DNA from: a virus | Direction: 5' to 3' (one strand) | Length of the DNA: 64,000 nt | Virus record (IMG/VR): IMGVR_UViG_3300020118_000164 | Coordinates: 29,368 to 93,367 of that record | Shown here: positions 1-64,000 of the stretch, piece by piece | How positions within the stretch are numbered: the stretch's first letter is position 1 | How the letters are laid out: every line of letters starts with the position of its first letter | Program-made: the position numbers and the translations under genes | The notes under the pieces: generated by a model | Told to the model about the DNA's origin: nothing | The model's input: the letters and a program-made list of their open reading frames with translations, nothing else | The model's database searches: none

Positions 1-24
1 CACGCTTGGCGGCGGAGGCCATGG

Positions 25-204
25 CTAGTACTCGTTCTTCAGGAGCATGACGATGAGCCAGTACGCCCCAGCCTGCTCCGCGAGGTACTGGATTCCCTCG
101 GTGTAGAGGAGGCTCGTGAAGTTGCGGAAGTAGCGTTCCGTTCCGCTGAACTGCCGGAGCGATGTGGTGAGGTCGGCCGGTGAGGCGCTGCCCTTGGTGT
201 CCAT
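25..204 (-). CDS. Short DUF6876-like protein (59 aa, not in ORF track), apparently internally deleted
   Basis: Manual translation MDTKGSASPADLTTSLRQFSGTERYFRNFTSLLYTEGIQYLAEQAGAYWLIVMLLKNEY; the LxQFxGTE..LLYTxG.QYLAE.AGAYWL motif; promoter directly upstream. Confidence 0.6.
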   Translation of the reverse strand: MDTKGSASPADLTTSLRQFSGTERYFRNFTSLLYTEGIQYLAEQAGAYWLIVMLLKNEY

Positions 205-210
205 GGGGAT

Positions 211-239
211 ATAGTACGCACTGCGGACTAAGAAGTCAA
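211..239 (-). promoter_or_regulatory. sigma70-like promoter TTGACT-N17-TACTAT, leaderless into ATG at 204; contains operator class B
   Basis: -35 at 239-234, -10 at 216-211, ATG 7 nt downstream. Confidence 0.7.
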
Positions 240-259
240 TGGGTAATTTCTCTTTGGTG

Positions 260-658
260 TCAATGACTTAGGATTTGCCTGGCGGGAGTGAGGTCATCCG
301 CTGCCTTCGGCGCGCGTGGTCGCCAAAGACTCCAGCCGAGCAAGGAGCCGGCGAGTGCGCTTAAGGTCATGATCGTAATGACCACCTCTGGCACAGGGAT
401 GCCGAGCCACCGCGCCAGGAGGGAGGCGAGGAAAGTTCCATGGCTATGGGCGCCGCTGAGGCGGAGCGAAAGCTCCTGCAAGGGGCATCCGCCGCAGAGG
501 ATTTGGCTCAGCACCGTCACGGTGACCATCGCGATTTGAAGACGATGAAGCCGACCGCGCGGCCAGAAATAGATCGCCACGCAGAGGGTGACCTGCAAGA
601 TCACCCAGGCGAGATGGAAGACGTCCACTGCGCGGGCGAGGTCGGGGTGTATGCCCAT
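260..658 (-). CDS. DUF2784-like membrane protein
   Basis: Hydrophobic helices, H-x-x-W and CPLxxL motifs. Confidence 0.55.
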   Translation of the reverse strand: MGIHPDLARAVDVFHLAWVILQVTLCVAIYFWPRGRLHRLQIAMVTVTVLSQILCGGCPLQELSLRLSGAHSHGTFLASLLARWLGIPVPEVVITIMTLSALAGSLLGWSLWRPRAPKAADDLTPARQILSH

Positions 659-665
659 GGACAGC

Positions 666-695
666 AGCCTAGCACCATGCTATGGTAGGCGTCAA
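666..695 (-). promoter_or_regulatory. Promoter TTGACG-N18-TAGGCT with operator A at 674-686
   Basis: ACCATGCTATGGT palindrome in the spacer; ATG at 658 directly downstream. Confidence 0.7.
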
Positions 696-1206
696 GGCCC
701 GGCGTTCGCGTAGTGCGGCGCGCGGCGTGATTGAGGGGAGTATCACCACGATGGCACCGACGACCGCGCCAAAAACCTGTGGGGCGCTCTTTCAACAGTG
801 CATTGACCATCTCCTGCCCATACCGATGACGCCGCTCCAGTTGTTCGCTGCCGGTATGGTCTACGGACAGGCTGAGAAGGTATATCTTGGGGCGTGCCAA
901 GCATCGATGTTTCGACCATCCGCCGAGCACCGGGCGTGGCACCTCGAACTGACGCGGTATATATGCGACCTGATGGATCTGCGCCTGGTCACCGCGTTGC
1001 GCTTCGAGATCTCCGACGAGATATGGATATGCCGCCCAGGGGCCGAGCGCATACTCCGTGAATGTCTAGAGCGCGACGAGGTCAACTCGCCGGCCTGGCA
1101 TACCTTCCGGGGGTTGATGACCGGGGTACCAATGGATGAGGTGGACATGGAATTTCACCGACGCAGAGGCTTCGGGCTTCCGTGCGATCGGGTGACGCGA
1201 ACCTAA
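682..1206 (+). CDS. Hypothetical phage protein (true start probably downstream)
   Basis: ORF whose stop overlaps the next ATG (TAATG). Confidence 0.5.
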   Translation: MVGVKARRSRSAARGVIEGSITTMAPTTAPKTCGALFQQCIDHLLPIPMTPLQLFAAGMVYGQAEKVYLGACQASMFRPSAEHRAWHLELTRYICDLMDLRLVTALRFEISDEIWICRPGAERILRECLERDEVNSPAWHTFRGLMTGVPMDEVDMEFHRRRGFGLPCDRVTRT

Positions 1207-1661
1207 TGACCGATGCACTCGCCCTCCGCACCGCTGACGCCATAGCGGAGTTGTGCCTAAGCGGCAAGCTCGACAAGCAAGGCCGCCCGCTGATTGAGCA
1301 CGTCCGCCGAGTCGCCGCGGCGTGCGCTGGCCTCTCACTAGATCAGCGTCTCGCCGCCCTTTTGCACGAGTGCATAGAAGACGGTGGCCTAGAATCTCGC
1401 GGCATCAGCCTCATCTTCGGGCACTCCGTTGGACAAATGGTGTGGCTGCTAAGCCGACGCCCCGGCGAACCGTACCTGGAAGCCTACATCCCCGCTATAG
1501 CGCGGCTCTTCCCGGCGGCCATCCCAGTCAAGCTGGCCGACCTCGCCGACAACCTAGACCCCTCCCGCGGCCCGATCCCGGACTCCCTCCGGCGGCGATA
1601 TGAGAGGGCGCGGGAGATCCTGATATCGTCCGCTGCGGAGGATGCCCATGCCGGACGATGA
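1206..1661 (+). CDS. HD-domain phosphohydrolase (small SpoT/Mesh1-like), HE variant
   Basis: DKQGRPLIEHVRRVA, AALLHECIED and VKLADLADN motifs. Confidence 0.75.
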   Translation: MTDALALRTADAIAELCLSGKLDKQGRPLIEHVRRVAAACAGLSLDQRLAALLHECIEDGGLESRGISLIFGHSVGQMVWLLSRRPGEPYLEAYIPAIARLFPAAIPVKLADLADNLDPSRGPIPDSLRRRYERAREILISSAAEDAHAGR

Positions 1662-2688
1662 ACAGCCGTTACTTTTCGACCTCCCGCCGGAATGGAGGTC
1701 GAAGTGGGAGGGGATGCCGGACTTTGAGCAGAGAGACCAAGAGGCGTTCGACTCAATCACCGTCCATTTCCGCAATGATGATGACCGCCGAGCATTCCTA
1801 GCGCTCCTCGGTGAGCACCCCATGCGCCGACGCTCAATCTGGTATCCGCGGATGGAACTTGTAACGCAGAGTGAAAGAAACGCCGCGCCGACCACTGTCG
1901 AGCAAGGCTCCTATCCAATCTATGTCATCTCCAAGGGCCGATGGGAGTGGAGTCAGCGGCTCACTTGCCGCGCGCTTGATAAGCTCGGGATTCCTTATCA
2001 CCTGGTCATTGAGCCGCAGGAATATGATAGCTACGCGGTCATACCGTGCCGCACGGGCGTGATCCTAACGCTTCCGTTCAGTAATCTCGGAAGCGGCTCA
2101 ATCCCTGCCCGGAATTGGGTTTGGGAGCATTCGGTCGCGAGTGGAGCGCGGCGCCATTGGATTCTCGATGACAATATGGACGGCTTCTATAGGCTGAATG
2201 AGAACCTAAAAACCAAGGTCATCGACTCAAACCCATTCATTCCTGTTGAGCAGTTCGCGGATCGCTATTCTAACGCCGCCATGGCGGGGATGAACTATGA
2301 GTTTTTCGCAAACCGGAGGAGCAAGAAACCGCCGTTCTATCTCAACACGCGGGTTTACTCCTGCATTCTAATTGACAACAACATTCCCTTCCGCTGGCGG
2401 GGTCGGTACAATGAAGACACGGACCTATCCCTTCGCGTGCTTAAGGCGGGTCTCTGTACGGTGCTTTTTAACGCACTCCTCTGCAAGAAGATGCCCACGA
2501 TGACCATGGGCGGCGGCAACACCGCGGAGCTTTACAAGGATGATGGTCGGTTGCTCATGGCGCAGTCTCTCCAGGAGCAGCACCCGGACGTGGTGACGAT
2601 CACGCGCAAATGGAATCGCTGGCAGCACCAGGTCAACTACAAGCCCTTTAGAAGGAACAAACTGATCCCCGTTGAGGAGGTGACCTGA
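1642..2688 (+). CDS. GREB1/TET-associated (TAGT)-like glycosyltransferase, putative DNA modification
   Basis: YPIYVISKGR, ARNWVWEH, HWILDDN (DxD-like), NTRVYSCILI, WRGRYNEDTDLSLRVLKAG, MGGGNT; N-terminal WEGMPDFEQ extension. Confidence 0.8.
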   Translation: MPMPDDEQPLLFDLPPEWRSKWEGMPDFEQRDQEAFDSITVHFRNDDDRRAFLALLGEHPMRRRSIWYPRMELVTQSERNAAPTTVEQGSYPIYVISKGRWEWSQRLTCRALDKLGIPYHLVIEPQEYDSYAVIPCRTGVILTLPFSNLGSGSIPARNWVWEHSVASGARRHWILDDNMDGFYRLNENLKTKVIDSNPFIPVEQFADRYSNAAMAGMNYEFFANRRSKKPPFYLNTRVYSCILIDNNIPFRWRGRYNEDTDLSLRVLKAGLCTVLFNALLCKKMPTMTMGGGNTAELYKDDGRLLMAQSLQEQHPDVVTITRKWNRWQHQVNYKPFRRNKLIPVEEVT

Positions 2689-2891
2689 TGCCGGGTAGAA
2701 CGCGCGGTAGCTGCCGATTTGAGACCTACTACCAGGTCCAGGTGCGGGATGAGATGAGCGCCGCATGGAAGACCGTCAAGGGCAACCACGCGACTGAGAA
2801 GGCGGCTCACGCCGCCGCGCCGGCCGGGAAGTACCGGGTCGCCACGGTCTCTGAAGCGGGGCGCTCCTACTCCCCGATCCAGAATCGCTAG
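2688..2891 (+). CDS. Hypothetical protein
   Basis: TGATG coupling to the upstream gene. Confidence 0.5.
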   Translation: MPGRTRGSCRFETYYQVQVRDEMSAAWKTVKGNHATEKAAHAAAPAGKYRVATVSEAGRSYSPIQNR

Positions 2892-2945
2892 GCCGACCAA
2901 TTGCGCGTGCGAGGGAGATCTTGATGGGAGGCTAGATTTCCCCTC

Positions 2946-2974
2946 TTGACTCACCCCTCGCCGTTGCTATAGCT
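2946..2974 (+). promoter_or_regulatory. sigma70-like promoter of the replication operon
   Basis: TTGACT followed 16 nt later by TATAGC with an extended TG. Confidence 0.55.
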
Positions 2975-3009
2975 TTTCCTCCTGCGCTACCCGTGCAACA
3001 GGAGGGGAG

Positions 3010-3249
3010 ATGGCTGACCTTTTGGAGTTGTCGCGCAACCTTGACCCTGAGCAGTCCGTCCGCGGAGTCCCTCTTGGTTCCGGTGTGGCAGGACGGAACC
3101 TCGCCGTCATCGAGGAGATGCGATCCCGCGGCTTCACCTGGAGAGAGATCTGCAAGTTCCTGTCCGACCATGGCGAGTATGACGGCCGACCAGATGGCCT
3201 CCGCACCTGCTACGTCGCCTACAAAAAGGCTGCCGGGCGGAGAGGGTAG
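3010..3249 (+). CDS. Small putative HTH DNA-binding protein
   Basis: GGAGG RBS; IEEMRSRGFTWREICKFL HTH-like pattern. Confidence 0.5.
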   Translation: MADLLELSRNLDPEQSVRGVPLGSGVAGRNLAVIEEMRSRGFTWREICKFLSDHGEYDGRPDGLRTCYVAYKKAAGRRG

Positions 3250-3259
3250 CAACGCGCCT

Positions 3260-4243
3260 ATGAGCCGTATGCGCACGCGCCTGATTGAGCCCGGATTCTT
3301 CCAAAATGAAGACCTCGCCGCCCTACCGCCGTTCGGTCGTCTGCTGTTCGCGGGATTGTGGTGTCTCGCGGATCGGGAGGGCCGACTAGACGACAGACCG
3401 CCCAAAATCCGGGCGCTTCTCTTCGCCTATGAGGAGGTTCCGGTTGATGAACTCCTCGGCGGGTTAGCCAAGGCTGGCCTTGTGACGCGGTATGAGGTAG
3501 GCGGCCGCAAGTACCTGCAAGTCAATAAGTTCCTCGAACATCAGAAGCCTCATCCCCGCGAAGAAAAATCCATCATCCCTTCCCCAGGGTTAGCCAAGGT
3601 TAGCCCTGGGCCAACCTTGGACACGCCAAGGCGCGTGGTATTAGTTTCTGTTTCTAATTCTGTTTCTACTTCTTCTGCGTCGAGCCCTGCGGACTCGACG
3701 CCGGAACCGGAACTCTTCAAGCTCGATACGCCGCCGATCCCAGAGCCGGTGCTCGTGTTCCCGGCGAAGGGAGAGCCGAAGCAATGGCACCTCACCCCTG
3801 CGAAGCTCGCCGAATGGCAGGGGACCTTCCCCGATCTCGATGTCCTCGGCACATGTCGGAAAGCCCTCCAGTGGTTGCGTGACAACCCACAACACGGGAA
3901 GACCGCCAAGGGTATGACGAAGTACATTGGGGGTTTTTTGGGGCGCGAGCAGAACGACCCGCGTAGCGCCCTCCGGCGGAACGTCTCACGCGGCAACGGC
4001 AACGGCAATGGTAGGGCTCACGAGCTCACCGCCGAGGAACAGGGCCGGTGGTACAAGCTCATCAAGCGGGGCCGGGTTGGCCTTGCTGACGGCCATGTGC
4101 CGGGGTGGCGCGACTGGCTCGATGAGCTAGAGACGGTGCCGCAATCGGCGGGCGCCGATGCGCTCTCGGCGAAGCTCGACGAGCTGTTCGCCCGGAAGCA
4201 TGCGGCCGAGACGGCCCACGGTTCCGAGGTCGCGCATGGCTAA
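3260..4243 (+). CDS. Phage replication initiator protein
   Basis: R.R.I.PGFF.NEDL...RLLF.GLWCLADREGRL.DRP..I N-terminus; Ser/Thr linker over an AT-rich tract; lies upstream of DnaB. Confidence 0.8.
   Translation: MSRMRTRLIEPGFFQNEDLAALPPFGRLLFAGLWCLADREGRLDDRPPKIRALLFAYEEVPVDELLGGLAKAGLVTRYEVGGRKYLQVNKFLEHQKPHPREEKSIIPSPGLAKVSPGPTLDTPRRVVLVSVSNSVSTSSASSPADSTPEPELFKLDTPPIPEPVLVFPAKGEPKQWHLTPAKLAEWQGTFPDLDVLGTCRKALQWLRDNPQHGKTAKGMTKYIGGFLGREQNDPRSALRRNVSRGNGNGNGRAHELTAEEQGRWYKLIKRGRVGLADGHVPGWRDWLDELETVPQSAGADALSAKLDELFARKHAAETAHGSEVAHG
3585..3677. repeat. Candidate replication origin (iterons plus AT-rich unwinding tract)
   Basis: GGTTAGCC/CCAAGG repeats followed by T-rich TTTCT repeats inside the initiator gene. 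Confidence 0.55.
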
Positions 4244-5567
4244 CGCATCCATCGTCCTCACCCTTCCGCAGCCAAGCCTGCCGGAACACGAGAACTCCCT
4301 CCTCGGCGCGCTCCTCCTGTTCCCGGAGAAGCTGAAAGAGGTGGAGGATCTCTACCCGTCCGACTTCTACGGCGAGCGTACACGCATACTGTTCCAAGCG
4401 ATGCTAGACCTCGATGCAGACGGCGAGCCGATAGACCATCTCTCACTCAAAGACCGAATCGGCGAGGAGGTCTGGGAGCGGATCGGCGGGTACGCATGGC
4501 TTTGTGCTCTCGATCTCGACATGCCTGACGTAGGAAATCTGCCGGTTTGGTCGAAGGCGATTAAGACAGCCTCGGCGGCGCGAGCGGCGGCGTGCGTCGC
4601 ACTTGATCTCGCGCGGCAGGTAGGAGGTAAGGGATCGCTCGCGGACGCCCTCGGGCTCGCGGCGGAGCGGCTCGAAGTCTTGCGCGATGGACTTCCTGGC
4701 GCGATCCGCACCTGGTCATCACTCGGGCATTCCCCATCCGAGGAAGAGTTACTCGCCCCGTACACCCCCGAGCAGCTCGCGTTACAGGTCAAGACGGGAC
4801 TGCCAACCGTAGACGCCGCCGGCCTCATGGGGCCTTCGACCTTGAACCTCATCGTCGCGAGGACGGGTGTCGGCAAGACGGCGCTCGCCCTCCAGATCGC
4901 CGCGCACAACGCAATCACGCGGCGCCTCCCTGGCGGATATGTCTCGCTTGAGATGCCGAAGAAGCGCCTAATACAACGCATCATTGCGGCTCGTGCGCGG
5001 GTGGACTACACGCACATTCACACACATCGCCTGAGTGACTATGAACGCGCGGACTGTTCACGGGCCTACCAGGAGATTCAAGGCGCACCACTATTCTTCG
5101 ATGACAGACCATCGCTGACGGCGGGACAGATTGGACTCGCGATTCGGCGCCTCAAGATCGAGCACCGAGACGCGGCGTGGTTTGTGGTGGACTACCTGAG
5201 CTTGATTGAGTTGGAGCGGCAGGATGTTCGCCGGCCGGACCTGCCACTAGCGAAGATCGCGGAGGGGTTAGCGAGTTTGGCGCGGCAGCTAGAGATCCAC
5301 ATTACGCTATTGTGCCAGCTCTCGCGGCGCGGCGAGCAGGAGAATCGCGAGCCGATCTTGACGGACATCAGCGACAGCGATGGACTCGCGAAGCCCGCCA
5401 ACAGCGTGCTAGCCGTACATCGCGGCTATCGCCAGGATGAGCCGGGCGTGAGGGATGACATCGGTTACGTCACGACGCTCAAGCACAGAGATGGACCGCA
5501 GCCGAGAGTCAAGATTCGGTTCCTTGGCGCCTTCCAGACATTCCGCGAGGAGACGGGAGATCGATGA
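4236..5567 (+). CDS. dnaB: Replicative DnaB-like helicase
   Basis: N-terminal E..LLGALL/DFY domain, Walker A ARTGVGKT, SLEM, VVDYL, LCQLSR, KHRDGP. Confidence 0.92.
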   Translation: MANASIVLTLPQPSLPEHENSLLGALLLFPEKLKEVEDLYPSDFYGERTRILFQAMLDLDADGEPIDHLSLKDRIGEEVWERIGGYAWLCALDLDMPDVGNLPVWSKAIKTASAARAAACVALDLARQVGGKGSLADALGLAAERLEVLRDGLPGAIRTWSSLGHSPSEEELLAPYTPEQLALQVKTGLPTVDAAGLMGPSTLNLIVARTGVGKTALALQIAAHNAITRRLPGGYVSLEMPKKRLIQRIIAARARVDYTHIHTHRLSDYERADCSRAYQEIQGAPLFFDDRPSLTAGQIGLAIRRLKIEHRDAAWFVVDYLSLIELERQDVRRPDLPLAKIAEGLASLARQLEIHITLLCQLSRRGEQENREPILTDISDSDGLAKPANSVLAVHRGYRQDEPGVRDDIGYVTTLKHRDGPQPRVKIRFLGAFQTFREETGDR

Positions 5568-5739
5568 CCGACGAAGAAAGAGAGGCCGATTTCCGTTGGC
5601 AGGCTATGCGGTCCATGAGCGAGAGTATCGCGGCGCGGCAGAAGGCCGGTGCCTCGCCGGATGAGTTGCTCACCCTCGCGGAGGAACGGCTTGCGCTGGC
5701 CCGCGAGTTTCACGGCGTGGCGCTGAAGGATTCCGCGCG

Positions 5740-6057
5740 GTGAGCCACCTGCCGCTCTTCGACCCGCCGGAGCCAGCACGCGAACAGCGCGCCGCGGCTC
5801 TCGCTATCCTCCCGCCGCCGCCTGATCGCGGACCCTGGGTTCCAAGCGCCCGACAGGACCCCTGCGCTCACGCAGAAGTGTGCGAGGGTTGTGCGGACTG
5901 CGAACGGTGGCGCGCCTTCTTCGTCGAGTGCTCGTGCTGTGGCCGGTACCAGCACGAGCGAACGATGTACGGCACCCGTTGCCGGCTCTGCCAAATCAAG
6001 GCGAAGAATGAGCTAGACCCCGAAACGGAGCGCTTCGCCTGGGAACCTCCATGGTGA
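5740..6057 (+). CDS. Cys-rich (Zn-finger) hypothetical protein
   Basis: Multiple CxxC pairs. Confidence 0.45.
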   Translation: MSHLPLFDPPEPAREQRAAALAILPPPPDRGPWVPSARQDPCAHAEVCEGCADCERWRAFFVECSCCGRYQHERTMYGTRCRLCQIKAKNELDPETERFAWEPPW

Positions 6058-6071
6058 CCGAAATTAACCCC

Positions 6072-6100
6072 TTGACGCGCACCCTAGCATGGTGTACGCT
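6072..6100 (+). promoter_or_regulatory. Promoter TTGACG-N17-TACGCT with variant operator A (6081-6093)
   Basis: ACCCTAGCATGGT in the spacer. Confidence 0.7.
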
Positions 6101-6106
6101 TTCCCC

Positions 6107-6400
6107 CGCGATGAGAAATTCAAGCCTCTACCTCGGCGCCCCCGCAGCGATCTCTGCGGCGGATAGGGGCTCTCGCGTGCAGTGCGAGCGGGGACGCCGA
6201 GGAGAGGTGTCAGCGTGAGGCGCAACCGGGTATCCAACCACGGCGGCGCACGCCCCGCCCCGCGTAGGAAGAGCGGGGCGGGGCCGCGTCGGTACCCGCG
6301 GGGGCTTCGCGAACGGAATGAGACACTCCGATTCGCGCGGTTAGCGGCGCGGCTCAAAAGGGTGAGCGCGACCGCCTGCGACGCGTCGAAGTCTGCGGGT
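6107..6400 (+). ncRNA. Candidate structured RNA or 5' leader (about 290 nt)
   Basis: Long helices: 6125-6145/6188-6207, 6227-6234/6291-6298, perfect 12 bp 6252-6263/6273-6284, 6308-6317/6327-6337. Confidence 0.6.
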
Positions 6401-6707
6401 GAGTGAACGCATGACTTCTTTCGGCCAGGTCAACACGGCCCTGCTCGTCACGGGCACGCACCGTGACGGCTCGGCCCGGATCGAAGTCCGGCAATCCATC
6501 GCGAGCCGAGATCTCCACCCCGGCCAGCGGTTCACGAGCGCGCAGGGCACGGAGTACGCCGTCGCCTTGGATGGTTCTGTGCGCCGGGTCATGCGCCGTC
6601 GAGCCCGCGGGGCGTCGGCTCGGCAGATAAGAATCGCAACCAAGGCGCGGCGCGAGGCGGCGCGGATCGCCGCGAAGAACCAAGAAAGGGTGAGCGCTAA
6701 TGGCTAA
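6399..6707 (+). CDS. Basic hypothetical protein
   Basis: ORF coupled to the next gene; Arg-rich C-terminus. Confidence 0.5.
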   Translation: MSERMTSFGQVNTALLVTGTHRDGSARIEVRQSIASRDLHPGQRFTSAQGTEYAVALDGSVRRVMRRRARGASARQIRIATKARREAARIAAKNQERVSANG

Positions 6708-7029
6708 GAGCACACAGGCAGAACAGGCCCCCGTGGGCCGCAAGCCGCGAGGCCCCAACCGCACCACCTTCTTGCCGCCGGCCACGCTCGACGACGAGAT
6801 CAAGGCGGTGAGCGAGAAAACCGGCGTCCCGATCCCGAAGCTGCGCGGCTACGTGCAGGCTGAAGCGGCGACGCTGCTCGCCGGACTGCGCGGGAAGGTT
6901 CTCGAAATCTACGCCCGCGCGGTCGGCCTCTCCGCAGGCTCGCCGGTCGCCGAATACAAGCGCGACTTCAACCACGGCACGGGCGAGACCGGGCTGTCCG
7001 TGCTGCCAGCCGACGAGCCGGCGAGTTAG
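6700..7029 (+). CDS. Putative ribbon-helix-helix DNA-binding protein
   Basis: RTTFLPPATLDDEIKAVSEKTGVPIPKL pattern. Confidence 0.4.
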   Translation: MAKSTQAEQAPVGRKPRGPNRTTFLPPATLDDEIKAVSEKTGVPIPKLRGYVQAEAATLLAGLRGKVLEIYARAVGLSAGSPVAEYKRDFNHGTGETGLSVLPADEPAS

Positions 7030-7034
7030 GCGGA

Positions 7035-7466
7035 ATGATGCCGAAACACAAACACGTCCACGTTCACTACCATGAACACGGCGGCGGCGAGATTCGAGAC
7101 AAGCTCGACCTCATCCTCGCCAAATTGACCAAGGAGGATGAAGTCATGAGCGCCCATTCCGACGCCCTCGCCGCCCTCGAATCGATCGCCCAGAAGCTAG
7201 AGGGTGACCTCGGCTTGTCGATCGCGGAGAAGCAGTCCCTCCAGTCCCAGAAGGACGACCTCGCCGCACAGCTCGCCGCCGCGAAGGCGGAGGACGACAC
7301 CGAGGCCATCCAAGCGCTGAGCACGCAGCTCCAGGCGCTCGACGCGCAGCTCGCCCCGGCGCCGGCGCCGGCCCCCGCGCCTGAGCCAGTCCCGGCGACC
7401 CCGGCCGCGACCAACCCCGACGGCACCGCGGTCGTCACGACCGATCAGCCGCCACCGACCGCGTAG
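7035..7466 (+). CDS. Coiled-coil protein with His-rich N-terminus and Pro/Ala tail
   Basis: HKHVHVHYHEH; heptad repeats; strong GC3 codon bias. Confidence 0.65.
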   Translation: MMPKHKHVHVHYHEHGGGEIRDKLDLILAKLTKEDEVMSAHSDALAALESIAQKLEGDLGLSIAEKQSLQSQKDDLAAQLAAAKAEDDTEAIQALSTQLQALDAQLAPAPAPAPAPEPVPATPAATNPDGTAVVTTDQPPPTA

Positions 7467-7477
7467 GCTCGCGCGCC

Positions 7478-7758
7478 ATGAGTTGGAGCATCAACATCAT
7501 CGGCAAGCCTAGCGCGGTTGCGGCCGAGCTTGCGAAGCACGCTGAGAGCCTTTCCGGCGAGTCACGCCGGGAGTTCGAGGCGGCTCTGCCATCGCTCGTC
7601 GCCCTCTGCCACGAGAACTTCGCGAACGGCGGCGGCTATACTGAGCCCGTCCTTGTCCTCGAAGCGAGCGGCCACGGCACGGCAGTGCCAGAGACGGCAA
7701 GGATCTCGCTCGGTCGCTTGCTGTCAACCTCCGCCCGATGTACGGCAAGGTCGTCTAG
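7478..7758 (+). pseudogene. Small phage gene frameshifted by a 5-bp duplication (or assembly error)
   Basis: ACGGC duplicated at 7674-7683; removing one copy gives ...ASGHGSARDGKDLARSLAVNLRPMYGKVV ending at TAG 7756-7758. Confidence 0.6.
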
Positions 7759-8405
7759 GCATGAACTCTCCGACGCGGCAGTCACGCAGGGCGCAGGTGC
7801 CCGAAACCGCGGGGACTGCCGCGCCGGAGCTGTTCATCCCAACACGAAAGCGGCGAGAGGAGGACTCGCATACCGCGATTCCGCGGTCGGTGGAAGCCTG
7901 GCTAGTTTCATCTCCCGCGGCCCTCTCGGGGACTACGGCACACACCCCGGACGGGCCGTGTCACAACCCGGAGTCTCGGCGGGGGAGTACCGAGACATGA
8001 ATGGAGAAGGGGCCAAGGTGCCCCTCGCACCGGGGAGCCCGGCACCCTGCGAGTGCACGGCCCGAAGTACCGCAAGCGGACGGCGCGTGAGCCGAAGCGG
8101 TGGTCGTGCAGGGGCTTGGGGTGAACAGCCGAGCGGGCGGCGCCGCGGAGCGGGTGAAAGCCCCGCGTTTCCCTTCGATACACCGAAGGGCGCCGCGCAT
8201 CAGTACCGGCGAGTCATCGGGGGCCGAGCAGCCATCCTCTGGCGGGGCGCTCAGCTTGGGTTGTGCGAGGAGGGGATCGGGTACCTCGCCCAACCGACGA
8301 CTCCGCGCCGCCAGGCCGGAGCGCAACTGCCCACTGCCGCAGGACCGGCGCCGGACCCGACTCGGCGCCGGGCTTCATAATCCCCGCTTCGGGGGCGGTT
8401 TCACG
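7759..8405 (+). ncRNA. Candidate large ornate structured ncRNA (about 650 nt)
   Basis: Continuous nested helices with G-U pairs, AGUA/GAA loop-E-like motifs, GAAA/GCAA/GUGA loops; no credible ORF. Confidence 0.7.
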
Positions 8406-8443
8406 GCGACCGTTAATTTGCCGCGTACTGAGGAGGCTCGCAA

Positions 8444-8656
8444 ATGAATGCCAGGTTCAGGTTTGAGAATGAGGTCGGCGCCGATGTCTACGCAGGGGCG
8501 ATCCCGATCGGCGACACCCTTCGCCCCGGAGAGTACGTAATGCTTCGGATCGATTGCGGGTTGGAGGATGAACACACCGAGACGATGGTTCCGATGCGCA
8601 AGGCAGAGGCCCGCGCACTCGCCAGCGCCATCATGGGCGTGGCGGCGGAGCTGTGA
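8444..8656 (+). CDS. Hypothetical protein
   Basis: GAGGAGG RBS; GTGA overlap with the next gene. Confidence 0.6.
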   Translation: MNARFRFENEVGADVYAGAIPIGDTLRPGEYVMLRIDCGLEDEHTETMVPMRKAEARALASAIMGVAAEL

Positions 8657-8904
8657 AGCCGGTCCCCTTCAGGCAGTCCAACGGCACACTCGCGGGCGGC
8701 CCGGCCTCAGCGTTCGGCGCAGATCTCGACGTCGTAGACCTGCCCGTCTACCGAGACGGCAAGGAGATCATCTCCTGTTGGCGGCCATCCTGGCGGGAGC
8801 GACTGTCGATCCTCCTCCGTGGCCGGGTATGGCTCCTGGTCGTGACGCCTACCACTCACCCGCCCGTCTTCTTGGACGGCGGTCATGTATTCGAGGAGGA
8901 CTGA
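8653..8904 (+). CDS. Conserved phage hypothetical protein
   Basis: DLPV..DG...ISCW.PS..ERL..L..G.VWL...HPPV pattern. Confidence 0.65.
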   Translation: MKPVPFRQSNGTLAGGPASAFGADLDVVDLPVYRDGKEIISCWRPSWRERLSILLRGRVWLLVVTPTTHPPVFLDGGHVFEED

Positions 8905-8907
8905 ACC

Positions 8908-9105
8908 ATGAGCAAACAAGGCGACCTCGCGCTAAGGGTCATAGAGCACGAGGATGAATCCGCGCAGCCCGGACTGACATCCGAATCGCGCGCGACCGCA
9001 CTCTCCGAGCGGAACCGGGCCTACCGCGAGCTGAAGCGCATGGTGGGCGGCATCGTACGGGCGGATCAGTGTCTGGACCGAGCGCGCCGCCTCCGGGCAT
9101 GCTAG
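8908..9105 (+). CDS. Hypothetical protein
   Basis: GAGGAGG RBS. Confidence 0.5.
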   Translation: MSKQGDLALRVIEHEDESAQPGLTSESRATALSERNRAYRELKRMVGGIVRADQCLDRARRLRAC

Positions 9106-9128
9106 ACTAGAGGGCGGACTCCTGTGGG

Positions 9129-9500
9129 ATGCCCGCCCTAACCAACGCTGGAGATACGCTTGCCCTGACGCTCGTGCAGGGCATCTCGTTTTCCCTTGAC
9201 CTCGCACTTCGCCAACCCGACCGCACCACGCCGATAGACCTGAGCGGCGCGACGCTCTCGGCGATTGCGGGTGATTACCCGTTCACGGTCGCCGTCACCG
9301 ATCCGACGTCTGGCGCGTTCACCTTATCCCTCCTGCCATCAGAGACGCAGGCTCTCCGCGCCACGCGGCGCTACGGCGAGGCCCTCGTCGCCCTCGGCCT
9401 AGAGTTCGACCTTCGCATCACATGGCCAAGCGGTGAGGTGGAGTCCCTCGCTCGCGGCAGGGTAGATGTTGAGTCGTGGTCGCCGCCGGTGACGCCGTGA
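9129..9500 (+). CDS. Ig-like virion adaptor protein (BppU-N-like)
   Basis: QG.SF...PIDLSGAT...G.FTLSL...T...FDL.I...G.V..L.RG.V.V pattern. Confidence 0.6.
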   Translation: MPALTNAGDTLALTLVQGISFSLDLALRQPDRTTPIDLSGATLSAIAGDYPFTVAVTDPTSGAFTLSLLPSETQALRATRRYGEALVALGLEFDLRITWPSGEVESLARGRVDVESWSPPVTP

Positions 9501-9946
9501 GCCTGCCGATCCTCATAGTCCGGCCGACCTCACCGTCTCTGGTGCTGGAGGTCGGCATCCCTGGGCCGCCGGGACCGACTGGCGCGGCAGGGGTCGCGGC
9601 CGGAGCGGCTGTGCGGGTAGAGCAGACGGCCCACGGGTTGAGTGTCAAGGACTGGATTGCTTTCGACGGCACGTCATGGGTACTGGCGCAGGCCACCATC
9701 GGCGGGCTGCGTTGCGACGGCGTCGTGGCGGAGGTAACAGACGCCGACACCTTCGGTTTTGTACCCGCGGGAGTCACCGACTTCGGCCTACCCCACGGCT
9801 ACTCACTTGGCCCCCTTTACCTCTCGCAGGACACGGCCGGAACCGTCACGTCAACGGCACCCGTGGGCGGCATGAGTCAACGCGTCGCTACGGCAATCTC
9901 CGCGACTCGCATCATTGTGCAGCAGCTCCCGCAGGAGGAGCGCTAA
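9497..9946 (+). CDS. Virion protein with short collagen segment and cement/decoration-like domain
   Basis: GIPGPPGPTGAAG; HGL..GVV..V.D...LYLS..AG..TSTAP. Confidence 0.6.
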   Translation: MSLPILIVRPTSPSLVLEVGIPGPPGPTGAAGVAAGAAVRVEQTAHGLSVKDWIAFDGTSWVLAQATIGGLRCDGVVAEVTDADTFGFVPAGVTDFGLPHGYSLGPLYLSQDTAGTVTSTAPVGGMSQRVATAISATRIIVQQLPQEER

Positions 9947-9949
9947 GCT

Positions 9950-12871
9950 GTGCGGTGCCTCTCGTTTCTGCTCGCCGCCGGATTGCTCTGCGGAGCCGCG
10001 GTCCTACCCGCCCAAGTGATTCAGATCCCGCCGCGTGGAACTGTCGCGCAGCTCCCGGCTCCGAGTTCGGCGCTAAAGGGCCGCATCCGCTCCGTCACGG
10101 ACGGCGCAACGGCCACGGACTGCACGGCTGGCGGCGGTTCCTACGCCGTCCTGTGCATCGACACCGGAACTGCATGGACTGTAGGCGCGGTTGGCCCGAC
10201 AGGGGCGCCTGGTGCGCCAGGAGCGACGGGTACCGCGGGGGCGGACGGTAAGACCGTGCGCAGCGGTATCGGCGCGCCGTCGTCCGGCCTTGGAGTGGAC
10301 GGCGACTTCTATATCGACACCGCGAGCAGTTCAATCTACGGGCCAAAGACGGCCGGGGCGTGGGGCTCGTCTACGCTTCTGATAGGACCGCCCGGCGCCA
10401 CGGGAAGCACTGGCGCCGCCGGCGCTACGGGGGCCGCAGGCGCCAACGGCTCGACATGGTACACGGGCAGTGGCGCGCCTTCGAACGGCACGGGAGTAAA
10501 CGGCGACTACTACTTCCGAAGCTCGACGGGCGAGGTCTACACCAAGACCGCCGGCTCTTGGGGATCTCCGATCGCCAGTCTAATCGGACCGACAGGCGCC
10601 GCTGGGTCGCCGGGAGCTACGGGTGCAACGGGGCCGCAGGGTCCGCCGGGTCCGGCGCCGAGCGGAGCGGCAAACCAAGTGCTGGCGACGCCCGATGGCG
10701 CCCCCGGAACGGCAGTCCTGCGCCCCTTGGTGGCGGCCGACGTGCCGACCCTGAATCAATCCACGAACGGCAACGCAGCGACCAGCTCGGATGGGCTCAC
10801 GAGCGCGACAGGGACCGCCCCGCTGACCCTCTTGCTCAACAGCAAGGCGCTGATCGGGTCTATCTTGATCACCCCCGCCAATCCTGGCGGCGCCGTGGCA
10901 CTTCAGGCTTCGACTCCGGGCTCGACGCAGACCGGCAACTTAAACATCTCTGGCGCGGGCCTGTTCGGCGGCCCTCTCTCCGGCTCCAACCTCTCCGGCA
11001 CCAACACCGGAGATCAGACGATTACCGGAACAGGTGACGTCACGGGCTCAGGCACGGGCTCAATCGCCTGGACGATCGCCAGCGGGGCCGTCACTCTCGC
11101 AAAGATGGCAAACATGGCCACCGCATCATTTCTTGGGCGCAACACGGCCGGCACCGGAGCGCCGGAGGTTCTCGGCACTGCCACAGTGAAAACCATGCTT
11201 GGTCTCTCCGGCACCAACTCAGGAGACCAGGTAGTACCCGCAACCACGACCGGGACGGCGAGCAATTGGTTCAGCGCCTATGACGCGACGACGGGGGCGT
11301 TCACGAAGTCCCGCCCATCCTGCGCCGATCTCTCCAATGCCGCCGCGAGCTGTGCCACGGATGCCACGAACGCGACGAACCTCAGCTCAGGGACGATCCC
11401 GGCCGGCCGCATGCCAGCGTTCGCCGGCGACATGATGACTTCTGCGGGCTCCCTCGCCACGACGGTCGGCAAGATAAACGGCGTGTCCCTTGCCGGGCTC
11501 GCGACGGGCATTCTCAAAAACACCACAACTACCGGCTTTCCGAGCATTGCCGTCGCCGGCGACTTCCCCACTCTTAACCAGAACACGAACGGCAGCGCGG
11601 CGACGCTAAGCACGCCGCGTGCGATCTACGGCAACAACTTCGACGGGAGCGCGGCGCTCGCCCAGGTCATCGCCTCAACCTACGGCGGCACCGGCAACGG
11701 CTTCGCGAAGTTCAGCGGGCCGGCTTCCACGGAGAAGACGTTCACCTTGCCGAACGCGTCGGCGGCGGTCCTCACCGACAACGCTGCCGTGACGGTAGCG
11801 CAGGGGGGCACCGGCGTGGGCGCCATCGCGGCCCATGGCGTCGTCATCGGCAACGGTACCTCCGCCGTCAACGTCACCGGCGCCGGCACCGCTGGCCAAG
11901 TGCTGACGTCGAACGGCGCCGCGGCTGACCCGACCTTCCAGGCGGCGGCTGGCGGCCTCGCGAATCCCCTGGCGGCTGGGAGTCTCTCCTCTATGCCTCT
12001 CCAGGTTGTGCAGGCGGGGACGGGCCTCTACCAGCCGGCGACGAACGTGCTCGGTCTGGGAGCGAACGCTGTTGACGTGATGCGCCTAAACTACCTCGCA
12101 TCGGCCGTTGATTACTTCAACTTCACTCCCGCCGCTACGGCGAGCCCAGCGACGATCACGATTGCCGCGGCCGGTTCCGATTCCAACATCAACATTCGCC
12201 TCGCACCTAAAGGCACCGGCGGCACCGACCTCCAGGATATCTCCGCCAGCGCACAACGCCTCTATTTCGACCGCTCAACGAGCGGTGCGCCGGTCGTGTT
12301 CCGGAACGGTGCCGCGCTGGTGATTCAGGACAATGATGGCACCTATACCAACTCGACCTTGCAGGCCGGACCCTATGCCCAGCAAGGCGGCGCCGCGAGT
12401 CTCTTCAGGGGAGTGCAGATCGGCAACGGGTTTCAGCTCAACATCTCAGACGGTACGGACTACAATCGCGGCCTCGCCGCTGTAACCGGCGCGACAGGAC
12501 TGCGCTCAACGGATGGCAGCACAGGCGTCGGCTTCATCGCGTCATCGCGGCAGCGATTGACGAAGACCGCCGCCTATACGGTGCTCGCGACGGACAGCGG
12601 CGCGGTCTTCAACAACCTGGGGGCGGCGGGCCAGGTCATACTCACGTTGCCTGCTTGCGGGGCCGTCGGGCTGGCCTATGCCTTCGTCGTCGCTACGGCC
12701 CAAAATCTCCAGGTGCTCGCCGTAGGGTCAGACAAGATCTATGACGGCAATACGGCATCAGCGGCGGCGGGTCACATGGACTCCTCCTCGATCGGCACCC
12801 GCATGGACTTCATCTGTGCATCCACCAACTTGTGGTCAACCGTCGTAAGTGGTACCCACACCATAACGTAG
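9950..12871 (+). CDS. Collagen-containing fibre protein with N-terminal signal peptide
   Basis: Gly-X-Y tracts, two GAPS..GV.GD.Y..KTAG.WGS repeats, Gly/Thr/Ala-rich fibre repeats; MRCLSFLLAAGLLCGAAVLPA N-terminus. Confidence 0.8.
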   Translation: MRCLSFLLAAGLLCGAAVLPAQVIQIPPRGTVAQLPAPSSALKGRIRSVTDGATATDCTAGGGSYAVLCIDTGTAWTVGAVGPTGAPGAPGATGTAGADGKTVRSGIGAPSSGLGVDGDFYIDTASSSIYGPKTAGAWGSSTLLIGPPGATGSTGAAGATGAAGANGSTWYTGSGAPSNGTGVNGDYYFRSSTGEVYTKTAGSWGSPIASLIGPTGAAGSPGATGATGPQGPPGPAPSGAANQVLATPDGAPGTAVLRPLVAADVPTLNQSTNGNAATSSDGLTSATGTAPLTLLLNSKALIGSILITPANPGGAVALQASTPGSTQTGNLNISGAGLFGGPLSGSNLSGTNTGDQTITGTGDVTGSGTGSIAWTIASGAVTLAKMANMATASFLGRNTAGTGAPEVLGTATVKTMLGLSGTNSGDQVVPATTTGTASNWFSAYDATTGAFTKSRPSCADLSNAAASCATDATNATNLSSGTIPAGRMPAFAGDMMTSAGSLATTVGKINGVSLAGLATGILKNTTTTGFPSIAVAGDFPTLNQNTNGSAATLSTPRAIYGNNFDGSAALAQVIASTYGGTGNGFAKFSGPASTEKTFTLPNASAAVLTDNAAVTVAQGGTGVGAIAAHGVVIGNGTSAVNVTGAGTAGQVLTSNGAAADPTFQAAAGGLANPLAAGSLSSMPLQVVQAGTGLYQPATNVLGLGANAVDVMRLNYLASAVDYFNFTPAATASPATITIAAAGSDSNINIRLAPKGTGGTDLQDISASAQRLYFDRSTSGAPVVFRNGAALVIQDNDGTYTNSTLQAGPYAQQGGAASLFRGVQIGNGFQLNISDGTDYNRGLAAVTGATGLRSTDGSTGVGFIASSRQRLTKTAAYTVLATDSGAVFNNLGAAGQVILTLPACGAVGLAYAFVVATAQNLQVLAVGSDKIYDGNTASAAAGHMDSSSIGTRMDFICASTNLWSTVVSGTHTIT

Positions 12872-12885
12872 AGGAGCGAGGGTCC

Positions 12886-13278
12886 ATGCGCCAACTCACC
12901 GCCTTACTCACCATGCTAATGACCCTCGCCAGTCCCGCGGTCGCGGCCGTCCGGCCTTGCACCTCTGCGCTGGTGACCGCAGGGCTCTGCAATAGTACCA
13001 GCGACGTTCTCGTGAGCTACTCCCTCAGCACCGTAGACCCTGACGGTGCCGGCCCCCGAGTCGCCATGGCCACCCAGTTCTCCGAGGGCTGCGCCATCAC
13101 CTTCGACTACCAGGCCATAATCAACGGCGTAGCGAACCCGGAGACCAAGAGCGCCTTCTGTGACCGGGTGATGAAGTCGGTACTATTCAAGAGTTTTGCC
13201 GATCGCTACTACAACGCGCTCGCCGAAGCCACGAAGCAGCAGACGATCGTCGCGACGCCGGCGGACATCGTGCCGTAG
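12886..13278 (+). CDS. Secreted Cys-containing protein of the fibre module
   Basis: GAGGAG RBS; MRQLTALLTMLMTLASPAVA signal; 4 Cys. Confidence 0.65.
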   Translation: MRQLTALLTMLMTLASPAVAAVRPCTSALVTAGLCNSTSDVLVSYSLSTVDPDGAGPRVAMATQFSEGCAITFDYQAIINGVANPETKSAFCDRVMKSVLFKSFADRYYNALAEATKQQTIVATPADIVP

Positions 13279-13281
13279 CGC

Positions 13282-13310
13282 TTGACGCTCGCCGCGCACC
13301 ATGCTATGGT
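13282..13310 (+). promoter_or_regulatory. Promoter TTGACG-N17-TATGGT with operator A (13298-13310)
   Basis: Operator overlaps the -10; ATG at 13317. Confidence 0.75.
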
Positions 13311-13316
13311 ATGTCC

Positions 13317-13580
13317 ATGACAACCACCGAGACGCCCCGCAGCTCCTGGATATCCAGCTTCTCCTACCGGAACGGCTTCCTCGCCGTGTTCACCCGGCAA
13401 GGCCCGGTGCTCCTCCACGGCGACGTTCCGCCCCACGTGCCGGGGCTCTTGAAGGCCGGCACCGGCCGCCGCTCCGTGGGCCTCGCCTACACCCGCCTGG
13501 TCAAGGGCCGGTATCCCTACCAGCGGGTAGAGGGTGAGCGGGTGCTGGAGCTGCGGAGGCTGATGGCACTGAGCCGATGA
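13317..13580 (+). CDS. KTSC-domain protein
   Basis: SSWISSFSY..FLAVF..G..DVPPHV..LLKA..SVGLAY..LVKGRYPYQRV fits the KTSC pattern. Confidence 0.7.
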   Translation: MTTTETPRSSWISSFSYRNGFLAVFTRQGPVLLHGDVPPHVPGLLKAGTGRRSVGLAYTRLVKGRYPYQRVEGERVLELRRLMALSR

Positions 13581-14110
13581 AGATCTGGAGCTACGGCATC
13601 AATTCGCGCCCCGAGTTCATGGGCGGCTCTATCTACCTTGAAGAGCGTCCATGGTGGCTCGCGCTCACGGAGTGGTTTGCCTTCTGGGTAGATTGGCGAT
13701 GGCTCTCCAAGATTAGGCTCCCGGACTGGCCGCAGGTCGCATGGAAGGATGCGGACGCGCCCTGCTCGCCGCGTGAGTGGTGGGGCGACCTCGGCCAAAT
13801 GGTGTTCTCGTACGTCACGCAGCCCCTCTTTCAGTGGGCCTACATGCACCCGCGCAATCGGCGCACTGAGGTCGATCTCGGTTATCAGCGCGTGCGGGAG
13901 ATCTTCTACACCCAGGACCGCGAGTTCTTCGATGAGCACGAGGCGGCGGCGATGGATGATCTGATGATGGAGGAAACGACCAACTGCCCGCAGTGCGGCT
14001 ATCCCGACCACGCGGAGGGAGGCCCGTACAAAGGCATCTACACACCCGGAGAGCGCTGCACCTTCTGCGGCTACCTGGACGGAGAGGTGACCGCTGATGC
14101 ATCCGCCTGA
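13577..14110 (+). CDS. Hypothetical protein with C-terminal Zn ribbon
   Basis: CPQCG and CTFCG; ATGA overlap. Confidence 0.55.
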   Translation: MKIWSYGINSRPEFMGGSIYLEERPWWLALTEWFAFWVDWRWLSKIRLPDWPQVAWKDADAPCSPREWWGDLGQMVFSYVTQPLFQWAYMHPRNRRTEVDLGYQRVREIFYTQDREFFDEHEAAAMDDLMMEETTNCPQCGYPDHAEGGPYKGIYTPGERCTFCGYLDGEVTADASA

Positions 14111-14777
14111 CCCGCTCGCCCTTTGCGACAACCTGGATTGCGAGGTTCGGCCTCACTACACCAACTGCTCGGGCTGCTTCGGCTTTGGAGTGAGTGAGGG
14201 CGGCGCGCCGATTCCGGCCTGTCATTTGCCAACAGTCTGGTACCCATGGCTCCCCTGCCCCGTCTGCGGGAGCACGCCAAAGGGAGCGCCGGTCGCCCTC
14301 ATAGAGGAGGCGACTGCCGGTTCAATCGCTCTATGGGATGCCGCGACCGCCGCCAGCTCCGATTCAAGTAAGGCGGAGCGGCTGAGCGCACCAATGAATC
14401 CGAAATCCGGCCCGATCGGAGAGACGATGAGCCGGATGCGATGGGAGGACGGCACCATACCGACCGATGGTGAGCTGCGCCTTTTGACCGCATTGGCGAA
14501 TGGTCGGTATGCCCCGCTTTTGGCAACAGAGCACGCCAAGAACCATCTAGCCGCGCTGGGGTTTGTGATCTTGACGAACTACGGAGAGGGGTGCGAGCTG
14601 ACGCGCGCGGGAGCCGTTGCGGGCTTGCAGGCGCTACGCGGGAGAACGCTCTGCTACCCGCTGTGCGCTTGCGGCCACCGCCAAGACTCCCACCGCGACG
14701 CGTGCGATCCAAGGGGCGGAGGATGCTGGGAATGCGCCTCCTGCGTCGGCTATCGGCCGAGCGGTGATCTAGGCTAA
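14097..14777 (+). CDS. Cys-rich hypothetical protein
   Basis: Several CxxC; overlaps neighbour. Confidence 0.45.
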   Translation: MHPPDPLALCDNLDCEVRPHYTNCSGCFGFGVSEGGAPIPACHLPTVWYPWLPCPVCGSTPKGAPVALIEEATAGSIALWDAATAASSDSSKAERLSAPMNPKSGPIGETMSRMRWEDGTIPTDGELRLLTALANGRYAPLLATEHAKNHLAALGFVILTNYGEGCELTRAGAVAGLQALRGRTLCYPLCACGHRQDSHRDACDPRGGGCWECASCVGYRPSGDLG

Positions 14778-14785
14778 CCATCTGC

Positions 14786-15427
14786 ATGGAGATCCTCGGT
14801 CGCCCCTTCCCGCCTGGTGCTCTCCTAGAGAGCCTAGCCGTCGAATTCGAGCCAGATGAAGCGCTCGCCAACTGGATAGTCGCCACCTTCATCGACGCAG
14901 GCTCCCCGCTCTACAACCCTGAGCATGACCACTTAGCCGGCGCTCGGATCGGCGCGCTCTGGACGAACGTCGAGAACGTCCGCGGCCAGCGGCGCATCGC
15001 GGCCATGGCGGAGAAGCCGATGCCGCCTGCAACCGGCGGCAAATGGGCACGCGCCCGTTGGGAGCATCAGGTCGTCGGATGGTTCGGAGAGATCCCGGAC
15101 TTCATTCTGACCTTCGATGCCATGCTCGCGGTCGAAGCACCGGACCTCTCGTGGTGCTGCCTATGTGAGCACGAGCTCCATCATTGCGGACAGGCGTGCG
15201 ATGAGTACGGCGCCCCGAAGTTTCACAGCGCCAAGGCCGGCGGCGGTCCAATCTTCGCGATCGTTGGCCACGACGTAGAGGTGCATATCGCAGATGTGCG
15301 CCGCTACGGAATCGCGGGCGCGCCCGGCCGAGTGGCTGATTTGATTGCCGCAGCGAGCCTTCCGCCCGAGATCGGAGCTGCTGACTGTGCTATGGTATGC
15401 GGGACATGCGCGAGGATGACGGCGTGA
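14786..15427 (+). CDS. Putative phage metallopeptidase
   Basis: L.NPEH.HL..A.IG.LW, WFG.IPDF.LT.DA, EHELHH, GHDVE, VRRYG, terminal CGTC. Confidence 0.8.
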   Translation: MEILGRPFPPGALLESLAVEFEPDEALANWIVATFIDAGSPLYNPEHDHLAGARIGALWTNVENVRGQRRIAAMAEKPMPPATGGKWARARWEHQVVGWFGEIPDFILTFDAMLAVEAPDLSWCCLCEHELHHCGQACDEYGAPKFHSAKAGGGPIFAIVGHDVEVHIADVRRYGIAGAPGRVADLIAAASLPPEIGAADCAMVCGTCARMTA

Positions 15428-16077
15428 GCGATGCGCCAGAGATTGACTGCAAGGTAGTTCCGTTCGCGCCTCGCTCCGCCAGCCTGCGAGTTGACCGCGA
15501 ATCAGTCCCGCGCGGGGCATGCACGCATGAGAACGTTGAAATCCGCCAGCGCCCGCGTCGGCTACGCTGCATAGATTGCCGTAGGGCCGTAGATCCTTTC
15601 GAGTACATCCTTGGACTTGCAGAGCGGTGGGATCGCCTCTTCCCCAAGAATGAGGCCGCGCGCGAGCTAGAGATGGCGCTCAACACGACGCTCGCCGCAC
15701 ACGGCAGCGTTATCATCAACGATTCCGGCGTCACCGCCCGGCGCCTCACTGACCACGGGATGAAGTTGGAGGCTCATGAAGCATGGGGCTTCCAGTCTTG
15801 GCACGGAGGAGCGGCGGCAACCATCATCGGCGCTGTCAAGAAGCTCGATTTTGACGCCGCGAGGTGGGGGAGCGGTCCCGTCGTCTATCCGCGGATGACC
15901 ATAGAAAAGGTGCGGGGGGAGAAGCGCTGGCGAGTAGGAGTGCTGACCTCGGGTGGTTGGGGTTTGGAGGGCGAGGCCACGTCCATAAACCAAGCCTACG
16001 ATCTCGCGAGGGCGAGGGCTGCCGAGATGGGCAAGCCATGCATTATCGAGGACCGGCCTAAGAGGCTCTGGAGATAG
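15424..16077 (+). CDS. Hypothetical protein (CxH..CxxC, VDPFEY motif)
   Basis: GTGA overlap; Zn-binding motif. Confidence 0.55.
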   Translation: MSDAPEIDCKVVPFAPRSASLRVDRESVPRGACTHENVEIRQRPRRLRCIDCRRAVDPFEYILGLAERWDRLFPKNEAARELEMALNTTLAAHGSVIINDSGVTARRLTDHGMKLEAHEAWGFQSWHGGAAATIIGAVKKLDFDAARWGSGPVVYPRMTIEKVRGEKRWRVGVLTSGGWGLEGEATSINQAYDLARARAAEMGKPCIIEDRPKRLWR

Positions 16078-16085
16078 TCCTCGCC

Positions 16086-16797
16086 ATGTGGACAGAAGAC
16101 AGCCCCTATCCCGTCAAGCCGATACACCGGGCGAAGCACATCCGGGCTGACGGAGCGGTGTCGGCTCTCTGTTTCGCGGCGCCGCGCAAGATCAACCTCC
16201 GCCAGGCGACATGGACGCTCAGGGATGACGCCGTGACCTGCCCCAAGTGCCGGGAGGCGATGGCGAAGTGATCCCGTCCCACGGCAGCCCCAAGATCTGC
16301 GCCTTCTGTGAATACTTCGATGGCGGAGGCGAGCGACTCGTGCAGGCAGCGCGGGAAGGAGCCAAGCTCCTAGGCGACTGCCACTGTCCCCACTCACCGC
16401 GCTTCACGACGGCGAGCGATGACACCTGCAATGAGTTCGTCCTCGATACCTGCCTGCGCGCCGAGGTCGAGGCATGACCCTCCCCGCCTATCCCGCAGAG
16501 GGCCAACTCGTGGCCGTGGCGGGGGAGGAGATCATATGTCCGCAATGCGGCGCGATAGAGGGCTCCTTCACGGCAGACGCATATGGCGCCAAAGGCAGCC
16601 TCTGGCCGGTAGCGTGGTGCGATGACCGCGGCTTCCCGCGTGATGCTACCTGCCGCTTCTGCGAGTCCGCCACGCTAGAGGCTTGCGGCCCGGATGGCTC
16701 GTCAGTCGCAGAGCTAGCGGCCGGCGCGACCCATTTCATCGCCCTCCACATCCGCTCTGGCTCCTGGACTGGCTGGCGCTCCATAGGTGCGGAGTGA
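16086..16797 (+). CDS. Three small coupled Cys-rich ORFs (16086-16271, 16268-16477, 16474-16797)
   Basis: Overlapping start/stop codons; CxxC motifs. Confidence 0.5.
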
Positions 16798-16830
16798 CAG
16801 GCGCGTACCAGGCCACGCCGGGAGGCAGTT

Positions 16831-16870
16831 GTTACCGTTCTACCCAAGGTGTTACCGTTTGACCCAAGTT
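16831..16870 (+). repeat. Tandem 20-bp direct repeat upstream of the small terminase
   Basis: GTTACCGTTCTACCCAAGGT / GTTACCGTTTGACCCAAGTT. Confidence 0.8.
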
Positions 16871-16902
16871 GACAATTAACGCCATATGACAAGAAGTGTC
16901 AC

Positions 16903-17340
16903 ATGCCTGAGCTGACCCCCGAGCAGCGCCTCTTCATCGTCCGCCGGCTCGCCTGTTTCGCCAGCCCTACCCAGGTAGCGGAGGCGGTCAAGGAGGAGTT
17001 CGGCATCGAGGTGGACCGGCGGCACGTCGGCAATTACAGTCTGCGCAACCCCAAGCTGAGCAAGGCGTACCGGGAGGAGGGTGAGGCCACCCGTAAGGAG
17101 TACATCGAGTCCGCCCGCGAGATCGGGATCTCTCACCAGACCTACAGGCTAGAGCAGCTAGGGGAGCTGTACCTGGAGGCGCGGAAGACGCGGAACCGTC
17201 CACTGGCCGTGCAGATCATCGAGACCGCGGCCAAGGAGACTGGCGGGGCCTATACCTCCCGCCGTGACGTGACCCTCACCGACCCGGACGAAGTGCTGGC
17301 GCGCATCCTGGGCGTATCGAAGGACAAGCTGCCGACGTGA
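16903..17340 (+). CDS. DUF2280-family protein, putative terminase small subunit
   Basis: LT.EQ.LFIV..LACF.SP.QVAEAVKEEFGI...YRL..L...AAKETGGAYT. Confidence 0.8.
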   Translation: MPELTPEQRLFIVRRLACFASPTQVAEAVKEEFGIEVDRRHVGNYSLRNPKLSKAYREEGEATRKEYIESAREIGISHQTYRLEQLGELYLEARKTRNRPLAVQIIETAAKETGGAYTSRRDVTLTDPDEVLARILGVSKDKLPT

Positions 17341-17440
17341 GCGCGTTGCGCTGGACAGGGCCGCGCGACGGAGCGGTCTGAGCCTCCCGCGACCGTTGCC
17401 CGGATGCTGATGGTTGCAGCCCTTGAGAGGTTGAGGACAG

Positions 17441-17559
17441 AACGATGAACCGTAGCGTGGCGAAGGTGTCGGTTACTTCTTGGGGAAGCGGAAGCGGGTC
17501 GGCTTCGGCCGGCAGCGCACGACTACCGGCTCCGCTGATTCCCGCCGCGGTCCATCGTT
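17441..17559 (+). ncRNA. Y RNA-like (Yrl) ncRNA, copy 1
   Basis: Terminal stem AACGATGAACCGTAGCG/CGCCGCGGTCCATCGTT; GGCGAAGG motif; inner stem GGTGTCGGT/ACCGGCTCC; TACTTC; cUUCGg hairpin; directly upstream of TROVE gene. Confidence 0.8.
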
Positions 17560-17653
17560 GTGCCCTTCGCGTGGCGAAGGTTGCGGGTACTTCTTTCGGT
17601 AAGAAACCGTCTTCGGACGGACTCCCGTAGCCGCCCATTCCCGGGTAGGGCAC
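17560..17653 (+). ncRNA. Y RNA-like (Yrl) ncRNA, copy 2
   Basis: Terminal stem GTGCCCT/AGGGCAC; GGCGAAGG; inner stem GGTTGCGGG/CCCGTAGCC; TACTTC; CCGTC-TTCG-GACGG hairpin. Confidence 0.8.
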
Positions 17654-17672
17654 TTCAAGTCTGGGGGCGCTC

Positions 17673-19013
17673 ATGCGCACGAACACCTCCGCCGTCCAAG
17701 TCGCTGTCACTCATGAGGGAGCCAAGGCCGGGCATCAGAAGCCGGTCGAGGCGCTTCTGCGTGCGGTCTCTACCTGCATGCTCTGGGAATCGACCTTCTA
17801 CGAGTCCGGTTCCGAGATCGCCAAGAACATCGAATCCCTCTGCGGCCAGGTGAGCGCGGAAGACTTGGCGGCTGTGGCCGTCGAGGCTCGCCAGCGGCTG
17901 AACCTCCGGCACGTCCCGCTGTTCCTGGTGCGCCAGCTCGCGAAGCTCCACCGCGGGCCGATCGTCGGTGACACCCTCGCGGCAGTCCTGCGCCGGCCGG
18001 ACGAAGCGACGGAGTTCCTCGCGCTCTGGTGGAGGGATGGGCGCGGAGAGACCGTCAAGCTCTCCGCCCAGGTCAAGCGCGGCCTCCGTCTCGCCTTCTC
18101 GGGATGGGATGAGTACCGGCTCGCCAAGTACGCCGGGGCCGGCGACAAGATAAAACTCCGCGACGCTCTTTTTCTGAGCCATGCCAAGCCGAAGGATGAC
18201 GAGCAGGCCGCGCTGTGGAAGCGGCTCATCTCTGGTGAGCTGACGCCGCCCGATACCTGGGAGGTCGCACTCTCTGCCGGCGCCGACAAGAAAGAAACAT
18301 GGGAACGCCTTCTTCGGGAGCGCAAGCTCGGCTATCAGGCGCTCCTGATGAACCTGCGGAACATGACCGATGCGGGAGCTGATCCGGCGCTCGTGCGGGA
18401 GGCGTTGCTCGACGGTCGCGGGAGTGAGCGGATGTTCCCGTACCGCTTCTTGGCCGCGTCGCGGGTTGCCCCGCAGTACGCTGACGCCCTGAGTGAAGCC
18501 ATGCTCAGTTCGCTCAGCGGTCATGAGAAGCTGCCGGGCGCCACCGTCCTGGTCGTGGACGTATCGGGATCGATGGAAAGCCCCCTCTCCGCCAAGAGCG
18601 CGATGCATCGCCTCGACGCGGCCGGCTGCCTTGCCGTGATCCTGCGCGAGGTCAGCGAGTCGCTGCGCGTGTTCTCGTTCAGCAACGCAGTCGTCGAGGT
18701 CGCCAACCATCGCGGATTGGCGCTGAGTCACGCGGTCACGGAGAGCCAGCGTCACGGCGGCACCGAGTTGCGCGCCGCGCTTGAGGCCGTGCGCAAGGCG
18801 ATCCCGAACGCGCATCGCGTCATCGTCATCACCGACGAGCAGTCGCAGGATGGCATCGCCCCGGCCTGGGCGCCGCACTCTTACCTAATCAACGTCGCGC
18901 CGTACAAGCCCGGACTCGAGACCTCCCAGGGCTGGACGCGCATCAACGGATGGTCAGACCGGGTCGTGGACTGGATTCTGATGGAGGAGGCGACCGCGCC
19001 CGATGGGCAGTGA
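17673..19013 (+). CDS. Ro60/Rsr-like TROVE + vWA domain RNA-binding protein
   Basis: LWE.TFYESG, RHVPL, RPDE..EFLA, DEY.LAKY, LRDALFLSHAKP, TWEVALS, ALLMNLRNM, FPYRFLAA; MIDAS DVSGSM and ITDEQ. Confidence 0.93.
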   Translation: MRTNTSAVQVAVTHEGAKAGHQKPVEALLRAVSTCMLWESTFYESGSEIAKNIESLCGQVSAEDLAAVAVEARQRLNLRHVPLFLVRQLAKLHRGPIVGDTLAAVLRRPDEATEFLALWWRDGRGETVKLSAQVKRGLRLAFSGWDEYRLAKYAGAGDKIKLRDALFLSHAKPKDDEQAALWKRLISGELTPPDTWEVALSAGADKKETWERLLRERKLGYQALLMNLRNMTDAGADPALVREALLDGRGSERMFPYRFLAASRVAPQYADALSEAMLSSLSGHEKLPGATVLVVDVSGSMESPLSAKSAMHRLDAAGCLAVILREVSESLRVFSFSNAVVEVANHRGLALSHAVTESQRHGGTELRAALEAVRKAIPNAHRVIVITDEQSQDGIAPAWAPHSYLINVAPYKPGLETSQGWTRINGWSDRVVDWILMEEATAPDGQ

Positions 19014-20847
19014 GTCAACCTCCGCCGCACCCGCTGACCGCCTAACCCTTGACCAGCTAGTCGCGGCCATCCGCCGTCTACCTCCCGGCCTGGAACAGGC
19101 GCGGGCGGTCGCGGCGTTCGCCAAGAGGTATGAGGGGCGGACAAGCGCCGGCCGAGATCCGGCGCAGCGCCGGAAGTATGCGGGCGATCCGTGGGCCTAC
19201 ATCGCGGACGTGTTCGGCTATCCAGCGACGCCTCAGCAGGAAGAGGCGCTCGCGCTCATGGAGGCGCATGACCGCGTCCTTTTGCCCTCCGCCAATGACC
19301 TCGGGAAGACCTGGCTTTTGGGAGAATACGCAGTTTACTACATGGACGCTGTTGGTGCGCAGCTCGATGAAGATACGGGCGGCGAGCAGGGCGCCCGCGT
19401 GCTCCTCCCCGGCCCGGATCACCCGACCATCCGTGCCACGATCTACAACAAAATGCTCCTGATGGCCGAGCGGGCAGAGGCCCGCGGCTTCAAGATGCCA
19501 GGCAGGCGGTCTCTCGATTCCGTGCTCTGGCGCGTGCGTCCGGAGTGGGAGGTCGAGGCGTTCTCCCCGCCGCGGCAAGTTGGCCAGGAGGTCGCCCATA
19601 CCGCGAGCGGCCGGCACCACAGGAACCAAATCGCGCTCATCGAGGAGGGGCAGGGCGTATCGGAGCGCGTCTGGAGAGCGGCCGAGGGCATGTGCGCCTC
19701 CCGCGGAAACAAGATCATCAGCTCGTTCAACCCCACAGAGGCGAGCGGCCCGACCTACCAGCGTTCCCGCCGGAACTATATCGTCATGCACTGGGATGCC
19801 TTCGAGCACCCGAATGTCGTGCAACGGAAGATCGTCATAGAGGGCGCCGTGGACTATCTGGTGACGGATGACCGGGTGAGGGAGTGCCGTGACCGCGGTC
19901 CTTATCCTGGCACACAGCCGGACGCGACCTACGGTGACTTCATTTACGCTGCCCCGACGGTTGAGGAGACGCGTGCCGGCCTCGTAGAGCGAGGCCCGCG
20001 AGAGGATGGCATCCTGGGCCATCCCGACGCGACGCCGCACGTCTGGAGGCCCACGGGGGCTTTCGAGGCCCAAGTCCGCGGGCGCTGGCCTAAGTCGTCG
20101 GACACCGGCCTGTTCAACCCTGGCGCATGGGATGCGGGTGTCGAGCGCTGGCTCTCTGGACAAGATCCGGTCATCCTCCCGGACCGTATCGGCGTGGACG
20201 CGGCCAGAGAGGGTGGCGACGACTGCTGCTACTGTCCGGCATGGGGAGAGACCTCGGCCGCGCTCCTCCGCGCCCATCACCAGGCGCAGAAGGATGGTGA
20301 CTCTCGGCTCCTGGAGGAACTCCGCATCTCGCGCCGAGTTCGCGTCGGGGAGATCCGCGTCGCTCCCAAGGGCGATGGGCCGCTCGTGGCAGAGGCCATC
20401 TTCAAGGTCTACCCATCCTCGCCCTGGGTAGTCGATGAGGGGAGCGTAGGCACCTCCGTCCTCGACCACGCCGCGAAGGTCTTAGGCGCGTCGGCCTCCG
20501 GCATCAGCTTCTCCGGCAAGCGTCCAGACCGCATCCCCGGCGAGCGGCTGGTCTACAACATGCGCGCCTCGCTCTACGTCCGCGCCGCGCTGCTCTTGGA
20601 TCTCGGCCTCGCCGATCCCCCGGATGATCCTCTCCTACGGGAAGAGGTGCTTGCCCACGAGATCGTCAAGTGGGAGGCCGTAACGGTCAAGGAGTCTCCC
20701 GGCGGCAAGAAAGAGACCAAGTATGCCGCCCGCGTCCTGGAAAAAGCCGAGGTCAAGAAGAAGATCGGCCGCTCCCCAGACCGGGCGGACGCGTTCGTGC
20801 TGGCGCTCGCTCCGGCGAAGGCTAAGGGTCGCGGGTTGATCTGGTGA
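19003..20847 (+). CDS. terL: Terminase large subunit
   Basis: Walker A SANDLGKT, Walker B LIEEGQG, nuclease IGVDAAREGGD and GRSPDRADA. Confidence 0.88.
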   Translation: MGSESTSAAPADRLTLDQLVAAIRRLPPGLEQARAVAAFAKRYEGRTSAGRDPAQRRKYAGDPWAYIADVFGYPATPQQEEALALMEAHDRVLLPSANDLGKTWLLGEYAVYYMDAVGAQLDEDTGGEQGARVLLPGPDHPTIRATIYNKMLLMAERAEARGFKMPGRRSLDSVLWRVRPEWEVEAFSPPRQVGQEVAHTASGRHHRNQIALIEEGQGVSERVWRAAEGMCASRGNKIISSFNPTEASGPTYQRSRRNYIVMHWDAFEHPNVVQRKIVIEGAVDYLVTDDRVRECRDRGPYPGTQPDATYGDFIYAAPTVEETRAGLVERGPREDGILGHPDATPHVWRPTGAFEAQVRGRWPKSSDTGLFNPGAWDAGVERWLSGQDPVILPDRIGVDAAREGGDDCCYCPAWGETSAALLRAHHQAQKDGDSRLLEELRISRRVRVGEIRVAPKGDGPLVAEAIFKVYPSSPWVVDEGSVGTSVLDHAAKVLGASASGISFSGKRPDRIPGERLVYNMRASLYVRAALLLDLGLADPPDDPLLREEVLAHEIVKWEAVTVKESPGGKKETKYAARVLEKAEVKKKIGRSPDRADAFVLALAPAKAKGRGLIW

Positions 20848-20851
20848 GGCG

Positions 20852-20881
20852 TTGACCAGGTACCGCGCACCATGCTATGGT
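20852..20881 (+). promoter_or_regulatory. Promoter TTGACC-N18-TATGGT with operator A (20869-20881)
   Basis: Operator overlaps the -10; ATG at 20889. Confidence 0.7.
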
Positions 20882-20888
20882 TCAGGGT

Positions 20889-21353
20889 ATGTTCTCAAGC
20901 GAAGTGATTTTCATCCTGACCGTGGCCTGCGTGAGCTTCGGCCTCGGCATGTGGCCAGGTCGTCACCGGCGCCCTCCGGCCACGGCAGTTGCGGCTAGGC
21001 GTTGCGCCCCGAATGACTCCTCGGATGACGCGCATCCCCTGCTCACGCCATTCCTGCGCCCAGATGGCGATGATCCCGCCGAAGGGACGATCCCAAAGTG
21101 CGCTCTTTGTGGAGAAACCGCGCCGCATCCCCATAGCATCGAGGAAATCGGCGCCTGGAGGGGCGATCACGGCCTCGTGACGCGGGACACCGCCGAATCA
21201 AGGCTTGAACGGGCCCGCATGGAAGTATCGCTGGCCGAATCCCTCGCGGCGACTGAGATTGAGCGTGCCCGAGCCAAGTTGAGGGATGCAGAGATCAGTC
21301 TGGGATACATGGCCGAGAACGGCCCGACTAGGGCGGCGTCATGTCCGGACTAA
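20889..21353 (+). CDS. Membrane-anchored hypothetical protein
   Basis: N-terminal TM helix, CxxC, C-terminal coiled coil. Confidence 0.5.
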   Translation: MFSSEVIFILTVACVSFGLGMWPGRHRRPPATAVAARRCAPNDSSDDAHPLLTPFLRPDGDDPAEGTIPKCALCGETAPHPHSIEEIGAWRGDHGLVTRDTAESRLERARMEVSLAESLAATEIERARAKLRDAEISLGYMAENGPTRAASCPD

Positions 21354-21653
21354 TCCTCTTGTTCGCCTGCCTCGCAATGGACCGGCATCGGACCGTGAGC
21401 TTCGGCGGCATCCAGTTGACTGATGTCGCGACTGATGACGCGACACTCCTGGCGCGCTTACTCAAGTCGATGCACGTTGGCCTTCCTCATAGACACTCGA
21501 TCTACATAATCCGCGGAGAGGGCGCGCGCATCGCCCCTCCACCAGTCCCTCTGAGCGACCTCTCTCGGTGGCTATCTGATCGCCGCCGTCTTCACTCTGT
21601 CGCCCGGCGCCATACTGGCTTATGGGCTCACCGCTGACCCGGAACACGTCTTC

Positions 21654-21884
21654 GTGTTGAGCATGTTGATTTCCTTGGCGCCTGAAGAGATCGGCCTGAC
21701 CGCCGGATTCGACCTCCGCAAGCTGCGCGAGAAGAGCCCGGACGGCATGAGCCTGAAAGACGCAGCCGTAGCGGTCGGCGTCTCGCTCTCCTACCTCTCT
21801 GACGTAGAGCGCGGCTACCGACCCGTCTCGCCGAGGGTCGAACGGGCCTACTACCGCCTCTTCTCCGGCAGGCCCACCGAGTGA
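21654..21884 (+). CDS. XRE/Cro-like HTH protein
   Basis: LRKLRE..MSLKDAAVAVGVSLSYLSDVERG. Confidence 0.85.
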   Translation: MLSMLISLAPEEIGLTAGFDLRKLREKSPDGMSLKDAAVAVGVSLSYLSDVERGYRPVSPRVERAYYRLFSGRPTE

Positions 21885-22111
21885 CGGCAGAGTCCCGAAC
21901 CGTCGCCGTGCTACTCTGTAGCGGATGGATCTTGCTCACCTGGGGGGTGGCCGAGCTGACATCTCGCTGGGCGTGGCCCATCGGGCTCGGGCTCGGGCTG
22001 CTCATTGCGGGCTGTGCCTTCGGGTGGGCGATGATCCGGGAGGCTCGCCATGAAGCAGCGGCTCTTCGCGGTCCCCAACCTCCTGCGGGCGGCATCCCTC
22101 CCGAGTACTGA
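21881..22111 (+). CDS. Small two-TM protein preceding portal
   Basis: Two hydrophobic helices; position typical of HK97-like head operons. Confidence 0.6.
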   Translation: MTAESRTVAVLLCSGWILLTWGVAELTSRWAWPIGLGLGLLIAGCAFGWAMIREARHEAAALRGPQPPAGGIPPEY

Positions 22112-23423
22112 CAAGACGACGGCGATGACGTTTCTCCCATGGGGCGCCGGCCGCTGGCCGCTCCAACGGGACTACGACCCCACCGAGTCCTACATCCAAG
22201 GCTGGGATGCCTGCTGTTGGGTGTTCGCCTGCGTCTCCCGGATCGCGCAGTGCGTCAGCTCCCTGCAATGGATCGTCAAAGAGAGGCGCAAGGGCTCGGA
22301 CAAGTGGGAGCCGATTCCCGGCGGTCATGACTATGAGACGCTCCTAGAGTACCCGAACGCCCGACTCTCTCGGAAAACTATGGTCACGCTCGCCGTGCAG
22401 CACCTTCTACTGCCCGGCGAGTTCTACTGGAAAAAGGTGCTCATCGGGAACCGGGTAGACGAGCTGTGGCCGATGAACCCGCTCGTCATCGACCCGGTCG
22501 CATCGCCGGATGAGTGGATCAAGGAATACCGGGTGCGGCGCGGTACGGTGACGGTCGGCCGCACGGTCCCCGCGGAGGAGATGGTGCACGGGCTCTATGT
22601 CAACCCGCGCCTCCCCTTCCGAGGCCACAGCCCATTCCGCGCCCTCCGCGAGACCGTAGCCATGGACAATGACCAGGTCACATGGAACCGCAACCTGCCA
22701 CGGAACGGCAACGTGCCGCGGGGCGCCTTCGTAGACCCGACCATCACCGATGAGAACGCCCAGGAAGCGAAGGACCGGATCATGGCGCAGTCCGGCCCCG
22801 AGCACGCCGGCAAGCCCATGGTGATCGGGGGACAGGCAAAGTGGGAGCGGATGGCTCTCTCACCGGTCGAGGTGGACTGGCTGAACACCACGAACATGAC
22901 GGTGAAGAGAGTCTGCGCCGTCTATAACGTCCCGCCGGCCGTCATCATCCCGGAGACCGCAACCCGCGGCATGAACAACTCCAACTTGGCCGAGTCCATC
23001 CGCTACCTCTGGGAGCACAGCGCCCTGCCCGTGGCGGATCTGGTCGAGGAGGCGCTCAATCAGTCGCTCTTCGGCTCCCGAGACGACCGCAAGAAGTTCT
23101 GGATTCACTACGACACGAGCGGTGTGAAGGCGATGCAACAGACCTTCAAGGAGCAATTGACCGCAGTGACCGAGGGGGTCAAGAACGGTATCCGGCTGAA
23201 CGACATGCTCTCCCTCATGGACATCCCGATTGATCCCCAGCCGGGCGGAGATCAGCCGGTGCGGGCGAACACGCTCATCGCGATCCGGCTAGCCGGTGAT
23301 GCGGGAGCACGACCGCCCAAGAAGCCGCCAGTGGGCGCGGCAGAGACCTCTCCGGGAGACGCTGCGCCGCCGCCCAGCGCGCCGCCGGCCCCGGATGCCG
23401 CCGTCGCGGCTGCGGGTGGCTAG
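22050..23423 (+). CDS. HK97-family portal protein
   Basis: VFACVSRIA, LLEYPN, ELWPMNP, RGHSP, NG.VPRG, CAVYNVPP. Confidence 0.92.
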   Translation: MKQRLFAVPNLLRAASLPSTDKTTAMTFLPWGAGRWPLQRDYDPTESYIQGWDACCWVFACVSRIAQCVSSLQWIVKERRKGSDKWEPIPGGHDYETLLEYPNARLSRKTMVTLAVQHLLLPGEFYWKKVLIGNRVDELWPMNPLVIDPVASPDEWIKEYRVRRGTVTVGRTVPAEEMVHGLYVNPRLPFRGHSPFRALRETVAMDNDQVTWNRNLPRNGNVPRGAFVDPTITDENAQEAKDRIMAQSGPEHAGKPMVIGGQAKWERMALSPVEVDWLNTTNMTVKRVCAVYNVPPAVIIPETATRGMNNSNLAESIRYLWEHSALPVADLVEEALNQSLFGSRDDRKKFWIHYDTSGVKAMQQTFKEQLTAVTEGVKNGIRLNDMLSLMDIPIDPQPGGDQPVRANTLIAIRLAGDAGARPPKKPPVGAAETSPGDAAPPPSAPPAPDAAVAAAGG

Positions 23424-24133
23424 GCGAGCTTCAGGTATACGGTGAGGAGTTGGCTCGTGCTGCCAGTTGAGGGACTGACGCGAATATAGGCATCGATCTG
23501 CGCGACGACGAAGCGATCAGCCACGCCCTGGATCGAGACCTGCGCGCCAAGAGGAGGCGGCTCAACATCAGAGACCGTGAACCACTCCCTTTCACCCGGC
23601 AGCTTGTAGGAGACGGTGCTCACCGCTCAGCCTGACCCATCGTCAGAATGCCGGCAGGCTTGGGGGCCCCTGGTCGGCCGTTGAGCACCCATTCTTCGGC
23701 GAGGTCGAAGTGATCGGCGATAGCGTCGAAGGCTTCAGCCTCCGGGAGGTCACACTCCGCCACGAGACGCTTCGCGAGGGAGTTAAGCATCTTGCCTTCG
23801 AGGTCGCGCGCGGCGTCATTCACGCCCGGCGGTCCTCGCTGCGCCGTGGTCAGTCCATCCAGAAGGAAAGGCGCGACGCGCGATCCGCGTGCACAGTAGG
23901 TTCTGCACGAGGTGAACCGCCGAGCAGACATCCCCGATATCGTCGGGGTGCTGCACAGGGAGGGCGAGCCATGCCGCCCAAAGAGCGGCGGCGAGTTTCG
24001 AGATTCGGTCCTCCTCCGGCGTCAGACCTGTTTCTGGGTTGATGAACACCTTCCCTCGCTGCTCCCACGCGTGCAGATCATCAGGCCGCAGGGGCGTCAG
24101 CGGGTGGCCGCATACTCCGCAAGTGGCCGTCAC
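23420..24133 (-). CDS. Opposite-strand cassette of small ORFs (23420-23623, 23620-about 23820, 23816-24133)
   Basis: Coupled ORFs downstream of an HTH gene and its own promoter. Confidence 0.5.
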
Positions 24134-24363
24134 CTCCGCGCCTTCACTTCCGCCACCGTATCCCGCTTCACCCGCTCCACCTCAGACGGCTCCACCATCC
24201 TCCGTCCGGTAGGCCCCGCCGGCCGGAACGTCGCCAGCCTCCCATCCTTCGCCATCATCCGCGCAGTTTCATAGCCGAGCCCCAGCTCGGCGGCTGCTTC
24301 CTTGAGCGTTAGCGGCCTAGCCATCGATTCGCAGATCCTCCGCAGGGAGACCAAGTAAGGCAA
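24130..24363 (-). CDS. Excisionase-like (HTH_17) DNA-binding protein; likely start near 24324
   Basis: LTLKEAAAELGLGYETARMMAKDGRL...RRMV..SEVER. Confidence 0.75.
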   Translation of the reverse strand: MPYLVSLRRICESMARPLTLKEAAAELGLGYETARMMAKDGRLATFRPAGPTGRRMVEPSEVERVKRDTVAEVKARR

Positions 24364-24373
24364 GCGTCACCCA

Positions 24374-24402
24374 AGAATAGCCAAATCCACCAAAGAGTTC
24401 AA
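24374..24402 (-). promoter_or_regulatory. Promoter TTGAAC-N17-TATTCT for the opposite-strand cassette
   Basis: Consensus-like hexamers with 17-nt spacer. Confidence 0.55.
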
Positions 24403-24523
24403 GCGTGGCGGATTCTGGAGCTTTCCCCGGTGGCACACTTGCCCCGTGGAACTCGGCCTCCAGTCGATCCCCTTTAGCTGTCTCCCGCTCGCGGTGCAAA
24501 CCAAGCGCCGCGAGTTGGGGGGC

Positions 24524-25405
24524 ATGGGCGTCGAGTTCAAGGCGCTACCGTGTGAGATGAAGGTGGACAAGGCGAAGCGTCGCTATGAGGGGCAGTTCGC
24601 CAGCTACGGCAACGTGGACAAGGGCAACGACCTCATAGAGCCATTCGCCGGCGGCTCCTACCTCAAGAGCCGATGGGACAACTACCTGATCAAGACCTTC
24701 TGGGATCACGAGGTGCCGTGTGGCCCTCGCCCTGACGTGCTAGAGGAGACCAAGGACGGCCTCTTCGCCGCTGGGACGATCACCGATCACCCGAGCTTCG
24801 ATCTCCTCCTCGCCCAGCTAGAGGACGGCACGATCCGCCACGGCTCCATCGGTTGGATCAACCGCGGGTCCGAGATCAAGTCCATCGACGGCAAGTCAGT
24901 GCGCGTGGTCAAGGCGTACGAGCCGGTCGAGGTCTCGCCCTGCTACTACCCGATGAACGAGAAGACGTCCGTCACCCTCACCAAGGCCATGAGCGCTTTG
25001 GGCGAGGCAGCGGAGAGCAAGTCCCTCTACGGGCTGGCGGAGGCCATCTACGCCCTCGCGGGCGCCCGTTCCGCGGTGGATTACGTAGACCAGCTCCTCA
25101 ATCCGCAGCCCGCGCTCTCGCCCCAGGAGGCAGAGATCATCCGCCGAATCTATGAAGAGACGGCCGCGATGTCTGACACTGCGGCGACGCTCTTCCGCGC
25201 TAAGTGCGAGACGACCCCCGACAAGCCGCCCACGGCCGAGGAATGGGGCCGCGTCATCGCGCAGGTCTTCGCGGGCCACAAGTCGGCCTTCGACCTTACC
25301 GGCCTAGAGACCAAGGCCGGCGCGCGCCACTCCGCCGCGGACATGAAGATGATTCAGGCCATGCACGATAACGCCGTCGCTCTTGGAGCGTCCTGCCCCA
25401 CCTAA
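24524..25405 (+). CDS. HK97-family prohead protease with C-terminal extension
   Basis: YGNVD.GNDLI, FWDH, SIGW, EVSP..YPMN; C-terminal KAGARHSAAD..IQAMHD. Confidence 0.85.
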   Translation: MGVEFKALPCEMKVDKAKRRYEGQFASYGNVDKGNDLIEPFAGGSYLKSRWDNYLIKTFWDHEVPCGPRPDVLEETKDGLFAAGTITDHPSFDLLLAQLEDGTIRHGSIGWINRGSEIKSIDGKSVRVVKAYEPVEVSPCYYPMNEKTSVTLTKAMSALGEAAESKSLYGLAEAIYALAGARSAVDYVDQLLNPQPALSPQEAEIIRRIYEETAAMSDTAATLFRAKCETTPDKPPTAEEWGRVIAQVFAGHKSAFDLTGLETKAGARHSAADMKMIQAMHDNAVALGASCPT

Positions 25406-25420
25406 CCCGAGGGAAATGCC

Positions 25421-27004
25421 ATGGAACCCGAGGCCCTTAAGGCCGTACAGACCGCGATCGAAACGGAGATGAAGAAGTTCTCCGAGGAGACGCTCGTCCC
25501 GCTGGTCAAGAAGCAGGACGACGAGATGAAGAAGCACGGCAAGGCGACCGAGGAGACCGGCAAGGCCCTCTCCGACGCCGGCAAGAAGCAGGACGAGATG
25601 ACGAAGGAGCTGGCCGAGATCAAGGCGTCGCTGGCCGAGCAGACCGAGACCATCGGCGGCTACAAGTCGAAGATCGGCGACTTGGAGGAGGCCATCAAGA
25701 AGGGCCAGCGGCCGGGATGGGGCGATCCCTCCGTCGAGGAGTACAAGTCCGCTGGCGCGCGGTTCACGGAATGGCTCGGTGACGAAGGCCAGAAGTCGTT
25801 GCTCGACGGCCTCAAGCGCACCGAGGGCGCCCAGCTCCGCAGCTCCCCGGCGTTCGGCGTCAAGCGCCTGCATCCGCCCAAGGTCGAGCGCAAGGCGGTC
25901 GCCACTACAGACATCGTCCTGGTGCCGCAGCTTCAGCCCGGCATCGTCCAGCTTCTGGGGCCGCGCCTCATGATCCGCGACCTGATGCCGTCCTCGCCGC
26001 TCGGCCCTCCGGGGCTGACGGCCTGGGTGGAGGAGACCGGCTTCTTCTCCGTCGCGACGCAGGCCGTTACCTCGATCACCCGCAGCGGCTCGGTGGCCAC
26101 GGTCACCACGACTGCGGCCCACGGCCTGCGTAGCATGGACCGGGTCCAGATCGCTGGTGCCGCACAGCCCGAGTACAACGTCATCGGCCGCGTGACCGTC
26201 ACCGGCGCGACGACCTTCACCTACGCGGTGAGCGGCACGCCGGCGACTCCCGCCACGACCACGACCGCGCTCACCGCGAACCGGATGAACAATTTCGGTG
26301 CCGCTGCGTTCGTGGCCGAAGGTAGCCCGAAGCCGGAAGCCGGTCTCAAGCTCACGGAGCGGACGGGCCGGGCCGAGGTCATCGCGCACTGGCTCACCGT
26401 GACCCGCCAGTCACTCGACGACATGCCCGGCCTCCGTGCGCAGATCGACAACCGCCTCCTGACCGGCCTCGATTACGCCGAAGAGCAGGCGATCCTCTAC
26501 GGCAACGGCAGCACGCCCAACGTCCAGGGCATCATGACTCACCCCAACGTCCAGAAGTACAACTGGAGCGCGGGCAAGGCAGGCGACAACAAGATGGACG
26601 CGATCCGGCGAGCGATCACCCGCGTCCAGCTCGCCTTCATGACTCCGAGCGGCGGAGTGGTCAATCCCCTCGACTTCGAAGACATCGAGACCGCCAAGGG
26701 CTCGACCGACTACTACATCTGGATGCAGGCGCCCGGCGCCGGTGCCGGAGATCGTGTCTGGCGCCTGCCGCTCGTCGTGACCCCGGCGATCGTCGAGAAG
26801 GACTTTCTCATCGGCGCCTTCGCTGAGGGCGGCGAGATCCGAGAGCGAGAGGACAACACGATCCGCTTCTCGGACAACGTCGGCACGAACTTCACCTCCA
26901 ACCTCCTCGTGATCCTGGCGGAGGAGCGGATGCTGCCGGTCTGGTATCGCCCGGAGGCGTTCGTGGCCGGTGACTTCGACAACGCCCCGGTCGTGACGCC
27001 GTAA
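25421..27004 (+). CDS. HK97-fold major capsid protein with delta domain and inserted domain
   Basis: N-terminal coiled coil; VAEG.PKPE, IAHW..VTRQ.LDD, E.AILYGNG, VVNP.D, ILAEER. Confidence 0.93.
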   Translation: MEPEALKAVQTAIETEMKKFSEETLVPLVKKQDDEMKKHGKATEETGKALSDAGKKQDEMTKELAEIKASLAEQTETIGGYKSKIGDLEEAIKKGQRPGWGDPSVEEYKSAGARFTEWLGDEGQKSLLDGLKRTEGAQLRSSPAFGVKRLHPPKVERKAVATTDIVLVPQLQPGIVQLLGPRLMIRDLMPSSPLGPPGLTAWVEETGFFSVATQAVTSITRSGSVATVTTTAAHGLRSMDRVQIAGAAQPEYNVIGRVTVTGATTFTYAVSGTPATPATTTTALTANRMNNFGAAAFVAEGSPKPEAGLKLTERTGRAEVIAHWLTVTRQSLDDMPGLRAQIDNRLLTGLDYAEEQAILYGNGSTPNVQGIMTHPNVQKYNWSAGKAGDNKMDAIRRAITRVQLAFMTPSGGVVNPLDFEDIETAKGSTDYYIWMQAPGAGAGDRVWRLPLVVTPAIVEKDFLIGAFAEGGEIREREDNTIRFSDNVGTNFTSNLLVILAEERMLPVWYRPEAFVAGDFDNAPVVTP

Positions 27005-27011
27005 GGAGGCG

Positions 27012-27725
27012 ATGATGCGACGCAACGTCATCTCTCTTGCCGTCTTGGGCGCGCTCCTCCTAACGCTCGGGCTCGGTGCGCAGGTCCCGCGCACGACGGA
27101 CTCTCTGCGCCGCGCCGATATCCAGCGCAGCTTTCTCAAATCAGCCGCATTCACCAGGACGATCACCGTCGCCCCGGACGGCCGCGGCGACTACTCGACG
27201 CTCGCCCTTGCCTACACCTACATCACCTCGCAGACGCACGACGCGACGCATCACTGGCAGGTCATCGTCTACCCGGACGCCACGATCACGTCGCCCGGCA
27301 CGCGGCCGACCTTCACCTCGGTCGAGGTGCTCGGCTCGGTCCCGTCCGGCATCACCAGCACGTTCACTTTCGCCCCGGCCGCAGGCGCCGCGAACGTGTC
27401 CGAAATCACGATCACGGCGACGGATGCGGCCGGGGCGACTGTCGCCTCGGTCCAGAACTATGACCTCTGGCTTTCCGATTCCGCGACGTGCGCCGGGTTG
27501 ACCGGCACGACCGCAACCGGCGCGGTCGCGGCGAAAGCGGCGTCTGGTGTCGATCTGGTCGTCTACACGGCCAAGAAGGCGCAGCGAGTTCAGACGCTCG
27601 CAACCGGGGTCTACGTCCTCAGCATCACGGACACCGCGAAGACGGGATTCTTCGTCTGCGCCGCGATTCCGTCGAGCGGCAAGGCTGTCTCCTCCGCGCA
27701 GCTCGTGGCCGGCAACTTCGGGTAA
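27012..27725 (+). CDS. Post-capsid (decoration-like) protein with signal peptide
   Basis: AGGAGG RBS; MMRRNVISLAVLGALLLTLGLGA signal; ITVAPDGRGDYSTL motif; Thr/Ala beta-rich. Confidence 0.65.
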   Translation: MMRRNVISLAVLGALLLTLGLGAQVPRTTDSLRRADIQRSFLKSAAFTRTITVAPDGRGDYSTLALAYTYITSQTHDATHHWQVIVYPDATITSPGTRPTFTSVEVLGSVPSGITSTFTFAPAAGAANVSEITITATDAAGATVASVQNYDLWLSDSATCAGLTGTTATGAVAAKAASGVDLVVYTAKKAQRVQTLATGVYVLSITDTAKTGFFVCAAIPSSGKAVSSAQLVAGNFG

Positions 27726-27737
27726 GGAGGTCTCCTG

Positions 27738-28061
27738 ATGCCCGTCGAGATCGAGAAGGTTGGACCGCAGGCGCCGCAGATCACGCCGCCAGCCGCGAGT
27801 ACGGATCTCGTGGGCCACTCGCGTGAGGTCTCGCCGCAGAGAGAGGTCAAGCGGCCTCACAAGATGACGGCGCTCCGCCGCATGATCGCGCCAGATACCA
27901 ATCGGCTCGTCGGCAAGGGATCGGCGTTCAATGCAAGCGATGTGGAGCGGCAGAGCTTCCTTGCTCACGGCAGCCTCGCCGAGGATGCCGTAGAGACCGG
28001 CAATAGCGTGACGCCTCCGCCGGCTACCCAGAAGAGCGCCGCGCCGCAGAAGGCCAAGTAA
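27738..28061 (+). CDS. Small head-associated hypothetical protein
   Basis: AGGAGG RBS; position after the capsid genes. Confidence 0.6.
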   Translation: MPVEIEKVGPQAPQITPPAASTDLVGHSREVSPQREVKRPHKMTALRRMIAPDTNRLVGKGSAFNASDVERQSFLAHGSLAEDAVETGNSVTPPPATQKSAAPQKAK

Positions 28062-28083
28062 GGGCCGAGGGAGATGCGCCATC

Positions 28084-28716
28084 GTGATCCCGCTCTCAGA
28101 GCTGAAGGCTTGGCTCACGATCACTGACAGCGGGAGTGATGACCTCCTGACGCAGCTAGAGGCCCGCATGGTCGCCAAGGTCGAGCAGTGGACCGGCGAC
28201 TACCTAGGACCCGTCGTCGCGTTCACCGAGATCCTCGACGGCGGCGGCCGCGACAGATTGTGGCTGCGGCAGAAGCCGATCGGCGCCCCTACCATCTCGC
28301 TCCGTACCTCTCCGGCGGATGACTGGATTGATCTGGCGCCGACGGATATCGAGGTAGATGGTCGGAAGGTCTACCGCAAAGGCAACAGCCTCTCCTCACC
28401 GCTCATGCTCGACAGCTACCACTACGGCTCGACCTTCGGTGTCCATGCATGGCCGCGCGGGTGCCGCAATGTACGCGCGGTCTATGAATCCGGATTCGCT
28501 GAGGGCGACGAGCCGCAGTTGGAGAAGGACGTCGTAATGGAGCTGGTGGCCCGCTCGTTCTTGGGCCGGAGTGCCGGCGGCGGTGGTGTCGCATCGAAGC
28601 GCTGGTCGGGTCCAGAGGGTAGTGCGGATAGCGGGAGCGCCGAGATCGTCTTCCGCCCCTACAAGGATCTCGCAAATCCACTCGACGTGATTCCGCGGCG
28701 TCCAGCGGTGGCCTAG
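28084..28716 (+). CDS. Head-tail connector (gp6-like)
   Basis: LSELKAWL.I..DDLL..VEQWTG; WPRG.RNVRAVYESGF. Confidence 0.75.
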   Translation: MIPLSELKAWLTITDSGSDDLLTQLEARMVAKVEQWTGDYLGPVVAFTEILDGGGRDRLWLRQKPIGAPTISLRTSPADDWIDLAPTDIEVDGRKVYRKGNSLSSPLMLDSYHYGSTFGVHAWPRGCRNVRAVYESGFAEGDEPQLEKDVVMELVARSFLGRSAGGGGVASKRWSGPEGSADSGSAEIVFRPYKDLANPLDVIPRRPAVA

Positions 28717-28718
28717 CC

Positions 28719-29651
28719 ATGGACCTCACTCTGCCTCTCGGCGCATCCGGTCTCACCCTGGCGGACATCGGCCTGCGCCTCTACTCGGGCGCGGTGCGTC
28801 AGACCTTGCCTGCGGGCGTGGCGCTGACGCCGCTTACGGGCGATGCGGTTGATTACGTTCTCTCCGGCCTGCCTGACACCGGCGACAATCTGATCGTCAC
28901 AGGGGAGTATCCCGCGGGCATCGGGTTTGAGCTGCACTGGAATGAGCGCTCCCCCGTGCCGCCGCGGGCCATCGTGCCGGTGCGAACGGGCGGCCTAGAT
29001 CTGGCCGGGCTGGGGGTCTCGGTGGCGCGTGATGGGATCAGCGTCACGGCCGGCATCACCGCGACCGAGCTCGGGACGGTAGAAGAGGCCGGAGACTACG
29101 CCGTGGCGGGCTGGCCGACGACCGCAAGGGCCGCCGCGCAGGAGTCTTGGACGGTGCGCGCCCGCATGGGCGGTACGTACTACGCTCGCACCTGGACAGT
29201 CCCGCGCTTCGGCTATGCCTCGGTGGACGACTTCCTGGCAAAGTTCAACGGAGCGAACTCCTTACGGCTCTCGACCGGCTACATGCCGGCCCCGAACCTC
29301 ACCGACGCAGAGGTGCGGGCAATCGTGCAAGATGCGCTCGACGCCGCCACGGCGCGCATGAACGCGGCGCTCTCGAATGCCCGCTATGCGGTGCCGGTGC
29401 TGGTCGAGTCCATCGCCGATCCCGCTGAGGCCATCCAGGTCGCGGCGGCGCTGCGATCAATCTGTATCGACGGCGCCGCGGCGCAATTGGCAATCGGCCT
29501 CTCCGATATCCCGGCGACGCTGACCGCGGCTGAGGCTCGATTCAACCTCTGGGCGCGCAGCTTGATCGGCGTCCTCGTGTTCGATGACTTCGGGAACCTG
29601 GTGCGCCGTGGCCAGACCGCGAGCCTGCCGGGCTTGGCGAGGGTGGCATGA
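28719..29651 (+). CDS. Ig-like repeats fused to a Mu gp36/DUF1320-like adaptor domain
   Basis: C-terminal YASVDDF..ALDAATARMNAAL..RYAVPV..LRSICID; two similar N-terminal repeats (GL.LA.(I/L)G...DY.(L/V).G.P). Confidence 0.6.
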   Translation: MDLTLPLGASGLTLADIGLRLYSGAVRQTLPAGVALTPLTGDAVDYVLSGLPDTGDNLIVTGEYPAGIGFELHWNERSPVPPRAIVPVRTGGLDLAGLGVSVARDGISVTAGITATELGTVEEAGDYAVAGWPTTARAAAQESWTVRARMGGTYYARTWTVPRFGYASVDDFLAKFNGANSLRLSTGYMPAPNLTDAEVRAIVQDALDAATARMNAALSNARYAVPVLVESIADPAEAIQVAAALRSICIDGAAAQLAIGLSDIPATLTAAEARFNLWARSLIGVLVFDDFGNLVRRGQTASLPGLARVA

Positions 29652-30076
29652 CCGCGGAAGACGCGTGCGACGTGGTAGCCGGCGAGCTGGTCGGCGGCTT
29701 TCGTGCGCTCCCCGTACTGCTCGACGACAACACGGACCCCGGCTTCATCCCGGACAGCGGCGGGGTGCGGCTCGTCCTCTCTTCGGGGAGCGAGGTGCCG
29801 TACGCGAGCTCTGGGGTCTATGAGGAGCCGCTCGTTTTCACTGCCGAGATCAGCACACTCAAGGGCTCGGGTCGGCGTCTCGCGCAGCGGCACGGCGAGA
29901 CCATCCGCGCGATCTTCCGCGGACGCACTCTCCTGGCCCCGAATCCAGGGGGCGGCCACCTTCTCACTACACGGACGCAGTCTGATTTCCTGGGCATCGT
30001 CAAGACCGCGACCGATGGCCGCGAGTTCTACAGGGTCAACGCCGTGCTCGTCTTCAAGAACCTGTCCTATCACTAG
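29648..30076 (+). CDS. Putative tail terminator
   Basis: Size, position, KGSG..LA...IRAIFRG pattern. Confidence 0.55.
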   Translation: MTAEDACDVVAGELVGGFRALPVLLDDNTDPGFIPDSGGVRLVLSSGSEVPYASSGVYEEPLVFTAEISTLKGSGRRLAQRHGETIRAIFRGRTLLAPNPGGGHLLTTRTQSDFLGIVKTATDGREFYRVNAVLVFKNLSYH

Positions 30077-30085
30077 GAGACCTCA

Positions 30086-30427
30086 ATGGACCCGCTCACC
30101 AAGAAAGGCAACGGCATCATTCAGCCCACCGCACCAACCGAGGAGCCGGCGCCGGTCGAGGAGGAGCTGGTCGAGATTGAGGCGCTCTACACCTCGCCGA
30201 TGCCGGAGCCGGTACGTACCGGCCTGCGGGTGTGGCGCCCCCGGAGCGAGGCGCTGCTCTACGTAGACCAGGGCAAGGCGAAGCTCGTCACGCCGGAGCA
30301 CGAGACGCCACCCGCGCCGCCCGAGAATCCCGCGCCTGAGCAGCCCGCCCCGTCCGGCGCCAACCACCCCTTGACCGGCGAGCCCGCGATCCTCTCCGGC
30401 CTGCCTGTGCATGAGGTCGAGCCGTAA
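30086..30427 (+). CDS. Pro/Glu-rich hypothetical protein
   Basis: GGAG RBS; within the morphogenesis operon. Confidence 0.55.
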   Translation: MDPLTKKGNGIIQPTAPTEEPAPVEEELVEIEALYTSPMPEPVRTGLRVWRPRSEALLYVDQGKAKLVTPEHETPPAPPENPAPEQPAPSGANHPLTGEPAILSGLPVHEVEP

Positions 30428-30436
30428 GGCACTCCT

Positions 30437-30850
30437 ATGGCCGGCGGCGACATGAACCTGAGCGAGTTCGCCACCTTCCTGGAGGATGACCTCCCGGTGG
30501 TCGGGATGAACGAGCCCGCGCGGGTTGTGGTCACGGACATAATGGATCGGCTCCAGGCGGGGCTGACCGGACCCGGCGGCGTGCCGGTGCTCTCGGGCAG
30601 ACTGCGCGCATCCGTATCCCCGTTCTCCGCCAAGGTTCCTGAAGGCGAAAGGGCGAGCCCGCCGGCCGGCGAGACGTCGCTCATCCAGAGCCACGCCGAG
30701 GTCGAGGCGGTCATGAAGGGCTGGCAGATCGGGGATGACTGCGGTGCGGTCACCAGCCTGCCCTACTCCTCGATCATCCTGGCGGACGGCCATTCACAGA
30801 AGTTCGACACCGGCCGACTCGACGTCATCATCGAAGAGGCAACGCGGTGA
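30437..30850 (+). CDS. HK97 gp10-like neck/tail completion protein
   Basis: PVLSGRLRAS, LPY...L.DGHSQ. Confidence 0.7.
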   Translation: MAGGDMNLSEFATFLEDDLPVVGMNEPARVVVTDIMDRLQAGLTGPGGVPVLSGRLRASVSPFSAKVPEGERASPPAGETSLIQSHAEVEAVMKGWQIGDDCGAVTSLPYSSIILADGHSQKFDTGRLDVIIEEATR

Positions 30851-31353
30851 GCTTCTATTTGCCCTCGCCCCCGCCCTTCATGGAACAAACGGCCAAGGAG
30901 CTGCCGCCGGGTACATGGCTCGCGTTCAATGGCCATGAGGCCAGAATCCAAGAGGCATGGAATGGCGAGAAGTTGATCCTCTGGTCGTTCGACCGATCGA
31001 CTGGCAGCGAGCGGGTGACGGAGATCGCTAGCGAAAGCCTTGGGCGGCTGGGTCCCGTCGCGACGATTGGGGGTGGCGCGGAATGGCGCATGAAGGTTCT
31101 GCCCGCCCTTACAGCCGGGCTTCTGGGGGCCGTGGTCGCCCGAAGCGTAGCGCCGCAAAGGGACGAGTGGAACGAGTTGAAGTGGCGCATTGAGCTAATA
31201 CATCGCGTTGCAATCCAGGACGGCAACGCACCGCCCCTTAACCTCCAAGAGGTTGACTCCGTCGCGGACTTGCTCAGCGATTGGTGGGTAGGGGTCGCGC
31301 CAGAATTGCGGCGCGATCCGCCGCCCCGCGATTTCGATAATCCAGGACTCTAG
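30847..31353 (+). CDS. Hypothetical protein
   Basis: GTGA coupling; weaker codon bias. Confidence 0.45.
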   Translation: MSFYLPSPPPFMEQTAKELPPGTWLAFNGHEARIQEAWNGEKLILWSFDRSTGSERVTEIASESLGRLGPVATIGGGAEWRMKVLPALTAGLLGAVVARSVAPQRDEWNELKWRIELIHRVAIQDGNAPPLNLQEVDSVADLLSDWWVGVAPELRRDPPPRDFDNPGL

Positions 31354-31362
31354 GAGACGCAC

Positions 31363-32583
31363 ATGACCAATCCGATCCCGACGACCCTCAGTGGGTACAC
31401 CGTGCGCTCCATCCGCGAGGTCACGCCCGGAACCACTCCGGCCGGCGCGATGCAGAGCCTTCCATTCAAGACCTTTACTCCCGCGGGCGGCGACGTGACG
31501 CGCACCAAGGCCGGCAACGTGAGCGGCTCGGGACAGGTGCCCGCCAACATCGCTACGGATCTCGTCACGCCCTCGGTCGCCGCCTCGTCGGATCTACTCC
31601 ACTCCCACTATAACCAGATGTGGGGTGAGGTGATGTGCGCCGACGCCGTGGCCGGTCCCGCCGCGGTGACCGGCACGAACATCTCGATCACATCCGGGAA
31701 CAAGCTCACTCTCGTCTCCGGCACCTGGCCGTTCCTGGTCGGCGACTACGTCTACGTGACCGGACCGTGGGTAAGCGGCAATCCGGTCAAGTTCATCTCG
31801 CGAGTTACGGCGAATGCGACCGTCAACCTGACGCTCGACACGGCCTATGGCACGCTCACCGCCGAGGCCAACCCCGGCACCGTCTCGGTGAGCTACGCCA
31901 GCCGGTTCCGGCTCGGGAACTCGTTGCTCACCGGCACCTACGAGATGTTCCACCCGACCGCCCTCACGGGGAGCGTGCTCACCTACCTATCGGCGTACGG
32001 CGTCACGGCGAAGTTCACGCACCCCGGCGCGCCGGATCTGACCTGGCAGTTCATGGGGCCGAACATCGCTGCGATCACGACGGCCCTAGCGAACACCACG
32101 ACCGCGGCGGCCGCGCAGTATCCGATGAATAGCAATATCGGCTTCGGGGCGAAGTTGCTAACGGGCGGCGGCGGCGGACTCTTCTACTCCGGCGCGCTGT
32201 ACCCGAACGTCAGGGTCCAGGAGCTGAGCGTTGCGATCACTCGACCCCGCAAGGTGTCCGGCGCCGCCGGCACGCTCGGGCCGCTCGTGGTCTTCGTGGA
32301 TGACCTGTTCGACATCAAGGTGTCCCTGAAGGTCTGCAACGACCACGCCGACGCCCGCGCGCTACTCACCGACTCGCGCAACCCGAACACCGTCGCTAGC
32401 CTCGGATGGGCCTGGCAGGCACCTGACGGGGCCTTGGAGTACTGGTATTTCGCCGGCCTCGACCCGAGCAAGGGCACGCCGGGACAGGGCGTCGCCCAGA
32501 CCGGAGAGGACATTTTCGAGTTCGAGTGGATGGCTCACGCGGACGCCACTCACACCATGTTCGAGCGCGTTTTGTTGACCTAA
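31363..32583 (+). CDS. Major tail tube protein with inserted beta domain
   Basis: REVTPGTTP N-terminus; position before chaperone and TMP. Confidence 0.8.
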   Translation: MTNPIPTTLSGYTVRSIREVTPGTTPAGAMQSLPFKTFTPAGGDVTRTKAGNVSGSGQVPANIATDLVTPSVAASSDLLHSHYNQMWGEVMCADAVAGPAAVTGTNISITSGNKLTLVSGTWPFLVGDYVYVTGPWVSGNPVKFISRVTANATVNLTLDTAYGTLTAEANPGTVSVSYASRFRLGNSLLTGTYEMFHPTALTGSVLTYLSAYGVTAKFTHPGAPDLTWQFMGPNIAAITTALANTTTAAAAQYPMNSNIGFGAKLLTGGGGGLFYSGALYPNVRVQELSVAITRPRKVSGAAGTLGPLVVFVDDLFDIKVSLKVCNDHADARALLTDSRNPNTVASLGWAWQAPDGALEYWYFAGLDPSKGTPGQGVAQTGEDIFEFEWMAHADATHTMFERVLLT

Positions 32584-32593
32584 CGGGAGATCT

Positions 32594-33169
32594 ATGGCAG
32601 TTAAGATTAAGGTCGAAAAGCAGTTCACGGAGATGCCGGTGGCTGGCGGCGGCGTGATCTTGGTACGCGCCGAGGGAGACGAACTCGCCCGCCTCACTGC
32701 CGCGAGATTCCAGGAACTCAAAGCCGCGCGGGGCATGAAGCCGGACGACCCGACTGCGTTCGATATCGTCATGGCGGTTGCGAATGAGACGGCGACGGCT
32801 GAGGGCCTGGCCACGCAGCTCATCGCGATGCCTGACTCTCCGTTCATCGCCAGCGACAAGGCGGCGCTGGCCGCGTTCGGAGTCGGCAAACTAGCCGCGC
32901 TCGCGACGAAGTACTCCGGCGTATCGATCGAGGAATGGCAGAAGGTAACATCAGAGTGCGCGATCGGCCAGAGCTTCGGCGGTTTCAGGAACTTCGTGGA
33001 TGAGGACGGCAATCCGGTGTCGGACAAGAATCCTGACGGCTCGCTGAATGTTGAGATGTGCACGGCGCTCTTGCAGCTCGACGAGGTGTTCGACGCCTAT
33101 ATGACCGGCAAGGGCCGCCTCAACCGCGCCCGGAATGAGCGCTGGGGTGGCGTGCAAAAAAACTCTTAA
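32594..33169 (+). CDS. Tail assembly chaperone (gpG-like)
   Basis: Ends in QKNS* at a slippery site. Confidence 0.75.
   Translation: MAVKIKVEKQFTEMPVAGGGVILVRAEGDELARLTAARFQELKAARGMKPDDPTAFDIVMAVANETATAEGLATQLIAMPDSPFIASDKAALAAFGVGKLAALATKYSGVSIEEWQKVTSECAIGQSFGGFRNFVDEDGNPVSDKNPDGSLNVEMCTALLQLDEVFDAYMTGKGRLNRARNERWGGVQKNS
33157..33163 (+). other. -1 programmed frameshift site A-AAA-AAC producing a gpGT-like fusion to 33618
   Basis: The -1 frame is open from 33163 and in frame with ORF 33271-33618. Confidence 0.85.
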
Positions 33170-33618
33170 GCGCCTTCCGCTGGTGGACGAAATGGGGAGG
33201 CGCTTACAAGTCTAAGCTGGCACGCGAAGAAGAGCGCGAGACTCTCTACCAACACGAAAAGCAACAGGCCATGGAACGCGCGAGTCGCACCGGAGAGGAT
33301 CTCGGCGCCCTCATGGTCAAGGTCGAGGCGGATCATGCTGGGCGGGCGCAGCCATGCTTTCTTGAGCCCGCTTACCGGGACTATTTAGACCATCGGTATC
33401 CTCCGTCGCTAGCAGGTGAGGTTTGGCTAGGCTACAACCGCCTCGCCGGTGACCGCACCATGATCGTCCTCCCGATGGGAGGCGTCGTGCCCGGACCGAT
33501 CCCATGGTTCAACGGTGAGGAGTTCTTCGACCGGAACGACGTGGACCCGGATGACCGCAACATTTGGCGCGACCTCTGGGCCGTCATGGACAGTATCCAG
33601 GCGGAGGCGCAGAAGTAG

Positions 33619-36600
33619 GTGAGCGGCGACACCGTCACCCGCACCGTCCGGGTCACCATCGACAGCAGCTCCGGCAAGGTAGCGATGTCGGACATGAAGA
33701 GCGGCGGCGATGCCGCCGCCGCCTCCATGCGTTCGCTGAGCACCGCAACCAATACCATTCAGGAGCAGTACCGCCGTCTCGCCTCCACTCTAGACCCGGT
33801 CATCGCGGGGCATATCAAGTATGAGAACGCGCAGCACACCCTCGCTGAGGCGCTGAATCGCGGGATCATCTCTCAGACGCAATACAACGCGCAGCTCGCC
33901 GCAGCCAAGAGCAAATTCGAGGATGCCGGACAGGCGGCTGGCGGATTCGCGGAGGCCCTGAGCGGCAAGATCAAGGACGCCCTCCTAGAGCTGGCGGCCA
34001 TGGCTGTTGGCTTCCTGACGGTTCAACAGGCCGTCGAGCAGCTCAAGCAATCCGTCGAGGACTTCGGCAAGTTCCAGGACAGCCTCCTCGCCATCGCAGC
34101 GAACACGGGGGCCGCCGCGGATCAGATGCGGCTGCTCTCGGACGCCTCTAAGGATATCGGCGCCAATACCAAGTTCGGGGCCGACCAGGCGGCGGACGGC
34201 CTCAAGGTCCTGACCAAGGCCGGTTTCTCGGTTTCTGATTCCATCGGCCAGCTCCCGCAGGTCGAACACCTCGCGATCATCGGCACCATCGGCCTCGCGG
34301 ATGCGGCCGACAACCTTGCGAAGACGCTGGAGCGCTTCAACCTTCCGGCGTCAGAGTCGCAGCATGTCGTCGATACTCTGGCCACGGTCGCAGCGCACAG
34401 CAGGGTATCGATAAGCGCCCTCGTGGACACGATGAAGATCGCAGGCCCCACCGCTGGCGCGATGGGTCTGCAATTCAACGACGTGGCCGCGACCCTTGGG
34501 GTCATGGCGAAAAACGATGCCGCCCTCCGGCAGATGGGCGGAGCCGTTGTCACCGCCCTATCGGCGCTTTCTATCGGTAGTAAGAAGGTCACCGACGACC
34601 TAGGGCGCCTCAATCTCAAGCTTGCCGATGTAAGCCCGCAGACGCACTCGTTGAGCCAGATCATCATCACTCTCGCGCGCGCGGGCCTAGACGCTACGAC
34701 AGCGTTCGATATTTTCGGTAAGCAGGCCGGGGGGGCGATCCTCAGTCTTACCTCGCACGTTCCGCAGCTCCTGGCAATGCAGGAGGCCATCAAGGGCGGC
34801 TCCGGCGCTGGCGAGCACATGGCCGCGATCATGGAGAGCGGCGTGCAGGGGTCGCTTGACCGCGCCGCGCAGGCCGCTAAGGAAGTCCGGCTAGAGATCG
34901 GCGAAGGCATGGCGCCGGCCATTCAGGTCGCGGCGGACGATTGGGCGCGGTTCGCTCGCGAGAGCCTAGCGGCGGGGAATGCGCTCGGCACAACGCTCGG
35001 CTCCGCGGTCGGGACGCTCTCCGATGTCCTCCTCCTGCTCGCCAGGAACATCGATCTAGTCAAGTCTGGGCTTGAGATATTCCTACTCTTGAAGGCGGCT
35101 GAGTGGGTCAACGGATTTGCAATATCCGTAACAGCGCTTATCGCGAAGCTAACGGCAGCAACCGTGGCAGAAGAGGCTGCCGCCGGCTCAACCGTCGCGA
35201 TCGGCGGCGCCCTCGTCTCGGTAACGGCCGAGACAGAATCCGCAACGTCGGCAACGCAAGGATTCCTTGCGATTGGCATCACCCCCCTGGCCGGCGGCCT
35301 GCTCGCCCTCGCGGGCGTCCTGCTCTACGCCAACGAGCAGGTCAAGAACTGGGGCGCGACGATGCAGGCCGAGACGGAGCGCATGGTCAAGAGCGTCAAT
35401 GACCATGCGCGCGTCATGACTGATCTGAAGACGAAATATGACGCCCTCACGAGCGCGACCAAGATTCAGGCCGAAGCTGAGAAGCAGATGGCGGCGGAGG
35501 GCGTCACGGCTGACTCCCCCCGCGGCAAGGCGATCCTACTGGAACAGCAGCTCGCGGCGCGGCGTGATCTAGCGTTCGCGATCCCGGACTATACGGCCAA
35601 GCTAACGGCGGCGCAGGAGAAGGAACAATCTGAGTCCAAGACCATTGCCGACCTCAATACGCAGCTCGCCAAGCGGAAGGAGTACATTTCCAGCGGGCGA
35701 GGATTGGTAGAATCGATCTATTTGCGGGGTGATGTCGGCAACATCGCGGCGGGCGGCGGAGATCCCGGAGTCAAGGCGCTTGATCAACAGATCGCGGAGC
35801 ATACCAACAGGCTTAAGGAGGCGCAGCAGGAGACGAAGCGACTTGCCGCGGAGACCGCCGGACTCGGTGAGGCGCTCAAGTCGCTCCCGGTGCCCAAGCC
35901 GGCCGCCCCGAATCCAATCATCCCGACGACGAAGGTCAACACAAGCGAGATCGACAAGGCCAACGCGGCGGTCCGGGCCTATGCAGAGGGGCTTTCTGAT
36001 CTGAACACGAAGGCGCGGACCGCATCGGACGGGCAGGAGAAACTCCTCGCCTCGCTCGGCGGCGGCATCATTGCCTACGAGACCGAGCAGCGTGCGCAGC
36101 AGCGGCAGGCGGCGATCGATGCGGAGACGCTCGCACTCACCAAGTTGCAGCGCGCCGAAATCGACAAATTAACAGACGCGCATGCCAAGCTGCTGCAACA
36201 GCACAAGTATGCCGATGCGGCGAACGTAGCTGCCAAGATCAAGACGGAGAGCGCGGCCTTCGACGAAGAGACGGCGAAGCTCACCGGGCTGGTCGCCAAG
36301 AAGGTGGATGACAAGCAGGCGACTGCGGATGGCCTGGCGATCCTGCAAGAGAATCTGCAGTTCTCGATCGCCAGCCGCGAGGCGGAAGCCGCGCTGGCAG
36401 ATGCCAAGGCGCAAAGCACGCAAGCATCCCGAGATCTATCTGTTCAGCTTGAGATCGAGGCGGCCTTCCGCAAGCAACTGCCGAAGACGCAGGAGGAGAA
36501 GGACGCCGCCGCCGCGCGGATCATCGGTGCGCGCACCTTCCTGGAATTCCTCAAGAGCACCACGGCCGAGGAGGATCGACGCCTAGCGGCCGAGAAGCAG

Positions 36601-39600
36601 ATCGCCGCGATCATCGCCAAGGGCAAGGACAACCACGAGCTGATCGAGGCGACGCAGAAGTACGGCGCGAGCGTTGCCGCCGTGCTCCAGAAGTATGGCC
36701 TTCTAGACGACGCGTCGAAGGCCCTGCTGATCCATGAGCAGGCCATCGCCATCCAGAAGAAGGACGGCGGAATCCTTGCCGATATCGAGGCGGAGTTGAC
36801 CGCCTATCAGCAGCGGGCCGATGCCGCCGGATTAACCGCCTCCGCCGAGGAGCGGACACGCGCGGCCGCTCATGAATTGCGAGTTGATTTGGCCAGCGCC
36901 TTCGACACGCTCTCTACCTCCCTCGGTGGCTCCTCGACGCTTCTCGGCAAGCTCACGGCCGACATGGGCAAACTGGTGACGGCGATCGATACCGCCGCGA
37001 CCGCTTCTAGCAAGATGCAGAAGGCGCTCGGCGCCGCAGCGGCCATCAACATAGGCGCCACGCTCCTTACGGATCTCGGTGTCGGTGCCACGGCCAAGAC
37101 CGGCGGCGCGTCCGCCCTTGGCGGTAGATTGGAGGGCAATTACGCCGGTGTCGGCGGCATCGTGGGCACGATCATCGGCGGCATCATCGGGGCCATCATC
37201 GGTGCCTTCGCGGGCGGCGTAGGCGCGGGACCCGGCGCTGCGGCCGGCAGCTCCATCGGCGGCGCGATCGGTTCTATCCTGGGCTCGCTCATCTCCAAGG
37301 CTGGCGATTCCGCCTCTGCGTCGCTGACGGCATCCGGCAACATCATTGTCGGCGAGACATCGCGCCAGCTCAACGGCGCGGTCAAGGATGCGCTCACCAA
37401 CATCTTCAAGGGCCTCCAGACCGAGATGGCATCTCTCGGCCTCTTCTTGGAGGGCATCCCGCTCATCGATATCAAGGTGCGCGACAACATCATCCGAGTG
37501 GTTGTCGGAGAGGTTGTCCGCACGTTCAGCTCTATGCAGGATGCGATCTCGTTCGGGATCAGCGAAGCGGTCAAGCAAGCGGCCACGTCCGGCGGCCATC
37601 TCCCGCCCGAGGTGCTAGAGGCGCTCAAGAAGACGACGGCCACGGACATGACCGCGTTGCAATCGGACATCGATTTCGCGATGAAGATTGCGAACTACGG
37701 CGTGCCGCAGGTAGCTCAAGCCTTGTCGAAGGCCGTATCCGATTTCTTCGTCGAGATGCAGCGCGACGTGTCACTCGGTATCGACACGACCAAGTCGATT
37801 GCCCAGTTCGCTCTATCAATCCAACAAGAAAAGGACAAGATCCTCGGGATCAATCGGAACCTGAGCCCCGCGGATCAAATGAAGGCGGACGCCGCAGCGT
37901 TCAATCAGCGGGCGACGCTCATCAAGGCGCAGGAAGCATTGGACGTAGCGGATCTCAAGCTCAAGGAGGTAGACCTAGAGCAGAAAATCGCGATCCTCAA
38001 GGCCGAGCAACTCGCGACCAAGGGCCACATCGATCTCGCCAAGGCGCGGGTGCAGACCGATGTAGCCGTCGACGGTGCCTCGGTCAATTCCCTCGGAGCG
38101 CTTCAGGCCGCGCTTGATGCCACGCTTGCCAACATCGCAGCGGCGCAGGCCGTCATCGATAGCATCACCCTGATCTCTGACAAGGAGTTGGCGGATGCCC
38201 TGAAGCGCCTCGGCAAGGTCGGCAAGGGTACAGGCGGTGGCGCCGATCCCGCGCAAGAGGTCCGCGACGCCCTGGAGCAGGCGCGTATCGCACGGCTCGG
38301 AGAGGAAGGCAAGGCCCTTGCCGACCTGGCGACGAAGTATGCCGATCTCAACAAAAAGGCCGGCAAGCACGCGGACCTCCTGGCGCAACTCGCGGTCGCG
38401 CAGCAGCAGGAGATCAACGTCCTCACCCAGCAGGAGAAGATCAAGCTCGCGCCGTTCGCGGGGGATGCGTTCTCTGGCGGCCGTAGTGCATACGCCCAAA
38501 CTCTCGCCGATGAGGAGGCGCAGCAGAAGGATCTGCTCTCCGTCGCCGGGCAGCTCGCGCTCTCCGTGCGCGGTGTCACGGCGGCGTTCACCGAGATGCA
38601 TCGCATCCTGGGCTTGCAGGTCGCCTCAGATCTCGGCATCGAATCCGCCGCGCTTGTCCTCAAGTACCAGACCGAGGGACAGGCGGTCGATTTCCTGAAG
38701 ACGCACATGGACGAACTCGGCGTCAGCGCGGATCAGCTCGCCGGCTACATGAGTGAGCTGTCGGACGCCACCGAGCTTTCGATCTTCGGCAAGATTCAGG
38801 GCTACATCACGGATGAGCAGACCCTGGCCGCCTACAAGGAAGTCCAGTATGAGCTGGACATCGCGCGGGCGAAGGAAGAGCTGGCGCTGGCCTACACGGC
38901 TGGCACACTCACCCTGGAGGCATACAACCGGCTCGGAAAAATCATCTATAGCCTGCCGGACACGATGCCTGCCGCTGCGGCATCGGCAAGCAAGGCGGCG
39001 GCCACTCAGTCGAGTGCGGCGCAGACGCAACTTCAGGCCGCGCAGGCGAACCAGGCCGCAGCGGATAAGTTGACGCAGTGGCAGCAGAGTCTGCTCACCA
39101 ACCCCGAGACGTCGCCGCTCACGCCGCGCGCCCAGGTAGCGGAGTCGAAGCGCCAGCTAGAGGATCTCCTCGCCAAGGGCATCGGCGGCGATACGACAGC
39201 CCGCGACCAGTTCACCCAACAGGCGGACGCCTATCTCAAGCTCTTCAGCGATACCTTCGGCCGGACCGGGGCCTTCGCCGCCGAGGTGCTCTCAGTCTCG
39301 GCCGAAGCGGACCGTCTCAAGGCGACGCTCACCGGGAATCCGGCCCAGAACTTGGCGCTCTTCCCGACCAACGCTGGATACGCAGCCGGAGGGAGCGGGA
39401 GCGATTACAAGCCGCCCACCGTGTCCGGCTCCGGGATTGTGCCGCCACCCCCTCTGCACGTCGTGCGCGACACCGGCGACCAGCTCGACGCGGTCAAGGG
39501 CGCCCTCGGCAAGGACGGCGATATCTACAAGGTCATCCGCCAGGGCGGGATCGATGCGGCCACGAACGCGGCGACTACGATCGACCTGCACAAGAGAACC

Positions 39601-39729
39601 GTCCAGCACTTGAAGACAATCTCGGACACCCTCCAGGCAGTACAAAGCTCGCTGAACAGGAACCTTGAGCTGCTGCGTCCAACCGGCGGCGGCGGTCGCC
39701 TCAGACCGAATGAAAGGGTGGCGGCCTGA
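33619..39729 (+). CDS. Tape measure protein (TP901-like core), 2036 aa
   Basis: TKFGADQAADGL..L.KAG core, Ala-rich helical body, Gly-zipper hydrophobic segment. Confidence 0.93.
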   Translation: MSGDTVTRTVRVTIDSSSGKVAMSDMKSGGDAAAASMRSLSTATNTIQEQYRRLASTLDPVIAGHIKYENAQHTLAEALNRGIISQTQYNAQLAAAKSKFEDAGQAAGGFAEALSGKIKDALLELAAMAVGFLTVQQAVEQLKQSVEDFGKFQDSLLAIAANTGAAADQMRLLSDASKDIGANTKFGADQAADGLKVLTKAGFSVSDSIGQLPQVEHLAIIGTIGLADAADNLAKTLERFNLPASESQHVVDTLATVAAHSRVSISALVDTMKIAGPTAGAMGLQFNDVAATLGVMAKNDAALRQMGGAVVTALSALSIGSKKVTDDLGRLNLKLADVSPQTHSLSQIIITLARAGLDATTAFDIFGKQAGGAILSLTSHVPQLLAMQEAIKGGSGAGEHMAAIMESGVQGSLDRAAQAAKEVRLEIGEGMAPAIQVAADDWARFARESLAAGNALGTTLGSAVGTLSDVLLLLARNIDLVKSGLEIFLLLKAAEWVNGFAISVTALIAKLTAATVAEEAAAGSTVAIGGALVSVTAETESATSATQGFLAIGITPLAGGLLALAGVLLYANEQVKNWGATMQAETERMVKSVNDHARVMTDLKTKYDALTSATKIQAEAEKQMAAEGVTADSPRGKAILLEQQLAARRDLAFAIPDYTAKLTAAQEKEQSESKTIADLNTQLAKRKEYISSGRGLVESIYLRGDVGNIAAGGGDPGVKALDQQIAEHTNRLKEAQQETKRLAAETAGLGEALKSLPVPKPAAPNPIIPTTKVNTSEIDKANAAVRAYAEGLSDLNTKARTASDGQEKLLASLGGGIIAYETEQRAQQRQAAIDAETLALTKLQRAEIDKLTDAHAKLLQQHKYADAANVAAKIKTESAAFDEETAKLTGLVAKKVDDKQATADGLAILQENLQFSIASREAEAALADAKAQSTQASRDLSVQLEIEAAFRKQLPKTQEEKDAAAARIIGARTFLEFLKSTTAEEDRRLAAEKQIAAIIAKGKDNHELIEATQKYGASVAAVLQKYGLLDDASKALLIHEQAIAIQKKDGGILADIEAELTAYQQRADAAGLTASAEERTRAAAHELRVDLASAFDTLSTSLGGSSTLLGKLTADMGKLVTAIDTAATASSKMQKALGAAAAINIGATLLTDLGVGATAKTGGASALGGRLEGNYAGVGGIVGTIIGGIIGAIIGAFAGGVGAGPGAAAGSSIGGAIGSILGSLISKAGDSASASLTASGNIIVGETSRQLNGAVKDALTNIFKGLQTEMASLGLFLEGIPLIDIKVRDNIIRVVVGEVVRTFSSMQDAISFGISEAVKQAATSGGHLPPEVLEALKKTTATDMTALQSDIDFAMKIANYGVPQVAQALSKAVSDFFVEMQRDVSLGIDTTKSIAQFALSIQQEKDKILGINRNLSPADQMKADAAAFNQRATLIKAQEALDVADLKLKEVDLEQKIAILKAEQLATKGHIDLAKARVQTDVAVDGASVNSLGALQAALDATLANIAAAQAVIDSITLISDKELADALKRLGKVGKGTGGGADPAQEVRDALEQARIARLGEEGKALADLATKYADLNKKAGKHADLLAQLAVAQQQEINVLTQQEKIKLAPFAGDAFSGGRSAYAQTLADEEAQQKDLLSVAGQLALSVRGVTAAFTEMHRILGLQVASDLGIESAALVLKYQTEGQAVDFLKTHMDELGVSADQLAGYMSELSDATELSIFGKIQGYITDEQTLAAYKEVQYELDIARAKEELALAYTAGTLTLEAYNRLGKIIYSLPDTMPAAAASASKAAATQSSAAQTQLQAAQANQAAADKLTQWQQSLLTNPETSPLTPRAQVAESKRQLEDLLAKGIGGDTTARDQFTQQADAYLKLFSDTFGRTGAFAAEVLSVSAEADRLKATLTGNPAQNLALFPTNAGYAAGGSGSDYKPPTVSGSGIVPPPPLHVVRDTGDQLDAVKGALGKDGDIYKVIRQGGIDAATNAATTIDLHKRTVQHLKTISDTLQAVQSSLNRNLELLRPTGGGGRLRPNERVAA

Positions 39730-42089
39730 TGTACGGCGCGACCCCATACGGAGGACTGACCTACGGCGGCTCGCTCACGAGCGGCGCCATGGCCTCGCCG
39801 GTTACGGCGCTCATCGCGGGCAACCTCCACATTCTGTTCGAGCACCTCCTCTGGCTGCAACCGTACAATCCGGTTACCGGAATCCCGATCGATCTGTTCG
39901 TTTCAGGCGGATGGTTCAAAACCGCAGGCGGAGATACCTTCCCGACCGGAGAAGCCGCAGCGCATCAGCTCTTCATCGGCCATCTAGTCCAGCCGCCGAA
40001 CCGCGAGTCGCGAATCCTGTCCAACGGGGAGGTCAACACTGGCGCCTCGACCTACGGCAACTGCGTGATTGCGGACTCACGGCGCGAGCTGACGCAATGG
40101 CTAAGCTTCGGGTGGAAGAACGCGACGGCCCGCCACTTCATGGGCGATCCATCATGGCCCCTGAGCAGCTTTGCGGAAGTGTTCCACGGAGTCTCAACGG
40201 CGCTCGACCCCGAGGTAGACCAGATGTCGATAGGCTTGCAGGATGTCGTCGCCAAGCTGCAATCTCGGGACTATCAGACCAAGCGCTACGCGGGCCGTGG
40301 GGCATGCGTGCGCTTGGACGGAGCGGCATCCTATCTCTACACCGGCGCGACCTCCTGCCCGATCGGCGGCATGACCATCGGCATCCGGTTCCGGCCCACA
40401 GCAGCCATCGCGACGGATGAGCATATCGTCGGCTGGCACAACTCCACCGGCGCCGGAGAGCGGCGACTCCATACCGGACCGGGAAACTCCGTCACATGGT
40501 CGGTGCGGGACGATTCGAGCAACGGATACTCGGTCACCGCGGCCGGCGTGCTCGGCCCCTACAACTGGATTGACCTGTGGGGAGTGCTCGATACCGCGGC
40601 AATGCGGATCAGCCTCTATGACGGCTCCTCCCCGGACACGCCGATCGCTCAAGCATCAATCGCCGGCACCTACGTCTCCTCGGTCCTGACCTCGTTCGCG
40701 GTTGGGCGCCTGCCGGACTTCGCGACAAACTTCCTTCTGGGCGACGTGGACGAGATTACGGTCTGGTCGCGCGCTCTAAGCACGGTAGAGATCGCGCAAT
40801 GGACCGGCCAGCGCGCACCCTCCGGCACTACGGGGCTCGTCTATCAGTGGTCACTGACGGAAGCTACCGGGACGATCGCCTATGAGTCGGCCGGCGCGGG
40901 GCCGGATCTAACACTCGCATCCTGCGCATGGGTGGACAGCCTGACCGGCGGCGTCGAGCTCCAAGGGAAGTGCATCCCGAAGGGCCGCGGGATCGTGCGG
41001 GAAATCAACCCCGTCCTGCTCTCCGCGATCGACCGTATCTATCAGGTCGCGGAGGAGTTTGACCATCTCGCGACCGACGTTTCCGGGCCACTTCTGAAGG
41101 ATCGTGGCATCCGGGTCTGGACCCTCAAGGGCACCTATCCCGATCCCTGGGCGGCGACGCCCGCAACGGGCGAGTACATGGAGATCCCGGCGATGGGCCT
41201 CATCCGGCTCGGCTCATCGCCGGTCGGGCAGTTGACGTGCGACCCCTACCTAACCGCCGCAACCGACCTGCCGGGCTGCGTAGCGGGTATCACGACCGGG
41301 GACGGTGTGCTGACATCGGGCGAGTTCGACGCGGCGAGCGCTGCGGCCTTGCCTGCCACGGACGGCGTAGGCGTGCTCTCCGGACTCGACCCGACGAGCG
41401 TCGATGCCGTTCTGCTGAAGTACCTAGCCAGCGTCAAGGGCTGGCGCGGGTCGAATCCCGTGGGCGCCCTCGCCTTCGGGGTGATCGCACCGCCAGAGAC
41501 CCTCACTCCCTCAGCGCAGGCCGGACCGGATGACTTCGCGCTCGACGGGATCAAGCCCGTGTTCACGCTCCCGGCGGCCCGTGCGGCCCTGGTGCGCTAC
41601 CGGCCTTACTACCAGACGCAGCAGCCCACGGCGCTTGATCCCTTGCTCACGGAGGCCGAGAAGCAGGACTTGGGGCAGCAGTTCCGCTCCGTCTCCACCC
41701 CCGAGGATCTCGCCGTGCTCGGGGCGGACTCCGCGGCCGAGCTGGCGGTGCGGGATACGGTGCTCGACTCTGCGGCCGATGCCCAGACGCAGGCCACCCT
41801 GGAGGCGGCCTGGCGCTCCAAGCCGCGACGGACGGACTACCTGCCATACTCTGAGCCGGTGCCACGGTTCTACGTCGGGCAGGTGCTGACGATCACGATG
41901 CCCGTGCTGGACTACGATGACGGCAAGAACGTCATCGTGACCGCGGTTCTAGCCGACGACGGCACGGGCGCGCACGGGTGTGAGGTGACGGGCGAGTTGA
42001 AGTTTGTCGGCGGCGATCTGATGCTAACGGGTGATGGCACCGGGCACGCCCTACTGGGCGACGGTACCGGGTCCGGGCTCGTAGAATAG
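39729..42089 (+). CDS. Tail tip/hub protein with LamG-like domain
   Basis: GDVDEITVWSRALS..EI LamG motif; GK.IP...G.V..INPV. Confidence 0.75.
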   Translation: MYGATPYGGLTYGGSLTSGAMASPVTALIAGNLHILFEHLLWLQPYNPVTGIPIDLFVSGGWFKTAGGDTFPTGEAAAHQLFIGHLVQPPNRESRILSNGEVNTGASTYGNCVIADSRRELTQWLSFGWKNATARHFMGDPSWPLSSFAEVFHGVSTALDPEVDQMSIGLQDVVAKLQSRDYQTKRYAGRGACVRLDGAASYLYTGATSCPIGGMTIGIRFRPTAAIATDEHIVGWHNSTGAGERRLHTGPGNSVTWSVRDDSSNGYSVTAAGVLGPYNWIDLWGVLDTAAMRISLYDGSSPDTPIAQASIAGTYVSSVLTSFAVGRLPDFATNFLLGDVDEITVWSRALSTVEIAQWTGQRAPSGTTGLVYQWSLTEATGTIAYESAGAGPDLTLASCAWVDSLTGGVELQGKCIPKGRGIVREINPVLLSAIDRIYQVAEEFDHLATDVSGPLLKDRGIRVWTLKGTYPDPWAATPATGEYMEIPAMGLIRLGSSPVGQLTCDPYLTAATDLPGCVAGITTGDGVLTSGEFDAASAAALPATDGVGVLSGLDPTSVDAVLLKYLASVKGWRGSNPVGALAFGVIAPPETLTPSAQAGPDDFALDGIKPVFTLPAARAALVRYRPYYQTQQPTALDPLLTEAEKQDLGQQFRSVSTPEDLAVLGADSAAELAVRDTVLDSAADAQTQATLEAAWRSKPRRTDYLPYSEPVPRFYVGQVLTITMPVLDYDDGKNVIVTAVLADDGTGAHGCEVTGELKFVGGDLMLTGDGTGHALLGDGTGSGLVE

Positions 42090-42099
42090 AGGAGACTGA

Positions 42100-44412
42100 A
42101 TGCGCATCGTTCGAACTCTTGGAACGGCCACGGCGCTGGCGCTCACCTTGGCGTCAGCGGCCGCCGCCCAGCCATCTGACGTATGGAGCCTCAACCACAA
42201 TAGCTCGCCCGCGTCTACCGTACGCTTCTGGACGCAATCAGGAGCCGGCGTCCGAGCGCAGTACGTCACGCTTGCGGATATCCTCCTGGGCACCGTTGTC
42301 AGCACGGATGACCGGCTGAACCTCAAGGTCGTGGTCGGCGACCCGCTCACCGGAGCGACGAGCCTAGGGGGCGCCGATGACACCGCGACCATCCAGGCAG
42401 CCCTAAATTATGCCGCCGGCCTTGCCCGGCAGACCGAGGTCGTAATGCCGGGTGGCACCTATAAGGCTTGCGGCGTCAAGATGCGCTCGCGCGTGGACTT
42501 CGGCGGGCAGGGTCGCGCAACCAAGATACAATCCACCGCGGGATGCACGACGGGCGTAATCATCTTGAATACAAGCTCTACCGAGCGCTTCCGGTTACAC
42601 GATCTATGGGTGGACTGCAACGGGGCGAGCACCTCTGGTTTCGTTATCAATAACGACGGCGGAACGTTTACGGGAGCCGACCCTGAGATTACGCTAGAAG
42701 ACCTAGATGCCACCAACTGCGCCCTCGACGGATTCTCATTGACCTCGCGCGGACTCCAGGGCCATCGGCTGCGCTCGCGCGCGAACACGCGGGACGGATT
42801 CGCCCTACTGGCGGGATCTACCGTCAGCATGTCGGATGGGGTGTTTACCAACCTGTCGGCGGACGCCTCTGGACGGGATGGATTGCATATCGAGTCTGTA
42901 GAGAACTCGGTTACAGGAATGAAGATTGGCGAGTCTGGGCGCTACGGCCTGTACCTCACGAGCGGTGGCAACTGGAACACGCTTTCGACGATCGCGATCG
43001 ACAACACCGGATACCCGAGCTTCGCGAGCGGAACGCCGGTACGGATCGAGACGATCGACAATCAAGTGGACGGGATTTTGATCTCCCGCGGCGTCGGTGC
43101 CGCGATCGTCCTCACCTCCACCTCGGCCCGGAACAGCGTTCGGGCGACCGTGCTCCCGGTCGCTGGCGGCGGGACGCTCACTTATGGCGCACTCCTAACG
43201 AGCGGCAGCACAGGCAATGACGTGCGCCTGACCGCCAACCTGAGCGGTACGCCGGCCATGACGGGCCTCTTCGATCCGGCGTCGGACCTCACCGCGAACT
43301 TCGCGACCGGCAACGGCGCCGACGTGAACATGACCTCCATTACGAGGAACACGACTGGCTCCGCCGCGAAGTGGACGACGGCCCGCACGCTGGCCGGGAA
43401 TTCCGTAGACGGTTCAGCGAACGTCGCATTCTCGAACAAGCTCATCGTTCAGGGCACGAGTGATGCCGGTCTTTCGGCGGCGCAGTTCCTGGGCTCGCTC
43501 GCGACGGGGATCGTCAAGAACACCACTACAACCGGCGTGCTGTCGATCGCCGTCGCCGGAGACTTCCCCTCTACGCTGAGAGGGTGGACCTACACAAGCC
43601 CCAACGTCTCGCTCGCGACGGGCACCGACAAGGTGGGCATCGGTACGGCCTCTCCTGACGTGTCGCTTGCGGTATGGCTCAACTCTGCCACTCCGCCAGC
43701 GGGGCCGTCCGGGACGATTACCCACCTCGGCAGCGCAGACGGCGCGAATACGATTGCCCTCCTCGACGCGGGCGGCGCGGCTCAGGGAGCGCTCTACTTC
43801 CGCCGCGCCGATACCTCGATAGCGAGCCCGTCAGCTATCCAGGCTGGCGACGCCATTGGGCTAATCGGCGCTCTGGGATATGGCGCGACGGCCTATTCAG
43901 CGGCCTCGCGTGCCGCGATTCAATTCGTGGCGGATCAGACCTGGACCGATTCCGCCCAGGGAACTAACGCCCAGATCCAGACCACTCTGGACGGCACGAT
44001 GACGAAATCAACGAAGCTGACGATCAGCACGAGCGGCCACCTGCTCACCACGGGGGCGGCGCCATCGGTCGCATGTACGGGAACCGGAACATCCCCAACC
44101 GCGCCATCCATCGCGAGCGGCGGCACTGATGCCAACTTTACGATCATCATGCCGACCGGCACCGGCGCGCCGGGATCTACGGGGACATGCACGGTGACGT
44201 TCTCGACCGCCTACCTGACGAACAAGCCGCAGGTGATCTGCACGCTCCAGGACGGCGCCAGCGCCTGGGGCAATGAGGCGGTTCTGCGGGTGAGCACGTC
44301 GTCGCTCAGCGCGCCAGTGATCGCGTGGACAAACGAGGCGAGCGGTGCTCTTACCGGACTCACGGTCTCGACCTCCTACCAGATCGCGTGCATCACAATG
44401 GGCAACATCTAG
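42100..44412 (+). CDS. Tailspike/fibre with beta-helix (pectate-lyase-like) domain and N-terminal signal peptide
   Basis: DDTATIQAALN..V.MPGGTY; repeated DG(F/L) beta-helix rungs; KVGIGTASP; MRIVRTLGTATALALTLASAAAA signal. Confidence 0.8.
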   Translation: MRIVRTLGTATALALTLASAAAAQPSDVWSLNHNSSPASTVRFWTQSGAGVRAQYVTLADILLGTVVSTDDRLNLKVVVGDPLTGATSLGGADDTATIQAALNYAAGLARQTEVVMPGGTYKACGVKMRSRVDFGGQGRATKIQSTAGCTTGVIILNTSSTERFRLHDLWVDCNGASTSGFVINNDGGTFTGADPEITLEDLDATNCALDGFSLTSRGLQGHRLRSRANTRDGFALLAGSTVSMSDGVFTNLSADASGRDGLHIESVENSVTGMKIGESGRYGLYLTSGGNWNTLSTIAIDNTGYPSFASGTPVRIETIDNQVDGILISRGVGAAIVLTSTSARNSVRATVLPVAGGGTLTYGALLTSGSTGNDVRLTANLSGTPAMTGLFDPASDLTANFATGNGADVNMTSITRNTTGSAAKWTTARTLAGNSVDGSANVAFSNKLIVQGTSDAGLSAAQFLGSLATGIVKNTTTTGVLSIAVAGDFPSTLRGWTYTSPNVSLATGTDKVGIGTASPDVSLAVWLNSATPPAGPSGTITHLGSADGANTIALLDAGGAAQGALYFRRADTSIASPSAIQAGDAIGLIGALGYGATAYSAASRAAIQFVADQTWTDSAQGTNAQIQTTLDGTMTKSTKLTISTSGHLLTTGAAPSVACTGTGTSPTAPSIASGGTDANFTIIMPTGTGAPGSTGTCTVTFSTAYLTNKPQVICTLQDGASAWGNEAVLRVSTSSLSAPVIAWTNEASGALTGLTVSTSYQIACITMGNI

Positions 44413-44431
44413 GGCAGGTAGAATAGGGCTC

Positions 44432-45286
44432 ATGGCCGATCAGTCCCTCATCGCGAACCTAGAGCTAGCCAAGCTCGCCTCCGTCACGACGCCGGGGCCT
44501 ACGCCGTCCTCCATGCCGGTCACGAACCTCCTACATCACCAGCCGGGGAAGAACTGTAGGTTCCTCGACCTGACGCAGGCGGAAGCGACCCTTGACCTGA
44601 CACTCGCGCTGGCGGCGGTAGCCGACACTGGCATCTCCTCCTACCGCTACATCATCATCATCGCCAGCACAATCACCAGGACCGGCACGGTCGAGGTGTT
44701 CACCGGCCCGACGCAGGTCTCCGTGGCGAGTGCCGGCACGGCCTCTCTCCATGTCCCGGCGCAACTCTTCTGGCTCACCGTCGAGAACAACGGGAACCGA
44801 TTCCCGAAGCGGCACACCTACATAGACCTGGGGAGCCAGCGGACCGAGCCGTTCGTGCGCGTTGTGTTCTCGGACCCGACCAACCCGGATGGCTTCCTGG
44901 ACGTCGGCGTCATCTTCCCGTCGCCCGGCTACGTCCCTACCTCCGGCATCCGGCAGCAGCCGAACTTCGGCGCCGACGAGGAGCTACGGGAGACCATCAG
45001 CGTCGCCGGCGCCAGGCACACGCAGCCGCGCCCGATCAACCGGATACGTGACATCATCATCCAAGCCAACGGACCGACTGCCGCCGCCGAGATCCAGGAT
45101 CAGTGGGTGGCGCTGCAAGAGACCGTGGGCGTCCATGATCCATTCGCCGCGATCACGCGGCTCGGCGCCACTTCACGGTACATGGATCATTTCGTCTACG
45201 GCACCCTGACCGGGTTGGTCGCGGTCCCGCTCGCGGAGATCTGGGGGGAGAGCTCGATTACGCTCACCTATAAGGAGCTGAAGTAA
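44432..45286 (+). CDS. Minor tail protein (Dit-like)
   Basis: RVVFSDPTNPDGFLDVG motif; position. Confidence 0.6.
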   Translation: MADQSLIANLELAKLASVTTPGPTPSSMPVTNLLHHQPGKNCRFLDLTQAEATLDLTLALAAVADTGISSYRYIIIIASTITRTGTVEVFTGPTQVSVASAGTASLHVPAQLFWLTVENNGNRFPKRHTYIDLGSQRTEPFVRVVFSDPTNPDGFLDVGVIFPSPGYVPTSGIRQQPNFGADEELRETISVAGARHTQPRPINRIRDIIIQANGPTAAAEIQDQWVALQETVGVHDPFAAITRLGATSRYMDHFVYGTLTGLVAVPLAEIWGESSITLTYKELK

Positions 45287-45490
45287 GATGGCCCTCCGGC
45301 GCCCGCCCCAATCGGAGGTGCGGCAGGCGGTGGCGATGCTCGACCTGGCGACGATGCTCTCAGGCTTGGCTGCAACTGATGCTCCCCGTTTCGGGCGCTG
45401 GTGGTTTCAGTGGAAGTGGTTCACGGAGCGGGCTGAGATCACGGTTCGCTATCAAGGCGACGTAGATCTCTGGGCTAGCGAGGCGCCGGC

Positions 45491-46420
45491 ATGACCGACA
45501 TTACATCCCCAATCGGCGTGGGCGGCGTCACGACCACGACCGGCACATCCGCCTTCGTCATCTCCGGCCCGCTCGCCGCGCCGGGCGGCGGTAGCTATCG
45601 GCTTTGGTCAACCGTGCCCAACGGTGCACGAGTCCTCTGCCTCCGGTCAGATCTGAACTCTGGCGGCGGGAACTTTGAGCTGAGCGTCGTGGACGTGTCG
45701 AATGTTGGAGGGGTCGTCACGCTCTCGCCGAATCCCAGAGTTTCCACGTCCGCGGGCGGAACAACCCCTGTCTCCTGGGCGGGCGGATCTCAGGATGTGA
45801 CGGTACAGCCAGGCAGCATCCACGCCGCCAACGCGGGCTCTGAATTCGCTCCCTATGCCGCCGCCTTCCGCGCGAGCATCGGCCTCGCGATCGGAAGCTC
45901 CGTGGGGCAGTTGGTGGCGTGGGTGACGGGACCGAAGTACCCAGCAGGGGACGGGTCGCTCCTGACGAATCTGCCGGCCGGCACACCCTCCGTGCCGTCA
46001 GGCGCTCGGTTCCTCGGGTACGCAGCAAGCCCCCCTTCCGGGTGGACTCTGGTGACCGGCCTGAACGACATGGTGATCTATGTCACCGACGGATCTGGCG
46101 GAAACCCGGCCCCCGGCTCGACGGGCGGCATTCCTGGCGCCGGCGCGAGCGCATGGGATAACTCATGGGGGATCACGTCGGCCGCCCACGCGCTGACGAT
46201 CCCGGAGATGCCTAGCCACACGCACGATGTCAGCAGCGCTAGCGCCACACTCGGATCTGGCGCGATCGGCGTGTCTTTGCCGTCTGCGGGTCCCGGAGGT
46301 ACGCTTCTGCCAGGATCAGCGAACGCTACAGGCGGCGGCGCTTCTCACTCTCACGCGATATCCTCCGCGAAGACCTGGAGGCCGCCCGGCATCTACGCCG
46401 CGGTATGGCAGAAGACGTGA
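45491..46420 (+). CDS. Tail fibre protein with collar-like C-terminus
   Basis: TTTTGT N-terminus; PSG...SPPSGWT; HALTIPEMPSHTH; HSH. Confidence 0.75.
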   Translation: MTDITSPIGVGGVTTTTGTSAFVISGPLAAPGGGSYRLWSTVPNGARVLCLRSDLNSGGGNFELSVVDVSNVGGVVTLSPNPRVSTSAGGTTPVSWAGGSQDVTVQPGSIHAANAGSEFAPYAAAFRASIGLAIGSSVGQLVAWVTGPKYPAGDGSLLTNLPAGTPSVPSGARFLGYAASPPSGWTLVTGLNDMVIYVTDGSGGNPAPGSTGGIPGAGASAWDNSWGITSAAHALTIPEMPSHTHDVSSASATLGSGAIGVSLPSAGPGGTLLPGSANATGGGASHSHAISSAKTWRPPGIYAAVWQKT

Positions 46421-46830
46421 AGCGCGCGGCGGGTCCGTGGGAGTGCGACAAGAGGCAGGAAGGCGTCCCTTGCCGCTGCCCGGCATGGAGGGAGCTTGTC
46501 CAGGAGGGCACCGCAGACGGCTCTATCCCTTCCAAGGTCGTGCGCGGCTGTCACTATGACCTCTTCGAATGGATGATCTCCGGAGCGATCCGGAGCAACA
46601 ATCGCGCGACCGCGGAGGCTAGCTCGGTGCGGGAAGATGTGCAGCGGCTAACGGCGGAGGTGACGCGGCTCAAGGAAACGTTGGCGGGGATGGGGTCAGC
46701 CATGCGGCTTCTGGCCTTCAGCGGAGCGGCACCGGAATTGATGCCGCTCCGCGAATCGGCAGGAACGCTAGTCGAGGCTGGCGATCGTCCTGGCTACCCT
46801 GTCCTCCCCGCGCAAGGTGCCGACGACTAG
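46405..46830 (+). CDS. Fibre-associated Cys/coiled-coil protein
   Basis: CPAW..GC; coiled coil; overlap with the fibre gene. Confidence 0.55.
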   Translation: MAEDVKRAAGPWECDKRQEGVPCRCPAWRELVQEGTADGSIPSKVVRGCHYDLFEWMISGAIRSNNRATAEASSVREDVQRLTAEVTRLKETLAGMGSAMRLLAFSGAAPELMPLRESAGTLVEAGDRPGYPVLPAQGADD

Positions 46831-47109
46831 CGCGCGGGTACCGTCCTTCTCCGTGAGCGCGATGCAGGTACAGGCGTTCTCACCCTCGCACAGGATCGGC
46901 ACGGAGCCGGGCTGATGGGGACCGGGGAGAATGAAGAGCGTGGCGGAGTCGAGGCCGCAGGAGGTCGTAGCAGGCGGATTCGGCGCACCGGGAGTCGTGG
47001 CCCCGGTGACCAGGCCAGAGAGGGTGAAGAGGTTCTCCGCGGCGAGCACGGGGCCGCAGGAGGCGGCGAGGATGAGGGCTACGGCGGCGGCGATGCGGTG
47101 ACGGTTCAT
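46768..47109 (-). CDS. Secreted small protein (paralog of 48125-48484)
   Basis: Signal peptide; FTLSGLV..C.L..ATL..V.GT. Confidence 0.65.
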   Translation of the reverse strand: MNRHRIAAAVALILAASCGPVLAAENLFTLSGLVTGATTPGAPNPPATTSCGLDSATLFILPGPHQPGSVPILCEGENACTCIALTEKDGTRALVVGTLRGEDRVARTIASLD

Positions 47110-47134
47110 GGCGGTCTCCTGGATAGGGGGCTTG

Positions 47135-47410
47135 TTAGGCTTCGTCTTCTGCTTCGGTGACGCGGCGCCGGCGCGCTCTGGCGCCGCCTTTCTTGCCGTT
47201 CTCTCGCGCAGCGCGCGCCTTGCGCTCAGACTTGGCGCTCCCGCCCTTGCGGCCGATCTCGGCGAGGACGGCGGCCAGTAGCTCAGGCGTTACGACCGGG
47301 GCGGCCCTTTGCTGCCGGATCGGCTTGGGCTCATAACCCGTATGCGCTTCACAACGGCGGCTCGGCCTGCCGGAGGATTTCTGGCGGGGAGTACAGGTGC
47401 AGACGCTCAT
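47135..47410 (-). CDS. Small basic DNA-binding protein with KGG / ARENGKKGG motif
   Basis: LAEIGRKGGSAKSERKARAARENGKKGG. Confidence 0.7.
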   Translation of the reverse strand: MSVCTCTPRQKSSGRPSRRCEAHTGYEPKPIRQQRAAPVVTPELLAAVLAEIGRKGGSAKSERKARAARENGKKGGARARRRRVTEAEDEA

Positions 47411-47783
47411 CCCGCCTCCTGGATGCGGCGTAGGAAGCTCTGCATGGAATGACGCTTGCCGGGTGCCTGGTCTCCGAACTCAGACCAGCATGGGACAGTT
47501 CCGCCGCAATGTCTACACTGCCCGGCCCCTTGGCGCGACTTGTCGAGTCTGTGAAGCGCGCGCGCCAGCTCGCGGTTGCGGGTGATCCGGTCGTCGGTCG
47601 TCTTCATGATGCCGCCTCCTCCGCCTTCCTTTGTGCGTCCACCATTGTCCACGCGCTCCCATCATTCCTCGGCTCAACATCCACCGAGTTACACCGGGGG
47701 CATTGCGGCGTGAGCTTGGTTGTGCTCCATGCCTTGCCGCACTCCATGCAGCGGACTTGGATCTTGAGGTTATGATCTCCCTT

Positions 47784-47987
47784 TCAATCGTGCGGGGCAG
47801 AGGGAACCGCACTCATAAGAGTTTGGATTGTCTCCCTCATCTCCTCGTAAGTGAGTTCCTTATCGCGTTTTCCGAAGTACTCTGGCCAATCCCTCTTGAT
47901 GACTCCATCAGGCCAATTCATCTCAGCAACATAATCAAGAGCGGCTGCTAGCGTTTTGAGCTGTTTGCGATTAAGTTGGGGCGTCAT
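47784..47987 (-). CDS. Small hypothetical protein (lower GC)
   Basis: AAGGAG RBS; first gene after promoter 48015-48044. Confidence 0.55.
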   Translation of the reverse strand: MTPQLNRKQLKTLAAALDYVAEMNWPDGVIKRDWPEYFGKRDKELTYEEMRETIQTLMSAVPSAPHD

Positions 47988-48014
47988 CGGGTCTCCTTTT
48001 CTCTGACTGTCCAC

Positions 48015-48044
48015 AGGATAACCCAAGCCGTTGGGCTAAGTCAA
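48015..48044 (-). promoter_or_regulatory. Promoter TTGACT-N18-TATCCT with palindrome CCCAA-N4-TTGGG
   Basis: Inverted repeat within the spacer. Confidence 0.65.
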
Positions 48045-48124
48045 GCCGTTGTGGTCGATTGAGCCACAAAGAAATCTTTGTGGCTCTCGGGAGCCCGGTG
48101 AGTGGGTGGAGGTCTGGCGGCCTA

Positions 48125-48484
48125 CTACTGCACGTAGTTCGCGGAGAGGATCGTCTGCACGTCCTCGGCGCCGGGGCCGACCCTCTGGCTGCTTACCGTG
48201 CCGGACACGTAGACGGCCGTCGCGGGCGCGTGATTCCATGCCGCGCAGGCAAGCGTCTGGCCCCAGAAGAGCACGGCGATGAGAGCGCCGTTCACGTTGA
48301 CGTACATGGTCGCGTAGGGGAGCGAGCAGACCGGGGCGGGCTGCCAGTAGTTGACGCTGTGTAGGCCCGAGCTGGTATAGACATCGAAGACGAGGCCGGA
48401 GAGGGCGAAGGTGCCGCTTTGGGCGGAGGCGGCAGAGGCGGTGAGCAGCGCGGCGAGGACGACGGCAATCAGGGTAGTCTTCAA
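48125..48484 (-). CDS. Secreted small protein (OB-fold-like, paralog of 46768-47109)
   Basis: GAGGAG RBS; MKTTLIAVVLAALLTASAASA signal. Confidence 0.7.
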   Translation of the reverse strand: MKTTLIAVVLAALLTASAASAQSGTFALSGLVFDVYTSSGLHSVNYWQPAPVCSLPYATMYVNVNGALIAVLFWGQTLACAAWNHAPATAVYVSGTVSSQRVGPGAEDVQTILSANYVQ

Positions 48485-48582
48485 GCGTGATCTCCTCTCA
48501 AAGAGATGAACCGCACAGGGGATTGCCCCCTGCGAGGGGGCGAAGCGGGGCGCCTATTCTAGCGCCATGCGCCTGGCAATGC

Positions 48583-48984
48583 CTATCGCGGCGGCCCCTC
48601 GCCGGCTGCGCGGCGGCGCAGGAAGTTGGTGTGCCGGCAGAGGTGGCAACAATCGCTTAGGTTCTTGGGGTTATTGACTGCGCGGTGGGAGCGGAGTGAG
48701 TAGTTGCCGCACCGACAACGGACAACCCACCGCGGGCCCTTCGCCGATCGGGTCACCGAGACCCCGAGCACCGCGAAGCCACCGAAGCGCAGGCCGACTA
48801 GTTGCGGCTCATCGCGGTACGGCAGTCGATACGGTAGCGGCACGGCGGAGCACGGCTCGGTCCCGAACTCCTTCGCAGGCAAGTAGGGGTCGGATGACGG
48901 TGCCAATACCTTCGCCGCCGTCTGGTCGATCGGCCGTCGCGCATGTAGGTCACGCGGGTGAGAGTCAGTGCGGCGCTTCGTCAC
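48583..48984 (-). CDS. HNH/AP2 N-terminal-like Zn-binding protein
   Basis: LVG.RFG.F.VLG...RWVVRCRCGN. Confidence 0.55.
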   Translation of the reverse strand: MTKRRTDSHPRDLHARRPIDQTAAKVLAPSSDPYLPAKEFGTEPCSAVPLPYRLPYRDEPQLVGLRFGGFAVLGVSVTRSAKGPRWVVRCRCGNYSLRSHRAVNNPKNLSDCCHLCRHTNFLRRRAAGEGPPR

Positions 48985-49000
48985 GGCGGCGCCCCCCGCG

Positions 49001-49456
49001 TCACGCTCTGCGATTGTTGATCTCGAAGACCGCCGTCTCCAGCGCGTCGTGCTCGTCGCCAGTCAGGGCGGAGCCATCGGCATGCCGGACCTCGGCGCGC
49101 CACCAGCGGGCGGAGTAGGAGCCGTCCGGGTACCGCCGCGCGAGGTGGTTGCGGCACGCCTCGGCGGTCGCGAGACTCTTGTGCTCGTGGCCGCAGTCGC
49201 GCTCCACGATGGGCGAGGCGTCCGCGTGCCGCAAGTTCGGGGAGACGACTACGACGGAGTAGCGCATCTCTTCGACCACGAGATGGGCGCCGTCGTCACC
49301 GGTCGCCTGCGCGGCGTCCGCCGCGTCGCGGTAGCCCGCGTCCTGCGCCATCGCGTCCAGGGCTGCCGCAGGGCTCTGCGCCAGGTAGACGCCGAGGGTA
49401 GCGCCGGAGGTGGAAGAGCTGATGCTGTAGAAGCGGGGAGTCGAGGTGGCGTTCAT
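49001..49456 (-). CDS. Early phage hypothetical protein
   Basis: AAGGAG RBS; SG..LG.Y.A.....ALDAMAQDAGY motif. Confidence 0.65.
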   Translation of the reverse strand: MNATSTPRFYSISSSTSGATLGVYLAQSPAAALDAMAQDAGYRDAADAAQATGDDGAHLVVEEMRYSVVVVSPNLRHADASPIVERDCGHEHKSLATAEACRNHLARRYPDGSYSARWWRAEVRHADGSALTGDEHDALETAVFEINNRRA

Positions 49457-49515
49457 TGCCGTTCTCCTTGCCCCTGAAGGGGCGGTTGGGTTGGCTAGTA
49501 GCTCTCTATGTCCCT

Positions 49516-49544
49516 ACTGTACGCAATGCGGGCTCCCATGTCAA
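49516..49544 (-). promoter_or_regulatory. Strong promoter TTGACA-N17-TACAGT with operator class B
   Basis: Consensus -35; GTACGCAATGCGGGCT at 49519-49534. Confidence 0.75.
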
Positions 49545-49693
49545 GGGGGAATCGGACATCCATCTTCTGCCGAGCCGCTACCGCCAGGCGCCCGGCAACG
49601 TAGCCAGGTAGCAGGCCCCCAAGAAGAGGGCGAGCAGGAAGGCGGCGCAGAGGATGGCCGCTAGGGCGGCGAGGGCCTTCTTCCCCGCGGTGG

Positions 49694-50020
49694 CTAGGTC
49701 GCGCATCCCGGAGGGCCAAAGCTCGAACAGACCCCTTGGCTGTTGTAGGTGTAGCAGACGCACCGGACCTGGCAGGTCCACGAGCCGTCGTTGGCGACGG
49801 CGCACACCTGACCGCCGTAGTCGTCGCAGTCGAAGTACCGATAGGCCGAGTCCGCCGCATACTCATAGCAATCCGGATCGGTGGCCGGGGACTGGTTTCG
49901 GAGCTGGACGCGGGTACCTCCGGCCGGACCGGCGATGGCTGGCGGCCCAGCGAGAGCTAGGAGGATCAGCGCGAGGGCGAAAAGTGAACAGCGGTAGGAC
50001 GGGGCCAACTTTCTCTTCAT
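49694..50020 (-). CDS. Secreted Cys-rich (8 Cys) small protein
   Basis: Signal peptide followed by 8 cysteines. Confidence 0.65.
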   Translation of the reverse strand: MKRKLAPSYRCSLFALALILLALAGPPAIAGPAGGTRVQLRNQSPATDPDCYEYAADSAYRYFDCDDYGGQVCAVANDGSWTCQVRCVCYTYNSQGVCSSFGPPGCAT

Positions 50021-50753
50021 CGGGTGCTCCCTTCGGTAAGGCGGGCCACCTCGGCACGCCTACGGTTCATCATGGCCATGACTTCCTCTACGCGGTCTTC
50101 CGCTATGCGCCGCGCCCGGAGGTCTCCCGCCGGATCGCATCTGGTCTCTAGGTCATGTATCCAGTCTCGGACGGGGCCGGGTAGGGCGTTGATCGCGGCG
50201 GCCGTGGCTTCCCATCCGAGGTGGGCATGCTCACGAGACTCAGGGCCGCTAGCTTCCGGGAGGTCAGCGATGGCCTGCCGGAGTCGGTCGAGACCGGAGG
50301 GATGGTGCGAGTAAAAGCCTTCACTCCGTTCGATGGAGTCATCCACGAGCGCCAGGACTGCGGCGCGGTCTATCGGCCCATTCACGGCTTGATCTCTAGA
50401 ACGCCCACCATGACGCCCAGGGCGCCCCGTATGCCCGCCTGCTGCTCATACGGCACCACAGCCCCAAGCCCAACCGCAACGGAGAGGTGAGGACTAGAGG
50501 CAAAAACATGGGCCACGGCTCCGCCAGCGGACTTGGAGCCGACCAGGAAGAGGAGCTGTCCGCTGCCGTGGCGGAAGATGGACCGCCAACTGCCCACGGG
50601 GATGGCCACGCCCTCGCTACAGGCACCCTTCGCGGGGCACCAGACGGCCGCAGAGGTGCCCATGGACGGAGGCGGCGGAGATGGCTGCTCCGGCGGCGGA
50701 GTGCCTACCTGGGCTGCGTAGAGCGCAGCGGCGAGGACGGGACCGAAGATCAT
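50017..50753 (-). CDS. Two coupled ORFs (50017-50385 hypothetical; 50382-50753 secreted beta-rich)
   Basis: 4-nt overlaps; RWIHDLETRCDPAGD-type motif; signal-like N-terminus. Confidence 0.5.
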
Positions 50754-51077
50754 GGCTTCTCGCCTTGTCCCTTACCGAGGGTTGCCGCCAAAACCTGCGC
50801 CATGTCACCGCGCAGGCGCTCGGCGTGGCACTCCCGGCAGATCTCCCGACGCCATCGTAGGCTCGGCTTGTTCCGGTCCGGGACGGCTGCGGGACGTTCG
50901 CGGCAGATCTTGCAGAGAGGTGGCTTGCTCACGGCCTTGGCCTCGGCTTCAGCTTGCTGGCGGGTCGAGGAATGCAGCGTCGGTGCGCGTAACCGCCCGC
51001 CACGATCACGCGCGGCCCCACCTTCCCGCAATAGACGCAGTGGCGCGAGACGTGGCCCCATGGAAGCCTCTTTTGGC

Positions 51078-52199
51078 TCACGGCTTCGGCTCCTCCTGCG
51101 GCATCTCCGCCCAGAAGAGCCGCACCACGCGGAGGGCTGTGTCCATCATGTGGCAGTAATCGCGAAGGATCTCCGGTTCGTCGGCGACGCAGATGTCTTC
51201 CTCCCATGCCGCGCTGCCGTCCGGTTTCACGATGCCGTAGCCGTAGGGCTGGGGCGGTTCGGGCTCCGGCTTCGCCACGTCGCCGACCGTGCCGCCTACG
51301 TAAATGGTCTCCAGGAAGGAGCGCACCGTGTCGTCGTTCAGTGGACGCCCACAGGCATCGGGCGCCTGCCCACAGTCGAGAGGGGTCGGCTGCGCCTCCG
51401 GGAGGGCGCGGATGGCGGCGGGGGCGATAGTGCGCGCACGCTCTTCGGATGCGGCGACGGCGAAGCGGACGGGGCGCCCGAGGCCGCGGGCGTAGGCGAT
51501 CTCGCTCGTGGTGGAACTGCCGAAGTAGCCGGTGGCATCGGAGACGACGAGCACCTCGTCGGCAAGGTCTATCTTGCGCTTGTGCAGCTCGTCGAGCGCT
51601 GTCTTATCCGGCCCGTCCGTCCTGATCGGCTCCGCGCCATCCTGGATCAGGACTCCGACGGAAAGTACGATCCGACCAGCGAACGATTCCGCGCGATAGG
51701 CCTCTCTCCATGCATCCGGGAAGCGCGTCGAGCCGCAGAGGCAGACGATGGTCGGGCGATCGACGCTCACTCCCGCCGCGGGCGCGGCCAGTTGAGATTC
51801 AGCCGGCCGAAACTCAACAGCCCCATCTTCGTCTAGCGGCCGCCCATGGAGGCGCGAAGAGCCTCTCTTCCGCCCGACGTCCACCCCCGCCGCGGGCGCC
51901 CGGAGCCGTAACATCGGGGGCCGGGTGGGCTGCCAGCACTTGGAGCAGGATGGCCGGTCGCGGCCCGTCATGTAGCCGCACTCGCAGATCCAGCTCTCGG
52001 TGTCGAACCAGTAGCCGCGAATCGCCGCGGGCGCCCGGAGGAGGGCGGCGGCGGCCTCGCGCAACTTGGCGGCCTTGATGTAGAGCTCGCTCATCTCGCC
52101 ACCCGTGAATCCTTCGTGCGGGCTTTCGATCCGGGCCTCCTCTTCGCTCGCCCAGGCGAGGAGGTCGGATGCGATCTCTGCGTTGGCCCTCTCACTCAT
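51078..52199 (-). CDS. Mosaic protein containing a nucleoside-deoxyribosyltransferase-like (DUF4406-like) domain
   Basis: IVCLCGSTRF..GRIVLSV..LDELHKRKIDLADEVLV..GY.G.ST.SEIAYA. Confidence 0.7.
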   Translation of the reverse strand: MSERANAEIASDLLAWASEEEARIESPHEGFTGGEMSELYIKAAKLREAAAALLRAPAAIRGYWFDTESWICECGYMTGRDRPSCSKCWQPTRPPMLRLRAPAAGVDVGRKRGSSRLHGRPLDEDGAVEFRPAESQLAAPAAGVSVDRPTIVCLCGSTRFPDAWREAYRAESFAGRIVLSVGVLIQDGAEPIRTDGPDKTALDELHKRKIDLADEVLVVSDATGYFGSSTTSEIAYARGLGRPVRFAVAASEERARTIAPAAIRALPEAQPTPLDCGQAPDACGRPLNDDTVRSFLETIYVGGTVGDVAKPEPEPPQPYGYGIVKPDGSAAWEEDICVADEPEILRDYCHMMDTALRVVRLFWAEMPQEEPKP

Positions 52200-52912
52200 A
52201 GCGGACCTCCCGGAGCACGGCCCCGTCGTGAATGAGCACGATTTCCTCCGGCTCTTCGTCGCCCTCCCACTCGGCGCCCCACTCCGCGCGCATCGCGCCG
52301 AGCCAGGCCGCGCGGGCGCGGTCCATGGTGGCGGCCTCGACGAAATGCTCTTCGCCGTCGAACGTCACGCGGTAGAGGCGTCGCCGCTCCCCCTCGCCCG
52401 CGGGCAGGGCCTCCGGCTCGGCCCGCTCTCCTGCGGAAGCCAGAGACCGTGGTCGGCTCGGACCTGGGCGCCAGGCCAGAACCTCAAGCTCCGGCCGCTC
52501 GACGCTCTTGTAGGTGAACAGCCATGTCGGCGCAGTAGGCGCCCGTGGACATGTGCCGAACGGGTCGGGACCGCCGGAACTGAACGGCCCCATCCAGGCG
52601 CCGCACCCGCGAGAACAATCGGAGGTGCCGTGCTGATCTGGATAGGCGTGCTTCCGATCGGGCGCCGCAAAGACGGCCGGCGTCCAGCTCTCGGTGCCCG
52701 AGTTGCCGTCGAGCACCCAGACGATCACCCACTCGTCGAGGGGAGGTTCCCCATCGGTCCAGCCGTCGCCCTCGCCCGCGGGCAGGGGGTAGGAGCGGAG
52801 GAGGGACTCGATCCGGTCGAGTTCCTCCGGCAACGGATTGCTGCGGACGAAATGCCAACTGTTCACGATATTAGCCAGCCCGTCCAACTCCTCCCGCGTC
52901 GGCCCGCTCACG
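52192..52912 (-). CDS. Mosaic hypothetical protein
   Basis: Repeated LPAGEG linker; DCSRGCG..GG.DPFG.CP module. Confidence 0.5.
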
Positions 52913-53181
52913 CCGCGCCCCGCAATCGCCGGAAGATCACGTCCACGGCGGGGCCGAGCGCCCACCCACCGAGGTCGCGCCGCGGGTCGTCCTGGATGAG
53001 AACGAGGCGGTCAGCCATCTCGTTGCTCCCGTTCGTGAACAGGTCGCCGGCGATCTCGCAAGCGAGGTCGCGAAGCTTCTTCTCTTCGGGCGTGAGCGCC
53101 ACCCCTTGCCTTACCGGCCGGCTCATGACGCCCTCCCCGTCAACGGGCGCCGCGTCACGAAGGGCCTGCCCGTTGGGCCGC

Positions 53182-53526
53182 TCATTTCGACTCCTTAGTG
53201 TCGGCGGAGGCCGTACCAGAGGCGGCACCAGCCTCCGCGCCCTTCGTCTCGAAGATGACGCGGACGGTGCGGGTGATCTCGCGTGGCGGGTGATCCTTCT
53301 CCGGCTCCCTCCAGGCGTTCAGCGCCTGCCATGCGAAGAAGCTAAGAAACGCGGAAGCCACCGTCGTCAGCGCCCAGGCCAGCAGACCCGCCGAAAGGCC
53401 CCAGAAGCGCCCGACGAGATCTCCCGCCAAGAAGAGACCGTTCAGCACAAACGCATCCCTCATACGGAACTTCATGCTATAGTCCCTCCCCAGAACTTCC
53501 CCCGGTAGCGGGGCTCGTCTGCACAT
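53182..53526 (-). CDS. Membrane protein
   Basis: Hydrophobic helices; downstream of an operator-A promoter. Confidence 0.45.
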   Translation of the reverse strand: MCRRAPLPGEVLGRDYSMKFRMRDAFVLNGLFLAGDLVGRFWGLSAGLLAWALTTVASAFLSFFAWQALNAWREPEKDHPPREITRTVRVIFETKGAEAGAASGTASADTKESK

Positions 53527-53544
53527 CCCATCCTGACCAAGGGG

Positions 53545-53573
53545 AGGCTACCATAGCATGGTGACTCCGTCAA
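53545..53573 (-). promoter_or_regulatory. Promoter TTGACG-N17-TAGCCT with operator A (53550-53562)
   Basis: ACCATAGCATGGT in the spacer. Confidence 0.7.
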
Positions 53574-53750
53574 GCCCGGTGACTCACTGGTGGGATGAGG
53601 CCAGGAGAGAGCAGTGCGCCCGCAGGAAAGCGGCGCTGACGGATGGTGGAAGCGGCGTAGATCCGCACCGTTCGCGCCCCTCGCTTCTTTGGACTGCCTG
53701 CGTATGCTTCCTCGCCGCCGCTGTTGTCCTGAGCGTCTGGAGTCTCGCCA

Positions 53751-54899
53751 ATGGGTAGCGGACAAGGACCTGAGCACTTCCAGGTGCCGGCCGCGGTCAG
53801 CCTCTTCCACGGTGTCGATACCGTGACAGAGGGCCTCGTACACGGCAAGTTCACCTCCAACCAAGAGGCGCTCGCCGCCTGTCTGGCACTCGGAACAAAA
53901 GGCCCTCTCCACTCGACGGCGACGGCTGAGGAGTTCTTCGCCGGGCAGATCCGATACGGCCACATGAGCAGCGGGCCGGATGGGGTCAAGCGGAACGAGA
54001 TCTTTGCGCCAGCGCCCCATAGCATCCTGTGGGGCCTGCCGCTTTCACTGCTCGGCCTCTGGGCTCCGGATGGCCCCCTGCGCGATGCCGCCGTCATGTG
54101 GTGGGCCGTGCAGTTCGTCCTGTGCCAAGCGTTCTGGACTCCGGGGGCCGGGCTGCGGGCGCCTTGCGGCCGGTTCCTGTGGCCCAAGGATACGGACCCG
54201 GTGCCCGACTGGACCGTATGGAGCGTGACCTATGCGCGTTTTGCAGGGCTGCCGGAGGACGGACTCGGCCACGCGCATGATGTCACCTTCGACGCCTTTG
54301 GGGCTATGCTCCACCGCTTAGGCGACGAGATCCGGGCAGCGGTCGCGAGCGCTCCGGTGCCGATCCTAGCCATGCCTCTCAAGCGCTGGGAGCGAGAAGG
54401 TGGCGGCTACTTCGCCGCCTTCGACGGCCAGCCCCCGATGAATGACCCGCTCGCGTGGCTAGAGGTTGACTCCTCGGGCCGCGTCCTCAACGGCGGCAAG
54501 GGGCTCGACAGTCTGCCCTCGCTTGCGGGCGAGCCCGTCATCATCGGCCGCATGGCCGGCGCCTCTGCCCAAGAGTCCTCGGGCGCGGCGGGTGACTCGC
54601 CGCAGCCATCCGCGCCACCGCCTGCGGCGCCTGCGGTCGTCACGCCTCCCGCGGCCGCTCCTCCGGTTCAGCCGCGGGCACCTCAGCCGCGCGCCGCGGG
54701 AGCAATCGCAGCCGACGTGATGCGCCTCCAGGTCGCCAACAAAGACCGCTCCCGCTTGCGCGAGATCGCCATGGAGATCTCCGGCGCGATCAAGCCCTGG
54801 CGCACATGGGAGCAAGTCGCTGATGACCTCCTCTCCCTCGGACCGCAGCATGCCGATGTTCAGGCGCTTGCGGCGGAGGTTCGGAGCATGGGGGCCTGA
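53751..54899 (+). CDS. Hypothetical protein with Pro/Ala linker
   Basis: 382-aa ORF; globular domain, linker, short helical domain. Confidence 0.55.
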   Translation: MGSGQGPEHFQVPAAVSLFHGVDTVTEGLVHGKFTSNQEALAACLALGTKGPLHSTATAEEFFAGQIRYGHMSSGPDGVKRNEIFAPAPHSILWGLPLSLLGLWAPDGPLRDAAVMWWAVQFVLCQAFWTPGAGLRAPCGRFLWPKDTDPVPDWTVWSVTYARFAGLPEDGLGHAHDVTFDAFGAMLHRLGDEIRAAVASAPVPILAMPLKRWEREGGGYFAAFDGQPPMNDPLAWLEVDSSGRVLNGGKGLDSLPSLAGEPVIIGRMAGASAQESSGAAGDSPQPSAPPPAAPAVVTPPAAAPPVQPRAPQPRAAGAIAADVMRLQVANKDRSRLREIAMEISGAIKPWRTWEQVADDLLSLGPQHADVQALAAEVRSMGA

Positions 54900-54956
54900 C
54901 ATGCGGAGCATCCGAAATGAACCGTCGAATCATTCCTCTGAGAAAGGGGAGTCCTG

Positions 54957-55745
54957 ATGAAAATGGCAGACGCGATCGTCGCCACCGCCGCCGCGCACCC
55001 ATCGCTCGGCCTGCTCGCCACTGAGACGCTTTCCTACCAGGTAGCCGGCATCTCGAATGCCCGAGATAAGATCCATGGCACCTTCAACCCGCAGACGGCG
55101 CCGTTCGACTTCCAAACTCCGCGGCCGGTGCTCTCTGCGATCTTCGTGCAGCGCTACGGCCACGGCTTCGGTCTGCCGTATCGAACCTCCGCTGACCCGA
55201 ACGAGGGCGGCACGCAACCGGACGCGGACAACCGCAATTACGGGTGGGAGGAAGAGGAAAACTTCCCCTACCCGACCGATGCGACCCTCCAGAAGCTCGG
55301 CTTCCCGGCCGGATACAAGCTCTCAGCCGATGGCATGGACAGGACCGACATGCAGGCATGCGTCCGGTTCACAGAGTTGGTGATCCGGCCCCTCAACGCC
55401 GGCAAGCCGATCGGGACGCAGGTCGGTGGCCTGCTCGGTCCGGCCGCGAAGATTCCGACCGGCGGCGCGACCGTGGTCATCACGGCCCCGCCCCTTCCCG
55501 CGCCTGTCACGCCGGCCGCTCCCGCCGTCAGTGCGCCGCCCGCAGTTGCAGCGCCGCCTCTGGCGGCAGCCCCGGCCGCCGGCCCGGATCTCTCGGCCCT
55601 CCTCGGTGTGCTCGCCGCGTCGGGCGGCATTGCTGGACCCGCGGCAGCTCCCGCGCCCGCGCCTGCTCAGGTGAACCTCCTCGGCCAGTTGACGCAGCTC
55701 CTCCAGTTCTACGCCATGCTCCGCGCCACGGGGCTGGTCAAATAG
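54957..55745 (+). CDS. Hypothetical protein with Pro/Ala-rich tail
   Basis: GGGGAG RBS; strong codon bias. Confidence 0.65.
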   Translation: MKMADAIVATAAAHPSLGLLATETLSYQVAGISNARDKIHGTFNPQTAPFDFQTPRPVLSAIFVQRYGHGFGLPYRTSADPNEGGTQPDADNRNYGWEEEENFPYPTDATLQKLGFPAGYKLSADGMDRTDMQACVRFTELVIRPLNAGKPIGTQVGGLLGPAAKIPTGGATVVITAPPLPAPVTPAAPAVSAPPAVAAPPLAAAPAAGPDLSALLGVLAASGGIAGPAAAPAPAPAQVNLLGQLTQLLQFYAMLRATGLVK

Positions 55746-56223
55746 GGGGTCGCCGTGGACGGATGGAAGTGTCCCAACTGCGGCGCCGGCAATGCGCCAT
55801 GGGTTGCGCGATGCTCCTGCGTCGCCGCCTCTGTCCCGTCGCCCGTCATTCCGTTCGACACGGCACGGCCGGTGTCGAAGGTGACGATCACGCGCTGGCC
55901 GCCATCGAATCCCGGCAGCACTGGCTGGCTCGGTCCTTTTCCGTCATGGGGAACGGGATCGTTGACTCTGCGCACGCCCCGCGTCTATACGGTTTACGGC
56001 GCGTACGAGGAGCCGATCTGAGTCCCGCGAACGAGAATCTCCGAGCCTGCCCAGAGTGCCGCAAGCTCGACGGCGAGCACAAGCTACAGTGCTCGCGGCG
56101 AGAGGGTCCGCGTGCGCAAGCTCTAGCATTGATTGAGGCGGCCGAGGGCAGGGTCTATCTAGTTCTGGAGGCCGAGCGTCGCGACCGGGAGTCCGTGCTG
56201 GCGGATCAGCGGAGGCGGAAGGT

Positions 56224-56541
56224 ATGAGCATCGCGGTTCGCATGGTGCGCGGCACGCCGACTGATCCGGCGCTGCCGCTTTGCGCCCGCTGCAAGAACTC
56301 CTGGGCAACGCGCGACAGCCAAGGCCGCACCCAATTCCGATGCAACCTCACCGGCCCCGCCGTGCTCCGGCAGAAGATCGTGGAATGCACTGCCTTCTAC
56401 CCGAGCCAAGAGCCGTGGCTGTGGGAGTATGAGTCTCTAGCGTGGGTATGGGCATCAGGGCCGACCGGCGCTCCCGCCTTCGTGCGGCTACGGGATCTCG
56501 AAACGCCGGGCATCGCGGTCGGGCCGCGCACGGGATTCTAG
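56224..56541 (+). CDS. Cys-containing hypothetical protein
   Basis: LCARC..C..VEC..Y; ATGA coupling. Confidence 0.55.
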   Translation: MSIAVRMVRGTPTDPALPLCARCKNSWATRDSQGRTQFRCNLTGPAVLRQKIVECTAFYPSQEPWLWEYESLAWVWASGPTGAPAFVRLRDLETPGIAVGPRTGF

Positions 56542-56553
56542 AATCGCCCGCTG

Positions 56554-57015
56554 ATGGACGCGCCCGCCCTCGCCCGCAAGGTCATAGAGCACTTCGAGGG
56601 CTCCCGTCTCTTGCCCTACGACGACGCTACGGGGAAGACGATCAAGAGCCTAGCGGAGTGCCGTGGCAAGCCGACCATCGGGATCGGCCACGCCTTCAGG
56701 CCAGAGGAGTGGGAGCGCTTCGCCAACGGCATCGCACCGGAAGAGCAGGCGGCGCTCCTCGCCGAGGACATGGCGGCGGCGGTCCGTGCCGTCAAGCCAA
56801 CCGGGCGAGGCGTGGCGGCTGATGCCGCGTTGATTGACTTCGCCTTCAACGCCGGAGCCGGTGCTCTCGCGCAGCTCCTCGCCCACCCCGACCCACAGAA
56901 CCAATTCGAGCTGTGGGTACACGCTCACGTCGGCGGGAAGGTGGTCGTAGATGAGGGGCTGGTCAAGCGGCGGGCGGTGGACTCGTTCCTGTTCTTCCTG
57001 GGAGACCTGGGGTGA
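56554..57015 (+). CDS. Endolysin, GH24 (T4/P21-type) lysozyme
   Basis: FEG.RL.PYDD..PTIGIGH; ALIDFAFNAG; WVH..G.V..GLVKRR. Confidence 0.88.
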   Translation: MDAPALARKVIEHFEGSRLLPYDDATGKTIKSLAECRGKPTIGIGHAFRPEEWERFANGIAPEEQAALLAEDMAAAVRAVKPTGRGVAADAALIDFAFNAGAGALAQLLAHPDPQNQFELWVHAHVGGKVVVDEGLVKRRAVDSFLFFLGDLG

Positions 57016-57658
57016 TCCTGGCGGCCGCGCCAGCTCCTCCCGACTGGCTGGCCGCGAGCATTTGGCCGGTCTTGGTCGCTCAGGCAGCCATCGGGATCAT
57101 CGGCGCCATCGGATTCTTCGCCGTCATCCGGCGCTTTCTCACGGTAGAATTCCCCGCGGCCATGGAAGGCGTGAATAAGCAGCTCACCAGCATTTGCGTT
57201 GAGGTGGCGGAGATCAAAGAAGAGCTGCACAAATATCAGATCGATTTCGTAGAGCTTCGGGAGAGAGTTGCCAACCTCAAATTTCGGCAGGACTTGGATG
57301 AGACCAGGACAGGTAATAGAAGGCCCGCGCCTCGCTAGCACAGGGGAGACGAATGGACGAGAGACCGATAAATCTCACGGTGCAGCTACCCGCGGGCGCG
57401 TCCATGTTTCCGTCCTGGCTTACCGTCTTATTCATTGGCGCCTTTGTGATAGCAAGCGTCGCGTTGCTCCTGGTTTGGGAGGCCAATCGCGACCTCGCTC
57501 GCGAGGTGCGAGTGCTGCAAGTCCACGCTCAGGACATAGAGAACGTGCTCATTCGTCGCGGCGAGGCAACGCGTCAGGACTTCGTACAATGGGAGGCCGG
57601 TTCGGCGTCTCCAACGCAGTCCCCTACGCCGGCCGCCCGACCAACCAAGGAGAGATAG
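57012..57658 (+). CDS. Two TM/coiled-coil lysis-cassette proteins (57012-57338, 57353-57658), holin/antiholin candidates
   Basis: Single TM helix plus coiled coil, directly after the endolysin. Confidence 0.55.
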
Positions 57659-58230
57659 GCCATGGGTTGCTCTGTCTGCAAGGAAATCATTGACAACGGA
57701 TACGCCGTCACCCATCAGATCGGGTGCATGGCGACGTCCATCCTGCTCGCGGCATCATTCGACGGCCCGCAGCCGACGCCCGAGATGGCTGCGGAGTTCA
57801 AGGCCCGCAGCGAGGGCCTTGCCCGTGCCGCGGCGGCGATCGAGGCATACGTCAACCCGAAGGAGAAGGGGCAGGGGCAGATGGCGGGCACGGACAATCC
57901 GGCGGGCGGAGGGGCGTAATCGTGACCGCCGCAGACGCGCGGCTCCGCGACCGCCTCTTGCATTGGATCGGGTGCCCGACAAGGGCAACTCCGGCCGGTA
58001 GCTCCGGAGAACCTCTGGTGCGGACTCACCTCAGGGCGCGAATGCGGGTCTCCAGGCTCCTGGACCGGGCCGAGGATTCGGTTCGCACCGCCGTCCTGCT
58101 CGCCCTGGACAAGCACCTGATCCAGGGCATCGACGCGGACGAAGTAGACCACTTCGCCGACACGATGCGGCGGAGGTTCCTGGAGGCGCTCGGCGAACCG
58201 CCAGCGCTGGCAGTCGAGGAGGGATAGAGC

Positions 58231-58407
58231 ATGAGCATCGCGGCGTTCGTCCCGTTCCTGATGGCTATAGGCGGCGGTCTGGTGTACTTGGTCGCCAACG
58301 ACCCGAGGTGGAGCAAGATCGCGGAGTGCGGGCGGCTCTGCATGCTCGGGGGCTTCGTCGGCATCGCGATCGGCTATGCCGGGCACGTAGTCTCCCTCGG
58401 CCGCTAA
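58231..58407 (+). CDS. Small two-TM holin-like protein (58 aa, not in ORF track)
   Basis: MSIAAFVPFLMAIGGGLVYLVANDPRWSKIAECGRLCMLGGFVGIAIGYAGHVVSLGR; GAGGAGG upstream. Confidence 0.55.
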   Translation: MSIAAFVPFLMAIGGGLVYLVANDPRWSKIAECGRLCMLGGFVGIAIGYAGHVVSLGR

Positions 58408-58422
58408 GGACGACGTCCGCCG

Positions 58423-58899
58423 GTGTCGGCCAAGTCTCGCTGCAAATGGACGGCCGATCTGCTTTTCGAGCACTTCCATGCAATCCTGGCGGAACGTGAC
58501 CGCCGAGCCGAGCAGCATGCCAATGATCAAGGGCAGGCACTGGACGCCGCGCTCTCTGCGACTCGCGAAGCTGCACAGGCCGCGCTCACGGAGACCAAGG
58601 CAGCGATCGTCAAGAGCGAGGATTCCGTCTCGGAGCGGTTTGAGACGCACAACCGCTTCCGTGAACAGATCCTTGCGGAGCGAGCGAACTTCCCGACGCG
58701 CGCCGAGGTCACGGCCAGCATCCGCGCGGCCGAGGTGCGCATGGACAATCTCGCCGCGGAGATCCTTGAGGCGAAACGGGCCATCGCGCAGTTCCGTGAC
58801 AGGGAGCGCGGGCTCGGGCTCGGCGCCAAGATCCTGATGGGGACCGCGGCCTTCATTGTGGCGCTCCTCACGATCTACTTCACGCTGCACGGCAAGTAG
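58423..58899 (+). CDS. Coiled-coil protein with C-terminal TM anchor
   Basis: A..KSE.....RFE..N.FR..L pattern; C-terminal hydrophobic helix. Confidence 0.65.
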   Translation: MSAKSRCKWTADLLFEHFHAILAERDRRAEQHANDQGQALDAALSATREAAQAALTETKAAIVKSEDSVSERFETHNRFREQILAERANFPTRAEVTASIRAAEVRMDNLAAEILEAKRAIAQFRDRERGLGLGAKILMGTAAFIVALLTIYFTLHGK

Positions 58900-59120
58900 G
58901 ATTTCATGATCTCGTCCGAAATGGCCGGCCCCTTCTATTCGCCGCGGGGGCCTTTGCGCAGCGACCGCCGCGATGCGCTAGTGATCGGGCGCGTCTACGT
59001 CTGTTGGGATGGGTGGTGGTTTCGCCGCCTGCGATGGACCGCGCGCGGCTGGCGACAGATCCGCGGATGGCCGGCGGTGCCTCAACGGCCGATGAGTTGG
59101 GCATTGGCGGAGATGATCGA

Positions 59121-59897
59121 GTGATCCCGTTCGACGCCGCTTCGACGGCCTACTCGCAATCTCTGGCTCTTCACTGCGCCGAGCTATCAGCTCTCGCCTA
59201 CTCACCGGCTCAGTCCGCATGCGATGGCGCCCGCGCCCTCGGCTACGACCTCGCTCGCTTCATCGATTCCGGCAGCTCTAGCCAGGTGCTCATAGCGGCC
59301 AGCGCGGCTCATCTCGTGGCAGCCTTCCGGGGCACGGAATGGCAGCGGATCGCGGACTGGGAACGAGACGGCGCGGCCTGTCTGGTACCGGGCCCTGGTA
59401 GCCAGCGGGTGCATCGGGGCTTCCTGCGCGCCCTCCAGGAGGTCGAGGACGAGCTAGAGATGGTGCTTGTCGATCTCGGCCCCGGCCGCGCGCTCTGGCT
59501 CACCGGGCACAGCTTAGGGGGCGCCGTAGCCACCCTAGCCGCCGCCTACCTCGCCCTAGAAGTAGATCGGCCAGTCCACGGTGTATACACCTACGGCTCG
59601 CCACGCGTCGGCTCCCGCGGATTCGCGGACCTCTATGACGGAGTGATGCGGGAGAGGACGTGGCGGGTCTCCCGCGCCGGGGATCTGGTGACTCGCGTCC
59701 CTCCGCGCATCGCCGGCTACTCCCATGTCGGCAGCGACCTCTTCATCAGCATAGGGGGAGCCATCTTGACCGACCCGGCGGGATGGCTCCAAGAGCTGAA
59801 CTGCGTCGAGGCCAACCTAGAGGTCATAGGACACCTAGAACTGGCCGGCATCGCGGAGCATGAGATGGACGGGTACCGGCGGGCGCTGTCGGTCTAG
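59121..59897 (+). CDS. Class 3 lipase (alpha/beta hydrolase)
   Basis: AFRGTE, VHRGF, TGHSLGGA, YTYGSPRVG, DLVTRVPP, terminal H. Confidence 0.92.
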   Translation: MIPFDAASTAYSQSLALHCAELSALAYSPAQSACDGARALGYDLARFIDSGSSSQVLIAASAAHLVAAFRGTEWQRIADWERDGAACLVPGPGSQRVHRGFLRALQEVEDELEMVLVDLGPGRALWLTGHSLGGAVATLAAAYLALEVDRPVHGVYTYGSPRVGSRGFADLYDGVMRERTWRVSRAGDLVTRVPPRIAGYSHVGSDLFISIGGAILTDPAGWLQELNCVEANLEVIGHLELAGIAEHEMDGYRRALSV

Positions 59898-60862
59898 GGC
59901 GATACAAACACTCTTCCGCGGGATGGCACGCGATCCTCTTTGGCCTTCGCGATTCTCTTTGTCGGTCGGCTCCGCTTGGAAGGCGTTCGACCGCGGAAAA
60001 AATATCGAGGCCGGGTTTGCTTCTCCTCTTCGTCAGGGCCAGCCTCTAGGTCTAGCTCCTCTACGCCTTCGGAGTAAACGACTTCGCCGGCTGAGTTGCG
60101 GAACGTAATGCCGGCCGCCTCGCCGCACCACCTGTCGCGGAGATCCGCAATGCTCTCGCTCAACGGCCGACTATCTGGATTCTTGGCGCTGTCAAGAGAG
60201 ATCGGGCCGTAGCGGTTCGGGAGAGCACGGTAGGCCGCCCTGATAAGCCTGGGCAGTTCGGCGCCGAGCCGTTCTTCTGGGAAGTCGCCCTGCAACAATC
60301 CCAGCACGGCCTCTTGCCCCACCTCGCGGCGCACCTCCTCTGGCAAGCTAGGCGGTATCGCGCAAGCTACGAGAAGAACGACTCGGTGCTCCTCTTTTGG
60401 CGCTTCGGCGATGAACGGCCAATGTTCGGGAATGGATACCTTGGCCCGCTTCTCCGGCTTCAGCTTGCGGGGCCTGGCCTCCCAATAGGCACGAATCCAC
60501 TCTTGCCGATTAGGACTCTGCGCGAACCGCCACGAGCACCATCCATTGTGTCTAGGCCGGCCGCAGCCGCAGTAATCAATCGCAAGAGACTTCGCCCAAT
60601 GCTGGGCCGTTATCTTGCTACAGCTTGCGCGCGCGGCAGCTTGTCGATAGCTGCAACCCTGCATCAACGCTTCGACTAGGAGCACGGCGCGACCATGTGG
60701 GAGAGAGTTGTTTCCCCCCTTCTCGCACTTCGCTCCGTCCTGAAAATGCCGGGAACAGCGCCGGCAGAACCATCGCTGGCGGCCTCTGCGCTCAGTTCCG
60801 AACTTCGTTGGTTTGCCGCCGCAGCCGGGGCAGCGCGGCCGATCGCCTGATTCCGCTAGCAT
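59894..60862 (-). CDS. InsA-like Zn ribbon + HTH + sigma-like helical domain protein
   Basis: CPGCG..K.G..GRQRWFCRRC; GCSYRQAAARASCSKITAQHW; REVGQEAVLGLL..ISLD; no DDE core. Confidence 0.6.
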   Translation of the reverse strand: MLAESGDRPRCPGCGGKPTKFGTERRGRQRWFCRRCSRHFQDGAKCEKGGNNSLPHGRAVLLVEALMQGCSYRQAAARASCSKITAQHWAKSLAIDYCGCGRPRHNGWCSWRFAQSPNRQEWIRAYWEARPRKLKPEKRAKVSIPEHWPFIAEAPKEEHRVVLLVACAIPPSLPEEVRREVGQEAVLGLLQGDFPEERLGAELPRLIRAAYRALPNRYGPISLDSAKNPDSRPLSESIADLRDRWCGEAAGITFRNSAGEVVYSEGVEELDLEAGPDEEEKQTRPRYFFRGRTPSKRSRPTKRIAKAKEDRVPSRGRVFVSP

Positions 60863-60873
60863 GTCAGACCCGC

Positions 60874-60902
60874 ACCATAGCATGGTGCCGTCCCAGAATC
60901 AA
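60874..60902 (-). promoter_or_regulatory. Promoter TTGATT-N17-TATGGT with operator A (60874-60886)
   Basis: GCACCATAGCATGGTGC extended inverted repeat. Confidence 0.7.
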
Positions 60903-60958
60903 CGGCGATGCGCTATACTCTCCTCCGCGGCGCAGAGCAGCCGCCTTCCGCTCCACAA

Positions 60959-61033
60959 GCCGGCGAGGCCCTGCGGAGGGGCGCCATCTTTGTAAGGTGG
61001 CCGAAACGAGTTCGACTCTCGTAGCCGGCTCCA
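60959..61033 (+). tRNA. tRNA-Thr(TGT), atypical
   Basis: Acceptor GCCGGC/GCCGGC, D stem GCCC/GGGC, anticodon CCATC-TTTGTAA-GGTGG, T arm ACGAG-TTCGACT-CTCGT, encoded CCA. Confidence 0.8.
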
Positions 61034-61036
61034 TTT

Positions 61037-61114
61037 CGGGGCGTAGCTCAGCCTGGATAGAGCTCTCGGCCTGGGACCGAGAGGCCGCACGTTCAAATCG
61101 TGCCGCCCCGACCA
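61037..61114 (+). tRNA. tRNA-Pro(TGG) with C33
   Basis: CGGGGCG/CGCCCCG-ACCA; anticodon arm CTCGG-CCTGGGA-CCGAG; T arm GCACG-TTCAAAT-CGTGC. Confidence 0.92.
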
Positions 61115-61173
61115 CTCCTCTCCGCTCACTCCAACCGCACGACGGGAATCCCCTTTGCGCTCCGCCCGCCGGA

Positions 61174-61638
61174 TCATGCGCGGCAGCACTCGCATCCGAA
61201 TCCGTCTCCGGGCGCGCCGCAGGTAGGGCACGGCCCTGTCCAGTCGCCATCCTTGCCGATATCATAGAGCGGCCTGCCGAAGTCGAGAGCGAATCCGCGC
61301 GTTCTCTCAGTGCCGCGACCGCCAGGAAGGCATACGACCGCGCCGGCCGCTATGACCATGCGGCGACTGCGCTCCGGTCCGCAGCCCGGCCAGCCGATCG
61401 TCACCTGGAGAGGAGGAAACCGCTCAATCGGAATGCCGCGCGCCGTCGCTCGTTCTTCTATCCAGGCATCTACTCCGCGCATGCGCACAGGCACTCCGTC
61501 GGTGAGAGGCGTGCCGATGGCCGGGCAGCATCCATGCAGGATGACTGTCCCGCCGAGCATCGCGTAGATCCGGCCGAATGCGACCGCCTGCATACGTGTC
61601 GGCCGCCCATCACGAGAACCGGCGACGGCGATCTTCAT
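61174..61638 (-). CDS. SLOG/YspA-like (DUF2493) protein
   Basis: MKIAVAGSRD, ILHG, GVD, GPERSRRM, PGGRGT. Confidence 0.8.
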   Translation of the reverse strand: MKIAVAGSRDGRPTRMQAVAFGRIYAMLGGTVILHGCCPAIGTPLTDGVPVRMRGVDAWIEERATARGIPIERFPPLQVTIGWPGCGPERSRRMVIAAGAVVCLPGGRGTERTRGFALDFGRPLYDIGKDGDWTGPCPTCGAPGDGFGCECCRA

Positions 61639-61664
61639 GGGGTGCCCTTCCTCTCGCCGGGAAC

Positions 61665-62240
61665 TCACGCCTGCCAGTTTCTGAGACAGTCCGGACAGTG
61701 CCAGCGGTTCAGCCCCCGACGCTTCCCTCGCCTCTCCGGCGCCACGGCGCAGCCGTTGGGGCAGGCGGGCCGCTCCACGACCGGGCCGACCACGGCCCAG
61801 GGCCTGAGCCGTTCCGTATCCCCTGCGGCCCTGCGGGCACGGCGGAGGGCCTCTGCGGCGCGCTTGGCGAGCCTCTCCCGCTCTTTGCGGTCCATGCCGC
61901 CCCGGACTGCCCGCGCGGCGTCGTGCTCGCGGCGGAGACGGGCTAGGCGCTCGGCGGGGGCCTCTGGGGCGACGGCAGGCGGAAGCTCTGGAGGATCTGA
62001 CTCGGGGTCCTCCATCGGGATCGCCTCGACGGCCTCTCCGAAAGACGCGATGACTTGCTGCACGACGGTGAGCGGCGGCCATGGATCAGGTGCCAGCCTC
62101 GGGCGCCTCGGCCGTGCGGCGACAACCGGCGCCACCTTCCGCCCCGGCATTAGGTGCTCCGGTATCGGCCCCTGCGCCGTGGAGGGGTTGATGGGCTCTA
62201 TATCGGAGAGCCTGCCGCGGAGCTTGCCGGCGTAGGTCAT
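61665..62240 (-). CDS. Hypothetical protein with C-terminal Zn ribbon
   Basis: CPNGC..WHCPDC; ATGA overlap. Confidence 0.45.
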   Translation of the reverse strand: MTYAGKLRGRLSDIEPINPSTAQGPIPEHLMPGRKVAPVVAARPRRPRLAPDPWPPLTVVQQVIASFGEAVEAIPMEDPESDPPELPPAVAPEAPAERLARLRREHDAARAVRGGMDRKERERLAKRAAEALRRARRAAGDTERLRPWAVVGPVVERPACPNGCAVAPERRGKRRGLNRWHCPDCLRNWQA

Positions 62241-62701
62241 GCGTGCGCACTTTTCTGGATGGAGGTCAGCCTCCTCACCCATCGCGTGCGCGGTGCCTCG
62301 ATTACCGGCGGCCGGCGCGGTCGGCTTGGGCGCGAATGGCTGCGGCCCTCCGTCATTCCACATTCTGTGAAGCCTGCGGCGCGAAGGCTTATCCCCGGTT
62401 CATCCGGCAAGGTGTAGGTCCAGACTTCGGTATAGCCGAGCGCCTTCGCAGCACGGCATAGCGCGCCATAGATCGAGGAGCACGCGTTGAAGTAGCCATC
62501 AGTCGCGACTCTCGACACGATCAAGCGGCCGCTTGCTTGCCAAACGCGCGGTGGATTGCCCGCTATGCCGACTCCGCGCAGCACTCCGTCGTCATCGACC
62601 ACGCCGACTGCGAAAAGACCGCCTTGAATCTCCGGCAAATGGCGGTGGACGGCTGCCACGAAGATTCGCGCTCTGCTGACGGTACACGGAACGATTCTCA
62701 C
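62237..62701 (-). CDS. XF1762-family (Mom-like GNAT) putative DNA-modifying protein
   Basis: FV...HRH..GG.FAVGV, V.RVATDG..NACS..YGA..RAAKALGY, TYTL..E.G.SLRAAGF. Confidence 0.8.
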   Translation of the reverse strand: MRIVPCTVSRARIFVAAVHRHLPEIQGGLFAVGVVDDDGVLRGVGIAGNPPRVWQASGRLIVSRVATDGYFNACSSIYGALCRAAKALGYTEVWTYTLPDEPGISLRAAGFTECGMTEGRSHSRPSRPRRPPVIEAPRTRWVRRLTSIQKSAHA

Positions 62702-62983
62702 CGCACTAGACTCCGGGCCAATGACACCCCGGCGCCGACGGCGTAGGTAGCGGCGCCGAGCGCGTAGAGGGCAAGCGTATGTGGGCCGAGGTGGGCTGCG
62801 GCGACCGCGACCGGCTCCGCAGAGACCCCGATGAGGAGGGCGCCGAGTCCATAGAGCGGCACGCTCGCTACTTGGAGAGCGCGGCGCCATGGCGAAGCAG
62901 CCCACTTCCGGCCCCGGTAGTAGTCACCGTTCATGGAGGGGTCGGAGGCGCCGGTGATTCGAATGGCCGACGGCCGCATCGCG

Positions 62984-63671
62984 CTACTCTTCCTTTTCGA
63001 TCTGCGGGCGGAGCGCAATCGCCAGCACGCGACCATCAGGGACATTGATCTCCACGATCTCGCCAGTCACCTCCGTTCCGACTTCCGGCAGGCACTGAGC
63101 CTCCGCCGATGTATCGGAAATCAGCAGGAGCAGCTCGGACTCCTCGATTTCCCCGATGCGCATGATCTTCATTCATCCTCCTCTTTGTGGCATGAGTAGG
63201 TGTCCGTCAGACGGCCAAGCGCTTCCGCCCATTCAGCGAGCGCCGCGCGTGACGCGGCCATGCTCACCGCCAGATCGCGGTTGAACAGCGTTACGTCCCA
63301 CCAGGCGATCGTAACCCCGTAGATCATCGGCCAGTAGAAGACGGGGTCATAGGCGCTAGCGATCCATCCGCGGGAGAGGGCGATGCGCCGGACGACACGG
63401 CGCCATCGCCACCGCAAGCGGTTGAGCGTCATCATGCGGAAGCGCTCGCAGCCGCGCGTCGAACCGGCCGGCATCGGCCCCGCGAGCGGCTTGCCTTCAC
63501 GCCCGGCTGCAACTGGCCCTTGCGGGCGATCCATGCCGCTAGCTCCGGAAGCCGTAGATCCATGCCCAGGTTCGACCGGGACGGATTGGGGCCGCGACGG
63601 ATCTTCGACAGCTCCTCCGGCGGCCATACCAGAATGTCGCCTCTCTTGGCTCCTTCTGCCTTCGGGGGCAT
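62984..63671 (-). CDS. Three small coupled hypothetical ORFs (62984-63172, 63169-63434, 63432-63671)
   Basis: Overlapping starts and stops. Confidence 0.45.
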
Positions 63672-63947
63672 CTAACCCTCCCTCTGAGAATCGATGAAGA
63701 CGTGGCCGACGAAGCCGCCGGATTCGAGCTGGTAGGTGCCGACGTACTCCCCTGGCTCCTGATAGATCGGGTGCCCGGTGCCGTAGGTCGAGAAGGTGCG
63801 GAACTCCTGCGGCGCCGAGGGGTCCACTAGAGCCCAGACGCAAGGCTTCTCGCGCTGGACCTGGCACGTCAGGATCTTGGCGCCGACCGGCATCTCGATC
63901 TCCTGCCGGTCGGTCACGAGGAGTGCGTACTTGAAGATGGCTTTCAC
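63672..63947 (-). CDS. Conserved small phage protein
   Basis: IFKY.L......IEMP.GA.IL..Q.Q....CVWALVD...GTGH...YVGTYQ...FV.HVF; GGAGGT RBS. Confidence 0.75.
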   Translation of the reverse strand: MKAIFKYALLVTDRQEIEMPVGAKILTCQVQREKPCVWALVDPSAPQEFRTFSTYGTGHPIYQEPGEYVGTYQLESGGFVGHVFIDSQREG

Positions 63948-64000
63948 GGCTTCACCTCCCGCGACATCCGCAGGTACGCGTCTCTGTATCCGTCCCCGTA

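Follow-up and report, generated by a model that had tools for sequence, protein, structure and literature searches.

Four late genes in the structural modules of an apparently lytic phage encode N-termini that are best explained, on comparison with their orthologs, as Sec signal peptides (SPs) cleaved by signal peptidase I. The four products are a collagen-like fibre and its small partner, a spike from the tail module and an Ig-like protein whose gene adjoins that of the capsid; the particle is built in the cytoplasm, and these proteins very probably fold outside it. Textbook tailed-phage assembly is wholly cytoplasmic; we know of no tailed phage that makes virion parts by such export, and found no report in the open-access literature of Sec signals on the tail fibres, spikes or decoration proteins of tailed phages. 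The phage genome is complete, 93 kb long and of soil origin, and the window is the 64,000-nt stretch of it analysed here; ORFs are named below by the first coordinate listed. The sequencing runs that contain DNA of this genome are soil metagenomes, and none with its RNA is listed. The features concerned are as follows (a slash marks predicted cleavage).

9129-9500, + strand: SP-less gene 5' of the fibre gene, phrog_1084
9476-9946, + strand: SP-less gene 5' of the fibre gene, with a collagen-like start in its sequence
9950-12871, + strand: collagen-like fibre, 973 aa; predicted SP 9950-10012 (21 aa), cleavage ...LPA/QVIQIPP
12886-13278, + strand: fibre partner protein, 130 aa; predicted SP 12886-12945 (20 aa)
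25421-27004, + strand: major capsid protein, HK97 family (PF05065, E 2.9e-35); no SP, 0 Cys
27012-27725, + strand: post-capsid Ig-like protein; predicted SP 27012-27080, small alpha/beta domain, C-terminal Ig-like beta-sandwich
33619-39729, + strand: tape measure protein, core tail part; no SP
39729-42089, + strand: post-tape-measure protein, 786 aa, LamG domain, core tail part; no SP
42100-44412, + strand: tail-module spike/fibre, 770 aa; predicted SP 42100-42168, N-domain, predicted beta-helix, repeat, MAT-like helix, tip
44429-45286, + strand: SP-less gene after the spike gene, kept beside SP-spikes in relatives
45491-46420, + strand: SP-less gene after the spike gene, kept beside SP-spikes in relatives
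46405-46830, + strand: SP-less gene after the spike gene, kept beside SP-spikes in relatives
46768-47109, - strand: small predicted SP protein downstream of the tail module, 4 mature Cys
48125-48484, - strand: small predicted SP protein downstream of the tail module, 2 mature Cys
49694-50020, - strand: small predicted SP protein downstream of the tail module, 8 mature Cys
56554-57015, + strand: GH24 endolysin; no SP, no signal-anchor (SAR) segment
57012-57338, + strand: protein with N-terminal TM helix and coiled coil, candidate holin or spanin
57353-57658, + strand: protein with N-terminal TM helix and coiled coil, candidate holin or spanin

The preliminary description had proposed that ORFs 9950, 12886, 27012 and 42100 lie in structural contexts and begin with a basic n-region, a hydrophobic h-region and a small-residue cleavage site, three of them with Gln at the predicted +1 position. 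Our translations match its strings exactly and bear this out, the N-termini being MRCLSFLLAAGLLCGAAVLPA followed by Q in 9950 (from a GTG start), MRQLTALLTMLMTLASPAVA followed by A in 12886, MMRRNVISLAVLGALLLTLGLGA followed by Q in 27012 and MRIVRTLGTATALALTLASAAAA followed by Q in 42100. The contexts are as described, with 27012 lying 7 nt past the PF05065 capsid gene and 42100 lying 10 nt past the gene at 39729-42089. AGGAG or AGGAGG precedes each of the four annotated starts (in 27012 a second ATG, at 27015, is better spaced to an AAGGAGG). That the true starts might instead lie 3' of the h-regions had been named in advance as fatal to the proposal; within 50 codons none of the four ORFs has an in-frame start there with a Shine-Dalgarno (SD)-like site.

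SPs were called not with SignalP but with ortholog comparison and a crude home-made rule, which asks for a basic n-region, an h-region with 8-15 hydrophobic residues and small side chains at -3 and -1. The rule was positive for 6 of the 135 called ORFs, or 7 when the 12886 start was used, and the features of Sec/signal peptidase I substrates were thus found in the four ORFs above and in three further ones. Chance would yield about 1.6 (internal windows) or 2.1 (shuffled N-termini) per 135 ORFs, so that counting alone shows a modest enrichment, with 6-7 observed against about 2 expected. Real support for predicted SPs comes mainly from their conservation across orthologs in property rather than in sequence: they are retained in all orthologs examined of three unrelated families, with lengths of 18-27 aa and strongly hydrophobic cores. 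Two other signal types were rejected. As to lipoproteins (signal peptidase II), the lipobox [LVI][ASTVI][GAS]C was not matched and Cys stands at +1 in none of the four ORFs; the cleavage region of 46768 (...LAASC) is a non-canonical lipobox. As to Tat, the RR of 27012 recurs in some orthologs without being conserved (P0006 begins MKQN and P0008 MRMK), and the cores are strongly hydrophobic.

Orthologs of the fibre retain the SP and a conserved mature N-terminus within structural modules of diverged phages (L102, L103, L105 and L106); the mature start reads A/QVIQIPPRG in 9950 and A/QLIAVPPHR in L103, where cleavage is predicted at ASA/QLIAVPP. Elsewhere the fibre is isolated: its C-terminal 323 aa found no relative in IMG/VR, the protein had no sequence match in PDB, and matches to residues 1-130 come mostly from the collagen/GDFY repeat, not from a true N-domain. 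Compared with leaderless fibre N-termini, the mature N-termini gave an hhalign probability of 1.4%, which is not significant, the likeness being by eye only. The partner 12886 had no match in Pfam, PHROG, Atlas or a fold search, in which the best VIA result (Z 4.9) was a generic long helix, while its own orthologs are informative. An SP and 4 Cys occur in all seven of them (set A5; contigs of 45-69% GC), with an invariant C-x9-C, and the SP region is 34% identical where the next 40 residues reach 65%; an SP region less conserved than the mature start is usual signal peptide behaviour. A homolog of 9476-9946 also lies directly 5' of the SP-fibre in L103, and the products of 9129-9946 may serve as adaptors that hold the fibre on the virion side.

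The post-capsid protein (27012) shows two marks of an Ig-like head decoration protein, namely a head-module gene beside the capsid gene and an Ig-like fold: its AF2 model has a pLDDT of about 90 over residues 115-236, and the beta-sandwich matches Ig-like domains. The same slot is held by SP-less homologs in L021, L030 and L102 and is also used by the family in L074. Some SP-less homologs are fused to DUF2190, which lends indirect support to a place on the capsid surface. This family allows SP-bearing and SP-less forms to be compared directly. SP-bearing members number 29 of 195 (about 15%), 27012 included, and SP-less members begin where the others would be cleaved, so that alignment runs from the cleavage site on; P0018 and P0061 share 59% identity, and P0014 and P0034 62%, over the whole mature length. 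Within both pairs only the SP form has both Cys (C159 and C215 in 27012, its one Cys pair), and across the family the Cys pair was found in 25 of the 29 SP forms versus 0 of the 166 SP-less forms. On a tree of the 118-column domain we counted 9 SP changes and 6 Cys-pair changes, with 2 supported independent pairs, an underpowered comparison.

The spike (42100) has a predicted right-handed beta-helix at about residues 85-430, a fibre repeat at about 410-491 and a trimeric helix at 505-660 like that of the MAT (mosaic adhesive trimer) fibres of Bdellovibrio. Four Cys of its tip (C659, C697, C714 and C764) are invariant. Its beta-helix scores under the curated Pfam cut-offs (PF13229, 21.5 vs. 25.9 bits; PF12708, 16.5 vs. 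27), and its matches to tail-spike PHROGs are weak. SP-bearing spike homologs occur in the tail modules of L094-L101, at GC contents of 0.44-0.64, where they adjoin homologs of the tape measure gene, 39729, 44345 and 45491; synteny of the tape measure gene and 39729 with the SP-spike is kept in L094, L095, L096, L098 and L100. The SP-less products of 44429-46830 are possibly other baseplate or receptor-binding parts.

Paired Cys had also been claimed, and the mature parts of 9950 (three close pairs), 12886, 27012 and 42100 indeed hold 6, 4, 2 and 8 Cys. With the three small proteins downstream of the tail module (4, 2 and 8), mature Cys counts are even and non-zero in all seven SP proteins of the genome; odd counts occur in 10 of 20 SP-less structural proteins. 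The SP-less 786-aa hub also has 8 Cys, so this evidence is not specific. Taken with the ortholog SPs and the association of SP with the Cys pair, the even counts leave the Sec-type signals, export and probable disulfides of the preliminary description well supported, as predictions from sequence. Its two suggested fates for the proteins, attachment to virions and action as cell-surface adhesins or depolymerases, come out as equally possible.

The SP genes do not look like lysogeny "morons", since they show no promoter or terminator of their own and the complete genome has no integrase match. Simple consensus scans around 27012 and 42100 gave no promoter or terminator signal above chance, and searches of the complete genome for tyrosine integrase, resolvase and large serine recombinase gave no match; lysogenic-conversion SP proteins of the Lom or Bor type are marked by a promoter and terminator of their own and by expression from a prophage. 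Nor did the complete genome match DsbA or signal peptidase S26, and in tblastn the large terminase and the 27012 product had no match among 50,697 cultured phage records. The strength of the SD sites and the presence of sigma-70-like promoters presumably argue against a Bacteroidota host, Gln at +1 notwithstanding. A host with a periplasm is presumed throughout. We saw no o-spanin with a lipobox in the vicinity of the endolysin; having neither SP nor SAR, this enzyme depends on a lesion in the membrane for its release from the cytoplasm.

From these parts we propose the following route. Host Sec would translocate the spike, the fibre, its partner and the Ig-like protein unfolded; the SPs would be removed, mostly ahead of Gln, and the proteins would fold and trimerise in the periplasm, disulfide-bonded. 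Capsid, connector, tube, tape measure and hub, all SP-less, would meanwhile be assembled in the cytoplasm. A holin-type lesion would then let the SP-less endolysin through the inner membrane and bring particles together with the appendages waiting in the periplasm, whose docking onto the particles would be the last assembly step. Export, cleavage and disulfide formation are likely on this evidence. Docking on virions we infer solely from which parts bear SPs: they are seen only on part types that are added last in other phages (spike, fibre, decoration) and on none of the capsid protein, portal, protease, adaptor, tape measure and hub, and virion attachment after the holin step fits that pattern. 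The whole chain, from export through docking, we put forward tentatively. Its extension, that this soil lineage and other tailed phages mature their last appendages in the periplasm, one of them with an exported helper, and dock them after the holin breach, is rather doubtful.

It is just as possible that the proteins are exported and stay off the virion, with a function in the envelope or in the surroundings of the infected cell, while the virion uses SP-less module proteins. They could possibly mask or destroy the phage's own receptor or exopolysaccharide, or serve as adhesins, and loss of receptor or exopolysaccharide could possibly give superinfection exclusion, protect progeny from debris or ease release. 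Such roles have a precedent in MAT fibres, which combine an SP, a phage-like trimer and disulfide-bonded tips on a cell surface, and suit a beta-helix of the pectate-lyase type (sub-threshold in Pfam), typical of depolymerases. Many relatives of the spike and fibre are probably cellular, since 52 of 149 spike-related cluster representatives have SP-like N-termini by our own rule (some of them very long) and Bacteroidota-named SP-bearing collagen-like fibre relatives exist, one on a 1.48-Mb contig. The conserved SP-less neighbours at 44429-46830 could be the true receptor binders, in which case the virion need not rely on the SP-spike, and known phage SP proteins work off the virion (Lom, PMC12309495; Porphyromonas gingivalis phage proteins following the Q-rule, PMC10367356). 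Yet the genes lie within late structural operons, show no promoter or terminator of their own and keep their positions in phages whose GC content ranges from 44 to 69%; SP-less proteins that are fused to DUF2190 or fill the decoration slot are orthologous to the Ig-like protein over its full length; and SP-less 9476-9946 is kept beside the SP-fibre, as a virion-side dock would be. With no integrase found, there is also no lysogen to protect.

A split fate is unlikely, in which part of each protein escapes Sec and is built into cytoplasmic particles, its SP uncleaved or trimmed, and the rest is exported to work unbound as enzyme or adhesin. Sec could be overloaded if late expression is very high, and other phages are known in which a single depolymerase gene yields both a free and a virion-bound product; there is, however, no second start site for a leaderless form, and the conserved Cys pairs would remain reduced in the cytoplasmic pool. 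Equally improbable is an SP mimic that is not exported at all, the hydrophobic N-termini being trimer anchors in baseplate or capsid, or inserting into the host membrane at infection. Hydrophobic segments do occur in the tail-tip and tape-measure proteins of other phages, and in an Ala/Leu-rich genome our rule yields about two false positives per 135 ORFs. A docking helix would be expected to co-evolve with its partner and keep its sequence, whereas these segments are conserved in property rather than sequence (the 34% vs. 65% identity given above), still have their basic n-region, with small residues kept at -3 and -1, vary in length (18-27 aa), accompany Cys pairs and are dispensable in full-length SP-less orthologs. 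Wrong starts or random hydrophobic N-termini would agree with the modest excess by count (6-7 against about 2), but given strong SD sites at the annotated starts and SPs that recur in all examined orthologs of three unrelated families, chance or annotation artefact is very improbable.

Exported, SP-bearing appendages, the reading we prefer, would comprise three unrelated appendage-type families in late structural operons with conserved export signals and paired Cys. Even if these never joined virions, lytic phages would routinely send large fibre-like proteins to the host envelope, a barely described layer of phage-host interaction with possible receptor masking, depolymerisation or adhesion. 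If they did join virions, a new assembly step would be added; recombinant receptor-binding proteins of such phages would require periplasmic expression, host-range prediction would have to weigh the Sec, Dsb and signal-peptidase preferences of the host, Gln at +1 included, and virion proteomics should seek cleaved and pyroglutamate N-termini. In the Ig-like family, orthologs with and without an SP form pairs that offer a clean natural experiment on this question.

Among known systems, P22 gp9 and the T4 long tail fibres are leaderless, fold in the cytoplasm, and are added last, attaching to finished particles even in vitro. They resemble what is predicted for the proteins described here in being peripheral trimeric beta-helix or fibre proteins, and their attachment to finished particles is what post-lysis docking would need; they differ in having no SP and in their cytoplasmic folding. 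The phage SP proteins known to act off the virion, to which Bor, T5 Llp and Cor also belong, comprise small outer-membrane proteins, lipoproteins and products of less defined function; some of their genes lie among tail genes, and many are transcribed in the lysogen from a promoter of their own. Lambda Lom (PMC12309495) and the P. gingivalis phage proteins (PMC10367356) are likewise phage-encoded with Sec signals, the latter with Gln at +1 as in three of our four ORFs. Here, in contrast, we find a fibre and a spike of 770-973 aa and an Ig-like ortholog of the head slot, co-operonic with structural genes in a genome with no integrase match. Ig-like decoration proteins (T4 Hoc and those of N4, PMC11768535) and DUF2190 (PF09956) share with 27012 the post-capsid gene, the Ig-like beta-sandwich and the DUF2190-fused homologs, but known members lack an SP and bind capsids in the cytoplasm, whereas 27012 has a predicted SP and a Cys pair.

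The closest known system to the SP fibres is that of the MAT fibres of Bdellovibrio bacteriovorus, phage-like fibres for which experiments have established export by Sec and trimerisation in the periplasm (Caulton et al. 2024, PMC10769870), and by analogy these make periplasm-folded phage-like fibres feasible. MAT proteins are built from an SP, a conserved, beta-rich N-terminal domain of about 130 aa that follows it (absent from the solved chains), a long trimeric body like a phage tail fibre and swappable, disulfide-containing tips (PMC10769870). The spike shares the predicted SP and the trimeric phage-like fibre body, and its residues 505-660 match the beta-helix of Bd1334 (PDB 8OML, Bd1334 818-1151) with an E-value of 9.6e-6. 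The difference is one of setting: MAT genes are chromosomal in a predatory bacterium that carries the fibres on its own surface, whereas the spike gene belongs to the tail operon of a phage whose 93-kb genome is complete and has no integrase match, and keeps that place in diverged phages.

The preliminary description had assigned Sec-type signal peptides (SPs) to four proteins encoded among structural genes, namely a collagen-like fibre (9950), its small partner (12886), the protein following the capsid gene (27012) and a beta-helix spike (42100), and our translations reproduce its four N-termini exactly. AGGAG or AGGAGG lies 5' of each start, and no in-frame start past the hydrophobic core of these ORFs has a ribosome site, so that the SP-bearing starts stand, rather than the downstream starts that had been raised against them. 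SPs were called by our own crude n/h/c rule, not a trained predictor, together with ortholog comparison. Applied to the 135 called ORFs, the rule took the four named ORFs and only three others, all small:

46768-47109, minus strand, small SP ORF by the n/h/c rule
48125-48484, minus strand, small SP ORF by the n/h/c rule
49694-50020, minus strand, small SP ORF by the n/h/c rule

The rule would take ~1.6-2.1 ORFs by chance, so that the enrichment, judged purely by number, is modest. In all seven proteins the Cys count of the predicted mature part is even and above zero (6, 4, 2, 8, 4, 2, 8); among SP-less structural proteins the count is odd in 10 of 20, and it is zero for the capsid protein and the tape measure. 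Cys alone prove nothing, because the 786-aa LamG-domain protein, which lacks an SP and adjoins SP-bearing spikes in all relatives, also has 8. Neither a lipobox nor a conserved twin-arginine was found in the SPs, and the N-termini most likely represent Sec/SPase I signals. The genes share operons with structural genes, with 7 and 10 nt separating 27012 and 42100 from the genes before them; scans around these two starts gave no promoter or terminator signal exceeding chance.

The minus-strand trio lies past the tail module and encodes small, secreted-looking, Cys-rich proteins with no family matches; the products of 46768-47109 and 48125-48484 have F.LSGLV in common right after the SP, and that of 49694-50020 has 8 Cys within 78 mature residues. 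Among SP-bearing homologs of all three families (fibre and partner, spike, and the Ig-like family of the post-capsid protein), Gln is the commonest +1 residue, in 15 of 28 in the Ig-like family and, counted by eye, in ~34 of 52 spike relatives. The Gln+1 rule of Porphyromonas gingivalis phage SP proteins is that of their host (PMC10367356, PMC5837995), and the published Q-rule is described as Bacteroidetes-specific; the phage nevertheless has strong SD sites. The hosts may be another lineage with a similar Gln+1 preference.

The window is the final 64 kb of one 93,367-bp contig bearing a 127-bp terminal repeat, which its record classes as viral, with direct terminal repeats, and estimates to be 100% complete; soil metagenomes from several studies contain near-identical DNA. 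Its late region holds:

19003-20847, putative large terminase ORF, at the usual terminase position
22050-23423, portal (PF04860)
24446-25405, prohead protease
25421-27004, plus strand, HK97-type capsid protein (PF05065)
28719-29651, head-tail adaptor
33619-39729, plus strand, tape measure (PF10145)
39729-42089, plus strand, 786-aa LamG-bearing protein, after the tape measure
56554-57015, plus strand, leaderless GH24 endolysin, in a lysis region with two membrane proteins

Neither the large ORF 19003-20847 nor the post-capsid protein matched cultured phage records. The phage is probably lytic, since searches of the complete genome detected neither a tyrosine nor a serine recombinase. A Ro60/TROVE and vWA protein (17673-19013, plus strand; PF05731, E 9e-11) is encoded just 5' of the putative terminase ORF, and a class-3 lipase that could be an outer-layer lytic enzyme (59004-59897, plus strand; PF01764, E 1e-25) lies ~1.3 kb past the lysis genes. 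No lipobox o-spanin was seen near the endolysin. The related locus L097 has a lipobox protein (17965-19440; ..SLGLGGC), likely an o-spanin, directly 5' of homologs of the lysis membrane proteins 57012 and 57353, which hints at a diderm host.

The partner, of 130 aa and encoded after the fibre, has six orthologs (L102, L103, L105, L106, L107 and L109, from IMG/VR and JGI contigs of 45-69% GC). All seven proteins have an SP of 18-27 residues that starts with basic residues, continues into a strongly hydrophobic core and has small residues ahead of the cleavage point. Each also has four Cys, two of them in an invariant C-x9-C; over the SP the sequences are 34% identical, vs. 65% over the following 40 residues. 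Wherever the neighbor is on the contig (window, L102, L103, L105, L106), the gene ahead of the partner encodes a collagen-like fibre that likewise bears an SP. Right at the predicted cut (slash), the mature fibre N-terminus is conserved (A/QVIQIPPRG in the window, A/QLIAVPPHR in L103), and the TDC...VLC Cys pair is retained. The two genes lie directly 5' of the head-tail adaptor gene in L102, L105, L106 and L107, and in L103 ahead of the tail genes, with a homolog of 9476-9946, a gene lacking an SP, before them. SPs on both fibre and downstream helper are what extracytoplasmic folding of the fibre would lead one to expect. Immediately past the partner-gene stop, at 13282-13310 (plus strand), lies a promoter-like site (TTGACG-17-TATGGT with TG), so the fibre pair ends a transcription unit.

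Exhaustive HMMER searching found 2319 relatives of the spike, a modular protein:

residues ~85-430, beta-helix
residues ~410-491, fibre repeat
residues 505-660, trimeric-helix region matching the solved Bdellovibrio fibre Bd1334 (8OML, E 9.6e-6)
tip, four invariant Cys

By the n/h/c rule, SP-like N-termini, many ending ...A/Q, occur in 52 of the 149 top cluster representatives, and in nearly all of 23 aligned sequences sharing the four-Cys tip, mis-called starts allowed for. SP-bearing spikes in IMG/VR lie within tail modules, beside homologs of the tape measure, the 786-aa protein, 44345, 45491 and 46405. The SP has been retained in this slot across long divergence, since the context recurs in seven distinct contigs (L094-L098, L100 and L101, with L099 left out as a duplicate of L098) of 44-64% GC, with neighbor identity down to 21-29%. 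Leaderless beta-helix relatives (P0125, P0208) start M..KIS.DP..., by eye like the post-SP I[RC]DLP... of many SP-bearing relatives; profile comparison gives this likeness no support, and we treat it as a lead only. Nine homologs (P0126, P0127, P0134, P0142, P0145, P0148, P0151, P0165, P0182) have R-T-I-[TS]-C-T-A-P-L-L-C ~50 residues past the SP, likely a further disulfide loop; the motif is absent from this phage's own spike.

In the AF2 model of the post-capsid protein (pLDDT 76), an N-terminal helix, the SP, precedes a small domain of alpha/beta type and an Ig-like beta-sandwich modelled with confidence. Homologs of the sandwich number 298, most of them leaderless and of 150-200 aa; these occupy the same post-capsid position where context was examined (L021, L030, L102). 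Some are fused to DUF2190, a domain that annotations commonly assign to head decoration. SPs occur in 29 of 195 family members, and a Cys pair positioned to bridge the sandwich in 25 of these 29 vs. 0 of the 166 leaderless members. Two sub-architectures each hold SP-bearing and leaderless forms, which align over the full mature length, the Met of the leaderless form falling on the cleavage site: P0018 (...LLAQ/NVSNYMEQGG, Cys/Cys) and P0061 (MSYNTSNYTEQGG, Gly/Val) are 59% identical, and P0014 and P0034 62%. Because a formal independent-contrast test of SP against Cys pair is underpowered on so short a domain, the association is counted as few, not many, independent events.

We consider it highly probable that these proteins are exported and disulfide-bonded; failure of export is improbable, and an artefact scarcely credible. 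The mosaic adhesive trimer (MAT) fibres of Bdellovibrio establish experimentally that phage-like fibres with disulfide-bonded tips can undergo Sec export and periplasmic trimerisation (PMC10769870).

That the exported proteins would then dock on virions, as had also been proposed, is a tentative reading. In its favor, SPs are found only on those parts (spike, fibre, decoration) whose addition comes last in other phages and on no core part, positions in the structural modules are conserved, as is the SP-less neighbor that is the candidate dock, SP-bearing and leaderless forms in the decoration slot are orthologs of one another, and there is no sign of lysogeny. With a leaderless endolysin, lysis would entail a large inner-membrane lesion, and particles would mix with periplasmic proteins. 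Against docking, we know of no precedent in a studied tailed phage, and the module holds other SP-less receptor-binding candidates. Action off the virion, MAT-like or Llp-like in the envelope (receptor masking or destruction, for example, or adhesion), is a simple alternative and likewise possible but doubtful; a dual fate is improbable, and routes other than these take the rather small remainder.

In the open-access literature that we searched, the phage proteins with SPs were limited to Lom (PMC12309495), to proteins of P. gingivalis phages (capsid, spanin and unknown-function; PMC10367356, PMC5837995) and to lysis proteins, with no fibres, spikes or decoration proteins among them. This case adds a complete genome without an integrase match, a fibre and helper whose orthologs all bear SPs, and a head-side Ig-like family with an SP/Cys-pair switch.

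Follow-up and report, generated by a model that had tools for sequence, protein, structure and literature searches.

The genome of an uncultured soil phage (93,367 bases) carries, between a DUF2280 gene and terL, two short Y RNA-like units followed by a Ro60-like gene, and these features lie in the window, that is, the whole stretch of 64,000 nucleotides that was analysed. The boundaries of the units were taken from covariance-model alignments, and the scores given for them below are those of R1, a covariance model built from 17 units.

16903..17340, + strand: DUF2280 protein gene, first in the operon context (Pfam PF10045, E 1.1e-24; phrog_546, function unknown)
17441..17559, + strand: Y RNA-like unit 1, 119 nt (R1 52.2 bits, E 3e-10)
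17441-17457 with 17543-17559, + strand: terminal stem of unit 1 (family fold)
17458-17466, + strand: handle of unit 1, UGGCGAAGG, with a bulged U and a GG pairing with the CC of AUUCC in 17534-17542 (family fold)
17465-17473 with 17525-17533, + strand: inner stem of unit 1 (family fold)
17474-17479, + strand: UACUUC of unit 1 (direct reading)
17476-17488, + strand: hairpin 1 of unit 1
17494-17518, + strand: hairpin 2 of unit 1, UUCG-capped
17560..17653, + strand: Y RNA-like unit 2, 94 nt (R1 59.2 bits, E 6e-12)
17560-17571 with 17642-17653, + strand: terminal stem of unit 2 (family fold)
17572-17580, + strand: handle of unit 2
17579-17587 with 17624-17632, + strand: inner stem of unit 2
17588-17593, + strand: UACUUC of unit 2
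17591-17605, + strand: hairpin 1 of unit 2
17607-17620, + strand: UUCG hairpin 2 of unit 2
17633-17641, + strand: 3' loop and UUCC of unit 2
17654..17672, + strand: 19-nt leader with a GGGGG Shine-Dalgarno-like run (17663-17667), preceding the Ro60 ATG (direct reading)
17673..19013, + strand: Ro60-like gene, 446 aa, TROVE HEAT-repeat region and vWA domain (Pfam, PHROGs and PDB matches)
19003..20847, + strand: terL, large terminase subunit gene (phrog_2, E 3e-19)

The two units abut with a 0-nt spacer and together span 213 nt; they lie on the plus strand, and both their positions and the strings that they share agree with the original prediction of a tandem. The shared strings are TGGCGAAGG (17458-17466 and 17572-17580), TACTTC (17474-17479 and 17588-17593), cTTCGg-capped hairpins (within 17494-17518 and 17607-17620), and ATTCC (within 17534-17542 in unit 1 and 17633-17641 in unit 2), and the GNCGAAN0-1G motif is present near each 5' end as GGCGAAGG (17459-17466 and 17573-17580). 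The handle is closed by pairing of the 5' and 3' ends into a long stem and has an invariant bulged U, a GG:CC step and, in an asymmetric internal loop, C-G-A-A-G opposite ..AUU; it is topped by an 8-9-bp inner stem capped by the near-invariant UACUUC. The effector module carried on this handle comprises two hairpins, and the apex of both units is a three-way junction rather than a simple loop. Hairpin 1, which emerges from the CUUC, is the counterpart of the 'V' stem-loop in YrlA, and the GC-rich hairpin 2 stands where YrlA-type relatives have the T arm, the acceptor-like stem and the D arm. The single-stranded parts of the module are short, a property counted against a PNPase tether. As had been noticed from the letters of the sequence, the stems of the two paralogs differ and still pair, both in the terminal stem (AACGAUG../..CAUCGUU in unit 1, GUGCCCU/AGGGCAC in unit 2) and in the inner stem (GGUGUCGG:CCGGCUCC versus GGUUGCGG:CCGUAGCC), where two positions are altered on both sides. 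The minimum free energy (MFE) fold of unit 1 is the family fold, and on the plus strand it is no better than that of shuffled sequences (z -0.98), so that the support for unit 1 is comparative, not thermodynamic. Unit 2 has a fold z-score of -3.1, and its family-constrained fold reaches -41.9 kcal/mol versus -43.6 kcal/mol for the MFE; an alternative local hairpin (CUUCGC/GCGAAG), favoured by 1.7 kcal/mol, would hide the Ro motif.

The units had been placed 20 nt upstream of a full TROVE-vWA gene; they do lie upstream of one, at a distance of 19 nt from the ATG. The encoded protein matches PF05731 (TROVE) at 42 bits (cut-off 23) and VWA_2 at 32.4 bits (cut-off 27), with the Ro60 vWA family at 25.9 bits, slightly below its cut-off of 27.7, and it matches phrog_850 ('RNA-binding protein') with an E of 5e-41. 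The MIDAS motif is intact (DVSGS at 18558-18572, GGT, ITDEQ), all of its parts aligning with Ro60 of phage phiLo, which is also the nearest solved structure (PDB 9KOP/9L5Y, including the Yrl2 complex; E 8e-33 over residues 12-435). Full-length similarity to 9KOP suggests that the 446-aa protein would form a closed HEAT-repeat ring with a central cavity. The terL reading frame starts within the Ro60 gene, with an overlap of 11 nt, and the two genes are therefore probably co-transcribed and translationally coupled. DUF2280 proteins such as the one encoded upstream are usually regarded as small terminase subunits. TerL has no match among cultured phages, and the lack of rtcB reported for the window extends to the whole 93,367-base genome.

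Neither unit contains a T or D arm, and a T-arm pattern search finds nothing in either, in agreement with the absence of the T arm in the original prediction; neither tRNA nor YrlA (Rfam RF02553, gathering threshold 69 bits) finds a match in 17300-17750, even at E<=10; the YrlA model search had been proposed as a check. Rfam gives no match at the locus at the gathering threshold. Its sole matches there at E<=10, Virus_CITE_1 and sR1, were judged to be due to chance. The phage has two real tRNA genes, and the only YrlA match in the whole genome (15.3 bits) lies beside and partly over them. Without a tRNA mimic, the units would not be expected to be recognised by tRNA-modifying enzymes, by RNase P or by the CCA-adding enzyme.

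Comparison with a sister phage shows that the RNAs are better conserved than the gene that they precede. In the sister phage L010, 211 of the 213 RNA positions are identical (99%; 118/119 in unit 1 and 93/94 in unit 2) versus 90.6% for the Ro60 coding sequence, in which 90 of the 109 substitutions fall at third codon positions. One of the RNA differences, C>T at 17545, gives a G:U pair and recurs in a soil contig; four soil DNA runs, with fragmentary cover, contain identical copies and this one variant. In the more distant L101 (Ro60 80% identical), both units survive, with double changes that maintain the terminal and inner stems and hairpin 2. Both units of the window have the UUCG-capped hairpins that were proposed to replace the T arm, but the cap itself is not a conserved feature: a CUA loop on a compensated stem takes its place in unit 2 of L101.

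The search was specific within the phage and productive outside it. Within the 93,367-base genome, R1 matches only the two units at E<=1, whereas the 8-nt GNCGAANG occurs 73 times in the window versus 59 expected, and without enrichment in a GC-rich genome this string by itself is uninformative. The scan of the surroundings of phage TROVE genes with a covariance model, which had been suggested with a model of the two copies and was carried out with R1, yielded about 150 further units (40 + 118), nearly all adjoining and co-oriented with TROVE genes of phage contigs. Their shared handle (bulged U, GG:CC, CGNAG, UACUUC, UUCC) covaries strongly and is found next to TROVE homologs in dozens of phage contigs, contrary to what would be expected if the motif of the window were not conserved next to such genes. 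Among 111 units, hardly any variation is seen in the bulged U, GG:CC, UACUUC or UUCC, and all are intact in the units of the window. In an alignment of 40 units, 94.1% of cells are paired, the corresponding values being 62.4% for shuffled and 45-55% for slid controls, and 15 of the 16 pairs show changes on both sides. The fitting of the alignments (A2, A3) to the model inflates these counts somewhat; with RNAalifold and a separately made MAFFT alignment, 14 of the 16 pairs are compensated. Units that are tRNA-like and share the handle match Rfam YrlA at 37-52 bits, below the threshold, thereby tying the handle family to YrlA, and at the Rfam gathering threshold no unit in the 14 loci searched reaches the YrlA cut-off. 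Minimal units occur in nearly every sampled locus and tRNA-like units are absent from roughly a fifth, although these counts are approximate since the T-arm pattern misses variant T loops (e.g., L005:2760-2894). Arrays of two or three minimal units only are found at at least six other sampled phage loci. A blastn search of the RNA region against cultured phages returns short chance matches only, since the RNAs are too divergent in sequence. Within 2.5-kb flanks, R1 finds nothing beside the Ro60 genes of Ralstonia RsoM2USA, Rhizobium TM30, crAss001, Vibrio phiTY18 and HGTV-1; any partner RNAs of these genes would be too divergent for R1 or outside the flanks.

Ro60-Y RNA particles occur from bacteria to humans, in whom Ro60 is an autoantigen in lupus and Sjogren syndrome, and their function in bacteria and phages is poorly understood. 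In the RNA partners of bacterial Ro60, the two ends of the molecule pair into a stem, GNCGAAN0-1G lies close to the 5' end, and a YUAY-type motif is also present (Chen et al. 2014, PMC4201824). The units in the window agree with the published description of Yrl RNAs (PMC4201824), being on the same strand as Ro60 and within 4 kb of it, with GNCGAAN0-1G, a YUAY-type motif after the inner stem, and an end stem with a Ro-binding bulged helix supported by covariation. The 213-nt stretch reads as what are likely two Yrl RNAs, dedicated partners of the phage's own Ro60. The phage Ro RNP with non-tRNA-like RNAs that had been predicted is likewise favoured by these recognition features, by the adjacent co-oriented Ro60 gene, and by recurrence beside TROVE homologs; the protection of phage RNAs and the redirection of host RNA decay or defence are its conjectured roles.

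Whether the pair acts as two RNAs or as one is a separate matter. A single bivalent RNA of ~213 nt could serve as a dimerising scaffold for two Ro60 rings in place of two separate RNPs, a reading suggested by the zero-nt junction kept in the window, L010 and L101, by the folding of both units as independent, directly neighbouring domains of one transcript, and by phiLo, where Yrl1 has two CGAA hairpins and forms 2:2 complexes and the Ro60-Yrl2 complex can dimerise (PMC12135203). The spacers of 5-100 nt that part the units in most other loci suggest separate RNAs, and the bivalent scaffold is considered unlikely, if far from negligible. Somewhat less probable again is a cis-acting leader of the Ro60 mRNA, in which Ro60 would bind the handles in its own 5' UTR and autoregulate itself and the coupled terL, through translation or stability, with no small RNAs being released. 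Unit 2 stops 19 nt before the ATG, the leader is identical in L010 at 19/19 positions, no spacer parts the units, and no promoter or credible terminator is found around them, all of which would suit such a leader; however, units of other phages come after the TROVE gene or are hundreds of bases away from it, in long arrays (L021, L040, L065, L090, and CcrPW with up to nine units), so the handle needs no leader position, and YrlA and YrlB of M. smegmatis are processed from an rsr precursor (PMC4201824). A cis-acting role is compatible with the identification of the units as Yrl RNAs. Decayed YrlA or tRNA-like relics, or chance GC-rich hairpins without present function, might be suspected from the missing T and D arms, the most conserved blocks of YrlA, and from the poor fold score of unit 1, but are very improbable given 2 substitutions in 213 nt versus about 9% mostly synonymous divergence in the adjacent gene, the compensatory changes relative to L101, the integrity of every near-invariant handle position, and the presence of minimal units in nearly all sampled loci. 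A role in packaging, as a pac site or a pRNA-like RNA, is what the position between the DUF2280 gene and terL and the Ro60-terL overlap might suggest, but it is the least credible reading of all, since the RNA family follows TROVE genes and not terminases, about 8 kb separate the two-unit cassette of L101, which follows an Arc-like gene, from terL, and the cassettes of other phages are beside lysozyme, RusA, RNA ligase or tRNA arrays.

With the units taken as Yrl RNAs of the phage Ro60, a course of events can be proposed. The RNAs would probably be transcribed within the DUF2280 (terS-like)-Ro60-terL operon; a scan around the units finds no promoter-like site and no credible terminator, its two 'terminators' being internal hairpins of unit 2, a point counted against independent small RNAs, and none of the RNA runs searched contains the locus sequence. 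By analogy with M. smegmatis, the RNAs would then probably be cut from the precursor, or alternatively the units may remain joined as one two-handle RNA. Each handle would be bound by a Ro60 ring, as homology and the motif suggest, and the RNA may gate the ring and/or tether a host 3'-5' exoribonuclease, as do Rsr-Y RNA-PNPase of Deinococcus and Salmonella and, in vitro, Ro60-Yrl-PNPase of phiLo. The tethering step, drawn from these analogies, is tentative and is put forward as possible more than as probable. Late in infection, such particles might redirect the turnover of structured RNA or sequester the host nuclease. A broader and doubtful proposal is that the core partner of phage Ro60 is the minimal non-tRNA-like Y RNA, with tRNA-like modules as optional cargo on the same handle, and that here the two adjoining handles make up a single bivalent RNA on which a two-ring particle assembles, one that would act without tRNA mimicry, be made with the packaging enzymes late in infection and move between phages as a mobile cassette.

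The locus is a real, well-conserved example of an already known phage system. Its novelty is modest because phage Ro60 with upstream Y-like RNAs has been published (Chen 2014, PMC4201824; phiLo 2025, PMC12135203), and because Y RNAs free of the tRNA domain are known and several further phage lineages have minimal-only arrays; what is currently understood of Ro60 biology stays as it was. With two short RNAs and one 446-aa protein in 1.6 kb, it is about the smallest complete version, and since no tRNA mimic complicates interpretation it would lend itself well to binding assays in vitro and to structural studies of what the bare handle does. For RNA annotators, one handle common to about 150 units by phage TROVE genes should be of some use. 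[quoted passage not shown]

The closest published system is that of the Thermus phage phiLo, whose Ro60 associates in vitro with the two Yrl RNAs encoded upstream and with PNPase of the host, and contacts RNA through R137, K142, R178 and K193 (PMC12135203, Nucleic Acids Res 2025). Both phages have a TROVE and vWA protein with two CGAA-motif Y RNA-like RNAs directly upstream, and the phiLo Yrls, compared by description only, are stem-bulge-stem RNAs for which no tRNA-like domain is reported (PMC12135203). In contrast to phiLo, the protein in the window is about 55 aa shorter, the units abut without a spacer in a packaging operon, and the host is a soil bacterium. The Rsr-YrlA/YrlB loci of Salmonella and M. 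smegmatis (PMC4201824) share the motifs, the V-like stem-loop, the strand, the proximity to Ro60 and the presence of several Y RNAs per locus, and the co-transcription of their Y RNAs with rsr is counted as a further likeness; unlike YrlA (RF02553), the window units lack the T, AS and D arms and an RF02553 match at E<=10, and no rtcBA is present. The mechanistic model for the proposed reading is the Rsr-Yrn1-PNPase particle of D. radiodurans (RYPER), in which, according to work cited in PMC4201824, the Ro60 ring is bound by the handle of the Y RNA and PNPase is tethered at its opposite end. Yrn1 differs in its T-arm-like loop and its large single-stranded loops, and the small module of the window units gives no basis for inferring contact with PNPase. 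The mixed arrays of Caulobacter/Brevundimonas jumbo and Xanthomonas phages (L001-L003), for which no describing paper was found in the literature, have the same handle and a Ro60 of 46-52% identity. These arrays add 2-7 tRNA-like units, of which the window phage, L010 and L101 have none, and each holds 1-2 minimal units closely resembling those of the window, the CcrPW unit 1 (L003:720-803) being UUCG-capped too.

The anatomy of the two Y RNA-like (Yrl) units, their conservation and their linkage to Ro60 are shown by the analysis, and the locus is a clean, compact case of the already known phage Ro60/Y RNA systems. The window covers bases 29368-93367 of an IMG/VR phage genome that is 93,367 bases long, carries direct terminal repeats and is rated complete; several soil metagenomes contain DNA near-identical to it. 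The Ro60 gene is flanked by a DUF2280 gene on one side (presumably encoding a small terminase subunit, as DUF2280 proteins are commonly read) and by the large terminase gene on the other:

16903-17340, DUF2280 gene, 5' of the units and the Ro60 gene
17441-17559 (+), unit 1, from direct reading
17560-17653 (+), unit 2, from direct reading; abuts unit 1 with no spacer
17673-19013 (+), Ro60 gene (ORF, 446 aa) with TROVE and vWA domains
19003-20847 (+), large terminase gene (terL); its first 11 nt overlap the end of the Ro60 gene

A tblastn search with the large terminase (19003-20847, +) against 50,697 cultured-phage records gave no match at E<=1e-5, and the phage therefore belongs to a lineage without cultured relatives. 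The gene behind the units is, as predicted, a full TROVE-vWA gene: the 446-aa protein matches phrog_850 ('RNA-binding protein'), and its residues 12-435 align with the Ro60 of Thermus phage phiLo (PDB 9KOP, 9L5Y; E 8e-33), with the MIDAS residues DVSGS, GGT and ITDEQ kept. Ro60 homologs were found by tblastn in 96 cultured-phage records, including crAss-like phages, actinophages, one halovirus, and phages of Xanthomonas, Brevundimonas, Caulobacter, Ralstonia, Rhizobium and Microcystis.

Direct reading bore out the positions and plan that the original prediction gave for two abutting units, as well as their closeness to the Ro60 gene, with the gap from the end of unit 2 to the ATG corrected from 20 to 19 nt. 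In both units, a long terminal stem is outermost, followed by U-GG-C-G-A-A-G-G (the U bulged, the GG paired with the CC of the 3' AUUCC), an internal loop that is asymmetric, an inner stem of 8-9 bp, UACUUC, and a three-way junction with hairpin 1 (starting in CUUC) and hairpin 2 (GC-rich, UUCG cap) before the return strands. The terminal and inner stems do differ in sequence between the units while pairing is kept in both. The family structure is the minimum-energy fold of unit 1 and, as a constraint, lies <=1.7 kcal/mol from the optimum in unit 2; in one transcript, the units are neighbouring domains that fold independently. Since thermodynamics alone is weak for unit 1 (fold z-score -0.98, versus -3.1 for unit 2), the case for the units rests on comparison with other sequences. 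In unit 2 only, a CUUCGC:GCGAAG pairing (17565-17582, +) would form a local hairpin that masks the Ro motif; this alternative is favoured over the family fold by 1.7 kcal/mol, the stretch is identical in the window, its sister phage L010 and the more distant relative L101, and the hairpin could be a switch or an accident. Two 61-aa ORFs that overlap the units (17445-17630, +; 17473-17658, -) are almost certainly spurious because the conservation is of the RNA type.

A covariance model (R1) was built from 17 short units in 11 loci. RNAalifold on the MAFFT alignment of these units recovers the terminal stem, the GG:CC pairs and the inner stem, with double changes at 14 of 16 pairs. Over the whole phage genome, R1 matches units 1 and 2 only, and its 40 matches in 12 loci all lie directly 5' of a TROVE gene and on its strand. 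Among these 40 units, 94.1% of cells are paired (versus 62.4% when shuffled and 45-55% with slid partners) and both-sided changes occur at 15 of 16 pairs, in an alignment that was fitted to R1 and so carries some bias toward pairing from which the MAFFT-based 14/16 is free. An IMG/VR scan with an exact pattern for one handle form (the handle being the putative Ro60-binding part of a unit) found at least 80 loci, and R1 confirms 118 units in 42 of the 80 listed. In most of these 42, the array has a co-oriented TROVE gene as its immediate neighbour; seven have no TROVE gene within the fetched locus, and some of these seven sit at the end of a locus or in one that is short. The motif is thus conserved next to TROVE homologs. 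In the 111 non-redundant units of the scan set, the bulged U (111/111) and the G of the CG step are invariant, and each position of UACUUC is kept in 106-111, figures that are partly by construction, as the scan picked one unit per locus by its handle and UACUUC letters. The 3' UUCC (kept in 99-109 of 111) and the other units of each array were unselected by the scan. The first G of the GG step (G 99, A 11) covaries with its partner C (C 99, U 12). What is new here is this comparative definition of the phage handle, which is at present uncaptured by Rfam.

The sister phage L010 likewise has two units, and its Ro60 protein is 97% identical to that of the window. Between the two phages, 2 of 213 RNA positions and none of the 19 leader positions differ; identity of the Ro60 coding sequences is 90.6%, and 90 of their 109 substitutions fall at third codon positions. 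The first RNA change (17545 C>T) replaces a G:C pair with G:U and is found again in a soil contig of independent origin; the second (17607 C>G) breaks the pair that closes hairpin 2 of unit 2. In L101 (80% identity), two abutting units are present too, and their terminal stem, inner stem and hairpin 2 all show double compensatory changes. Hairpin 2 of the L101 unit 2 combines a compensated stem with a CUA loop, so the hairpin is conserved but the UUCG cap is not.

The T-arm pattern is absent from both units, as predicted, and the suggested covariance-model search gave no tRNA or YrlA (RF02553) match at the locus even at E<=10; in the whole genome, the only YrlA match (15 bits) lies beside and partly over the phage's two real tRNA genes, ~43 kb off. 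RtcB, already noted as missing from the window, is absent from the whole genome. YrlA carries a 'V' stem-loop and a conserved YUAY after the inner stem (Chen et al. 2014, PMC4201824), to which hairpin 1 and the UUAC/GUAC of the window units correspond, whereas the T, AS and D arms of YrlA have one hairpin in their place. Of the UUCG-capped hairpins proposed to replace the T arm, the hairpin is conserved and the cap is not.

Arrays of 5 to about 9 units lie upstream of the Ro60 gene in three cultured phages, each preceded by a sigma-70-like promoter (TTGACA..):

L001:1820-2425, array in Xanthomonas phage MET23-P3, unannotated
L002:1060-1905, array in Brevundimonas phage Gurke, unannotated
L003:720-1915, array in Caulobacter phage CcrPW, unannotated

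All units share GUGGYGNAG...UACUUC...UUCC, and many combine a T arm with an acceptor-like hairpin and a D arm; two tRNA-like units match Rfam YrlA at 52 and 37 bits, below the cut-off of 69. Each array also has 1-2 short units without the tRNA-like part, the minimal unit being first in both jumbo-phage arrays and second in the Xanthomonas phage array, and unit 1 of CcrPW has a UUCG-capped hairpin like the window units. Within the CcrPW array region, the annotation places a small CDS (gp147) on the other strand. The Gurke 'tRNA-Ser' (L002:1766-1840, ON529850.1), directly 5' of the Ro60 gene, falls inside a Y RNA-like unit with the order handle GAUGGCGCAG..AUUCUUC, anticodon-like hairpin, T arm, hairpin, D arm and end ..GAUCCUCCCC; R1 gave this unit no score below E 1, and the annotated feature is probably not a tRNA but a tRNA-like module of a Y RNA. 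The window arrangement is not very unusual. L101, L104, L042, L035, L032 and L010 also have two- or three-unit arrays in which no tRNA-like unit was detected, several single-unit loci are minimal-only, and at least one minimal unit is present in nearly every locus. These counts are approximate because variant T arms escape the T-arm pattern and some divergent units escape R1.

Chen et al. 2014 (PMC4201824) reported 254 bacteria and 22 phages with YrlA-like RNAs beside Ro60, and described second Y RNAs that lack the full tRNA domain (YrlB, Yrn2). A 2025 study of phiLo reported two CGAA-containing Yrl RNAs 5' of the phage Ro60, demonstrated Ro60-Yrl binding by EMSA and cryo-EM, found that a complex with host PNPase formed, and proposed PNPase sequestration as a counter-defence (PMC12135203). 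The predicted phage Ro RNP with an effector domain that is not tRNA-like is supported in substance. The units would be transcribed with the operon and processed out of a precursor (a scan of the unit region found neither promoter nor terminator), and the Ro60 ring would bind the handle; by analogy, the RNA might gate the ring and/or recruit a host exoribonuclease. It is plausible that units 1 and 2 act as one bivalent RNA bridging two Ro60 rings, as the zero-nt junction is conserved. A cis-acting autoregulatory leader is possible but not required, since in other phages units lie downstream of or far from the Ro60 gene. Functionless relics and a packaging signal are both disfavoured readings.

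Only in the window lineage does the Y RNA-Ro60 cassette sit between the DUF2280 gene and terL. In L101, it lies ~8 kb from terL behind an Arc-like gene, and sharing between the window and L010 is limited to a stretch that begins just ahead of unit 1 and ends at codon 46 of the gene after Ro60. The behaviour of the cassette is thus that of a mobile accessory module. The 534-aa ORF after Ro60 in L010 matches the window terL over its first 46 codons only (80% identity; 19003-19139 versus L010:4350-4487), a mosaic junction just inside terL which indicates that the cassette was exchanged together with the terL start. In L035, an RNA ligase gene (L035:9364-9936, +; phrog_14301, E 2e-76) lies directly 5' of three minimal units and the Ro60 gene, and the cassette is linked there to RNA repair. 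In L010 (2304-2776) and L101 (2818-3303, -), the DUF2280 (terS-like) region is separated from unit 1 by one or two small ORFs; the C-terminus of the L101 ORF is an Arc-like ribbon-helix-helix, and the stop of the last small ORF is a TGA inside the unit 1 terminal stem (AACGATGA). The window keeps only the last ~26 codons of this ORF (17341-17448, +; ..TERSEPPATVARMLMVAALERLRTER*), in frame directly after the DUF2280 gene stop and with no usable start codon; the rest appears to have been deleted between short GAGACGCTRAGGA-like repeats.
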